NCBI GenBank assembly: GCA_030704615.1
Contig: CM060733.1
Coordinates: 26,474,001 to 26,538,000, forward strand
Direction: 5' to 3'
DNA length: 64,000 bases
DNA from: Takakia lepidozioides
Lineage: Eukaryota > Plantae > Bryophyta
Shown: in pieces, positions 1 to 64,000 of the stretch
Position numbering within the stretch: position 1 is the first letter of the stretch
How the letters are laid out: every line of letters begins with the position of its first letter
Position numbers and translations under genes: made by a program
The notes under the pieces: model-generated
The model's database searches: none
Seen by the model: the letters and a program-made list of their open reading frames with translations, nothing else
What the model was told of the DNA's origin: nothing

Positions 1-584
1 TGACTCTAGCCACTCGGAGTAACTAAGAGCCACTTCACCTAGTGAGCTAGGATTCAAAGTGAAGGTCGTCATTTGGGATGAAGAGACGCTATAAATTACG
101 CTTCTACCGGAAGAGTCATATTTTTTTTTTCATTGTTGCAACATATATCAGTGTCTGACCACACTCAAATAAGAAACCCATGCTACAATAGTGATGATAG
201 TTGAAATTAATGTGAAAGATTGAAGACCCATGACGGTATATGTACCCCTACAAGCTCTACTCGTTGGGCTCTGTCAACGGTCTTTGCGTGCAGGATGGGC
301 AACCCATCCCTTGGCTCCATAGACCGCACAGTTTGCAATGTCGAGGTTGCAGTTGCCACAACCACGGTCACAATTGGGTTCCGTGGGGCGGCACTCCTCT
401 CAGTTTTACGACATTGTATTTGTTTTTCTACATTGTGCTATATTGTCTACAATGTTCTCTTTGTAGTACTCTGCTTATACAATAGTGGTGATGTAGTAGT
501 GACACCATAAGTTACGCTTGCTTCGGCAACGCGTTTACTTTTTATTTTGGGGTGATGTAGGATGTATTTGCGTCTTTCTCCACC

Positions 585-1755
585 ATGTTGGAATGTAAGG
601 ATGTTTTCAACACTAATTTTGTTGAATTCCTAAACAAAGCTGAGAATGAAGATGTGAAGATCAGTGAGCTCGAACTAGAGGCTAGGGATGTTGGTAGGGG
701 CGCTACATTTGATGGAGTTAATGGATTTGATGTACTTCAGCGTGATCTTATTGCTTCTATGCGGGCCAAAATGCAAAGCCCTCCAAATGGTATCTTCATC
801 AATGTGGACCTACAGTGGACTCCACATGTGACTGTAGGACATGAACAATACAAAGAGACTTGTACCGCCATCATACCATGGGATCGTGTGTCTGATTTCA
901 TTGAAGGGGAGCAGAAAAATCATCAATTTCCTACTAGTTTCACAGAAGATGTCATGACGAGACATGCTCTTGGATCTATCACCCAGCCACGGGCGAAAAG
1001 TAGCACTTTGCTTGTGAGGTGAGCTATCAAGTGCAATATCAAAACTGTTCTTCGAGCTCAAACTTTGTGTTTCAAACATGTATTGCATCTGACATATATT
1101 GGTGGACATCTACCTAAAACTTGTGAACAGATATCGTTGTTGTTATGGCCCTCAAGACTATAGTCACATGGTGGTTCATGTTGTGAGAGCACTACTCATA
1201 TCTACACAAAAGAAACAAAAACAGAAAGTTCGTAAACGGAAGAAGAAATCAAAAAATCAAGTCAAAGCTTCGCAAAAAGAGGTCGTCTTGGAAACCACGA
1301 CACATGTTCTCAGATTGTTATTGCACACAAAAAATTATATATGAATGTTCTACAAATATATATGTTTTGCTCAATCTACCCCACACATAATCTGTTCAAC
1401 TTTCAGAAGTTCATTGGTATAATAGCTGTGTATTCATGTTGTATTATGATTCATTTCAATTGCTTGCACTACAATTTCACATATATGTCATGATGCAGGA
1501 GTAGTCCAGTTGAGTGTAACATGGAAGGATTCAAAAGAAAAAGAGGGGGATCACATAAGAAAAATGTCAAACATGTCTGTTTATAAACGTGGCTGTCAAT
1601 GTCAGTTTCTTATAAAACAAATGTATCTTGATAAATCTTATACAACATGGAACATGCAAATACTAATGGAGAAATTGTATGTCGTGGGGGCTCATTTGCT
1701 CAATTTCGGTTTTCTCTCACAAAGGGATGTGATGCCAAATGCAAGAATTCTGTAG
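585..1755 (+). pseudogene. 5' fragment of a MULE transposase of the same family as 7416-10801
   Basis: Peptides AIIPWDRVSDFIEGEQ, YRCCYGPQDY and SVYKRGCQCQF are collinear with AVVPWSRIPDFLEGER, YHCCYGPID and ESYKRGCTCSF of the 7416-10801 transposase. Truncated before the DDE core. Confidence 0.65.
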
Positions 1756-2648
1756 GAGTCTCCCGCAAACCTTCATGACTGCTACCACCCGTTTGGCTCC
1801 TGTAAGGAAAGACATGCACATTGTATCAACAGATCATATGAATAGTGGATAGATACTAAACCATGCCACATGAGAGTCTACTACCACAGGCATTGACCTC
1901 ATTTAGCTAAGTTGTCAGGCCTCACAACTCACCATGAGTATTCAAAACAAACAGTGACACTTACCACGTCTTAATAGGGGAAGGTCCCGCATCATCTGCT
2001 TTTCCTTTTCCTTTTCCTGTGTAATCATCACTAGGATCCTCGTCTTTGAATTGTCTTGCTCAGAGTAGTCTGAACTGTCATCAGGAGAATCTTCCCCTAC
2101 AAAAACACAACCCCATTAGCACCTGGACACCTGCAACATTATTATATTTGTCTGAAACCTTAGTTTCCCAACCTCAACTATGTTTCTACTTCGAATGGGA
2201 TTATCATCAGCACAAGTCCTGGCATAACACAAAGCCCGCATTAAGGAGATGGCTTTGTTGAATGCTCCAGTGGATAGAGACACTTTTGTATTCCCTAGTG
2301 ACGTTTGCAATCTCTCCAACAAACGTGTCGAAGAGTTGTGGCAAAAACATCCAAATGACCCTATGAGGATGCGTATGTTGATGTAGGAAAATCAAGAGTC
2401 CATCTTCTTCTATCAAGAACATTTTGTTTTGATTTGAATGCCCCTTCTCATGCAGAACTTCCTTTCACTCTAGGTATCCAAATTGATTGGCAAAGGGATG
2501 ATGCTCAAGTTTGGACATTTGAGGGCAGTGTTCTGTGATGCCACTTTAGAAGAAGGTTTGTGTGTATCATAGGGAAGTCACTTCCATTTTGTTTTTCGAA
2601 TGGTGTGCAAAAACATTTAGGGTAAAATATATTCTTTGAAGGTAAAAT

Positions 2649-3270
2649 TTACAATATTTTTAGAAATAAAAATCTTTGTAGTATGGTTTGAATATACTTG
2701 TGCTGATGCATATAAATTGTATGATTTCTCCGATCTTTGTGAATTTGTATACCAAGGTAGAACTGAATCTCACCTATATCAGTCATAGCAAACTCTGAAC
2801 GTTGTAGAGCTTTGGTTTGTGGTAGTATGCCTTGACGATCATTGGTAACAATAATGGTGTCATTCACGTATATCGCTATGACCACAAATGGATCGAGTTT
2901 CGTCCTCATCACATAAATATTTGAGTCTGTTACATTCTTTTCGAACTTTACTTGCACAAGATAAGCATCGATCCTAGCATATTACCAACACTGGACTTTG
3001 TTTGAGCCCATATAAGCTCTTATGCAGTTTGCACACGAGATTCATTCCTTGAGCATATCTTTCAGGTTGTCTCATATAAATCTCTTCATTGAGCTCACCA
3101 CTCAAAATTGATGAACCTCATTTTAATTATATTGAGCTAAAAGGACCAATAACACTTTGATAAAAGCAATCTTCACAACCGGTGAGAATGTTTCATTGTA
3201 GTCCACTCCTTCAACTTGTGAATAGCCTCTAGCTTCAGTTTGAGTATCCATTTGCAACCAATGGCTCGTC
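2649..3270 (-). mobile_element. Ty1/Copia reverse transcriptase fragment (degenerate)
   Basis: [42 protein letters not shown] and FAMTDIGEIQFYLGIQI are RVT_2-type motifs, with stops and frameshifts. Confidence 0.85.
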
Positions 3271-3588
3271 GTCCCCATATTACTTGGTCAACCTCGATTA
3301 ACAAATTTAATCTGCAGGTAGGAAAAGATCATATAAAGGTAACCATTAGTTTATATTCACTGCCTCTGTTGAAGATTACATGTAGGTGCTCCGCAGCTGA
3401 ATGATATAGTCTATGAACTATCCACCAGCAGATACTTTGGCCTTAGTTGGCTATTTTGTCGTTGTACATACATGCAGTTATTATCTTCTATACGTGTAAA
3501 CAAATTTTCAGTTTGAGGTATTCAAGTTGCACGCATGAAAATAGACTTGTGGATATCGGAGCTGGTCCTTGTTGGTCAGGCCCCTTCA

Positions 3589-3875
3589 CAATGTTTTTTC
3601 TCTGAAATTGGAAAAATAGCGCGAGTGGCTATAGAGTTTGGGAAAAAATAGCCATACATTCTGTTCATCCATTGAAATTAGGACAGAATCATCCACCTCC
3701 ATACTTAAAATCCATTTATATCATCCATATTTGGCAAATCCATCCATAATTTATTTTTCATTTGGAGAAAATTGGCGATTTCATCCATGAAAAAACAAAG
3801 AATTTGCGACAGAATATTCCATCTTATTTTTTGAGGTCGAAATTTGGAGAAAATTCGCCAGCAAAAAAAACGTTG
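3589..3875. mobile_element. 287-bp MITE, hAT-type
   Basis: Ends CAATGTTTTTT ... AAAAAAACGTTG form an inverted pair, flanked by an exact 8-bp direct repeat CCCCTTCA (3581-3588 and 3876-3883). Non-coding. Confidence 0.78.
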
Positions 3876-4214
3876 CCCCTTCATTTTTCACAACATTTAG
3901 AGATTGTAGGCTGGCACTACAAGAAAAGGGGGGGGGTTTAGCCACGCTGCGGCGACGCTAAAGCCCCCTTTTGGAGCGGGTAGAAGCCCTAGATTGCGAC
4001 ACTCGGGCATCGCAGCGGCGTCGCAAAAATATCGTCGCTAATTTGCGACGTATGGGGGTCGCTAGGTAATGCCGGCGCGACTTTGCGATGCTGGCGCGAC
4101 TTGCGACCCCCGGACGTCCAAAAAAACAAAAAACAAAATGGTTTCTTTATCGGCGACGCCGCATTAGCGACGTCTGGGGGTCGCAAAGTACGTCCGGACG
4201 TCGTAGTTTAGGGG

Positions 4215-7200
4215 GGAAGATAATAGGAATAATGTAAGAACTTAATGCAAGCGCGTCAGGACGGTCCAGCCCTGACACCCGTACCGCCGGTTCTTCGCCT
4301 CCGGCAGACATCGAAAGACAACCGGCTGGGCTCGATCAATCCCTCCCCACCCTCGCCCTCATACCATCGGCGTCGTCGCCCCCTGCGTCGTCGTTCTGCG
4401 ACACCAGTCCGCCGCTTCCAGCAGTCCGCCAGTTCCCTGTAACCCCCGCCCCGGGTTCAACCATCACCCCCATGTAACCCTCTGTAACTCCGCCAAGTGT
4501 AACCCACACCACCATGTAACCCTCTGTAACCCATATAACCCCATGACCCTCTGTAACCCTCACCACCATGTAACCCTCTGTAACCCATGTAACCCTCTAT
4601 AACACCGCAGAGTGTCACCCCCACCCCTATGTAACCCTCACTACATGTAACCCTCTGTAACCCATGTAATCCTCTATAACACCGTAGAGTGTCACCCCCA
4701 CCCCTATGTAACCCTCACTACATGTAACCCTCTGTAACACTTTGCAACCAATGTAACCCTCTGTAACCCTCTGTAACCCATGTAACCCTCTGTAACATCG
4801 CAGAGTGTCGCCCTCACCCCTTATGTAACCCTCTGTGACCCTTTGTAAACCCTCACCACCATGTAACCCTCTGTAACACCGCAAAGTGTCACCCTCACCC
4901 GTATGTAACCCTCACTCCATGTAACCCTCTCTGACCCTCTGTAACCCTCACCACCATGTAACCCTCTGTAACCCATGTAACCCTCTGTGACCCTTTATAT
5001 CCCTCACCAGGTGTAACCCTTACCACCATGTAACCCTCAGTAACACCGCAGAGTGTCACCCTCGCCACCATGTAACCCTCCGTAACCCTCACAAACCCTC
5101 TGTGACACCGCAGAGTGTCACCCTCATCCCATGTAACCCTCACTCCATGTAACCCTCACAAACCGTCTGTGGCTCTGTAACCCATGTAACCCTCTGTAAC
5201 ACCGCAGAGTGTCGCCCTCACCCCTTATGTAACCCTCACTCCATGTAACCCTCTCTGACCCTTTGTAACCCTCACCACCATGTAACCCTCTGTAACACCG
5301 CAGAGTGTCACCCTCACCCGTATGTAACCCTCACTCCATGTAACCCTCTCTGACCCTCTGTAACCCTCTTATGTAACCCTCACTCCATGTAACCCTCTGT
5401 AACCCATGTAACCCTCTGTGACCCTCTGTAACCCTCACCACCATGTAACCCTCTGTAACCCTCTATATCCCTCACCAGATGTAACCCATGTAACCCTCTA
5501 TAACCCATGTAACCCTCTGTGACCCTTTGTAACCCTCACCACCATGTAACCCTCTGTAACACCGTAGAGTGTCACCCTCACCCGTATGTAACCCTCACTC
5601 CATGTAACCCTCTCTGACCCTCTGTAACCCTCATCACCATGTAACCCATGTAACCCTCTGTGACCCTCTATATCCCTCACCAGGTGTAACCCTTACCACC
5701 ATGTAACCCTCTGTAACACCGCAGAGTGTCACCCTCGCCACCATGTAATCCTCCGTAACCCTCACAAACCCTTTGTGACACCGCAGAGTGTCACCCTCAT
5801 CCCCATGTAACCCTCACTCCATGTAACCCTGTGACCCTCCGTGGCTCTGTAACCCATGTAATCCTCTGTAACACCGTAGAGTGTCACCCTCATCCCTTAT
5901 GTAACCCTCACCCCTTATGTAACCCTCACTCCATGTAACCCTTTGTAACCCATGTAACCCTCTGTGACCCTTTGTAACCCTCACCACCATGTAACCCTCT
6001 GTAACACCGCAGAATGTCACCCTCACCCCTATGTAATCCTCACTCCATGTAACCCTCTCTGACCCTCTGTAACCCTCTGTAACCCATGTAACCCTCTGTG
6101 ACCCTCTATATCCCTCACTAGGTGTAACCCTTACCACCATGTAACCCTCTGTAACACCGCAGAGTGTCACCCCCATCCCTATGCATCCCTCACTCCTTGT
6201 AGCCCATGTAATCCTCTGTGACCCTGCGTAACCCATGTAACCCTCTGTGACCCTGTGTAACTCATGTAACCCCATGTAACCCTCACTTCATGTAACCCTC
6301 TCTGACCCTCTATAACCCATGTAACCCTCTATGACCCTCTATAACCCTCACCAGGTGTAACCTTCACCACCATGTAACCCTAAATAACCCTCTGTAACAC
6401 CGTAGAGTGTCACCCTCACCCCTGTGTAACCTCACTCCATGTAACCCTCTATGACCCTCTATAACCCTCACCAGGTGTAACCTTCACCACCATGTAACCC
6501 TAAGTAACCCTCTGTAACACCGTAGAGTGTCACCCTCACCCCTGTGTAACCTCACTCCATGTAACCCTCTGTGACCCTCTATAACCCTCACCAGGTGTAA
6601 CCTTTACCACCATGTAACCCTAAGTAACCCTCTGTAACACCGTAGAGTGTCACCCTCACCCCTGTGTAACCTCACTCCATGTAACCCTCTGTGACCCTCT
6701 GTGACTCTCTGTAACCCTCACCAGGTGTAACCCTCCGTAACCCGTTTATCCCTCTGTAACACCGCTAAGTGTCACCCTCACTCCATGTAACCCTCCCATG
6801 TAACCCTATGTCACCCTCTGTAACCCATGTAACCCCATGACCCTCTGTAACCCTTCGTAACCCATGTAACCCTCTGTTACTCCGCGGGGTGTAACCCTCA
6901 CTCCATGTTATCTTGCATCGTGTAACCCCAATGTAAGCTTGTATCATGTTATCCCATATACCCCTCTCCGTGTAACTCCAGTTCCTCGTAACCCCATCAT
7001 CCCTATAACCCTCTGCACGTCAGCCCTTTAGCTCCGCCTCGTGTAACCCTCATTGTGCAACTCTCACATTGTAACCCCACCATGTAACCCCGATACTGTA
7101 TCAATCCCCTCCGTGTAACCCCCGATTGTGTCACTCATAGCTCGTGTCACCCCGGATCCTTTATCCCCAATGCATGTCACCCCTGTTCGTGTAGCCCCTT
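4215..7200 (+). repeat. Left long TIR: ~250-bp unique terminus plus TGTAACCC(TC)/GTGTCACCC minisatellite
   Basis: Dense array of TGTAACCC modules interleaved with ACACCGCAGAGTGTCACCCTC, ACTCCATG and ACCACCATG modules. Degenerates inward after ~6900. Confidence 0.92.
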
Positions 7201-7415
7201 GGTGCCCGGCAAAAATTGGCGGGCTCCAAGAGGTGTCAGATATTTTGAATTCAAACCTGGGTTACACGATTCGGTGACATCAAAACCCACGTGTAACTCC
7301 ATCATCGCTCGTCATTTTCACCAGGTGCGTAGACGACGTGCAGTCCCGAGGGCTCCGCTGCGTTGCCCGCGTGTGTTATGCGATTTGTACTGTACTAGTG
7401 GTACTGTTGCTGCTA

Positions 7416-10400
7416 ATGGCATGTGCTGCCGCGAAGGTGCTAGACGAGGAACGCAAAGCAGCATTGGAATCAAATGGTTTGAAAGATGAGGTGGGAGAAC
7501 TCTGTCATTTGCAGCATTTGGTATCTCATTTGAAATGCATCCTACAGCTGCCCATAGACGGGCTTTTCAATCACACAAACCTCCGTTGGATATGCCAGGT
7601 TTCCCAAGGAAAAGGGAAACGGATATCCATCGAAGTAGCTGTCGTTCCATGGTCTCGCATTCCTGATTTTCTGGAGGGAGAAAGGAGTAGAGTGGATGGG
7701 AAGACCCAATTTTATAATCAAGATCGAAGGTACCGTGAGTTGCCAGATTTGACAACACCGCGTGCAAACAGTTATTGTCAGTGGCATAAGTAAGTCACTT
7801 ATGAGGGTTGTATAACATTCCCAGCCCCACTTCTTTCTGCTAGCCTAGCAAAGTCGTATATGGCGATAACCCTCCTCGCTTTATATGCTTTTTTTGCAGG
7901 TACCACTGCTGCTACGGCCCGATAGATAGGCGCACGGACCCGCCAATTGTGAAGAAGAAAGAAAAACCGATAGCAGCCTCCGATAATCAAAAACCAGTCA
8001 AGCGAATCAGACGTAAGGCAGCGGATTTCGGAGAGTCATACAAACGTGGGTGTACGTGTAGCTTCAAAGTTGGCCAGTGTTTTCTAGATTCAGAGTTGGC
8101 AATCATCACATACTTCCAGAAACAACATGTAGATGCAAAAGGAAAGCCATGTCATGGTTCAGCTGACCCCTCTTCCCATTTCTCGCGATTCGTGCATGCC
8201 CCTCGTCTCAGCCAAGATATGAAACAGTGGATCGTCGATAGTCTTCGCAGTGGCCTATCTCCAGCTATGATTATGACACAACACACTCAACAGCTCCAGG
8301 AAGCTTATGCGTCTCAGCCAGGCATGGAGTGGAGTCGCGATTGTTTCTTGTTCGAGTACGACGTGAGAAACATTGTCGACAAGCTTGCGATTGAGAGTTA
8401 CAAAAAACATCCAGATGATGCACAAAGTGTACGTATGTGGGTCGATAGCAATCCTGAAAGCGTCTTCTTCTACCATGAAGAGACAGCGCCAGTGGCGGGT
8501 GATTTGAAGTTCGTAATTAGAATACAAACGGAGTGGCAAAAACAGAAAATGATCGACTTGGGACACAACCGTGTGGTATCCTGCGATGCAACATTTGGGA
8601 CCAACGAAAATAAGGTATTCGTGTCACGCTTTACCTTTCATTGCATTCTGAAATGTGAGTGCCATGCAACTGTTGCCAATATTATAACACTCACCTTATT
8701 CATTTTTGTACCATTGCGACATTGCAGTTCCCAATGTATACCATGATGGTGTTCGACGAATGGCTCAACGGCATACCTGTTGCTTATATTATATCAGCGA
8801 GAAGCAAAACGACTGACATGAGCCCCTGGATGAAACGTCTTCGCGACCGACTTCTTCAGAGCAAACCAGATTGGAGGCCAAATGCTTTTGTTGTCGACGA
8901 TGCAGACGCAGAAATCAATGCTATCAGGTACACGGCTAGAAGTTACAATGTTCTGAGTCACACAGTAATTCACACTACAAGTTGCATGCACGAGGGGTTT
9001 CATGGATCGGGCTACACTGCTGCTAGTTACACTGAGAATCATAGTAAGAGTTAAACTGCCAGTTACACGAGGGGGTGCATTGCTGCTTGTAACACTTGGA
9101 GTTACACTGTCAGTTGCTTGAGGGGTTACATGGATTGGGTTGCAGTGCTGTCTGTTACACTGAGGGTTACACTATCAGTTAGACAGATGGTTATACTGCC
9201 TTGAGTTGGACGGAGGGTTACACTGCTGTGAGTTAGACCGAGGGTTACACTGCTATGAGGTAGACAGAGGGTTACATTGCGAGTTACACTGGGAGTTACA
9301 CGGCGTGTCATCCGCAGTCCTGCATGGATTAGGTTGCACTGCTATAGCATGTGAGTTACACTGGGAGCATCGCAGAGGGTTGTATGGGTTGGGTCGCTCC
9401 GAGAGTTACACGGTGTAACATAGATTGCGTTACAGCGCTGCGAGGGGTTATATGTGTTGGGTTACACTGCTGTGAGTTTCACAGATAGTTACATGACCAG
9501 ATGCACGAGGGGTTACATGAGTCACACTACTAAGAGTGACACTTTGAAGAGTTACACTTCTACGAGTTACACTGCGAAGAGTTCCTCTGATAAGAGTTAC
9601 ATTGACAAGAGTTACACTGATGGATTGGGTGGCATTTTATGTGTGTGCGTGCAGGGAATCGTTTGGGGTTGTAGCGATATTTCTATGCCTTTGGCATGTT
9701 CGCCGCGCTTGGCTGAAACATTCGTGGCGTAAGATGCCCGATCCATACACTCGCAATGCTGTTTTGAAACAGCTTGGCGACGTAATGTACGGCATTAACG
9801 CCTGTGTGGGAGTCACCCCAGAAGAGTGGGCGCTGGAGCGACTGGAAGATTTGAATTATTCCTATCCGCTTGCGCGTGACTTCCTACGTTACATCAGAAT
9901 GGAATGGGTCCCAAAACTGAGCATGTGGATCACGGGGGCTCGTTATATTCCCCACGCAAGTCAGGATACTAATGCCGTAATTGAATCTTGGCACGGAAAT
10001 TTGAAGGCTCGTTTACGCTCGGGAAAGCAAAGGCTTGATGGCAGGAGAATCGATTGGCTGATCAGCGAACTCGTGGGTCCTGTTCTAACCCACTATTGGT
10101 ATAGAGATAACTTGAAATTGAAAGGCTTCAAAAGGAATGTACGACAAGAGGAATTTATCAGTAATGTTGTTTGGACTGCAAGGGAGATCCCTGATGTCAA
10201 TGTTCATTTGCCCACTGTTCCTGGTCATCCGGCGATTGTGGATAGTGTTCAAACGGCCGGTCAAAGCTACACAATCTATGTACCTGCGACCACCTGGGCT
10301 TGTTGCGATTGTCCATGGGCTTTGAAGGGTAACTTGTGCAAACATCAAATCCGCGTTCTTCAATTGATGAAGCCAAATCTGAAGGAAGGGCTTATTGTGA

Positions 10401-10801
10401 AGCTCTGTGGCACAAAGCTCGGGACCATTCATGGAGGTCTTCACATGTTGATGAAATCGGAACTTCCAGATATTGATGCAGAGGAGGAAGTTGTGAATCT
10501 AGCAGAGCCTACGGAGTGCTCAGCATCATCCCAGCGTGGTCGGCAGGAGCCATCGGATGTTTCATCAATTGAATCTGAGATGAAGTCCCTGTCGCTTCTT
10601 GGCAATGAGAGTGAAACAATGCGCAAACATTTGCTTGCCGAGCTTCGTTGTGTTCGTGGGAGGCTGTCCACTTTACAAGTTAGAATCGACAAAGGTCTGT
10701 TGCACCCTCTTCAAGCAATTCCATTCATAAAAAATGATGATGGAAACAACATGTCCCTTGCCAGGAAAGTAGATTTTGTAGACCGGTTCCGTAGTAAGTG
10801 A
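7416..10801 (+). CDS. MULE (Mutator-like) DDE transposase with C-terminal SWIM zinc finger, multi-exon, apparently intact
   Basis: GT-AG introns 7790-7899, 8615-8727 and 8928-9654 splice in frame (possible extra 57-nt intron 7491-7547; start codon uncertain). Motifs: KRGCTCSF...H (WRKY/FAR1-like), SCDATFGTN (D1), FVVDDADAEINAI (D2), LCLWHVRRAW (CxxH), TNAVIESWHGNLK (E), CDCPWALKGNLCKH (SWIM). Confidence 0.9.
8928..9654. repeat. Transposase intron filled with degenerate GGGTTACAC/AGTTACAC motifs
   Basis: Dozens of (G/A)GTTACAC copies, the same core as the TIR minisatellite. Confidence 0.8.
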
Positions 10802-11399
10802 CCATTGAGTCCATTGGCAATGACACTTATTTTGTGATCACCAAGTTTAATATGAAGTACATGTCTGTTCATGGGTTGTTATTCACTTTGCCATTCCACC
10901 CACATTCAACCTATGTAACCCACTCAATGGGACACCCATGGGCCGGGGTGACACACCGCAGGGTTACACTGTCTGGGGTTTCATAACGTAACATAGCTCT
11001 ACTTAGTGTAACTCGCATCTGTGGTACTCTACACAGTGTAACACAGATGAGTGTGAACCTCTTCAGTGTAACTCATTGTGGTGTAACTCCAAGTGTAACT
11101 GCAATGTAACTATCAACAGTGTAACCCAGTATGTAACCCGAGGTTTGCTATTTCATGAGCATGAGCGGCATGAGCGGCATGAGCGGCATGAGCAGAGTAG
11201 TAACACAATCGGTTTTCATGAGCAGAAGTACAAATTTCGAAAATAAAAAACAATAAAAAACAATAAAAAACAATAATTTAATGCAATGTGTCAGAAAAAA
11301 CAAATATATTATTCGGCCCCTTGAAGGGAAAATTGCACTTTTGACAGTTGTGCTCATGATATTTTGTCTTCCGCTCATGCCAATTCCTAGCGACATGTG

Positions 11400-11765
11400 C
11401 AAATATGGCGCCGAATTTCGCGGTAATAGGGTCCGTAACCTGAAAAAACGGCGACGTATTTCGCGGCAATAGGTCTCTCTGGCGAAAAATGGTGCCGAAT
11501 TCCGCGGCTATAGGTCCCCTCATGACAGGTAATTCGGCGCCATTTTTCCAGTGCATGTTCGGACTTAGCCAGTTTTCGGCCCAAAAAGAGAAATTCGGCG
11601 CCATTTTTCCAGACACGGTACCAGTGCATGTTGGGACTTAGCCAGTTTTCGGCCCCAAAAAGAGAAATTCGGCGCCATTTTCCCAAACACAGGTACCAGT
11701 GCATGTTGGACTTAGCGAGTTTTCGGCCCCAAAAAGAGAAATTTGGCGCCATTTTTCCAGAAATG
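11400..11765. repeat. Subterminal ~73-75-bp tandem repeats containing AATTCGGCGCCATTTT and GGACTTAGCC
   Basis: CAGTGCATGTT recurs at ~11549, 11622 and 11697. Shares both motifs with the 22.2-23.2 kb intronic array. Confidence 0.8.
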
Positions 11766-11916
11766 GCCCCAGAACTGCTTCTGTTGGATCTCAGTTTGAA
11801 TGGAATATTGCCTCATTCCAGGAGTTTTGGGGTGCATTTCATTACACTGCAAAAAAAAAGTCTGATACAGCAAAATGCATTTGAAAATATCCATATGGAG
11901 GATTCCGTTTGCCCCA

Positions 11917-14900
11917 TCAATGATTTCTGGAATCCCTAAGAAGGAGTTTGTGCAGCTCGTTCACGCTCAACGCCGGTGCATGAATAAAGTCATCAATAGT
12001 CACGTTCATCCTCAACCTCTTCAGGTAAATGTAATACAGATGCTTGCACGGATAATACTTCGAACCCTTCTTTGCTTCCATCAACGAGAAGTCCGTACAG
12101 TTGCAAGTCGGCTCCACTCCAATCGTAATTGTGTATACATCGTCGCGTACAGCCGAGCCGGCCGTTGCCATCCGATACACACGCCCAAGGCCGGGTGGGG
12201 GTACGTCCACGGAGCTCTGAATAGTGCAAGCCATCCCAAGAGCATTGGCAATCCGAGTCTCATTCAACTTGTTGGGAGGGTGTCGTCTCTTCACTCTTCC
12301 GAATCGCATTGTGGGATGTGCAGAATTGTCCAATCCGTCTCTACTGGACCGAGCAGTATGCAATGGCTGGGTCTGAGGAACCGGAAATGCGTGGGCCGGG
12401 ATGTCTGTGCGTTGCAACCATTCGAAATCCTGCTGCAGATAGAGCATCCGCCTCATTCTGAGAGAGGCTGCAACCCGGTGCAACAGGCCAGACGCCCGGA
12501 GGCTCCGGCATTCCCTGAATCCCGTACTTGGGCTTGCCAAATACACAGGTCATTATGTCGTGCCTACAGAACCAAAATGTCTGCGTTGTGGCGTGAGCAA
12601 ATGTGGGAGTCAAAAATCTGCCGCTGAAACAAGGTGCAGGTACAGCACCGTGTGGGTTCCTCCGAATCATCTCACCACAGCGTGCTCTCGTATCCACCCG
12701 GATGGCGCAACACTTCCCTCGAAATGCCGGCAATGTCCTCGCAATTCTCCACTGTGACTCCGACACTCTTGTCTCCACAATGGGAATGTTGTATTGCTTT
12801 ACTACAGATGGCTCGTTATGTTGCCGGGGCACGCGCCCTGTGCTCAAAGGAGATGGCGATCTTGAACGTGCAGGACTTCCGGTGCTCGACGAGACCTCCT
12901 CGGACAACATCACCGGACCACGAGGGAGCGTGCGAATATTCTTGTCAGCTCGCCATGAATCCTCTTCTCCGCCAGGTGCCTCGTCAAGTCTTCGTCTCAC
13001 TGGACGGGTATGAACATCTCCTTCCAAATGTTGGCCTCTTCGCAGCAATGGCGTGTCCCGAAGGCCCTCTCGCAAGGCCGCCGCCCACTTCCGAGGATTC
13101 TTCGATCTGGAGGCAGTCCGCATCAGCATTTCCTGCCTGTCCGGCCCCAAGCCCCACTGTTTCCCTTTCAAGAACTCGTTGTACCTGCATTGCTGCATAA
13201 TTGACCTCACAATGTCCTCCGTTGTGGCAGTGAGGATGTCCAACCAGATGCGCCGCAGAGGAGGCACGCCAGGAAGAGTGCACTGATTCGGCCATGTTTG
13301 TCGTGGGCATGTCGGTGTCGGAGTCGAGACACATTTCCTGCACAAGCACATGTTGAGGTTACAAGCAAGTTACAAATATGGCCAAGAATAATATCCAACG
13401 GGACGCGAATTCGTGCAACTCACCTCCCGCATATAGTCGCCGAACTGGAGGAAACGATAATGCCACCATGCTAGCCAACTGACCATTGCTCCTTCGTCTG
13501 ATTTCCTTACAGCACCTGACGATGTCCACCAAGCCCGTATGCATGCAAACTGTGTCTCTGCATCATCCAAGGTGGGAGCGCGCTTCCACGCAAGGCACAT
13601 GGAACGGTGCTCCTCTCTGAAATCTGGCGCCACGAGCCTGGTTGTGTACTGCGAAAGGCTCTGCAGAAAGTGGAACCCACAAGATCTCTCCTTGCCTTCC
13701 ATGGGAACATTGGGGTCTTGCCCGTACACCCTTCGGATGGCAGCCCAATTTGCTTGTGCGTTGTCCGCCATGAAACCACGGAAATTGGGAGGGGGCAATC
13801 CCGCCTTGGCCATCTGTTCGTTTATTCCCTGCCAAAGAAGCATCTCCGATTGTGTGTCCTCTCCTTTCATCTCACAAATAGCAATTGTCATTAGCATCCT
13901 GCAGTGGGTGTCGTAGACATGTGCACCCATTGTCACCCACTGGTGATTTGTAATTCGCTTGATATGGTCGAACATGACCCAACTGTTTGACAAGTTCCCA
14001 CTCGTCATCCTGTCGACCAGTTCGACGCCACTGCCAGGTCCACACGTGGACATTTTGAATACGAAACAACGATCTGCCTCAGTCCCTTGTCCTGGAAACC
14101 TACTTCCATGAATGTAGTCATATCCACATCGTCGCTTCACCTCCAGAATGGAGTGCATATCCGAGCCACGCCCAATTTTCTGTTTGCAAGAGACAATGTG
14201 GTTTCGGACATTCGGTGAACATACGTGGGACACCGACTCGAGCAATGCCTCCATTTCCTTCTCGTCGAGAGGAACTCTATCCGAGCCGTCTTCCGACATA
14301 ATTCTGGCCAATGCCATCTTATGGGCGGCTTGGAGCTGTATCTGTTTGGGTTTGGCACCCGGTCTCAACTTAACCTCCTCCTGAACGAGCTGCTCTGCTT
14401 CGTGGGCAGCCTCCCGCGAGTTCCCCCTCGCCAATTTGTGACAATGGGAACCAACGTGTATGCAAGCTCGGGTGAGGTCAGGGAAACGGTGCAACACATA
14501 GAACTGCTTGGCATTACAAACAGACATGCAGTGTGGTGGTTCTTTGCAATGCGCACACTTAAATGTGGAGTTCGGAACCTTCTCCTGAGCTCGAAATGGT
14601 TGGTGAGCTGTGCCTGTCCAATCGGTCTCGTTCTTGTGACCTCTGGATTTAAAGTGGAAGCAAGTTGGGGAGAAACACCGCAACGCGCCCGCACAAACAA
14701 CGTAGCGCACCCGCACACCATCAAGCATCTTCATGCTGGTGGTTTTGGTAACGCACCAAGGATGACCGTCATGTTTTCTATCCATATCTGTCAACATTCC
14801 GGACGCCCTCGAGTAGTCCGCCCGAGGAGGGAACTCAAAGAAGACATTACCGTCGACGTCGGCGGGAAGGCATGTAACCGATTTAATTGCGAACTTGCTG

Positions 14901-15511
14901 TAGTCCAGCCCGGCCAGCTCCGACCGGTGTCCCTCCAGGTGAAGCCCTCGCAGAATTTCTAGAATAGATCGAACTGCGGTGCTCGTGCTGGGAATATGAC
15001 TCCCTCCTCCACTGACGTCCATTGAGGACTTGCCTGATCTCCAGGACGACCTCGGAACTTCCATGACCTCGTCTGAGTCGGACAGGTTGTGAACAACCCG
15101 GTTCTCGGTCGTCTTCATGGATGGGTTCGGCTCTGGATTTACTTCGTTGCGGACTTCTCTCTTTGAGGTACCCACTCTCTGATTCGCGGATTGTTTCGTG
15201 GAAGGCGCCAGGATAGACGGTGCATTTGGCGGGCAAATGAAGTCCCCAACAGCCCTGTATATGACGCTGTCCGATGGTGGAACTCGCCATTCCCTGCCAT
15301 CGCCGAAATCATCGTGGAGCACAACAATACTCTCGACAACAAGGCCGTTTGAGTCCTTCCTTTCCTCCTCCAAAAAAACCGACCCCGGTTTCAGGTGGTA
15401 TCGAACGCACAGATATTTCTCCATCACCCGGCAGGTGTCCCCTCTGCACGGAAATGAAGCTCTATGCTCGTGAGGAGGGCAGTACACTGTAGCGCTCGGG
15501 TTTTCCGCCAT
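11917..15511 (-). CDS. Divergent MULE-like DDE transposase with GCM/WRKY-like Cys/His region and C-terminal SWIM finger (two apparent frameshifts)
   Basis: Exon 15511-13424, intron 13423-13338. Motifs: WCVTKTT...CAGALRC...CAHC...HVGSHCH; VMFDHIKR (D1); FMADNAQANW (D2); SCGFHFLQS (CxxH); TTNMAESVH (E); CNCTDF...PCKHL (SWIM). Frameshifts near ~13250 and ~12400. Confidence 0.75.
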
Positions 15512-15789
15512 GGGAGATGTGCACACAAGACTGCCAGGATGGCGTGCGGGGAAGCTCCCTGGTAGAAGGGGGTGCAGCGATGGGAATGAATGCGATGCCG
15601 ATTTGTCCGAGCGACGAAGCCTGATCCAAATCCAGGGAGCCAACTATCTCAAAAATCCACAGTCAGAGTGTTAATGAACCTTGTCTCCGGAATGCGGCCC
15701 TCGTCTTTGCGCAATAACTGCCAACGGTATGCAGTCAGAAAGTGGGGGGCCGTCCGGATGATGACGGCTGAAGGGGATAAGCCGGCACC

Positions 15790-18750
15790 GTGCCGTCACA
15801 TTACTACCCCCGAATGGAAATTCGGCACCCAACATCCAACAGAGGAAGCCCGGATGAAGTCGCCTCGGGCGCAGAGGCCGGAGTGTGTGCGACAGATAAC
15901 ATCTTCTGGATGGAGATTCGGCGCCGAATTTCCATCCGGTCCCCCCAAAGGGAGTCGTGTCGGGGGGTCAGGCCGAAAACTGGACGGCATAAAAACATCC
16001 CCAGATGGAAAAACGGCGCCGAATTTCCATCCGGGGCGATTCGGATGCAGTCGGGGAGGGGGGAGTGGCCTGCAGTTGGCTGTCACATTTCAACCCCCGG
16101 ACGGAAATTCGGCAACGAATATCGAACAGGGGACGCCCGGATGAAGTCGCCTGGGGCACAGAGGCCGGCCAGTGTGCGACAGAGAACATCCCCTGGACGG
16201 CCATTCGGCGCCGAATTTCCATCCGGGCCCCCCCAAAGGAAGTGTTGTCGGCGTGTCAGAGCGAAAACTGGCCGACATAAAAACCTCCACAGATGAGAAA
16301 ACGGCGCCGAATTTCAATTCGGGGCCGTTCCAATGAAGTCGGGGAGGGGGGAGAGGTCGGAACCTGGCAGTCATATTTCAACCCCCGGGACGGAAATTCG
16401 GCACCGAATATCCAACAGAGCGGCGGAGAGGCGGCACCTCTCCGACAGAGACCATCCCCCGGATGGAGATTCGGCGCCGAATTTCCATCCAGCAGGTAAG
16501 TGGAATCTCGGATGGATGGAGATTCGGCGCCGAATTTCCATCCAGCAGGTAAGTCGGATCGGTGCCATATGGATATTCGGCGCCGAATTTCCATCCTGCA
16601 GGTAATTCGAATCGTGGATGAATGGAAATTCGGCGCCGAATTTCCATCCAGCAGGTAAGTCGGATCGGTGCCATATGGATATTCGGCGCCGAATTTCCAT
16701 CCTGCAGGTAATTCGAATCGTGGATGAATGGAAATTCGGCGCCGAATTTCCATCCAGCAGGTAAGTCGGATCGGTGCCATATGGATATTCGGCGCCGAAT
16801 TTCCATCCTGCAGGTAATTCGAATCGGGATGAATGGAAATTCGGCGCCGAATTTCCATCCAGCAGGTAAGTCGGATCGGTGCCATATGGATATTCGGCGC
16901 CGAATTTCCATCCTGCAGGTAATTCGAATCATGGATGAATGGAAATTCGGCGCCGAATTTCCATCCAGCAGGTAAGTCGGATCGGTGCCATATGGATATT
17001 CGGCGCCGAATTTCCATCCTGCAGGTAATTCGAATCGTGGATGAATGGAAATTCGGCGCCGAATTTCCATCCAGCAGGTAAGTCGGATCGGGCCATATGG
17101 AATTCGGCGCCGAATTCCATCCTGCAGGTAATTCGAATCTGGATGAATGGAAATTCGGCGCCGAATTTCCATCCAGCAGGTAAGTCGGATCTGCCATATG
17201 GATATTCGGCGCCGAATTTCCATCCAGCAGGTAAGTCGGATCGGTGCCATAGGATATTCGGCGCCGAATTCCATCCTGCAGGTAATTAAATCGTGGATGA
17301 ATGGAAATTCGCGCCGAATTTCCATCCAGCAGGTAATCGGATCGTTGCCATATGGATATCGGCGCCGAATTTCCATCCATAGGTAATTACCGACCATCCT
17401 GCAGGTAATTCGAATCGTGGATGAATGGAAATTCGGCGCGAATTCCTCCAGCAGGTAAGTCGGATCAGTGCCGTGGATATTCGGCGCCGGATTCCACTCG
17501 CCATTTATTCTGAGCGAGGAATTACCTTCGTGCAGGTATTTCCCATATAAGAATTACCTCGTGCAGGTAATTCGCATACAAGAATTACCTTGTGCAGGTA
17601 ATTTCCAGATGACAATTACCTTCCTGCAGGTAATTCCAATCGATGCATTCCTCGTCCAGAATTACCTGCACAAAGGTAATTCTCATCTGGAAATTACCTG
17701 CATGAAGGTAATTCTTGTATGTGAATTACCTGCACGAAGGTAATTCTTATATGGGAATTACCTGCACGGAGGTAATTCCTCGCTCAGAAATAAATGGCGA
17801 TCGAAATTCGCGCGCGAATATCCAATGGCACCGATCCGACTTACCTGCAGGATGGAAATTCGGCGCCGAATTACCTGTGAAGGAAATTTGGCGAACCGCC
17901 CTACCTGCGCGGATGGAAATTCGGCGCCGGATTTCCATCCGCGCGCATCCGAATTACCTGCTTGAAGGAAATTTGGCGCACCGCCCTACCTGCGCGGATG
18001 GAAATTCGGCGCCGGATTTCCATCCGGGCGCATCCGAATTACCTGCGCGATGGAAATTCGGCGCCGGATTTCCATCCGCGCGCATCCGAATTACCTGCTT
18101 GAAGGAAATTTGGCGCAGCCGCCCTACCTGCGCGGATGGAAATTCGGCGCCGGATTTCCATCCGGGCGCATCCGAATTACCTGCGCGGATGGAAAATTCG
18201 GCGCCGGATTTCCATCCGCGCGCATCCGAATTACCTGCTTGAAGGAAATTTGGCGCACACCGCCAATCCTAACGCGGATGGAAATTCGGCGCCGGATTTC
18301 CATCCGCGCGCATCCGAATTACCTGCGCGGATGGAAATTCGGCGCCGGATTTCCATCCGCGCGCATCCGAATTACCTGCTTGAAGGAAATTTGGCGCACC
18401 GCCTAACCTGCGCGGATGGAAATTCGGCGCCGGATTTCCCATCCGGGCGCATCCGAATTACCTGCGCGGATGGAAATTCGGCGCCGGATTTCCATCCGCG
18501 CGCATCCGAATTACCTGCTTGAAGGAAATTTGGCGCACCGCCATCCTAACGCGGATGGAAATTCGGCGCCGGATTTCCATCCGCGCGCATCCGAATTACC
18601 TGCGCGGATGGAAATTCGGCGCCGGATTCCATCCCGCGCGCATGCCGAATTACCTGCTTGAAGGAAATTTGGCGAACCGCCCTACCTGCGCGGATGGAAA
18701 TTCGGCGCCGGATTTCCATCCGCGCGCTTCCGAATTACCTGCGTGAGGGA
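15790..18750. repeat. Intergenic palindrome arrays: ~287-bp units (15.8-16.45 kb), 106-bp dimers (16.47-17.49 kb), central inverted repeat (~17.44-17.87 kb), ~140-bp units (17.85-18.75 kb)
   Basis: Core TGGAAATTCGGCGCCGAATTTCCA is a perfect 24-bp palindrome, present with variants. Periods read directly: GGTGCCATAT at 16561/16667 (106 bp); GAAGGAAATT at 18101/18241/18382/18521. Confidence 0.92.
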
Positions 18751-18969
18751 AATTCCGGGACTGTTTTCGTCTATTTTCTTCCGACATGGAGGGCTTCATC
18801 CGACATTTAATTGCGCAGTTGGGCAATAAATGTCGACGGCCGTCGCTTATTATTCGGGCTGGCGACGCATGGCTTCCTGGACACGTACCCTAAATCTCAT
18901 GCTATACTTGGCTTAACATGGTATTCCAGGCATGTACCCCAAAAAAGGAGATCTTTTTGGCTGGGACTT

Positions 18970-21900
18970 ATGCCGCCTGAAGGGCGTGGCTCTCCTGAGA
19001 GAGACCTCAGATCCAGACCGCGGCGGAAGTTGAAAGCTCTGTACTACGGACGACGGCCAATCTCTCGCATGGCCAAACTGAAGCTCCAGCAGGAGATTCC
19101 AGTGTCTTGCTCACAACCTGCGCCAACTGAAGCCGAGTACTCTCAGGCAAGCCACTTCTGCTTTCGGTTTGTTCGATTTCTTTTTTTGCTTTCGCTTCGT
19201 TATCCTCGCCTCGCTTTGTTTCTGCATCTTCATCCTGGCTTTGCTTTATGAGTGAACTTTAGATAGTTGACTGAACCTTAGATTGTTTGCAATGCGTGTG
19301 CAAATCCGGCAGCTCTGGAGAAGGCTGCTTGTGCATGTCATTCTTAGGCAATGGTTGCATTTGTTTTCATTGTTGTTGCATGGCTCTCCATACTTCCTAA
19401 ACTTGTTATGTTTTCATTTTTGCTACATGATTTGCTGCTATGGTGGTTGCGCTGCTGCTTTTTGCACCACTGTTGGTGTTCACGATTTTTGTCAATCACA
19501 GAGTGACGACGAGCCCGGCACGCTGGTGGTATCATCGACAGCTCCAACTCATCGCATGTTTGAATCGCCCAACTTGGGGCGAGAGGGCAAACTTAAATCT
19601 TTTGTTGGTGGACGGGAGGACTTGCAACGAGATTACGATAGAGTAGGCATTGGGGAGGTTGGTGCAGGCGGCATGGCAGGTGAAGGGCGTGAGGACATGA
19701 GGACAGCAGATCCGGCAATGGAGGTTGTTCATGCACATGCAGTAGGGCCCGCCCACGCAAAGAAAAAGAAGAAAGCTAAGCACATGCAATCCCCGGCGAG
19801 AGAGCAGTCACGGGCTGCGGAGGGGGGAGTGAGCAGTGCGCGCGAGGGTGTCAGTTCGCCTCAATCAAAGGTGGTCGTCCTGGAGGGCTCCCCTGTTGCT
19901 AGCCCTAGTAAGAAACAGAAAGCCCGTGAGAGGGCAAAAGAGAGGGCAAAAGAACAGACGAGACAGAATGCTAGCAAGGAGGAAAGACAAAAGGCAGCTG
20001 AAGAGGCCCGGGGTGCCCAAATGACAGATGCCAATGTAAGCGAGGGACACACAGAGACGGTGGATCCCTACAAGACACCACAGAGAGGCAGTAGCACACC
20101 GGTTAGACCATCGCGGGCAAGTGCAGCCCCCGCAATTACCCATACGGTGGAGAGTGGAGGAGAGGAAAGAACACCTGAAAGAGCACCGATTGTGCAAGTT
20201 CGAGGTGAAGCCAGGGAGAGGGCAGTAGAGACGACGAGAGTGCTGGAGGTGGTTTCGCAGGTGGCTGACCCTGTTGAGGAGGACGACATGGATGTTTCTG
20301 ACCAGGATGACATTCTCCCGGACATCCCCAGGCCCCAAACCCGGAGCATACAGGCTGGATTTGGCGGTCTTGGTGGGCTGCCGGAAAACCCCTCTGCAGC
20401 AGACGTCATGTCTGAGGCGGATATGAAGTTGGCCGCTGCCAAGATGTTGGAGGCAACCCACAGCAACATTGGCAGGGTGCTGGGGGGCATGGTGTACCCG
20501 GCCAAGCTTCGAATTCCCCTTTGCCGCTTGGTGTCATTGCAGGTGGTGAGACCTGCCCTCCCAGGCGATATCGACAAGCTGAAATTCTCTTTCCGGGATG
20601 GATATCGAATGGGGTCTGCCGCCTTTTACGTTTCCATTGAGAACGACCACGGAGCTTCCCGTGCCCACACTTCCGATGAGGTGGACAAATGGGGTCCCCA
20701 TTGGCAAACGCGAAATGAGGAGTTCGAGAGATCGATTGCTAGTGATCCTCTTTTCCAGCACATGTCCGGTAAGATGTTCTACGTGTGGGACGGCAATCAT
20801 CGCCTCCTGGCATGGATGGAGCACATTGCCCAAGCCCACCCCAACGATCTCGATTGGCATTTCGCCGTCGATTGTGTTGTGCTGAAGGTTGCGGGGCCCA
20901 AAGATCGCAGTCTTCTCAAAGCTGCAATGGCCGACATCAACTCGTAAGCTACAACCCCTCTCGCTTTTGGACTTTGAATTTGGAAGTCATTTCATTGCGA
21001 ATCCTCATATATGATGAAAATTCCCATTTCAGTATTGTTTGATGGAAATGTGGCACTGCAGGGTGACTGAGAATGCCTTCATTGCCACCCAACTTGTCCC
21101 ATATGCTCTTCCGAGTGAAGGATGTCGGGAGGCAGGGGGTGGAAGAGTTTGCCAATCCCTCAGTGCCGACCTCCTGCGCAAGTCGGAGGCAAAGGCAGAC
21201 AGAACCTGGTATAGGGCTGAGCGTCGACGCCATGGTGGACTACATATTTCGGGTAAAGCTCCTGCAGTTTTGTTGAGCTAATTTGTCTCTCCTCCCCCAA
21301 TAGAAGAAATTGTGTTGAGCAGGATCTCTAATCTTATGTGCTGCTTTTCGACAGACGAAAATACAGCAGGATTTGGCACATGCGCGGAGGTTCTACATGG
21401 AGTCAGAGGAGAAGAATCCAACCCTCCCGGAACTCGAATCGTATGTCAAAGCTGCGGAGGTGAGGGCCCGCATAAAGTACAAGTCGCGGATGGTAAAGTA
21501 CGTGGCCATAGCTGATCCGCCTCCGCCTTGGTGCCGACTTTCTGGTGGAGGTGGGAAAGCACTACTCTCGCGCTCTGAAGCCCACGATGACATTGGAGAA
21601 GCTCCATCGTCTAGCCACATCCTGTGTGGATGCAACAGAAAAGGTGATACATTCTTAACCAAATTGTGGTGGCAACAACTCCTTTTTGTGGTGTTTGGCG
21701 CTTACGAATATGCTGGGTGGTTGGACAGACCCGGTGGCTCCAAATCTGGAATGGTTCCCAAAGTACCAGGGACATGTGGAGCTTCCCCAAACCGGACAAA
21801 CTCTCTGACCCCACATTCGACATGTGGATGAACCGCATGACATGGTGGTTTCAGGTACTTCCCCACGCTTCGTTTGGGGCTTGTACTCTAGTAGGGGGTT

Positions 21901-24900
21901 GATTCATTGTATTTTTTGAGGAAAGCGATCTGATGGACAATCTCCACAGGTGACGACGAATGCGCAAGAGCAGCTGGACACACAAGCACATCAGTTCAAG
22001 ATGGAGATATCTCCTGCAGCAGAGAGCCTGCGTGACTATGTGACGAGGTACTTTCTGCTCTACAAAACCAACCTATTCTTTCGGGAGATAGCAGATGCTC
22101 GCCGGAGCCACGAGTTCACCGACCAGCCGAACGCGGACAAAGCAGCAATGCGCCTTCTGTACAGGTACATACGCGCTGCCTTTCTTTCAAGTCCTGGCAT
22201 TTCAGGATGTTAGAGGCCTAAGTGGTGTTAGGGAAAATGGCGCCGAATTTCCAGTCAGGGCTCCGAAAATGGCAAAGTCCCTAGACTGGCTGGCCCGGAA
22301 CTGGAAATTCGGCGCCATTTTCCAGTTCCAGGCCCTATTGCCGTTCAGGGACTTAGCCATTTTCGGGCTAAGTCCCTAGTGTGGCTGGCCCGGAACTGGA
22401 AATTCGGCGCCGTTTTCCAGTTCTAGGCCCTATTGCCGTCCAGGGACTTAGCCATTTTCGGGCTAAGTCCCTAGACTGGCTGGCCATGAAGTGGAAATTC
22501 GGCGCCATATTCCAGTTCCAGGCCCTATTGCCGTCCAGGGACTTAGCCATTTTCGGTCTAAGTCCCTAGGGTGGCTGGCCCGGAACTGGAAATTCGGCGC
22601 CGTATTCCAGTTCTAGGCCCTATTGCCGTCCAGGGACTTAGCCATTTTCCGGCTAAGTCCCTAGACTGGCTGGCCCTGAAGTGGAAATTCGGCGCCATAT
22701 TCCAGTTCCAGGCCCTATTGCCGTCCAGGGACTTAGCCATTTTAGGTCTAAGTCCCTAGGGTGGCTGGCCCGGAACTGGAAATTCGGCGCCGTATTCCAG
22801 TTCTAGGCCCTATTGCCGTCCAGGGACTTAGCCATTTTCGGGCCAAGTCCCTAGACTGGCTGGCCCTGAAGTGGAAATTCGGCGCCATATTCCAGTTCCA
22901 GGCCCTATTGCCGTCCAGGGACTTAGCCATTTTCGGTCTAAGTCCCTAGGGTGGCTGGCCCGGAACTGGAAATTCGGCGCCGTATTCCAGTTCTAGGCCC
23001 TATTGCCGTCCAGGGACTTAGCCATTTTTGTGTAAGTCCCTAGGGTGGCTGGCCCGGAAGTGGAAATTCGGCGCCGTTTTCCAGTTCCAGGCCGTATTGC
23101 CGTCCAGGGACTTAGCCATTTTCGGGCTAAGTCCCTACACTGGGTGGCCCTGAAGTGGAAATTCGGCGCCATATTCCAGTTGTAGGCCCTATTGCCGTTC
23201 AGGGAGTTAGCCATTTTCGGACCTCATTGGGTTTTTCATGAATGCAGGTACTGTAAGTTCTCGCTTTTGGAGAAAGGTCATCTGTCTTTCGAGCCACCAT
23301 TCTTCCTGGCATGGAGGAACCCTGGGGCTGACTCCATGTACACTGACGATATTGTGAAGGAGTGGCATCTGGAACATTTGCGTGATTGCCCTTGGTATGT
23401 GGACCTTCCGCCCGGCTCGCTCGACCCATCCGAGTTTCAATTGAAGCTGGATGCTGAATTCCGACGAAACCGGGCTCCGCTGCCTCCGTTGGGTGCAAAA
23501 GAGGCAAAAGCGCTTGCGAACTCCAGGAAAGCGGCAGAGCTTGCTCAGGCAGGAATTCAAGAGAAATTGCATGAGAAGAGTAAAGGTCAAAGGAAAAGGA
23601 CAAGGAAACAGGTGACTGCAGTAACACCCAAAAAGAAGAAAACCATCGGGGCATCGGAGGAGGCGCAGGAGGGGACCCAAGAGAGTGACTCCGACGCCGA
23701 TTTTGTTCAAGGTCCTGCGACTGCTGTTGCTCCTACCCAGTCACCGGTCGTCCGGGTTCCCAAGTCAGTTCGGAGTGGGACTGGCTCTGCCAAGAAGTTG
23801 GCATTTGAGGGCGAGCCTACACGGCGGTATTCGGCGGTGACGTTTACGCACAGGCCAAAGCTAGAACCTCCAACCATCATCCAATGCGTCAATGAGAGCT
23901 TCCTTGACGCTCTCGCTGCCAGGGCGAAGAAGGTGGCACACAACAAGTCTCTGGCGGAGCAGAAGGGAAAAGCCAAGAAGAGGGCTGCCGGTACAGAGCC
24001 TAAAGACACCCCTGGTTTTGAAGCCATGATGGAATTCTTCACGGCTGTGAGCACGAATTGCAAGAGCACTCGGGGGGGGGTTGAGGTGGAGAGAGCTTGC
24101 GACATGATTCTCCTCGACATTCCAGATGGGAGCTGCTGGAGGGCCTGGATGGTGTGCCCACCTGGAACAGGTTTACTGAGGACTACTGGAAAGCCGGGTT
24201 TGGGCTGGCGGGGATGCTTCTGGATGACGGTGGATGTGTGGTTGTCCTTGCCACGAGAGGGAAGACCACAGAGAATGCGGTGGCAAGGTGGACACCGAAA
24301 AGTGTCACCCCGGTCCTCCTCAGAAAATGGTTCTGCATCAGTACGCAGGGGTTGCGAACAGAGGGCCAAAGTGTAAGTTATCAATCTATTGCATTCACTT
24401 CATATTGTGGTGTATGTTAAGTAGACCCTGGAATTGATCCCTTCTTTGTTGGATGTGCAGACATTGGTGTTTGAGGCATATTGCTTTGTGAAGAGAGGGT
24501 CTACGTTCAAATTCCGCAACGACGGTCGTCTTGTTGATGCCGCTGTGGACCCTGTAACCTACGATGTCCTCTACAACTATGTGCCCCACTCTAGTATGCC
24601 GAAGGACACAAAGACAGGCAAACCGTGGCGGTACAGCCGGACCCGAAGCCCTGCTTTCATCCAAACCCTCATGGAGACGTGCTCGGATGTCCAAGGGCGG
24701 ATTCTGGACATCACATGCGGCACGGGTAAGCCTTCACGTGCTCAGTTTGTCCCCTGGCCCGATTGCAATTGCATGCCGCAAGCTATTAACCGCCCGCTTT
24801 GTTCCTCAGGTGCTTCAATGTGGGCAGGGACGTTGTCCGACAGGCATGTGTTCGCCTTCGAGCCAGATACTGCCCTCCACAACTCGGAACTTGCAGCGGC

Positions 24901-25596
24901 TGAACGTCTGCCGAAAGAGGAAGAGGCATCCTCGGAGGATGAGGAAAAATCCGAGAAGGAGCAGGGGAGGAAGTTGGGATCGAGGCCGAGGAGCCCCCGG
25001 TTTACGAGTGAGTGGTGGCATTGTAAGTTGCCTCCAGATTTTGTGAGGCACCTCCCTCCGCTCTCTTATTTCATTGAAAACCCTTTCTGGTTGTGCTGGT
25101 ATTGACATTCTTCAAGTGGATTTGTTCTTACTGTAGGATGCCAAGTACTGCCGGAGGGACGTCTACACCGGAGTTCATGGGCAGGAGGAACGTGCCTTTT
25201 TTTGCCAGGGGAGATTTCATGCCTAGTCCAGAAAGGGAGTACATCCTGCCTACTTATGCTGCCCGGCTTGCTTCGGTGTCCATTAGGAGGTGTTCCGAAC
25301 GTAGTCGTGTACAGCAGATTTTAGACGAGGCAAGCCTCAAGAAAATGAAGATGAGGGAGGAGGCAGCAGCTATTAGAGCCCGTCGGGCTCGTAGATTTGT
25401 GTTGGATTCTGCTGAGGAAAGTGGGGGAGAAGACGCAGAAGATTCCCAGGAGGTGAGGTGGACAGTCCCCCAAGGAGAGGACGGGATTTTTGAGAGGCAT
25501 AGTGGAACTGATGCATCACAGAGCTCGGAGGATGAGGGGGATGAGGGGGATGAGGAAGAAGGTGGGGCAAGTTCCTCGGAGGGTGTAGGAGAGTAG
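18970..25596 (+). CDS. Multi-exon gene: disordered N-terminus, ParB/Srx-like domain, beta-class N6A/N4C DNA methyltransferase-like domain, acidic tail (several 1-nt frameshifts)
   Basis: FYVWDGNHRLLAW at ~20777-20815 (ParB DGxHR motif) preceded by LRIPLCRL...VRP. CDMILLDIPDG at ~24098-24130 sits at the motif IV position. RSPAFIQTLMETCSDVQGRILDITCGT|GASMWAGTLSDRHVFAFEPD is joined across GT-AG intron 24726-24809 (motifs X-I-II). Approximate exons: 19502-20943, 21062-21252, 21354-21855, 21950-22164, 23248-24371, 24461-24725, 24810-25007, 25137-25596. The 5' exon and start are uncertain. Confidence 0.7.
22235..23220. repeat. Intronic tandem array, 95-bp monomer / 190-bp dimer
   Basis: Near-identical units start at 22381, 22571, 22761 and 22951. 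Each monomer has TGGAAATTCGGCGCC..TTCCAG and the hairpin AGGGACTTAGCC...CTAAGTCCCT. Confidence 0.92.
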
Positions 25597-26858
25597 TGCC
25601 CATTCCGGCTATGACAGTTAGAACACACTTGTATAGACGTGGCTTGCCACAAAATTTGCAATAAAATGTTGCATTTTAAGTCCACTGGTGCCACATTCCA
25701 ACTTCACATGACCCTATTTCCGTGCCTCCTAACCCTATTTCCGTGGACTCACAATGGTCTGCTCATGCTTTTTTTTTTTCCGCTCATGCTCATGCCGCTC
25801 ATGAAATAGCAGCCCCCTGTAACCCCATAGAATATTGCTGTCAGTGGTGTAACTCTAAGAATTATAAGTCGATGACTACAATGTGACTACAGGGTCTGGG
25901 TTAGTCTGCCGGGGTTACATGACCCTTCAATACAGAGTTGGAAGATGCTGAAGTCGAGCACCTTTAGTCACCAACACTAGCCCCTGTATGTGTAACCCCT
26001 CTATGTGTAACCCATGGACGTGTAATCCATGAGATAGATAATCATTCCGTTCAACCTATGTTATGGACCAGTGTAGCCCTCCGGAGTGTAACTTGTTGTT
26101 GTGTAACCCCAAGAAGTATGTATCCCGACCACATGTAACCCCCATTGATGTCACCCCATCGCATGTAACCCATTGTACAATTTGGGGTGCACGCTATAAA
26201 CCCCGATGCTACATCACCCCATCTTATGTATCCCCACGACACGTAGCCCTTGTATAGGCAACCCTACCCACTTTCATTGTGCACAATGTAACTTAGAACT
26301 GTGTAACCCTCTTGAGTGAGTGTAACCCAGAGTGTTGTAACTCCAAGAAGTATGTAGCCCGACCAGATGTTACCCCCACACTATTGTGACCCCATCGTAT
26401 GTAACCCATTGTACATAGCCCTCATGTATGTAACCCCATGTAGTATAAATCTGAGAACTTCAGTGCACAAACACTTCAGTGCGAAAAAAAATAAAAAATA
26501 AAACAAATGCGCATAGTCGAGGTGGGGTTACATGCCACGAAAGTATACTGTTTCAGCAACGTGACCCTGACATAGCCAGGAAGGCCCAACCATGTAACCC
26601 TAGGCCCATTGTATGTAACCCATAAGTATAACCCCACGTTGTGAGACCCGGCATGGTGTAACCCATCACTTATGTGTGAACCCACAGAGTGTAAGCCCAT
26701 TGCCCCAGGGCCCAAAGGTGTACCCAAGTACTTGTCTATGATTCCACTTCATGTAACCTTATAAGGTGTAACCCCATGTAAGCCCATTGCATGAAACCCA
26801 AACTGTGAAGTGTTACGAACAAACCACATAGAAGCAAAAATGCATCAAGAGACGCTAT

Positions 26859-28341
26859 TTATTTCTTTGGCCATCTGACCAAGTCTTTGTCCATCTCGTC
26901 ACACAGCCAACTAATCATATGAGTACGGGAAGCTATCATGGTTGACTCGTTGAACCAACTTGCAGTAAACGCCCGCCTATGACGGGTTCGATCTTCTGTG
27001 GTTTTCACATTGAACTTCCACTCCAAGTAAAATTGCACAAAACAAAGTGCATAATAGCCGCACTCCCAACAACTCCGTTGCTGGGGGACACTGGCCTCAA
27101 ACCATTCCATCCTCTCCATGACGTAACTGAAGTCATTAGATCCAGGCCTATGGCAAAATTTCGCAAAATTCCTTCAATGAGTTTGGGTCGGGCAATGGTT
27201 TTATGGGAGTCCAAATGTACTATCCGACCTCGGCGCTCTAAAACAGCAACACTCCAGTGATCACTGCAACACAAACAAAGCCGTTACGTCAGAATAGAAA
27301 AAAACATCTCCAATGAAACCCATTGTGGTGTAACCCGGCTGTGGTGTAACCCAGTAGTGTAACCCTTTGTACTATAACTCTAAACGGTGTTACACAACTA
27401 GTCAGCAGTCACTAGTGCAACTCAGTCTAGAATAGATGAGTGTAACCCAACATGCTCAGTCAACGCTGAAATTACTTACTCGAAGACAATAGGGATGACA
27501 ACCACGTCCACAAGATATCGATTCTTTGTAAACACCATCCCTCGGGCATCCTGAGTGTACCATTCTTGCACCAACCCGAATAGCGTCTGCAGATCGTTAC
27601 CATTGGTACGCATGACATGCCATTGGAAAGGAGCACAGATGACAAACTGAGGTGCGATAGCCTTAAACAATTTGGCCTCCAGAAGTTTGTTGTAACCCGA
27701 GAGCAATGCATTTGTGACAGTTGCTCTTATTTTATACATCGGCTCAAAATCTGTCTCTTCCAAGTAAAACTGTAACGGACTAGAAGCCAGGAAGGCATCG
27801 CCATAATAAAACTTCACTTCGGGCACCCCAGGAGGGTCCGTCACCATTCTGAACTTTGTCAAGTACCGTTGTTTTAGTCTGCACAACAAACCGCACATTA
27901 CGAACATTACGATGCATCATACAAGAGTTATAATCAATATTCAAAATCAGAGAGGATCAAAGTACAATGAGGTACCTCGAACGCTCCCGCAAGTGCTTGG
28001 CAAGGACCTCTTGCTGTTGGACAACGTCAACCTCCGAGACCCCTGCACTTTTGCCTTTTCGGTTTGGTTCGCTGTTTTTTGGGTGCGACAAGAACAGATA
28101 CTTCTTTGTCAGTGCTAGGGGGTTCAGCCAACCGCTTTCTTTGAGCAGGCGGCCGTTTTGACCTCCTGGGATTCTCTGCAACCCTGACAATGCCGCCGGT
28201 AGGGGGAATTTCTGAGCCAGAGGTGCCTTGTTCTGAGTTTGCTACAAGTGCTGAAGACTGCACTCCCTCGTCTGAGACGTGCTGGGGAGGTGATTGACCA
28301 AGGGCAGAAGTGTCACAGCTCACCTCCTCGGTGCTACCCCT
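26859..28341 (-). pseudogene. 3' half of the outer element's second gene: Ulp1/C48 SUMO-protease domain
   Basis: VVVIPIVFE|DHWSVAVL (His), IVHLDS (Asp) and VPQQRSCWECGYYALCFV (Gln/Cys) give the C48 triad order. Introns at about 27880-27975 and 27265-27478. Frameshifts near 28065 and 27120. Confidence 0.8.
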
Positions 28342-29455
28342 CACTAGAAGCATTCGTGTCATTTACCACTGGGGTAACGACTCATTTTGAGTCGTAAAAG
28401 TCAAAAAACAGGGATCGACTGGAAGTTACAACAGACGTGGTAGTTGGGTTGGACATCCAATGATTGGAGTGGTAAAGGACGTAGACGCGCGAACAACTGC
28501 TCAGCAATTAATGCGATTAATGCTGAAGAACCACGTGGCGTAACCAGGCGGGCCGCCCGTGTGTCTGATGTTTTGAGCTGACTTTGACTTTTCCCTCCGG
28601 ATGAGTGGACTGACTCACCTGGGGCGCGGTGACACATGGACGCGGACGTGGATGCCGACGTGGATGCCGATGTGGCGGCGCCGCGACGAGCGGCAATGCC
28701 GCCGCGTGGCCACGGGCTCAAGACGCCACATCGCAGTCGGCCACATAACTTGGAGTGCTGCATGTCACGTGGCAACAGCCACTGGCGAAGTCGACTGCAC
28801 AACTGCCGGCAGACGAATCCACGGGGACCACGTGGAGAGTGTGTGGGTCGACGCGTGGCGTCGTCCCCACGCAATGGCAGTGAGGGGTACGACTGCTAGT
28901 GGAAAGACGCAGAGTGCTTGTGCCATCTCGGGACTGCTTTGGCCAACTCCGCTGCCACTATGCTAGTTGGTTGCACTACAGTAGGAAAGCACTGCAAATG
29001 AGCACTTGTAGTGGTTTGTGTGAGTTGTCCAACTGACTTGCATTCTAAGCTGAAAATATGGTTCTGATGCATTCTACTGGTTTTAGTGGTTCACCCATAT
29101 GCAGGGGGAATTGAGAAGCAATGATACTGGGCGACACTCAGAACACAGACCACGATGCATGCACAACATCACGCTAATGAACCAAATAGACGAGGCAACA
29201 GGGAGACCAAAGACCATCACACATACACATAGAAGGTGGACGGACACGACGACAAGTCAGGAAATGGAATATTGCATTCAAATTGGAGACCGTCACGGCA
29301 CACCTGCATATGAGCAAGACTAAATGCCAACATACATGGTTGCCGGACATCACTTAAACTGTCATGGCCCAAATGTACAAAACTGGTAACGTGAGTATCA
29401 TACACACTTCTATGAGTATCATTACACACCCAACAGGGACTACAAACATGAAATG

Positions 29456-32400
29456 TCACTTGATACCTTCACCCCTCCTCATACTCTTCTCTGGCCACAG
29501 AGTCACCGTGCTTTCACGTGCGCTAGTGTGGTCTGGGGGGGGGGCATCGTCCACATTTGGGCAAGGCAGTGTAACACTTGGAAGCATGATCTCGTGGACT
29601 TTCACCTTGTACCACCCGGATGGAATGTCCTTGCAGTGGAACTTGTCAACCCCGGCTATTCCCACCACTTCCGCCTTGGCGGCGGCTGTCTTTGACCGCT
29701 TGTCATGGGGGTTCAGGAGAAACACAGGATCTGATATCTGCAGACACCAACATCAGGGTCCACTCAGCAACAAACATAGCAATGACAGGGTGAAAGTCAA
29801 GCGCAGCTGGGCATGGAAACGATCTTGGTTGCCACAATACTGAATCAGCAGCAAATTCATGGTGTACCAACCTACCTTGAAGCGAAGCTCGTCGCTGAGG
29901 GTGGCAACTGAGGAAAGCTGCCCACGTGTCTTCAACTGCAGCAGCAAAAAGAGGTTTAGTCAGACGGATAAGAATAACATGAACTCTGGTGGTTGCAATG
30001 GTATAAACACACCTCCACGGAGCAAGCTAACTTACACCCTGCTCAGACCGTGCACACTACAACCTCCTGGCAAAAATAACCCTACTAAAAACCAGCCAGG
30101 CAAAGCAAGGAGCCATGAATGCATGCCTGGGGAACCACGTCCTGCTGCGATGATGGTGCCGGGGACAGCCCACTCCTCTTGCTCACCTGCAATGAATACA
30201 CATTGCAACGCTTCAGGAAGTGTATCCATAAAGGAAACCAACCAAGTAAGTTTGCGGAGAGGGGCTGGGAACAACCATACCTTGGAGCCTGCCTCCTCAT
30301 GCCGGGGGGGGAATCCGGAATGCTGCCGCCGTAGCACTATGGTCCTTGGCGCAGGACCCACCTTCTTCACAGACGACCCCACTGCCACTCCCTGTACATG
30401 TGGTCCCTGCAAAACATATAGTGCCAGCCTTGCGTGAGAGGGCATCCGGGGGGAACAAAACAAACATATCTTATCCATCGATGTCATGTTGCAAACAGTA
30501 AGGTTAGTTTCACCTGCATGGGCGCAGAAGTACTTCCCCCAACGACCCCATCCTCTCCCACATTCAAGCTGCCAGTCGGGGTCAGCTTCCGCGTGCTTGT
30601 GAAGACACGCACATCCTTGGAGCAAAACAAATCTTGGCAGTAGGGCCAGACTGTTTCTAAAAGGTACTCTGAATCGGGCCCCTCACTGACATTGCTAGTG
30701 ACATCAAACGACAATGGATGGACCATGTTCAAAGGGGAGTTCCCCCTCCCCTTGTGTGGTGAATCATCCACTAGGAGGGTGTTGGATTCGTTAAATCCAG
30801 AAAATTCCGACCACACCCTCGACAGTCTCTTCTGTAAGTTCTGTACGGCAGGCCCTTTTGTGGGGTGTGGCTCTGTCAAGGGGTCACACTCCTCTTGTGA
30901 CCACACAAAGAGGGGAGAACCCTTGACCCCCTGCATCACCACTTTGAAGATGTCTGCAACATTCCCCTTGGAAGCACAGGACCATATCCCAACGTAGAAA
31001 TGCCGGAAGAGAAGGTTTAAAAACTCGCAGACCTGGGGCCTTGGGAAAACATACTTGTTGGTGGTCAACACCCATGGCCAATGACGCCTCGGGTTGGGCT
31101 GAAAGTTAGGAATAGAGTGGCACAGGATCCCGTTCAGGTCTAGAACAATTAGTTTCGACTTTTCTATGAAAGGAGCTTTTGAAGGGGTGTCACGGGGTCT
31201 CACCTCAGTGGGTTGGGAGACAACAGTCACCCCGGAGGGCAAAGTTTCGGTCCCCCTGCAGCCTGGACCAGGCAAACTACCACCCTCTCCCCCTACAGCT
31301 TCCCCTTTTCCCTTGATAGAATGAGCAATGACCCCCCCATCGTCCATGTCATCCCCACCAACTCGCTGGACCTCTCCCTCTTCAACGAGTGGACCCTGCC
31401 CCCCACTGTGAATATCATCAACAACAGGCTGGACCTCTGTCACATCCCTACCCACTACAATTACTTCCTCCTTCTCAGGTACAATGGTCGCAGCAGGGGG
31501 GTCTTCCATAATGCCACCCGTCACACCCCCTTTTTGCCTCATCATGAGTTCCACTATCTTCTTCAGTTGTGCTTCCATTCCCCTCTCCCGCTCCGCAGAG
31601 AGAGCCGCAAGCCTCTCCAGGGCCCCGATGCGGGCTGCCATTGAGTTCCCCGCTCCCTACGCATACAAACACCCACCCGTACTGTTAAAAACCAGAAGAA
31701 GAGGCCGAATGTGCAGGATTTCAGGCATTCGGAGATGGCTGGGTTTGGCATAACACCCCTCGTGTACCATGCGTGGGGGCCCCACATACCCACCAAATCT
31801 TAGTACAACAACAGATTCATGAATGGAAACCGGACTTCAAAACATACCTGGCTCAAAACAGACTCTGATGGGGTGCCAGTCGCATAGTTCTTTTGCTCCG
31901 CCCCGAGCTCGGACAGTGACGGGCTCCGCGCTTTGCGTCTTTTCTGTATTTGCCCATCCACACACTGTCAGTACAAAATGCCAGGAGCATATGGACAAAG
32001 CACTGCCCTGCATATCACATAACAACTAATTCTGCACAAGCAATAAAACCCACTCGTGGGTGTCTCTTCCATCAGAACATGCCACAACGTAGGAGCAATG
32101 AGAAGGGGGTGAGGAGATTACCAAACGGGCTGCTTGGCCTGCAACTCCTGCCCGGCCCCAACGCGAGGGGTTCGTGACACAAGCACGCGCTTGCTTCATC
32201 CCTTCAGCCTTTGCAAGTCCACGAGGGGACTCCCAGTAGGCAACAAGCTTATCCCAATAGGCGGGTTCAGTGTTCATTGGCCTCACACCAGTCTTTGCCC
32301 ATTTATCTTTCAGTTTTGCTCTTTCTCCTTTCATTATCTTCCCACATTGCTTCACTATAAAATCACGATTGGCAGGGATAGGTCTGTACTCGTACATTCC

Positions 32401-35400
32401 ATTTATGCCCTCTATTACTGTTGACATGGCACTCTGGGACTGCTGGTCAATGTCTTGTACGCTTGAGTCAAGGTAACGCAATGCCAGGCCACGCAAATCA
32501 CGCTGCCAGTGTTCCTTACCTTCGCAGCCAACATTGATGACTCCATTTCCATGCACCTCCACCTTGTGGCGCTTTAGCCCTGCAGCCACCCTTCCCTCTC
32601 CATCTCCTTCCCATTGTTTCATGGCATGGCGTCGTTCCTTCCTCAGCTCTGATGTCCGTTTCCTGCCCCCATGCTCTGGAGCAGCGCCGTCATACGTTGT
32701 GGGGGGTGACTGATGTGTGCCGGAGGGGGGAGGGCCGTATGGAGATGTGGGAGGCCCCCATTGTGACGTGCCAGCATCAGGAAGCCAGCGCCACGACCCC
32801 GAAGCAGGGGGGCTCCCCATGGTGCACTCTGTTGTGGAGACCATGCGGCAGGGGGTGGGTGCCAAGGTTGGTGTTGGTTGGCATTGTGTGGTGGCTGTGA
32901 GTGCTTTGCTGCAGCTTCACTCCCCTTCCGCTGCCAAAAACATCCCACACACAAGGTGCATCAGCTGTAGTCCTACTGAACACAACGTCACCAGAGCACA
33001 ACTATGGATTGGCTGACCTCAAACCCACTCCCCTGCAGCGCAAGTGCCAAAAACTGAAAAGGAGAGGGACAGAATGTCCTCATAACATGTAAGGCCATTC
33101 ATTGGTGAAGAAACATAATGTGGGCGGGTTCACATCAGTACCATCATACACACTTACCAGGAAACAGAACATCCATCTGGGTTTTGCACATAGGGAGTGG
33201 ACATCTATTCACACAATCAGCAAATGGCTGTATGGCGGAGCCCAGCATCGGAGCCCCAAAAGGCCTAAAGACTCTCAATGTTTGTAAACACAGGTGCAGA
33301 CACAATTCAATTGATAGCTTGGATATCCGGTGGTCTGTATGGTGATAGCACCCCGGGCAGTGAGTCAGACAATGACCCTATGACGTTGGTAGTAAGACTT
33401 ACCTTCGTATAAAGCATTGATCCGGGTTTTCCAGATATCCTCTAGAAATCCCTTCACACAAGCATCAATCTGCTGTGTGTGATTTGCCCAAAAACTAGGC
33501 CTCAGGAGGGCCTGGGCTTTTGGCTCAGCCTCGAGTCTTTCAAAGTTGGTAAACAGGGGTACAGGCACAATTCCCTTGATAGAATTGAAGAGAGCGTCTC
33601 TTTGGTGAGAGAACCCCGGACAGCGTATCAGAAAATGAATACTGTCTTCAGATTGCCCACACAACGGACAATTGCACTCTCCCTTTCCGATCTGCTTCTG
33701 TTTGCTGTTCAAAGGTAGGCTTCCTGCCCTGAGTTTAAATTTCAGTCTAGTGCCGAGAGTGGGTGGACCCTTCAGGTCATCCAAGATGTCCACCCCCATG
33801 TCACTGACTGGAAACAAGTTCAGGGAAGTTCTCTGCCTAACTTCATTTTCATCAGACAATCTCATGGCAACAGACATGGCTTCAGACACTACAGCCTGTA
33901 AGGCAGATTTATCCAGCAGGGTCAAGACTTGCGGATCCAGGTCCAGGTCCTTGAGAATCTTTTCTACTCTCTTCTGCCAGGACTTAGTCTGTTTGACAGG
34001 GCGGTCCTGTTTCCAAGATTTAGAGTCGATCAACTTAGGATATCTGGTGTTGGGCATATGTTGCAGCTGACCCCACCATCTGACCTTGAATTCATCTCGT
34101 CGGGAGCTTAAGGATGGGATGCCAAACTCACCCCCGAACAGCCACATTGGCTGTTTTCTCCATGCTGACATACACTCCTTAAGCACCCCCACTTGAATGG
34201 ATTCTAGAGACTTAGCCTGGTTGGAGTTATCAACCCATATAGCAGATCCGTACTCCAAGGCAGGTCTAATAACGCGACAAAGCATGGTTTTCTTAACCTC
34301 AGAGATGACCCCTCTGCAGTGGAAAAATTTAGTGAGCCCCAGAGCTTTGCCCTTGCCAGTTTGAACAACTTTCCGTATATGTGCATCCCAATTACAATTG
34401 GAGGAAAACTCAACGCCTAGGTAAGTGTAGGAAGGGAGGACCGGGATCTCTTGGCTACCCCACTGCCACTTAAGATCACTTCCTCCCTCTCCTCTGTCGT
34501 TGATTGCTACCACTGCACATTTCTGCCTAACTTCATTTTCTGCCCAATCACATCTCCTCTACGCTGATGATGTTGCCCTTTTGGCACAATCCCCGGTCTT
34601 TCTGCAACGCCATCTCTAAATTTTGGAACAGTTCTGCAAAGACTATGGGATGCAAGTCAATCTTAGCAAGACCAAGATCATGGTCTTCAATGGCCAGGCT
34701 GATCGTAGATTCATCTTCAACCAGCAGGAAATTGAGATTGTCAAATCATACCGGTACCTAGGTCTGGTTATCCACTCCCCCAAGTTTCACTTTGCAGCCA
34801 CTGCCTTGGACAGATTGACTAAAGGTAAGGCGGCCTCCGTCCGCCTTCACGCCAAATGCAAGCAAATACATGTGCGGCATCCCCCGACCAAAAAGTGTCT
34901 GTTTGACACCGTCGTCAGCCCTGCTACCATCTATGGTTGTGAGTTCTGGGCACCTGGTGTCCCTGTCTCCTGGTGGGAAAAGATTTTGGAACCATTACAG
35001 TCATCTTTTCTCCAAGCAATGCTTGGCGCCAGGAGCACAACTCCCTCTCAGATCCTAGGTGCAGAGTTCGCATGTGTACCATTGCAATCCGAGGCACAGT
35101 TCAGGCTTACAATCTGTGAGGAATAGATTGCAGGCCCTTCCACCCAAAGGGCTAGTGGCAAGGGCCCTCACAACATCTATGAGGCTCAAAGCTGCAGGTT
35201 TCGGGAACTCCTGGTATGCTCGAGTGGACAGTTTATTTCAACGTAACGGACTTTCTACTACTTTCCTATTACCAATGAACCCAGATGAGGTGGACATCAC
35301 ATCCACACATGACCGCAACAGACTCATTCGGAGAGAGCTTATGGAATTACATGTGAAGAGAACTTGGATGCTACCCAATCTCACAACAAAGCTCCACTTC

Positions 35401-36047
35401 TATCGAGAGACATTCTTGGTGCTCCGCGATGATAGAATCTTGAGACCAAATTACCTTTCAGCACCCTTAGCTCCTTCCCTCCTGAGGGCATTGGGGCAGT
35501 TCAGGGTGGGTTCCCACAACCTACGGATAGAGACTGGCAGATGGGAAAACCTGCAACGGGAGGACCGCCTATGTCCAGCTTGCATAGGGCGCAGCAAGGA
35601 AATTGAAACTGAAGAACACTTCTTCTTCTACTGCCCTCTATACTACGAGATCCGATTGAACAACTTTATGGATATGTGCATCCCAGTTTCAGTTTCAGGA
35701 GAACTCAACGCCCATAGAACATGAACAGAAGTAGGGGTAGAACTCACCTCATGCGCAGCGGGTTTGTGCCGTTTGCGCACCTTTTGGAGAGACTCTGCAG
35801 ATGGAGGTGCAATTTCCGCCGAACTGTCCTCCACCTCATCGTCGTCGCCCATGCTATAGTCGCTTGTGTCAGAATCCGAACTGGAAGACCGCCCACTGCT
35901 CTGCCTTCCCTCTCGCACCGACGCCATCTGTACCAGATTCAGTCGAGCCAGGCGGGGGCTCCTTCGCACCGCGGGGCTGGAATGTGCACAAGTGGGAGGA
36001 GGTGATGCTGCCTCGGCGGTCGACCGCTTCTTACTAGGCGTGGACAT
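29456..36047 (-). CDS. CACTA TnpA/ORF2-like multi-exon gene containing an FCP1/NIF (HAD) phosphatase-like domain; exon structure approximate
   Basis: Putative exon 1 36047-35748 (MSTPSKKRS...HE|GTGAGT). RAKLKDKW...P...YWDKLVAYWESP...AEGMKQARA is Ptta/En-Spm type. KLIVLDLNGILC, FPRPQVCEFL, VGIWSCAS and NTLLVDDSPHKG are NIF-type. FHCKDIPSGWYKVKVHEI...LPCP...TLW is an ORF2 C-terminal type motif. Confidence 0.6.
33365..34520 (-). mobile_element. LINE ORF2 3' fragment (post-RT thumb region and CCHC zinc knuckle)
   Basis: YTYLGVEF, IRPALEYGSAIW, KLRAGSLPL, CPLCGQSEDSIHFLIRCP. Confidence 0.85.
34545..35680 (+). mobile_element. Second, different LINE ORF2 fragment (YADD to zinc knuckle), back-to-back with the first
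   Basis: HLLYADDVALL, GMQVNLSKTKIMVF, YRYLGL, YGCEFW, FRVGSHNLRIETGRW, CPAC...ETEEHFFFYCPLY. Frameshifted. Confidence 0.85.
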
Positions 36048-36964
36048 AGACCATGACAAAGATGAAGACGAGCGAGGACATAGACCATGAGCAAGACAAA
36101 GACGAGCGAGGAAGACCAAGACATGCAAAGGAGGAAAGAAGGACAAGGAGGGGAGTGTGATCACACACCCCCCGAGCTCAAGGTGAAGATCCGGCCGTTG
36201 TTGATTTCAAATATGAACACGTGTCGTGCATCCGACACTATGGCCTTTTCGACTTTGAGACGTTAAACCCTAAACCACTTACAGTCCTCCAGACAACTAG
36301 ATGTAGTGATTCACACAACTGACATTTGGTTGGCCTGTTATGCAGGCTTGTTCTGTAATCTCCAGTGGACATCATACAGTTTCTTTGTTTCTTTCATTTT
36401 TTGTAATGCTTGAACAGTTCATATCCTCAATGTCTTATTGCAGTCCAGGCTTCAAGCAAATGAGAGGTAGTCCTGGTAGGATGGTCAATGTCCTTAAAAG
36501 CGGCCTTGTCTATTATCCATCCAAAAACTAAAGGTCTCATCTATCATGGTTAATATATGCTTGGATAAGAAAATGACTCGGTATGTCTTCTTTTTCACAA
36601 TCACGGGGAGGGTTACCTCGACTCACTAGCTGATCTCTTAGCACAATTGACACCAAGCCCTTGACACGGTTTTCATGTGCATGTCAGCATGCTCCAAAAC
36701 AGCCAATGTGGCTGTTCGGGGCGAGTTTGGCATTCGTTCCTTAAGCTCCCGACGACATAAATTCAAGGTCAGATGGTGGGGCCAGTTGCAACAATGAACC
36801 GATATTAGCCTTGAGTAGTTCTCTGACTCTTTGTGGGCCCTTCTATGGTTATTTGTTTGTTGTTCTACTCCTTGTGGCCCTTTAGGAATCCCACAGACGT
36901 GATACACATATCTCTTTCCTCACTTTCGGTCCTTCACTGACTACCAGAAATGTCACACCGTATG

Positions 36965-37565
36965 TCTGCATCTGAAACTTTTCACCTTTGAGACAACATT
37001 CTGCAGCACGCTCTGCTAGCTTCACATTGCCATGTATTCTGCAGGCACCAAGTAAAGCCCCACACTAAAGCATCTGGTTTAATTGGCATTCTGTTGATGA
37101 AATTCTCCGCCTCATCCAAGCGCCCTGCACGGCCAAGAAGGTCAACCATGCAGCCAAAATGTTTTCCTGTTGGAATGATTCTATTATCACACACAGCAGA
37201 TTGATGCTTGTGTGAAGGGTTTTCTAGAGGATATCTGGAAAACCCGGATTAATTCCTTATATGATGGTAAGTCTTACTACCACCGTCAGCCCCTGACGGA
37301 GGTAGGTTCTGTTCCTTTTGTTCCCGCTCAAACTGGGCGCAGGGTCAATGGCCACAAGGCTACGGCATACAACGTCTTATGAGTACAATCTATAATCTCT
37401 ACTCATAGAATGGAAATAGTGTTGTCCTTCATCTACTAGGCCCATATGGCTGCATGCAGACAGAACTGCAATGAGTGTAACATCATTTGGCTTCACCCCT
37501 TGCTGTTTCAAAACTTGGTTGAAAAGTTGCAGAGCATCTTTGCCATGCCCTTGCTGAGAATATCC
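36965..37565 (-). pseudogene. Captured PLS-class PPR gene fragment, interrupted by a LINE 3' piece (~37190-37385)
   Basis: GYSQQGHGKDALQLFNQVLKQQGVKPNDVTLIAVLSACSHMGLVDEGQHYFHSMSRDY ... [41 protein letters not shown], the typical last PLS triplet and E motif. Confidence 0.85.
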
Positions 37566-38142
37566 GAAGACCTGCTTGCCCTCTTCTACAGCTGGGCACA
37601 GGGAGTGTCGTTGAGGCTGAAAAGGGGAAATTTGACCAGGTCATATCCGTTTGTGTTACTTCGAAGGTGTGGGCCAGCCTGCCAGAAGGTCAAAACAGGT
37701 GCATGCTGACATATGAAAGTCTGGCGTCGTGGAGATTGTTGGCTGTGAGGTGGGGATGGGGTTATCATCTTTCCTGGTAAATGAAGATATGATTGACATA
37801 TCTCCTCTCCCATAAACTGTCACATTTCCTATAGGAAGTTCTTGTGACGCCCTTGACATGCTGTTGATGTGAATGAAAGCAGGCTGCAGTAGCAACAATG
37901 GAGAATTCAGGGTGTTTGGATTGGGGCAGAGCATACCATGGAAGAGAACAAGGGGCCCAATAGTTCGTGCAGTTGGGGGAGTTGATGTATGTACTTCCCC
38001 ACACGGCCTTTGCCTCTCTTCACCATCTGTACCGAAGGTGCATAGATGGAACAAATCTCCAGTCTTTTGGTGTGCTCTTGTAATTCTGATATGCCCATAG
38101 ACCCACTTCTCTCTCCTGTCTGTCTTGAGTTCCCCAACAAAA

Positions 38143-41100
38143 ATGAGTTCCCCTCGCCCATGCGGAGGACTTCCAATTAATCACCCCTGTAGACAGAACA
38201 ACCGGGATGACAGGTTGTGGGAAAGAGAAGTGGCACGTGCCCGAGCCCTTGGGCTTTCAAGGATGCCATGCCCATGTGAACGTTGTTTGGGCACTACAAG
38301 TAGATCTGAGGACGGTGTGCGCACACATCTCCTTCACCACAAAAGACATGAAGCATTTCGGGTGTGGATTGGAGATGGACCTGCAGACGAAGACGATGAG
38401 GAGTGGGCACAATTGGACAATGCACACCCCCGAGGGAGCCATACAGACAGGCCAGACGAGGACTATGTCATGGGCGCAGGACAGGAACCAGGCATGGACG
38501 GAGGGGTGGAGACACTCGGAATGTTGCAGGAAGCATTCCACATCACATCATGGACGATGCTGAAGAGGGGGACGGCGCTGCGACAACTGGGGATGGTGAT
38601 GACGCAGGAAATGAAGGCATTCACGTGGGGGAAGGCGTGGAAGGAGGTGGAGATGGAAATGAGAATTCTGCACACATGACACTAGAAGAAGCATGTGTGC
38701 CACTGTACGAGGGATGCAAATCCACAAAGCTTGCTGCCAGCATGCTGTTGATGAACCTGTGCACAACCCACGGTGTGTCAGACCATTTTGTGGACGAGTT
38801 GTTCTCTTTGCTTCGGCTGAACTTGCTTCCACAACCAAATGAAATGCCAAAAAGCTGTCACATGGCCAACAAAATGATTGGGAAGCTCGGCCTCAACTAC
38901 GTGAAAATACATGCATGTCCAAAAGGACATGTACTTTTCAGAAGAGAGTACAAGGACGCTATGGAGTGCCCCAAATGCGGTGCAGCCCGATACCATGATG
39001 TGGGCAGGTTACAACAGCCAGCCAAGGTGTTGAGGCACTTTCCCCTTATCCCCCGTCTATTACGAATGTACAAATGCAAGACCATTAGTGAGCTCATGAC
39101 TTGGCATTCCAGGAATGCCTCAAACGATGGTTTGGTAAGGCATGTCCCAGATTCCCTTGCATGGAAGCATATAGATGCAACTTGGCCCGATTTCGCCGAG
39201 GACCCACGCAATGTGCGATTGGCTGTATCTACGGATGGAGTAAACCCATACGGATCAAAGAGTTGCACATGGTCCACATGGCCCGTGCAGTTGGTGGCAT
39301 ACAACCTGCCACCATGGTTGACAACAAAGAAATTCTTTGTCATGTTGTCTCTCTTGATTCCAGGCAAGGAGTCCGTGACAAATGCAAACATAGATGTGTA
39401 TTTGCAACCATTGATTGAAGAGCTACAGGAACTATGGATTGGAGTTGAAGCTTACGACATTTTGAAACCAGTAGGGCAACGGAGTTTCACCCTCCGTGCC
39501 ATACTCATGTGGTCAATCCACGATTTCCCCGCATATGGCCTTGTTGCGGGTTGCAAGACGAAGGGCTACAAAGGGTGCCCCATTTGTGGGCCCTATGTGG
39601 ATTCACGGCACTCAAAGCCATTAGGGAAGACAATATACATGGGGCATCGACGTTACCTTGCAAGAAACCACCCCTACCGACGAGCAGGCCGACACTTCAA
39701 TGGATGTGTTGAAAAGAGAATGGCACCAAATGCTGTGACACCGGAGGAGACATTGCAATTTGCAAAGGAGAAAGAGGCGTTCATGGAGATTGGAGGGAGA
39801 GAAGGAAGTAGTGCGGATCCAGCCATGTCGCACGGGGTGAAGCGCCGGACAATCCTTTGGGATTTGCCATACTGGAAGGTGCATGAATCCCCCCCCCCAT
39901 TCACTCACTTTCTTTCACATTGTGCTTCCTGGAATTACCTTTACTGTCAGGAGTCCTTCCACCAACTCCTAAGTCAGTGTAACTACTATGCAGTAGATGT
40001 TGAAGTCGTACACCTCACTGTGTAGAGGATCGTGCAGTTGTTGAAAGCAGAATGTAGTAACATGGACAACTTCTGCCACATATTCTACTATTTTTGCCCA
40101 TAGAACTTGGTCTCATGGGAGGACATTTGGCATTTCAGAACCTCTTGCAGCGGTACCTCCTGGACCCCATGCATTGTGAGAAGAACTTCTGCGAGAACAT
40201 TCTGAAGACTATCTTTGGGGAGAAGGATACGATAAACGTACGAAAGGACATGGAGATTGAAGGGATACGGTCACATCTGTGGCTAAGGCCTGATCCAAAT
40301 AGACCAGGCAAAGTGCTCATGCCAGCAGCATCATACGTCCTGACCAAATCAGAGCAAGAGGAATTTTTGAAGACATTGGGAGCCATGAAAGTGCCAACCG
40401 GATTCTCGGGTGCTTTCCAAAAGCATGCCATAAACAAGAAATGGTCGGGGATGAAGTCACATGATCTACACGTGATGATGCAGCAGATTTTGCCAGTGTG
40501 CATTCGGGGTACGATGGCGTCGGGTCCTCGAACAGCCATAATGCGTGTAAGTCGAGTGTTTAGGAAGATTTGTGCGAAGGTGTGGGATCCGAGGGACATT
40601 ACATCGCTGCATGAGGATGTGGCTGTGACCCTATGTTTGCTGGAGAAAGAATTCCCTCCATCATTCTTTGACGTCATGACGCACTTGCTAGTGCATCTTG
40701 TAGAGGAGCTGCATGTGTGTGGGCCCGTAGCCAGCCGTTGGATGTACCCCATGGAGAGGTACATGAAGGATCTGAAGGGGTATGTACGCAACATGGCACG
40801 GCCAGAGGGGAGTATGGCGGAGGGCTACATCCGCGACGAAGCCCTGGGCTTCATGACAGAGTATATGTCTTCATTTGATGCAATACAACGACGGGTGTGG
40901 GACGAGAACGAGGAAGAAGGAGTTGTAGGCGAGGTCCTAGAAGGTGGTGGAACAAAGCGTGCCATGAGCCCGCGCCTTCGGGATGTGGCACATGATTATG
41001 TGCTGAACAACACAACAACCATGACACCATGGAGACAGTGGGTGTAAACTTTACATCCCTCCTGTGCTATTCTTAATGGTCTTTGTATGCATGAATTACA

Positions 41101-42220
41101 TATATATTGTCACAAGTCATTCCGGCCACTATGGGAGTGGGATCGTGTACTAACAGGGTGCTTCAGACGACAACAGAGGGTGTTTCGTAGTTGGTGTTGT
41201 TGCTTGCAAGTGATCATGAAGTAGGCTGCATCACTACAATGTGCTTGAAAGGACACACTCTACATGTGGCATGCATGTACAGTACGGTGTTGGTCAGGGG
41301 GACTGAGTTGCAGCTTCTATTTGGTTTCTGCCAGAAAATACGCAGCGGAGAAGGTCCGCCTGAAAACGGAACGGAGAGCATTTGCAAAAGCATGGCGGAG
41401 GGGCGGTCGTAGGCGCAGATCCCCGGTGGAGTACCCGACAACAATGGAGGAGCTGCAGCCCTTTACAGTGTGGGTCAGATCTGCAATTGCAGTGTACGCA
41501 TCAGAGAACGAGGACCCAGATGAGGGCATGGTGAGTCTGTCATTCCCCCCAGGGCTGATTGCCACTTCGTACCGGTCAATGAAAGCATATGGCAATCACT
41601 ATAGAGTGGACGATGCCAACACCAGCCTCCTGGTGACTTATGACAGCGGAGTGGCATCATTTTTTGAACAAGAGAGTAGGAGCTGTGCACGAGATCGGAA
41701 TCCAATTTCATGCCATGTGCAATATGTAGGAGTGATCAAAGAGATCCTTAAACTAGACTATGGTCTTGTGAAGCCAATTCTATTCCGTTGTTCTTGGGTA
41801 AAAGCCAATATGGTAGGAGAGAATGCCACCATGAAACGGGATGAGTACGGGTTCCTCCTTGCTGATTTCAGAAAAATGCTACCACAAGATGAAGAGCCAT
41901 TCATCTTCCCATCGCAAGTTGAGCAAGTTTTCTTTTCAGATGACATCCATGCGCCGGGATGGAAGGTGGTTCTTCACAAGGACCCCCGGGCCAAACGAGT
42001 CGTTGCCGACGTCCATGATCTGGACCTAGGGGAGAATGCCGACCACGAGGGTCTGAGGGAACCACGAAATCTACCAGATACGGCCGAACCAGTCTCTTTG
42101 GAAGGAGCAGTTACCTTTAATGAGGAAGACATTCCAGGGTTGGTAATTACCGCCAGGCAAATTGCAGATGTGGGTAGTGAAGGGGAAGATTATTTGGATA
42201 CGGATAGTGAGCCCAGCTGA
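38143..42220 (+). CDS. CACTA TnpD transposase (Transpos_assoc, Transposase_21, DUF4218, DUF4216 order); one apparent frameshift near 38545
   Basis: MPCPCERC...HL; KIHACPKGHVLF...CPKC; DSLAWKHID...DPRNVRLAVSTDGVNPY; YNLPPW; HDFPAYG; LDPMHCEKN; GMKSHDLH; FPPSFFDVMTHL; RWMYPMER; EPFIFPSQVEQVFF. In-frame introns 39879-40138 and 41038-41334. Confidence 0.93.
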
Positions 42221-43773
42221 ATCTCAGTGTCCATTAAGCCAGCAGCTCATAGACGAGAGCTATGCTAAGGACTCTTACTGTCCTTAGAACCCATTTTGTA
42301 CAGTCCTGCTTATAAGCAAGGGCGAGACAGTTAATAGTATCGATAATGTATGGGTATGTGGTCACTGACTGTCTTGTGAACAAACCTTTTTTTGTTCTGC
42401 CCATATTGTTTCTGACATGTGAGGAGAGGATCGTCTTCATGTACGGGAAGTAGACGTGAATGTGTGCATGCATTTTCTGGCCCATCTGCATGCTTTCCAG
42501 GAACAAAGACCAGTGGAATGGGGGGTGTCTCCAAAGGAGCAGGACCGAACGACACCTTTTTGTGCTTCCCTTGCTTTCCTTCTCACCGTTGTTCCATTCT
42601 CCCACCTGCCCAACAGCAGCACTCTCGAAGCAATAGCATGACATATGTTCGCACATGGTCTTCTTCACCAGTGAATGAGCTTTTATGCTACATGTACTGC
42701 CCCGTCCACATTAACGTTGATCCCTGCAAGCACTTGGCAAGACACCCCAGAGCCGCAAATCCAGCAACCACCACAAACACATCTAACTGATTGTAGTGAC
42801 ACGGGAATAGCTCACTTGTAGAGGAATTGAACCTCCAGCCAAATGAATGGCTCTGCCCCTTGTAGCACAAGTGCGATGCAAAAACAAGGTGAGTACAAAA
42901 TGAAGAAGCACTTACGAGGTCCCCATCCCTGGGATGGGCTCCCACTTCTGCTCTGGAACTGTGCAGGCCTGAGTAGCACCAAATTGCATGAATCCTAAGC
43001 CTGAATGTCAAATGCAGGTTTATGTCGCGATGTAGCACGCCATCATCTTACCTGTAGTTTCCAGTTTCACTGGTGTCACATTTGCCTTCAAGTCAACATC
43101 AAAATTAAGTCCACCTATGCGCAAATCGCAGAATCTCTCATGACACCATCTGCGTACCGAAAAACTGGTTTGGCATGATATAATTGTAGTTCACAACCTT
43201 AATGAACGCTTTCAGCCTTTACCTCTCCGTGCGCTCCATCGTGCCTCCATCCAGCACATTTGTAAATGTTGAATGACCAAGAACCCGATGTCACACCGTT
43301 CTGAGAAGCCACTACGCGCGCTCACAGTATACGAAGGCCTTGCCGTGTCAGGATTTGCATTCCCACGTCCCGCCATGTCCGACGCAGCACTTGCATCCTT
43401 GCCAGACAGGCCAGGTGGAGGCAGCATGTATTAAAATATCTATTCCCCCAAGGCCACATTTTGTTTACCTCTTTTTGTGAAAGCCACGTCAGCAAATGTG
43501 CTGCCGAGTCATGGGTGCAATGAATGCGCAGTGGTTCATGGAGTCGTTGAGTCGACTACATATTCACTTTAATGAATAAATATCTTTATTCCATTAATCG
43601 AATTAGGAATGAAAATTTGTAGTCGCATGTGCAGTAATTACAACCACTTGCAATTTTGGCTTTTTCAAATTTTGTCTGTTTCGACTCTCCAGTAGTCCCG
43701 TTTACTACCAAGTGGTTCCCGGAGTGGTCGCGGACATGCAGTCGATTCGAAAAAGACACGAATGCTTCTAGTG

Positions 43774-46700
43774 CCTGTCAGTGTCACCCTTCTGTTCAAA
43801 CCCCTTGTCACGCTTCTTAGTGTCACCCTTCTCTTCGGCTACCTCCTCAGTGTCACGATTCTCAGTGTCACCCTTCTCTTTGGCTTCCTTCTCAATGTCA
43901 CCCTTCTCTTCGGCTACCTCCTCAGTGTCACTCTTCTTAGTGTCACCCTTCTCTTCGGCTACCTCCTCAGAGTCACGCATCTCAATGTCACCCTTCTCTC
44001 CGGCTACCTTCTCAGTGTCACTGGTCTCAGTGTCACCCTTCTCTTTGGCCGCATTATCAGTGTCACTCTTCGCAGTGTCACCCTTCTCATCGGGTTCCTT
44101 CCCAGTGTCACTCTGCTGAGTAACAATCTTATGTGTGTCACCCTTGGCAGTGTCTAGATGCTCCGCAACATCCTTCTCTTCGTGACTCTCCACAGTGAAA
44201 CGCTTCTCAGTGTGACCCTGCTTTGTGTCACCCTTCCAACTGACAACCTCCTCGGTGACACCCTTCCCCGTGTCACCCATGTCGATGTCACTCTTCTTTG
44301 CATCAACCTCCTCAATGCCATCCTTGATTGTGTCACCCTTCTCTGCACCCTCCAAGACCGTGTTGACTAGCGGAAGACCGTCATCCATCGCGACTAGTGG
44401 CCGTGGCAAAGGAGTGTCACCTTCCATGACTAGTGGTAGTGGAATGTCATCCATGACAGTGTTACACTCACTGACATCTACCATGTGGGTTGGCTGTGGG
44501 GTGTCACCCCTATCAGTGTAACCCATGTCAATGTCACTCTCAACGGAAGTTGCAGTGTTCACGGGCAATGGTGTGTCACCCACGACAATGTCCCTCACGA
44601 CATTGTCAGCCACGCCGGTATCCGCAGTGTCACCCTGAGGTGCAGTGTAACCCTCCTTCCCTGTTGCTCCTCTCTGCACAGTGTCACCTTGAGGTGCAGT
44701 GTAACCCTCCTTCCCTGTTGCTCCTCTCTGCACAGTGTCACCCTCAGGTGCAGTGTAACCCTCGGTTTCAGGGCATCCTCCCTTTGCAGTGTCACTCTGC
44801 GCATCAATGGGATCCACGAAGGCTGGGTCATTCTGAGAGAGGTTGACCACATGATCCTGACAAAATACTTACATTTCTGCATCGAGGGTTCAACCCAGCA
44901 TCTCCAGATTCAAAGTCATACACAGACTCTGGGTCAAGCGGGTCCCCGATTCTTCGATTAAGACCTTCAAAAGAAATGACTGGGGCTGCGGACAAAGAGG
45001 TTCGCACTTGGGTGTTCCACCTTGATGTATCATCTTCAGTATCAGTATCAGAATTCATGGGCAAATCCCGCGTCAAGTCTGCTAGGTTCACCCCTAAGTG
45101 CAGCTGGGTTGAGTACAATTCACCAACCTGCGACAAAGATACAACGACAGATTGACTTGGAATGATGTCCTCGTCATGTACATCGTCGCTCTGCGGGGCG
45201 GAAATTGGCCCATCGCTCGTCTGCGCGCCCCCTACGCCCCCTGTATCGCATTGTGGAGGGGCCCCATACACAACTTTGTGAAGCTCACGTTGAGCCTCAA
45301 AAAGGTTTTTGAACGCATTGGCGACTTGATTGGCCATGAGCTCGGACTCATCTGCATCGGGGAAAAGACAAAGGTTTTTAGTCGTGGAACAAGGTTTTTG
45401 AAAGTGCAAGGGTTACACTGACTAGGACAAGACAGTGGTTCGGATTACACGATGTGGGTTACACCACCCTGTTAGAGACAGTAGTTTGCAATGGGTTACA
45501 CTACCATGGGTTACACTACTGAGATTACACAACGAGAGGGTAACAAATCTAGGGTAACACAGCGAGGGGTACCATTAGGGGTACACTGATTACAGGGTTA
45601 CATACTCCGAGGGTTACACTGATTACAGGGTTACACACAGCGAGGGTTACACTGAGTACAAGGTTCCACATAGCGAGGGTTACATTGATTACAGGGTTAC
45701 ACACAACAAGGGTTACACTGAGTTACAAGGTTCCACATAGCGAGGGTTACAATGATTACAAGATTACACACAAAGGGATTACACGACGAGAGGGGTGACA
45801 GTGGATGGAGTAACACTTACAGAGATACCAAGGCACTACAGACCCAAGGTCTCTCATATACTGGATGCCCAAACGCGCATTGAAGTCCATTTCTGTTGGT
45901 GATTCGCTGAAGAGGCCACAACACCAAAGCTGGATAAACGATTCTCTCTGTTAGATCGCAAAGTGATGGGCGGCGCGACAACGGCTTGCCTTGCAAAACT
46001 GTATAGCTCCGTTGATCTTAATTGACCGGTCACCCCACTCTTCTGTACTCAAACTCGATCTTAAGTCTTCGAGCTCAGAATCCAAGGTCGCAATTCCGTC
46101 ACCAGGTTGTGCAAAGTACATCAGACTAAAGCCGTAATACTCATCGACTAGGTCCTTCACCTTTGAGGCCGTAAGAGCACTTTCCAGAAGTTCAGTCGTG
46201 AACCCCAACCTGGGATGCGTTTGGGAAACTGACCTGCCATGATTTCTTACATCGTTGTGGGCCAGAATTCTCAAAAGGAGTGGTGGCGGTCCAATGTGCG
46301 GTTTGGTGAGATTCTCCATTTGACTGATCAATCCTTCGGCAAAACCACGAGTGAATTCCAACGGATCTGGAACAACCAAACCTTTGATTCCATCTACAGT
46401 AATAGTGATGACAAGAGGATTTGAAGTTCTGGCATCGTCAAGGTCGGTATTGCCAACAGCTAGTTCGTCCATCGTGTCATCATCATGTGAGGCTTGGCTC
46501 TCTCGATGGACTCGTGTAAGTCTCCCACCTTTTTTCTTTTTCTGCTTTGGCATGTCAGGATGCCCAATGCTCTCTAAATACTCCTTCACCCGATTCAATT
46601 CCTCTATCATTAACGGACCATGATCCGGCTGGGCAGTAAACGCCTTGTGGGCAGCAACAACACTGTCCATATCATCGCTTCTAAGATGATATCGAGCTCC

Positions 46701-47770
46701 CTGCGCAATACAGCGTGAGGGGTTACACCAGAGAAAAAGTTACAGCACGAGGGGTTACACATGAAAATGGGTTACAAACAAGATGGGCTACACAGGGTTA
46801 CACAGAGGTGGGTTACACACCATAGGGGTTTTTAAAAGGGGTCCTCTGTAGGTGGGTTACACTCTGGGTTACACGCCACATGAGAGACAGGGGGGGTAAC
46901 ACAAGGGGTTACATGGATAGACAACAACCCAAAATTTGAAAAACAGAGAAATGGCAAGGAATCCAACTTGATTGTCTGTCGATAGGACCCAACTTGATTT
47001 TGCAGCTGTCGCATAGACTGCACCCTCGCCTCGCGCAACAAATTCTTGGAATGTCGGCCAAAACCCCTTCTATTGACATTCGGAAATGGGAACTGAGGAA
47101 TAAGGCCATGCGGTAGCAGAAGGATTGAGCCTGGAGTTCGCTTTCGCAAGATGAACCTTGAGCTCCGGTTTCCCCGGTTTCCAATGTTGATTTTCCTTGC
47201 AATAGGGACAGGTAGAGGCGGGCTCAATCGCCGCTTGTCTCTCTCGTTAGAAACCTGCCGAATAGAAGGACCAGGGACAGAAACAGCAGGAGCACCGGAA
47301 GATGGAACCTCTGTAGCAGAAATAGCCGAAGAAGGTACAACAGCAGGCACTTCAATAGGATCTGCAATCTCACCCAAAGCCACCCTATTTTGCAGAATCC
47401 ATGCATGATATGCATCAACAGAAGAAGCTGGAACAGAATTCATCACATTTTCAACAGCCATGGCATGCTTGAGCTCCGCATCAGGAAACGGTTTTGTTCC
47501 TTTCGGTCTGGCCATACATGCGGTCGTTCCATCGACAATATGCCGATTCAATCTGCTCTTATCTACCTTTACTGCCCCACAATAAGGACATTTGAACTTA
47601 GGCCGGCCCTTTGCTCCCTCCACCTTGGCCTCTCTACACCTGGTGTGGCAATACGCGATCATTGTAGCATGCTCATGCTCAGTGTACCAGAAGCAAACTC
47701 GTTCGCCATCCCTTTTCAAGTGATCAAATGGAATAGTAGCCTCTCCAGGGAACAAATAACAATCAGCCAT
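43774..47770 (-). pseudogene. 5' half of the outer element's second gene: C2H2/C2HC-like zinc finger, unknown domain, acidic GDT/GYT repeats (continues at 28341)
   Basis: FKCPYCGAVKVDKSRLNRHIVDGTTAC. Collinear - strand ORFs 46832-47869, 45951-46670, 44828-45409 and 43768-44850 are separated by GGGTTAC-rich introns or frameshifts. Removing the CACTA gives in-frame ...KGDTDRGSTEEVSCDT.... Confidence 0.7.
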
Positions 47771-49084
47771 GACAAAAGAAAAAGCTGACAAAAGAGAAGA
47801 GAAGAGCAAGAGCAAGAAAAGACAAGACAAGAAAAGACCAAGACTAAGAGAATTCCGAAGAACGCACAACAGGGAGCACGCACAGCAAGGAGGGCAGGAA
47901 GAATATGAAAGGCTGCGAGAAGGGGAAAACTGAACAATGATTAAAGAACGAAGAACGAAGCTAGCTAGATGTCACCCGTAAGGCACGTCGGTTAAGCGAA
48001 AGACGACGGTTCATTAAAATCTGGCGGCTTGCAATCAATTATATCCGCACTGACTCACACGTGTATGAGTTGCAATCCCGGTGTCACCCGTAATAACGGA
48101 GTGTAACCCGTAACCCTACACTTGTGAGCGCGACAAACCGGCCGTTACCCGCATGCCAGGCACGTCGAGTGTAAACCCTCCGTCAGGTACCCACATATGA
48201 TGTAACCCTTCGTCACAACCTCATGTACCCCTAGTCTATGTGACTCCCGAACACAACATCGATATAACCCTATCATATCAAACCATTAGTATGCAACCTC
48301 CAGGTAAACATGGTCAATGTAATGCCCCACCCATGTAACCCTAGCCTATGTGGCTCCGCGAGCGCAACATCCACGTAACCCATCAAACATGTCAACCCCA
48401 TCTAAACCTCCATTACTAAATCGTCTACCAAGCTAGCATGTATTGAGAAAGAAAACACCGTGTAATCCCCTGTGTGTAACCATAGCACACGTGAGGTAGT
48501 CATATAAACCATCATACATGTAACCGGTTGACAGTGCTTGCAAAACACGCATGATTCGATACGTATTGCATCCATAATAGCGATGAGTAGGCTGCCCCGG
48601 CTGGTGTGTGAACAAAAGATACACGAGAGGAGAGTGAATGGGCACCCCGTCAAATGAGCGGCTGCTTGCATGGCTAGACCGAAAGAAACAAAACCCTTTC
48701 CTAATGCGGATCTTAGGAATACCATAGCCATCGGGGACGGTGACAAAACAACAAGAATGACATTGAGAAAGAAAAAGAATAGAGACAACCGTATCAATCG
48801 TAGAGAAAACCGTAGTAATAGATTTGACGGATTGCTGCGCGGAAAGCGTTGTCTTGTATGTTGCTGGGATGACGATACTGAACTGAATGAACTACAAATC
48901 CTTCGCATTGATGTGTGAAGCCGATTGGGCACCATGGAAATTGCAGAAAGCTGATGCCCCAAAGCAAAAAATCGAGCGAGTTAGGAATCTGAAAAACGGA
49001 TGGAGAGAGCAAATTAGGGTTTCGGCCTCTATTTAAACCTCCATTCGGCCGTCGGATAATTTACACGTGTATGATGTACACGAG

Positions 49085-51234
49085 GCGGTGTTACAGAGGG
49101 TTACATGGTGGTGAGGGTTACAGAGGGTCAGAGAGGGTTACATGGAGTGAGGGTTACATAGGGGTGAGGGTGACACTCTGCGGTGTACAGAGGGTTACAT
49201 GGTGGTGAGGGTTACAAAGGGTCACAGAGGGTTACATGGGTTATAGAGGGTTACATGGAGTGAGGGTTACATAAGGGGTGAGGGCGACACTCTGCGGTGT
49301 TACAAAGGGTTACATAGGTTACAAAGCCACAGAGGGTTTGTGAGGGTTACATGGAGTGAGGGTTACATGGTGGCGAGGGTGACACTCTGCGGTGTTACAG
49401 AGGGTTACATGGTGGTAAGGGTTACACCTGGTGAGGGATATAGAGGGTCACAGAGGGTTACATGGGTTACAGAGGGTTACATGGTGGTGAGGGTTACAGA
49501 GGGTCACAGAGGGTTACATGGAATGAGGGTTACATAGGGTGAGGGTGACACTCTGCGGTGTTACAGAGGGTTACATGGTGGTGAGGGTTACAAAGGGTCA
49601 TAGAGGGTTACATGGGTTATAGAGGGTTACATGGAGTGAGGGTTACATAAGGGGTGAGGGCGACACTCTGCAGTGTTACATAGGGTTACATAGGTTACAA
49701 AGCCACAGAGGGTTTGTGAGGGTTACATGGAGTGAGGGTTACATGGTGGCGAGGGTGACACTCTGCGGTGTTACAGAGGGTTACATGGAGGTAAGGGTTA
49801 CACCTAGTGAGGGATATAGAGGGTCAGAGAGGGTTACATGGGTTACAAAGGGTTACATGGTGGTGAGGGTTATAGAGGGTCAGAGAGGGTTACATGGAAT
49901 GAGGGTTACATAGGGGTGAGGGTGACACTCTGCGGTGTTACAGAGGGTTACATGGTGGTGAGGGTTACAAAGGGTCACAGAGGGTTACATGGGTTAGAAA
50001 GGGTTACATGGAGTGAGGGTTACATAAGGGGTGAGGGCGACACTCTACGGTGTTACAGAGGGTTACATAGGTTACAGAGCCACAGAGGGTTTGTGAGGGT
50101 TACATGGTGGTGAGGGTGACACTCTGCGGTGTTACAGAGGGTTACATAGAGGTAAGGGTTACACCTGGTGAGGGATATAGAGGGTCACAGAGGGTTACAT
50201 AGGTTACAGAGGGTTACATGGTGGTGAGGGTTACAAAGGGTCATAGAGGGTTACATGGGTTACATGGAGTGAGGGTTACATAAGGGTGAGGGCGACACTC
50301 TGCGTGGTTACAGAGGGTTACATGGGTTACAAAGCCACAGAGGGTTTGTGAGGGTTACATGGAGTGAGGGTTACATGGGATGAGGGTGACACTCTGCGGT
50401 GTCACAGAGGGTTTGTGAGGGTTACAGAGGGTTACATGGTGGCGAGGGTGACACTCTGCGGTGTTACAGAGGGTTACATGGTGGTAAGGGTTACACTTGG
50501 TGAGGGATATAGAGGGTCACAGAGGGTTACATGGGTTACAGAGGGTTACATGGTGGTGAGGGTTAAAGAGGGTCAGAGAGGGTTACATGGAGTGAGGGTT
50601 ACATACGGGTGAGGGTGACACTCTGCGGTGTTACAGAGGGTTACATGGTGGTGAGGGTTACAAAGGGTCACAGAGGGTTACATGGGTTACAGAGGGTCAC
50701 AGACGATTACATGGGTTACAAAGGGTTACAGAGGGTTACATGGAGTGAGGGTTACACTCTGCGGTGTTACAGAGGGTTACATGGGTTACAGAGGGTTACA
50801 TAGGGTTACATGGGTTGCAAAGTGTTACAGAGGGTTACATAGGGGTGGGGGTGACCCTCTGCGGTGTTATAGAGGGTTACATGGGTTACAGAGGGTTACA
50901 TGTAGTGAGGGTTACATAGGGGTGGGGGTGACACTCTGCGGTGTTATAGAGGGTTACATGGGTTACAGAGGGTTACATGGGGGTGATGGTTGAACCCGGG
51001 GCGGGGGTTACAGGGAACTGGCGGACTGCTGGAAGCGGCGGACTGGTGTCGCAGAACGACAACGCAGGGGGCGACGACGCCGATGGGATGAGGGCGGGGG
51101 TGGGGAGGGATTGACCGAGCCCAGCCGACTGCCTTTCGATGTCTGCCGGAGGCGAAGAACCGGCGGTACGGTGTCAGGGTTGGACCGTCCTGACGCGCTT
51201 GCATTAAGTTCTTACATTATTCCTATTATCTTCC
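49085..51234 (-). repeat. Right long TIR: GAGGGTTACA minisatellite plus unique terminus (inverted copy of left TIR)
   Basis: Same modules in reverse complement. 50975-51234 is a near-identical inverted copy of 4215-4470 (ORFs 4245..4442 + and 50944..51204 - start alike: MQARQDGP). Confidence 0.92.
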
Positions 51235-52088
51235 GTTTAGAGGGGTACATTTGAATTTAGGTGAGAAAAATTTGAATTTGAATTTGAAATTCAAAAACTT
51301 GTTGACCATTGACGCCGACTCTATCCAATGGTAGTACGTTCATTGTTCTACATATATTAGGCAATGCATACTTACCTAGGACCTCCACGTTATAACATTT
51401 TTAAGACACTACAGACTAATCAACACACCTATGATACATCTATGTATCACAAAAGCAGTCTAAGTGCATATATACATATCAAAGATTTCTTTCAAGTTCT
51501 TTCTAAGGGGGTCCCTCTTGTGACGCCGAGGAGTTGCAACCTCCGCAGCCTTAGTGCCTAGCCCAAGCCCCAGCGTCGTCGCAGTTGCTGCAGCCCTAGC
51601 GCAAGGCGCCCCAAGCGACGTCCTTGTGATGCCCTAAACTAGCTACGACACCGTTGCGACCCCCTGGCGTCGCCCAACGACGCTTTTAGTGACGTTGGGG
51701 ACCGCAAGGCCCCAAAAAAACAAAAAAAAAAACCTCTGTGGCGATGCCATTGCGACCCCCGGCGTCGCAGCATTGGGCGCCCAACGCGGGGCACCCCAAC
51801 GACGCTTTTGCGACGCCGGGGGGTTGTAATGCCAAAAAAAAAAACCTGTCGCAATCCCCCGCGGCGACGCACCACCGTCGCATGTCTCGGTGCCCTTGGG
51901 GACCCCTTTCCCCCTTCATGCCACCTTCCGACGGCTGAGCGTCGAAGCGGGGCCCGACGTCGCAAAATAGGGGCCGCGGGGGGGTGGCGTCGCAAGCCCA
52001 GCGCCGCCACCAGCGTGGGGGCGCGACTGGCGTCGCTAAACCCCCACCCCCTCCCCCATTTGTAGCAGTGATTAAGCCAAAACTAGTG

Positions 52089-52800
52089 TTATACACCATA
52101 TATATAGTTATAGCTTGAATGCTTATAAGTTGCTTTGAAAATGCATCCAGTCCCAAACTTTGGTTGGAACTGTTGCATGTACAGTACATCCAAATGAACT
52201 CGATGGCCAACATATTTACCCTGTACGACGAATCTACACCCATGCGAAAGAATTTGATCAACTGTTCTTGAAAAGTCTGCAAAATCTTGAACTATTACAT
52301 GAGGCACCAGCTACCCAGATGCAGTTACATCGTTAGCATGATCGTTAGAGACAAAACGAGATTGTACTCCTTCACATAATATATAGGATGCCTTTGTGCC
52401 TTTGTGTTTATTTACTTCGTCATGAACGTTGATGTGTAGTGCAACACTAAAAGATCTTCGAAGTTCAAACTTGAAAGAGCATGGACACAATCTTGAGCTC
52501 TTTCTACAAGCCCCATATGCTAGTCTCATGCTCGTGGGCATTAGGGACAAACTCGGACATCAAGTATTGGTTATATAGTCAACCAACATTTACCCCTGTG
52601 GTATGGGTTGACTGGAAGTTGTGAGTTCAAACCACATGTTAGATGTCATAAAGGTGTCCATCCATTTTTTTCAAATTCGTCATGGATGGTTGGTTCTACC
52701 GGCTCGTCCTTTCCAATCCGTACTACAAAAAAGTGATATTTGTAAAACTTTTCATCTGAAGTTTGTACCACCGTTGCTCTCATATTACATTTTTCACAAT
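52089..52800 (-). pseudogene. Possible highly decayed hAT transposase remnant
   Basis: Only weak peptides in hAT order: FMTSNMW, PTSMRLAYGA, EQLIKFFRMG, PSSSFGC. Confidence 0.3.
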
Positions 52801-53059
52801 GATACTACAGTCTAAGTTTTTGATTTTGTAAAAAATCTCGTTATCTAGGTCCAGTCGTTTATGAAGTCCCAATACAAATACACCATAGAATGAACGACAT
52901 ATGTCCCTTGCCATTGTGCAGGCACCCCTATATGTAGTTGTAAAAAATATATAATTGGAGCATATGATCATATCCGGGTCGTAACCCTATTTTTATTTAG
53001 TGCGGTATCCACAAAATAAGGACACGCGGTAGCTACTCTTTTTGACGTTGGTTTAAAAC

Positions 53060-54105
53060 TCTCAAATGACATGGCACCTATGATTAGGGGATAAGAGGAG
53101 GATATGAAGGTTATCCCCTATCAAGATGTAGTTGGGAGTTTAATGTACTACATGGTTTGTACTAGGCCAGACATTGCCTACTCAGTGGAAGTGGTGCACA
53201 ATTTCTTTCAAACCCATGACATACCCATTGGCTATGGTAACAAGATTTTTTCGATATCTCATAATTTATGGCCGAAAGGAGAGTCCAAAGTTGGTTGGGT
53301 TTACAGATGCAGATTGGGCAGGAGATATTGATAATAGAAGATCACTTCAGGCCATTGCTTTGTTCTAGTAGGTGGCGCGGTATCTTGATCTAGCAAACGA
53401 CAAACTTAAACAGCTCTTTCGTCAACAAAAACTGAGTTAGCTATACAAGCAACAAAGGAAGTTGTTTGGTTACTGAAGCTATTTGGAGATTTGGGGCATC
53501 TATAACCGCACCCAACAACTCTATATTGTGACAATCAAAGTGCGATTGCATTAAGTCAAAACCCAAAATACCTTTCAAGGACTAAGCACATTGAGGTTCA
53601 ACATCACTACGTTCGAGAGGTTGTAGGCAAAGGAGAAATCGAAGTGGTATGTTATTCTACAGAAGACATGGTTGCAGATGTTTTGACAAAAAACCTACCC
53701 AAGCCAAAATACATCAAGTGTTCACTCGAACTTGGTGTAATGTCTCTAAAGACATTGGAAGGTTGAGATTACGTGATTATCTCGCTGAGAGAGGGTGTTG
53801 GAAAACAGCTCCATATTCAACAAATCTACAACTTGACTTGTAGATAAAGTTAGAGAGATTTCTATTTAGAGAGGCCTTTGTCTTAAAGTTAAAACTAGTC
53901 CATTATGTGACTAAATAACATATATGTAGTAAAAATAAGTTTAAAAGACAAGTCTCTAGTAGCAGTGCTTTTAGCCTAGCTAGAACCATACAAGAAGCTC
54001 AAGGTGAAGCCATACATCAATCAATTGTTCTTGCTCTGTGCTTCTATGGCTGGGGGAGAGCTTTTGTACAATCCTCATTTATTGTTCTATCTTCATTTTT
54101 CAACA
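53060..54105 (+). mobile_element. 3' part of a Ty1/Copia element: RT end, RNase H, PPT and 3' LTR (53796-54105)
   Basis: PYQDVVGSLMY..CTRPDIAY, GFTDADWAGD, YCDNQSAIAL...RTKHIEV.HHYVRE, MVADVLTK. Purine tract GAGAGAGGG lies immediately before TGTTG (53796); the LTR ends CAACA (54105). Confidence 0.85.
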
Positions 54106-54182
54106 CCGACCCCAACCCCACTCTCATCTCTCTACAGAGATCCTTTCAGTCTTATTTGCTCAGGGCTGGCCACTTCACATAC

Positions 54183-54202
54183 ATATATATATATATATAT
54201 AT
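54183..54202. repeat. (AT)n microsatellite
   Basis: Direct reading of the sequence. Confidence 0.9.
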
Positions 54203-54619
54203 AACCCTGCCACCTTTTTTTACACATGTTTGACCCGATTCTGGCAGATAACCCCGGGTTACTTTTCTCCAGTAGGGTTACGGCCTGGGTTATAGTAGGG
54301 CGAGCTTGTCTAACCCGGGTTGAACCTGGTGGGTAGGGTTGTGGGCGGGGTTGGGCGGGTCCTCGGGTGCTGGTCCACATGGTGCTGCGCTGGGAGGTGG
54401 GCGATCCTTGGCAGGGGAGCATCCAAGCTCGCGGAGTGGACGCCACTCCACCCTGACGCTGGAGTCGTCGCTTGCCTGCAAGGCGTCATATGGTGTGCGC
54501 GCTACTGTGTCGTATAAAGAGGCTGCAGATGCTTTTGTTTTTCAGAGTTATTTTAGAAGGGTATGATTTTGAGGGAGTGATTCTATATCCTGCATGAATT
54601 GAGCTCCAAGGAGGCCACA

Positions 54620-57600
54620 ATGCTGACTAAGTTTGAGACGAAGAGTAATCGAGTGAAAGGCCTGAGCTTCCATCCGCGCCGACCATGGATTCTGTCCAGC
54701 TTGCACAGCGGGGTGATCCAGCTGTGGGACTACCGCATGGGCACTCTCATCGACAGGTTCGATGAGCATGAAGGTCCTGTACGGGGTGTCCACTTCCACA
54801 AATCACAACCCCTCTTTGTATCTGGAGGTTTGCACTCTCATCCCTGTGTGTGTTATGTGTTGTGCCTGTTTCTTGCATTTTCATACTCGCGAATTGATTC
54901 CATGAGCTCTTAGGGTGATGGGGTGAGCAGAAAACTTATGAGAGTGGAATTTTAGTGTCTTGGGGGCAGAATGACCTCACTGCAACAATGTCTTGAGCAA
55001 GTTGCTGCTGGAGAGTTGAGCATGCCAAGAAAACATAACCTGGGATGTCAAATGCAGGGGATGATTACAAGATAAAGGTATGGAACTACAAGGTGCGGCG
55101 CTGCCTTTTCACTCTGCTTGGCCACCTTGATTACATTCGAACAGTCCAATTCCACCATGAGTATCCGTGGATCGTAAGTGCAAGCGACGACCAGACTATT
55201 CGCATCTGGAACTGGCAGTCACGTACATGCATTTCAGTGCTCACAGGGCACAATCACTATGTGATGTGCGCATCCTTCCACACAAAGGAGGACTTGGTTG
55301 TATCAGCATCCTTGGATCAGACGGTGCGCGTATGGGACATTGGTGCATTAAGAAAAAAAACTGTGGCTCCAGCGGAGGACATTTTGCGGCTGACACAGAT
55401 GAATACAGATCTGTTTGGGGGGGGGGATTCGGTGGTAAAGTACGTTCTGGAGGGCCATGATCGGGGCGTTAACTGGGCAGCCTTTCATCCCACGCTCCCT
55501 CTCATTGTATCTGGAGCCGATGATCGTCAAGTAAAGTTATGGCGCATGAATGGTGAGCAATTCTCTACGGCTCCCCCACCTAAGGGATGTTTCTGGCGTG
55601 GTTGCAAGTTGCAATCAGGAGCCCCTCATGTAATGTTGTGATTGGCGCATTGGTCCTTGGGTGAAATCCAGATTGTTGGATCCCATGGTGGATGCCGAGG
55701 GGATTCCCTGCCCTAAGCTTACCCTTGGTAGGCCAAGACTATATAGAACTGATTTGTTGAGAGATAAGTGCATGTTGATGGCTTTTGGTCCGTTGATGGC
55801 AGTTTGGCCATTGCCAAACAGGTGTGATCAGACCTTCCAGAAGCTTGAGGGTTGCTGATTTTTTATTTCTGTTCCACAAAGCTCTTCCTCTCACTGATAC
55901 TCTCAACTGATACTTTTGTCCAGATACCAAGGCATGGGAGGTGGATACTCTTCGTGGCCACATGAACAACGTATCATGTGTGATCTTCCATGCACGACAA
56001 GATATAATTGTCTCAAACTCCGAGGACAAGAGCATCCGAGTGTGGGATATGTCCAAGCGCACTGGTGTTCAAAACTTTCGAAGAGAGCATGATCGGTTTT
56101 GGATCCTGTCAGCCCACCCAGAGATGAATCTACTTGCAGCTGGACATGATAGTGGAATGTTGGTTTTTAAGTTGGAAAGAGAGAGGCCAGCCTTTGCTGT
56201 ACATGGAGGCGTCCTATATTATGTGAAGGAGCGCTATCTCCGCACATATGACTTTGCTTCGGGGAAAGATAACCCACTGATTTCTATCCGGCGATCTGGA
56301 TCAATGGGCATGAATCAAGGACCCCGATCTCTGTCGTATAACCCAGCAGAGAATGCAGTGTTGCTCTGTTCAGATGTTGATGGGGGTTCTTATGAGCTTT
56401 ATATCATTCCCAAGGAGACCAGTGGCAGGAGTGAAAACCCCCAGGACGCCAAGAGGGGGCTTGGCTCATCTGCAGTGTTTGTGGCACGCAACAGATTTGC
56501 AGTTCTGGACAAGAATAACAATCAGGTAGACGTTTCACAAACTGTGCTGTTCTCTTGGGGCACTTTATACAGGATCCAAATGAAGCTAAAGTGTGTGTTT
56601 CCTTCAGCAATTGTTCGCACAGGGTTGCCTAGCCAGCAGTGAAAACAGTAGGCATCTTCTGGCTGTTGTCCTTGTTGTGGGGCATCATAACAGGCTATCG
56701 CAGTTATGGCTGCCACTGAGTCACCATTTTTTAGAGAGACAGTAGATTGAGTGATTGCTACGGAAAGTCACAACTTTGTGTTATTAACAAGCCAAATAGG
56801 TTTAAAAAGTTCACATCTCTAGGATGCCGCAGCAAGATCTCCCCACTTGTGGTAACTAGAAGAGCTTCAGTACCCGGTACCCTTTCATCATGGGTGGCCT
56901 TGGTAATGGGTATAATATGAAGTGTTGCTGTAACTGACTTCTTATTGCACCAGGTTTTGATCAAGAACTTGCGAAATGAAGTAACCAAGAAGTGCATTCT
57001 TCCTTTCGCAACGACAGATATGGTGTTCTATGCCGGTCTGGGTAACCTGCTATGCCGAGTTGAAGAGAAAGTAGTTCTGTTTGACGTGCAGCAAAGGAAC
57101 ATGCTTGGGGAACTGAACACCCCTTTTGTGAAGTACGTGGTGTGGGCCACTGACATGGAGCTGGTTGCCCTACTCAGCAAGCATGCCATCATCATTGCTA
57201 GCAAGAAGCTCGTGCACAAGTGCACTGTGCATGAAACCATCCGTGTGAAGAGTGGGGCATGGGATGAGTCAGGCGTATTCATTTACACCACACTCAATCA
57301 TATCAAGTACTGCTTGCCCAATGGGGACAGTGGGATCATACGCACCCTTGATGTTCCTGTCTACATCACCAAAGTGTCTGGAAGCTCAATCTACTGTTTG
57401 GATCGAGATGGCAAGAGCCGGGTCATTGAGATTGATACCACTGAATATACCTTCAAACTTGCTCTCATCCAAAAGAAATTTGACCAGGTTGACACATCTT
57501 AACTCTCTTAAATGTACAAGTTTGCTGTAGTTCACTTGTTGGTTCTGTTCCAAATAATAACTTGGATCTGAGGGTTTTGTTTGTGCCTGCCACACGCCAA

Positions 57601-60600
57601 TTGTGCAGGTACTACAAATGATACAGAGCTTGCAGCTGTGTGGACAGTCCATCATTGCATACCTACAGGAAAAAGGCTTCCCTGAGGTGGCATTGCACTT
57701 TGTAAAGGATGAGCACACACGCTTCAACTTAGCTGTAGAGTGTGGCAACACTGCAGTTGCAGTGGCATCAGCCAAGGAGATTGATGAGAAGGATTGCTGG
57801 CACCGGCTTGGTGTGGAGGCACTACGGCAGGTACTGCCTGTCTTAACCTCAAGTGATCCTGTCATCATTCATATGTCATCCACATAACCCAACTCTGATG
57901 GACAATATTGTTAAGGACAGTAAGTACTCCTTTAGCATGCAACTGTGCACACTGTGTATCTGAGTATGGTCCAGCAATGCATCAATCATGGAGGATATTG
58001 GAGGCGCACAGCTCCTGTTAGAGAAAGGGGCGGGTAGGAGGAGATGCTGGAGTATTTGCTGACTGAGACTCAATAAGAGATTCAGAACATTGCTTTTACT
58101 ACCACTATAAAGGAAATGGGTTGAGATCTGAAAGGGGTCCGTGCTACATCATGTGGGCTAGTGTACAAGCTGCGCAGGCATCACATTGACATTGATGTCT
58201 CACTGATGAAATGGCTTTGTAGAAAGCAGCACAGTTGTTTGGCTGAGCTATGATTGTTACATGCATTTGATGACGTATTTGGAGAGAAAAGGAAAACGCT
58301 TAATTAGTATGTGAGGTCTTGTTCAATGCGTTGTAGACTTCTCTTTCCGTGGTGGTTACTGTTTTTTGTATGCTATGACCATGGAGCAGGGCAACCATGA
58401 GATTGTGGAATACGCCTATCAAAAGACCAAGAATTTTGAGCGCCTGTCTTTCTTGTACCTTATCACTGGAAATCTGGAAAAACTGTCAAAAATGCTGAAG
58501 ATTGCGGAGATGCGAGGTGATTTGATGGGTCGGTTTCACAATGCTCTGTACCTCGGGGACATCCAGGAGCGAGTGAAAATATTAGAGGAGTCAGGGCATC
58601 TGCCGCTGGCATATGCAACTTCAATGGTTCATGGACTGACAGAGGTGGCTGAGAGGCTTGAAGGACAGCTTGGGGATGCTCTCCCTGCTCTCCCTCCAGA
58701 AGATAAAAGAGTGTTGCTAGCACCCCCCCGGCCAATCCTTCGGGATAACAATTGGCCATTGTTGATGGTCAGCAAGGGCTTCTTTGAGGGTGCCTTTGCG
58801 GAGCCTGGTCTGGAGACAGAGATGGAGGAGGATGGGACTGCTGTGGCGTGGGGAGCAGAGCTTGACATTCCCGAGGCTGCAGCCGGCAGCACCAATGATG
58901 AGGTGGTCATGGTTGAAGCAGATGCAGAAAAGGGTGAGTCACTGGTGAAATATATATGCTTGTAGATCCATCCGTCTATTTAAGTACTTAAGTTGTATAT
59001 GACATTATCCAAATGAAATGGCCTCCAGTGGAATGACAAGCATTGAGTATGTGCTGATGCAAGGATTGCATGTGTCCTACAGGGGAGGATGAGGAGGCAG
59101 GCTGGGAGCTGGAAGACCTAGAACTTCCGCCTGATGCAGTGGTCTCTGACGTCGTGACCACTGAATCTGCTTATTTCGTAGCTCCCACTCCAGGTGTGCC
59201 AGTTAGTCAAGTCTGGGTCCAGAACTCATCACTTGCAGGAGAGCATGCAGCTGCAGGATCCTTTGATACAGCCATGCGTTTGCTGAACCGGCAGTTGGGT
59301 ATTAAGAACTTTGGGCCCCTGAAGGGCGTCTTCCTTGAGCTTCATCTGGCCAGTCAAACCTCACTCCCAACTATGTCATCGCTTCAAGTTCTTCCCTTGG
59401 CCCTGGAGAAAGGGTGGAGTGACACTGCTACCCCCAATGTGCGGGGCTCACCTGCAACCACAATCAAGCTTTCTTCACTGGAGGAAAAGTTGAAGCTTGC
59501 CTACAAGACAACCACAGAGGGCAAGCTCAATGAGGCTCTCAGGTACATTTTTATATCACACATTTGAACTGCTTATCTATAGGTTGTTACAACTCACATA
59601 TTGTGAGAGGCTACTTGAATTATTTGCTTGTGCATGGATGCCTAAAATTTTAATATGATTGGAAACTTGAAATTGGCCTGTGATGGCAAAGGGGATCTTA
59701 GTTATGCACGGATTGTTTCAGGATCTTCCTGGAGATATTGCACAACATTCCTATTCTGGTGGTGGATTCCCGAAGGGAAGTGGATGATGTTAAAGAACTG
59801 CTAGGTATCGCAAAAGAGTATACGCTTGCCCTTCGCATTGAGCTGAAGAGGAGGGAGCCTGCTCTGAAAGATGATCCGGTGCGACAGGCAGAACTTGCTG
59901 CGTATTTTTCACACTGTACTCTGCAGCCCACTCACCTGAAGCTGAGTCTGCAATCAGCCATGTCCATTTGCTTCAAATCAAAGAACTACAACACTGCAGC
60001 ATCATTTGCTCGGCGGTTGTTGGAGCTCAATGTATCCGCCACTGTTGCAACTAAGGCCCGCCAGGTATGATACTCTGGTGCTGATTTTGCCTTTTCACCT
60101 TGTATATGTGTTGAGTGAGGCAGTTTGAAGAAATCTGCATCTCCATCATCATGTCACATCCCAGACTCAATCATATATTGGAAGGCTGCATTGAGAGAGT
60201 ATATCTTTTGATCATTTCAAAGCCACATATCTCTAGAATGATCTTATTCACATCACTCGGACTGAGCAGTGTTCAGAATGGCATACAGGGCTGCAAGTGC
60301 AACCCTTTTGTAAATAACAGCGAAGTGTGTACCTGGTGACAAATGTTGATTGATTGCTTGCAGGTTGTGCAATTGGCTGAGAGGAATCCTAAGGATGAGA
60401 TGCGACTGAATTATGATCCTCGCAATCCATTTGTAGTTTGTGGGGCCACTTTCACCCCAATTTTACGGGGTACCCAGGATGTCGCTTGCCCATATTGCAA
60501 AGCTCGGTTTGTCCCAGCAATAGCAAGTAGATTGTGTGCCATTTGTGATCTTGCCATTGTGGGTGCTGATGCATCAGGTTTGTTGTGCTCTGCTACACAA

Positions 60601-60609
60601 GTCCGGTAG
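54620..60609 (+). CDS. COPA: Coatomer subunit alpha (alpha-COP), 9 exons
   Basis: [19 protein letters not shown] start, WD40 repeats, C-terminal [14 protein letters not shown]...CPYC...[16 protein letters not shown]. Exons 54620-54827, 55058-55552, 55924-56525, 56954-57487, 57609-57830, 58390-58933, 59083-59542, 59722-60064, 60364-60609, all GT-AG. Confidence 0.97.
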
Positions 60610-61861
60610 TCCTCTACAATTGGGTCCTGTTTGTGGATATCAGTCAGCATTTCGTTTTCCCAAGGGAGGTGGAAACAGGTAGAGTTTTTTTTTGATGATT
60701 ACACTTAAGTTTCAACATATATAAGCACCCTTCATCTGGTACCCCTCATTGACAAGGGGTTGGGACAGAACAACTTGAGGAAAAGGAAAGAGAGAGAGAG
60801 ATGCAGATTTGCAATATGGTCATGGTACTTTCACTATTGCATAAGATTGGTCAAGCTCCTAACATATCAGTAGTATTGATAATCCGCTATTTGTGCAACT
60901 GCAAAGTATTGATGTTGTGAGGAAAAATTTTGTGGAGGAAGAGTAGAAAGGTAGTGTGGTGTAGATATGGTTTTGACAGTTGCTTATAAATCGTACTGTA
61001 TATATTTAGTATTTATTATCCAATCATTATCCATATTCATTTTGTGTTTTGGCTGGATTTTTCGGTATTTATTAGTGGGGTGGGTAATATCGTATGTACA
61101 GTTTCCAACTTTTACCAGAATTGTAGAAATAGTATCAAGATATATATTTTTGGTGTTTGGATAGATTGCTTTTGCAGGTGTCTTTTTTCCCAGCGAGGTA
61201 ATTGTGGTGAGTCAAAATAACTGATCTGTGGAGTGCGAATGGTCCATTTGCGGCATTTGCAAATGCCAGACTCCTCCACAACCAGTGCCAATGTACAGAT
61301 TGCAGCAACCAAGTTTTAAGTAAACTTCCATGACCTACTCAACAGCACGACTCAAATTCGGAAATTCATCTCAATGGATAAATCTGCAGTAGTCCAGGGT
61401 TTCTTCCTGACAGTTTATTCACATCAGATGTAGTACCTGAGAAATGTCCTTGTATCTGAAGTACCCAACATGGCACCCACTATAACCACTATTTGCCCAT
61501 CTTACCATTGCATCTGTCTTGTTGGTGAGAATTAGCTTAGGAAAATGCCCAATCCCTCACCGAGAAGTGGTCGGCCGAAGTATTTCATCTGGGGCACCAA
61601 ACCATCCAGTGAGAAGAGTGCTTTTCACTAGAGTCTGCAAGGTAGAAAAGGGGAACCTTTAACAACTCTACAGCAGCCTCCTCCAAAAACCACGAAATTG
61701 CGTGGGAGGGGATTTATAGTGAAGGAAATTGGCTGTTTTTCCTTAGTGCCAAGATACAACACCAACGCTCCAAACTGGGGAGCAACTAGCAGGCCAAGGA
61801 AATTGCTCCTATTAGACCTGCTCTTGGCATGGCAATTTCACTCACCAACCTCAAGGAAACA

Positions 61862-63897
61862 TCAAGGGGCCAGGACCAGCACTTTGATTGTGCCTTGCGA
61901 GTTGGCCGCCAGCATGGTCGGGCTCTCACTCTTCCAGCACACAGCACTTATAAAGTGTGAAGCATCATCGTCACTTTCATCAGGGTCAGGTGACCCAAAC
62001 CTGTGCCACAAGGCTGGTTTGGACATTGCCTGCAACACCACCACAAACAGATTTCATGATTATTAGCAAGAGAGAGCATCCACACTATAGAGTCAGATCA
62101 AACTCTGAGATAGCCTTACATCCGTGGTCACCGCAGATACTAATCTCAAGGGCTGGTCAAGGGATCTCAGCCCATCAGGAAGCAAAATTGAGTGTCAATT
62201 TAAGAGCTGTCAAAATAGTACAAAAGGCAGCGGACTTCTTCCAGCGTTCTTAGCCCCAGCTTGCAACAGCTGTGACATGCCACTGTGCTACGCTTTTGAG
62301 AGCAAGTACGCTGCAAAAACAGGTACTGTGCAGTGGAAATGTTCAGAGTGCTGCCTGTGGGTTGATCTGAGACTCAAAAATGACCATCTTGAGCAGTGAT
62401 CATTATGAGCTACTCAAGAGAGAGGTTGCCAAAGAACCTTTGAACTTGGATTCTGCTAGGGTGTAAGAACAGACCCTTTCCATATATGGAATGAGTAGAA
62501 CAAAAGTAGAAGTTCATTCCTGGGGGATCCAACTTATTCATCAACAGTATGCGACAAAAACAATACATATAGATCACCATTGTTGGCATACGTCGTGTCT
62601 GACAAGGACTATCTCAGTATCCAGAATTGCTCTATTAAATTGGAGGACCACTCCTTTAAAGAACCCCGTAGCAATGGTTTTGGAGATGCTGCATAAATGT
62701 GTGGTCTCTTTCAATGTCCAACCCCCTTATCACGAGAACATAAAAAAAATTGATAAATGGCAGGCCAACTGCACACCGACAGACGTATGCATCGATAACA
62801 CTGGCCTTACGTGAAAGCTTAGTGGAAACTTGGGATAAAATAAATGTACCTTGTGATAGACAAAGACCTCATTTGTCTCACTGCCGCACGCAATATATTC
62901 GCTGTTGACAGTCAACCCCACAAAATTCTTCTCATTTGTGTGCCCCTTCAGAGTTCTAATCTGCTCCCATCATACATCCAGGCCGACAACACCACGAGTC
63001 AACAAAGGAGGAGCTGCTCTTCATATCAGGCCTAAGTATTATGCTCTAAAGCACCTACTTCCAATGAATTCCCTGCAACCAAGTAAGTTCAGGGCTCAAA
63101 TAAGCCAGAGGGCAGGTAGGATCACCTACTGGAACAGGCCAGACAATTCTCATTAGTAGTCTGCGTTCAGTTCCTAATGATTGAACAACTTACCATGATA
63201 GCTTAACAGAAGTCCCAAAACAAGAATGCCCTAATCAACCTCGATGAGATGCAGGTAGAAACCATCCCTCATTGCCTTTCAGTCCTTGTCAAGACCTGCT
63301 GCGATCATTCAACTACACTTAGCGTGAGATGATGACAAGCAAGCTAGATTTAAAAGTAGGGAGAGTGAGTAACTTACAGAGGAGTTTTCTTGCACATCCC
63401 ACAGCTGCAAAGTGCTGTCGGTTGATGCAGAGGCAAGTTCATTTGGTGAAATGAATTTGACGTATGAAACAGCTTTGCGATGGCCTTTGAACACATAAAG
63501 GGGCAAATTTGCATTTCGAAGATCAAAGTAGTGAATATGGTGATCTGCTGAACCGACCTGCAAACGTCAGCTCTGTCAGACCAATTAAGTTTTTAAGCCA
63601 ACGTCACCGGGTGTACCTCCTCACCGGTATAGGGAGATCCTGGAGGAAGGAGTGCAGGAAGGAGTCTGAAGTCACAGAGTACGACACACACATACAAGGG
63701 AAAACTCGTCTTAAGTTATTCAGTCATTAATTTGATGAGGAATATCATCTATCAAGGAATAGATGTGGCAGCAGAAGGTAGGAGGAGATTACCGCGACAA
63801 AGTTGCTGGAACCTGGATTGTACTTGACACAGCATATGTTCGCCTTCATGTCTATGTTGAGCACACTCGTCTCTTGCCTTGTACACCAAACCTTTAC
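61862..63897 (-). CDS. COP1: E3 ubiquitin ligase COP1, last four exons (WD40 domain); 5' part lies outside the window
   Basis: Exons 63897-63793, 63557-63378, 62960-62850, 62029-61862: [31 protein letters not shown]...[11 protein letters not shown]...[32 protein letters not shown]...[30 protein letters not shown]. Confidence 0.96.
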
Positions 63898-64000
63898 CTG
63901 GGAAAAGTTTACAACCTGCCTCAGTCCCAACTTCAACCAATGTCTGAACAATCTCTCTCTGAGAGAGAAAAAAAGACAATATAGGAAGAAGCCTTATGGG

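Follow-up and report, generated by a model that had tools for sequence, protein, structure and literature searches.

In a 64-kb window of Takakia lepidozioides DNA (the whole stretch of 64,000 nucleotides analysed here), two Mutator-like DNA transposons, elements A and B, have each built up clusters of a single short word in introns, in spacers and around promoters. Our reading, which we regard as evenly balanced, is that these motif clusters are docking platforms for an element-encoded protein, serving self-recognition and probably the upkeep of transcription, and that in element B the reader is the accessory protein. It is based on the observed motif distribution, gene layout, protein fold and splicing, and on the finding that the palindrome is linked to the ParB gene among relatives. 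An earlier sequence-only reading had proposed that each nested element is bar-coded by its own motif; this is the case for elements A and B and fails for a third, CACTA-type element inserted in element A (28343..43774; 3-bp duplication CCT), which has no internally repeated word and serves as a negative control in the same chromatin.

Element A and the distribution of GTAACCC

Element A spans 4215..51235, or about 16.9 kb once its two insertions are subtracted, with terminal inverted repeats (TIRs) of 223 nt that are identical in 214 of 224 columns and a 9-bp target duplication with one mismatch; its right end lies beyond the 49100 first given. GTAACCC/GGGTTAC occurs 258 times in the window, and 192 of these matches form two subterminal arrays, one at 4438..7130 on the plus strand with 108 copies and an inverted one at 49086..51012 on the minus strand with 84, the terminal 223 nt of the left end containing none. 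The internal non-coding DNA of element A has 56 matches in 5072 nt (11.0 per kb; 0.6 expected), compared with 1 in 5743 nt of ordinary exons (0.2 per kb) and 4 in a 1022-nt repeat exon. For non-coding versus coding DNA of the element Fisher's test gave p = 2e-15, a value that is overstated because clustered sites are not independent. The drop noted inside both insertions was confirmed, with no match in the 14678 nt of element B and one in the 15432 nt of the CACTA insert; window DNA outside element A has 3 in 16979 nt, and the last remaining match is the right target-site copy of element B. The proposed check of motif density against element borders gave sharp steps: in 500-nt windows, relaxed GTAACCC counts are 8 outside and 0 inside at the left end of element B and 0 inside and 10 outside at its right end, and the word of element B, ATTCGGCGCC, has 69 of 69 matches within that element.

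All the places named beforehand in the TIRs, introns, spacers and upstream DNA of element A contained GTAACCC clusters. They include transposase intron 3 (8928..9654, plus strand; 7 strict and 17 relaxed motifs), the left and right parts of the 3' spacer (10802..11139 with 4 strict motifs and 25826..26858 with 15), three accessory-gene introns on the minus strand (27264..27479 with 4 motifs, 45352..45820 with 12, and intron 1 at 46701..46993 with 8, its donor being one among several candidates) and an upstream cluster that is possibly a 5'-UTR intron (48041..48520; 5 strict motifs). TATA-like and telobox-like words read by eye near 49020 in the upstream region point inward. The word is present in all four long introns and in none of the five short ones. 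With the TIRs excluded, the highest-ranking 6-mer was TGTAAC or GTAACC for 7 out of 8 internal segments tested. The best matches between internal clusters and TIR arrays are 71-85% over 30-121 nt, and on this sequence evidence the internal clusters did not arise by recent copying from the arrays. The orientation of GTAACCC varies relative to the element A transcripts and has no relation to transcription, suggesting that the word acts as DNA and not as RNA and leading us to reject a role in splicing.

The element A transposase gene (7416..10801, plus strand) has four exons that modelled GT-AG introns join into a single open frame of 811 aa with D-D-E, CxxH and SWIM features, the catalytic residues being read by eye and the SWIM match (E 0.0011) lying below Pfam's cut-off; intron models in this element rest on open frames. 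Single-contig joints (run X3) showed that the intron 3 array differs in other element A copies. The accessory gene (26859..47770, minus strand) is split by the CACTA insert and has frameshifts in its 3' part, while its 5' part is open over 1032 aa. The predicted protein consists of an N-terminal C2H2-like finger, a middle domain, a KGDT repeat and a Ulp1/C48 protease domain, in that order; the matches to zf-C2H2_4 (E 0.006) and Peptidase_C48 (E 0.011) are both below Pfam's cut-off, and the His and Cys motifs were read by eye. Scanned exon by exon, the middle domain had no match in Pfam, PDB, the Atlas or the homologues. Homologue searches returned no relatives of the gene, and no relatives of element A were found in viral contigs, prokaryotic contigs or the 80 loci examined. 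The repeat exon (43775..44796, minus strand) is itself built from the motif, with 16 GTCACCC and 4 GTAACCC: its 25 relaxed matches share one reading frame that encodes the KGDT/EGYT repeat, GGT GAC AC being used throughout for the Gly-Asp-Thr triplets. The motifs had been described as confined to non-coding DNA, which is true of element B but not of this exon.

Element B, its palindrome and its accessory protein

Element B (11140..25817) is inserted in one element A motif and bounded by an 8-bp target duplication, TGTAACCC; both of its ends were confirmed by contigs carrying other flanks. We considered targeted insertion into the motif (chance about 1.4%), yet other element B ends have unrelated flanks and targeting is unproven. 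The word ATTCGGCGCC/GGCGCCGAAT gave 69 matches at 50 distinct sites, all inside element B: 4 in the 3' spacer, 54 between the divergent genes and 11 in one intron, with none in exons, in the TIRs or in the 49322 nt outside. The two motifs do not behave alike at the element ends: that of element B is missing from its own TIRs, which use GCATGAGC instead, whereas GTAACCC is the unit of the TIR arrays. ATTCGGCGCC forms one half of a palindrome. Distant relatives share the 10-base core of this palindrome, TCGGCGCCGA, while its arms are family-specific. The palindromes occur in a 3' spacer cluster of 74-bp units (11407..11760), in intergenic arrays of 287-, 53- and 139-bp units (15800..18760) and in an accessory-gene intron with the motif in each of ten 95-bp units (22166..23248, plus strand), so that five unit lengths have one core in common. 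The frame is open across this intron and homologue P0185 aligns over the junction (E 4.5e-4). The spacings between palindromes hint at helical phasing but no more than that (p 0.003 for 29 per-locus, 0.09 for 17 pooled distinct and 0.18 for 10 window spacings), and column conservation in the arrays was uninformative because units are anchored on the motif.

The transposase gene of element B (11917..15511, minus strand) encodes DDE, CxxH and SWIM features and has two one-base frameshifts that are absent from other copies; 64 homologues were found at 35-42%. SWIM is the sole Pfam match in the transposases of both elements, and a GCM-type DNA-binding domain suspected by eye in that of element B was not confirmed by searches. 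The accessory gene (19069..25596, plus strand), of which two introns are spliced in one contig from a probable RNA run (X12), encodes a ParB/Srx-fold domain assigned by structure prediction (20399-20941, plus strand), a helical middle and an amino-methyltransferase-like domain (about 24080-24900, plus strand). The ParB domain was predicted with pLDDT 93.9 (34.6 from the single sequence), has the GxxR motif as DGNHR, and its top 9 VIA matches are ParB/Srx-family chains. Its match to KorB (Z 7.8, rmsd 2.5 over 89 residues) is middling and is evidence for the fold, not for function. A full HMMER search with this domain gave 503 matches and a word-indexed search none; the Pfam scan of the accessory protein returned no ParB and no methyltransferase match. 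Atlas features of the methyltransferase-like domain match N6_N4_Mtase (PF01555) clusters at 0.93, in 25 of 30 matches. The SAM-binding motif is kept, and motif IV precedes motif I in the sequence. In active beta-class amino-methyltransferases the catalytic motif IV ends in Tyr or Phe (D/N/S-P-P-Y/F type). The element B family has DIPD, without the catalytic aromatic residue, in the window, in the majority of copies and in the probable RNA contig; among four variants seen, DVPF was found in homologue P0138 only and DGPN and DFPI in other relatives.

In relatives of element B at 29-46% transposase identity the ParB-like gene stays near the transposase. Decayed palindrome clusters compatible with TCGGCGCCGA were found at 9 of 11 ParB-positive loci, whereas 1 of 6 loci that lack ParB and have 7 kb or more of upstream sequence had them (p 0.035). 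Counting any accessory remnant, the figures are 10 of 13 loci with one versus none of 4 without (p 0.015). All these loci are related and non-independent (L021 and L072 share sequence), and it was after L025 had been seen that the 12-base core was relaxed to 10 bases. Fifteen control C/G cores formed clusters at no more than 1 of 12 loci. L027 and L041 have ParB and one strict site each, and L077 has a methyltransferase remnant and no sites. The intron array of the relatives occupies a different intron from that of the window's element B, the core is also present in relatives from another, AT-rich host, and no relatives were found in viral contigs. Arm sequences fall into groups that match ParB clades (support 0.87 and 0.84), and they group with the transposase tree as well. 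The pairing of the ParB-methyltransferase gene with this motif gains comparative support, but a core conserved across distant families is not the fast-changing private barcode first imagined. As palindrome and ParB gene adjoin, shared descent and shared deletion also account for their linkage.

Candidate readers and alternative explanations

Binding, the identity of the element A binder and any effect on methylation are inferences. The clusters of each element are likely docking sites, and a protein of its own binding there would allow the element to recognise its copies and probably to sustain their transcription. In element B, likely a ParB/parS-like self-recognition system, the ParB/Srx-fold domain of the accessory protein would be loaded onto the palindrome in dimeric form, chiefly in the stretch that separates the divergent promoters, much as ParB or KorB is in bacteria. 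Because the catalytic aromatic residue is missing, the methyltransferase-like domain would more likely shield or read DNA than write a mark, and relatives with DVPF may still methylate. That the accessory protein is instead an active N4-cytosine or N6-adenine methyltransferase marking the palindromes and so blocking host 5mC seems improbable to us: the Atlas match, the SAM-binding motif and the DVPF of P0138 speak for it, and a methylating accessory protein has been proposed for algal elements (PMC12477816), but the DIPD, DGPN and DFPI variants speak against it. In favour of the docking reading, CpG observed/expected in transposase exons is 0.88 for element A and 0.87 for element B, compared with 0.59 in the CACTA insert and 0.52 in host exons, ratios confounded by family history and codon use. 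Against it, the window's copy of element B differs from the family majority mostly by C-to-T and G-to-A changes, and 14 of the 23 changes listed for both elements pooled are in CG or CHG context, suggesting that copies are still methylated at times.

In element A the subterminal arrays are built from this word too, making both the transposase and the zinc finger-Ulp1 protein plausible readers. The sole basis for the pairing of the latter with GTAACCC, as first proposed, is co-residence in the element, and the transposase would be an equally good reader. We consider the zinc finger-Ulp1 protein a possible but tentative candidate. The transposase is a serious one, still somewhat short of an even chance; the word would then be its subterminal binding unit, and internal clusters would be extra sites for synapsis or transposase-driven self-activation. 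The weight of the 192 subterminal copies favours it, as does the Arabidopsis AtMu1 transposase, which is reported to bind and activate its own copies by itself; yet there binding and hypomethylation are confined to the termini (bioRxiv 10.64898/2026.08.24.746577), whereas the element A clusters fill introns of both genes, and the element B palindrome occurs neither in the TIRs nor in most relatives that have a transposase only. We doubt the broader proposal of two VANC-independent anti-silencing systems in Mutator-like elements of non-seed land plants. In one, a eukaryotic ParB/parS clamp would load on family-specific palindromes and spread over its own transposon, where a disarmed methyltransferase fold would keep host 5mC off CpG-rich DNA; in the other, a fusion of zinc finger and SUMO protease would dock on TGTAACCC clusters and desumoylate silencing proteins locally.

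Recruited host factors could give open chromatin or cell-cycle expression with no reader of the elements' own (trihelix proteins on GTTAC, telomere-repeat binders on GGGTTA, E2F on the GGCGCC-centred palindrome), which we think unlikely. The E2F consensus, WTTSSCSS, reaches 1.8 per kb in element B against 0.3-0.5 outside, but element B is GC-rich and the consensus is nearly as dense in its exon (2.8 per kb) as between its genes (3.1). Arabidopsis GT-3a does bind GTTAC in EMSA (PMC10873892); a host site, however, would need neither family-specific palindromic arms nor tracking of the ParB gene, and both words are nearly absent from the host flanks. It is very unlikely that the clusters are neutral products of slippage or gene conversion in tolerant non-coding DNA. 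Arrays do vary in copy number between copies and TIR arrays could seed internal ones, but the same core recurs across five unlike element B units and among relatives whose host is a different, AT-rich one, the internal element A clusters are not recent TIR-array copies, and no clusters are present in the CACTA insert, which shares their chromatin.

Comparison with known systems

VANC is the best-worked transposon protein that lifts silencing sequence-specifically, and VANB is Ulp1-type. VANDAL elements resemble element A in combining an Ulp1-type gene with a tandem peptide repeat. The expected VANDAL-like layout was borne out in both Mutator-like elements, with a short word in introns, spacers and upstream DNA within differing repeat units, and their target duplications (9 bp with one mismatch and 8 bp) fit the Mutator-type range of 8-11 bp (PMC6446971). 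If unrelated proteins use this DNA layout in a non-seed plant, such a system would have been invented more than once. In VANDAL21/VANC21 and VANDAL6/VANC6 of Arabidopsis, Mutator-like elements with accessory genes, one short motif has likewise accumulated in non-coding DNA, at the termini, between genes and in introns; it forms dynamic tandem repeats and keeps a single orientation locally (PMC5735166; PMC10398659). VANDAL TIRs are degenerate, whereas those of element A are nearly identical and adjoin inverted arrays of 2-2.7 kb; the VANDAL motif switches completely between related families, whereas element B keeps its 10-base core and differs in the arms. VANC is described as dicot-specific and MAIN-like (PMC13547354). 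Accessory genes of both elements gave no DUF1985/DUF287 match (the middle domain of A being scanned exon by exon) and the element B protein, which joins a ParB/Srx fold to an amino-methyltransferase-like domain, is not a VANC-family member; in the element A protein these searches found no VANC domain. Spm TnpA and the AtMu1 transposase are self-activators on dense family-specific motif clusters, and their binding is terminal (bioRxiv 10.64898/2026.08.24.746577), whereas clusters of elements A and B also fill introns.

The element B protein shares with bacterial ParB/parS and KorB/OB (PDB 8qa8, 7ol9, 6ryk) the ParB/Srx fold, GxxR and clustered long palindromes, but identity is 9-17%, the element has no ParA and the domain is fused to a methyltransferase fold. 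Parallels in eukaryotes are algal, and a literature search covering sources other than subscription journals found no land-plant report of such a system. In Ectocarpus, Sola1-1_Ec32 has an accessory gene that, as in element B, lies on the other strand from the transposase; it encodes a ParB-like and N4C/N6A methyltransferase protein proposed to bind and modify its own transposon (PMC12477816). It belongs to a brown alga and the Sola superfamily, and the main text of that paper has no 'palindrom', whereas element B is Mutator-like, from a land plant, with an 8-bp duplication and DIPD at motif IV. The Plavaka accessory genes PAG2 and PAG3 of red algae similarly combine a ParB-like domain, proposed to be self-binding, with tandem inverted-repeat arrays beside the gene and a PF01555 methylase in the same cassette (bioRxiv 10.1101/2025.02.11.637652); they differ in belonging to EnSpm elements, in which a 2OG oxygenase is the fusion partner of ParB and a SET domain that of the methylase, and the accessible text describes no conserved core with family-specific arms. 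As far as these sources go, a ParB-methyltransferase system has been published for algae, as a proposal only (PMC12477816; bioRxiv 10.1101/2025.02.11.637652). To it the element B locus adds a defined site, whose core is conserved and whose arms vary, together with a gene that is spliced and a family that is abundant. These allow direct tests of binding, of its dependence on CTP and of effects on methylation, and the locus could yield a programmable chromatin-targeting pair.

Nested elements and the word of element A

The locus consists of transposons set within one another. The outer Mutator-like element A (4215-51235) interrupts a non-autonomous CACTA element of about 3916-52070, whose flanks lie at 3916-4214 and 51236-52070 and which has GCGACG as a subterminal word of its own (16 copies). 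Element A has TIRs of 223 nt (214/224 identical), a target duplication of 9 bp (one mismatch) and inverted subterminal arrays. Its transposase is an open DDE/SWIM frame of 811 aa, and the convergent accessory gene encodes a C2H2-like finger, a middle domain without a match, a KGDT repeat and an Ulp1-type protease domain. A CACTA insert (28343-43774, target duplication CCT) lies within this accessory gene, and a second Mutator-like element, B (11140-25817), sits elsewhere in A with an 8-bp target duplication TGTAACCC. The two 8-bp copies (11132-11139 and 25818-25825) are exactly A's motif TGTAACCC, a coincidence with a chance of about 1.4%; the flanks of other B ends are unrelated to it. Frames in the CACTA insert are those of Tnp2, of a Transposase_24-like protein and of an NIF/FCP1-like phosphatase (30484-31656, minus strand; Pfam NIF E 8e-13), and reverse-transcriptase-like pieces lie on both strands at 33365-37300 with inverted duplications (33381-33483 to 37186-37288; 34059-34175 to 36677-36793). 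A degenerate inverted paralogue of A's accessory zinc-finger region (48616-48732, plus strand; 20/39 residues identical, with a stop) is placed between A's upstream motif cluster and right TIR. A decayed A-transposase relative was read by eye at 561-1755 (plus strand), and no enriched word was found in 1-3900. The sole named homologue of any transposase in the window is from the liverwort Riccia sorocarpa, in line with a non-seed land plant as the likely host.

A sequence-only reading had proposed that each nested element is bar-coded by its own motif in non-coding DNA. For A the density of GTAACCC in introns, spacers and upstream DNA was confirmed: the word reaches 41.6 per kb in the subterminal arrays (192 of the 258 window sites) and, with 56 sites in the 5072 nt of A's internal non-coding DNA, 11.0 per kb there; ordinary exons have a single site in 5743 nt, or 0.17 per kb. 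It also drops away within both insertions as noted in that reading, ending abruptly at both B borders (B 0, CACTA insert 1, outside A 3 in 16979 nt). All four long A introns contain it (727, 469, 293 and 216 nt) and none of the five short ones, the introns being deduced from open reading frames, and a de novo search recovers it in 7/8 internal segments. Recent copying from the TIR arrays does not account for the internal clusters, whose best similarity to those arrays is 71-85% over 30-121 nt. Restriction to non-coding DNA holds for B; in A the word builds one exon, where 25 relaxed matches share a single frame and GGT GAC AC encodes 16/16 Gly-Asp-Thr triplets. No internally repeated word was found in the CACTA insert, so that bar-coding extends to A and B but not to every nested element. 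A small GGGTTA-rich cluster (54230-54330, 2 GGGTTAC) lies upstream of an intron-bearing host gene with a WD40 match (about 54.6-60 kb), which we take to be coatomer alpha; the cluster may hint at a host factor for the GGGTTA word.

Element B and its accessory protein

B's word has 69 matches confined to three non-coding compartments of B, with none in B genes or TIRs or in the 49322 nt outside B, and forms the centre of a 22-base palindrome (53-bp array). Two more words are repeated in B, at 16463-18755 and at 11525-11760 and 22200-23230: GAATTACCTGC (53-, 31- and 139-bp units) and GGACTTAGCC (74- and 95-bp units). The arrays at 17000-18760 contain many single-base indels, which suggest long-read errors or decay. 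Frameshifts at 12416, 13242, 24127, 24963 and 28056 belong to the window copies of the elements; other copies are without them.

The accessory gene (19069-25596, plus strand) encodes an N-terminal domain folded at pLDDT 93.9 (102 sequences). Its top Foldseek rows were Noc, PadC, Srx and ParB, with no E value under 0.001, and the best nine VIA matches were ParB/Srx chains, with KorB leading at Z 7.8. The C-terminal domain is similar to N6_N4_Mtase; its motif IV reads DIPD (DVPF, DFPI and DGPN in relatives), and catalysis in the window family is doubtful. A frameshift right after DIPD occurs in the window copy only and is lacking in other copies and in a contig from X12, a probable RNA run, which is also without two introns of the gene. 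Summed contig depth over B, which is not a copy number, was roughly 70 times that of A in sequencing run X3 and far higher too in run X6, suggesting a very abundant family.

Linkage of palindrome and ParB gene, and candidate readers

One metagenome scan supplied 80 of 385 loci that encode B-transposase relatives; the 42 of at least 7 kb were analysed, and removing near-duplicates reduced them to 29 representatives. The copies are old and rich in AT (GC 0.27-0.41). Of the 29, 11 have a ParB-like gene, usually in divergent orientation to the transposase gene, and two more have a methyltransferase remnant alone. In locus L073 the palindromes are clustered, and every form is derivable from the window core by C-to-T or G-to-A change. 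A deamination-aware scan detected clusters in 9/11 ParB-positive loci versus 1/6 of the ParB-negative loci whose upstream sequence spans 7 kb or more (p 0.035); divided by any accessory remnant, the figures are 10/13 loci with and 0/4 without (p 0.015). These statistics use a core loosened to 10 bases from an original 12 once L025 had been inspected, and the loci are related to each other. Twelve shorter loci stand outside the count, among them L043 with a cluster at its contig end. Control cores (n=15) clustered in at most 1/12 loci, and Markov controls gave zero clusters. Frequent palindrome spacings (53, 74, 85, 95, 51, 105, 116, 127 and 189; window 16463-23220, L031, L058, L073, L075) lie near whole helical turns, though a test of helical phasing gave no more than a suggestive result. 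B relatives also have family-specific repeat clusters set apart from the palindromes (L010 16870-17585; L031 15290-16100; L043 7708-8537; L058 17463-18023; L066 2957-3549), which are probably subterminal.

The arms differ by family (GGAAAT in the window; CCAACTT; CCAAA(C/G)T; GCTTCTT; TATRG). They group with the ParB tree and with the transposase tree as well, and co-descent with neighbouring genes is therefore a possible account of the linkage. Among relatives at 29-46% protein identity the 10-base non-coding core is nevertheless retained, in repeat units and introns that are not the same, and such retention is difficult to account for unless a protein binds there. The B protein would, most likely, sit as a dimer on the palindromes and, bound there, steer both divergent promoters so that the element stays active. 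CpG depletion is weaker in A and B (0.69-0.88); the ratio is 0.59 in the CACTA transposase, which was inserted later, and 0.52 in host exons. This is weak evidence, compatible with reduced germline methylation; the largely deamination-type differences of the window copy from majority copies speak against it.

Of the two motif/protein pairs proposed, that of B gains support from its clusters in ParB-positive loci; for A's word there are two candidate readers. The A transposase is a possible reader, given the subterminal position of most GTAACCC sites and a report that a Mutator transposase can activate its own copies by itself (bioRxiv 10.64898/2026.08.24.746577); clusters inside introns suit an accessory-protein reader instead, as described for VANDAL21 (PMC5735166). 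Host proteins may also read the words: B contains E2F-like words, and GT-3a is reported to bind GTTAC (PMC10873892).

Comparison with known systems

With VANDAL/VANC, A and B share the layout of a short word accumulated in non-coding DNA. They do not appear to be members of that family: no VANC domain was detected in the A or B accessory proteins, the B protein is of another fold and A has long TIRs. For brown and red algae, earlier papers describe accessory genes of the ParB-plus-methyltransferase type as well as ParB genes next to arrays of inverted repeats, and propose self-binding (PMC12477816; bioRxiv 10.1101/2025.02.11.637652). Our literature search found no land-plant report of ParB-methyltransferase transposon accessory genes. 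To these the locus adds a defined site whose core is conserved while its arms vary, with linkage to the ParB gene, and a second VANC-free element of the same layout adjoining B.
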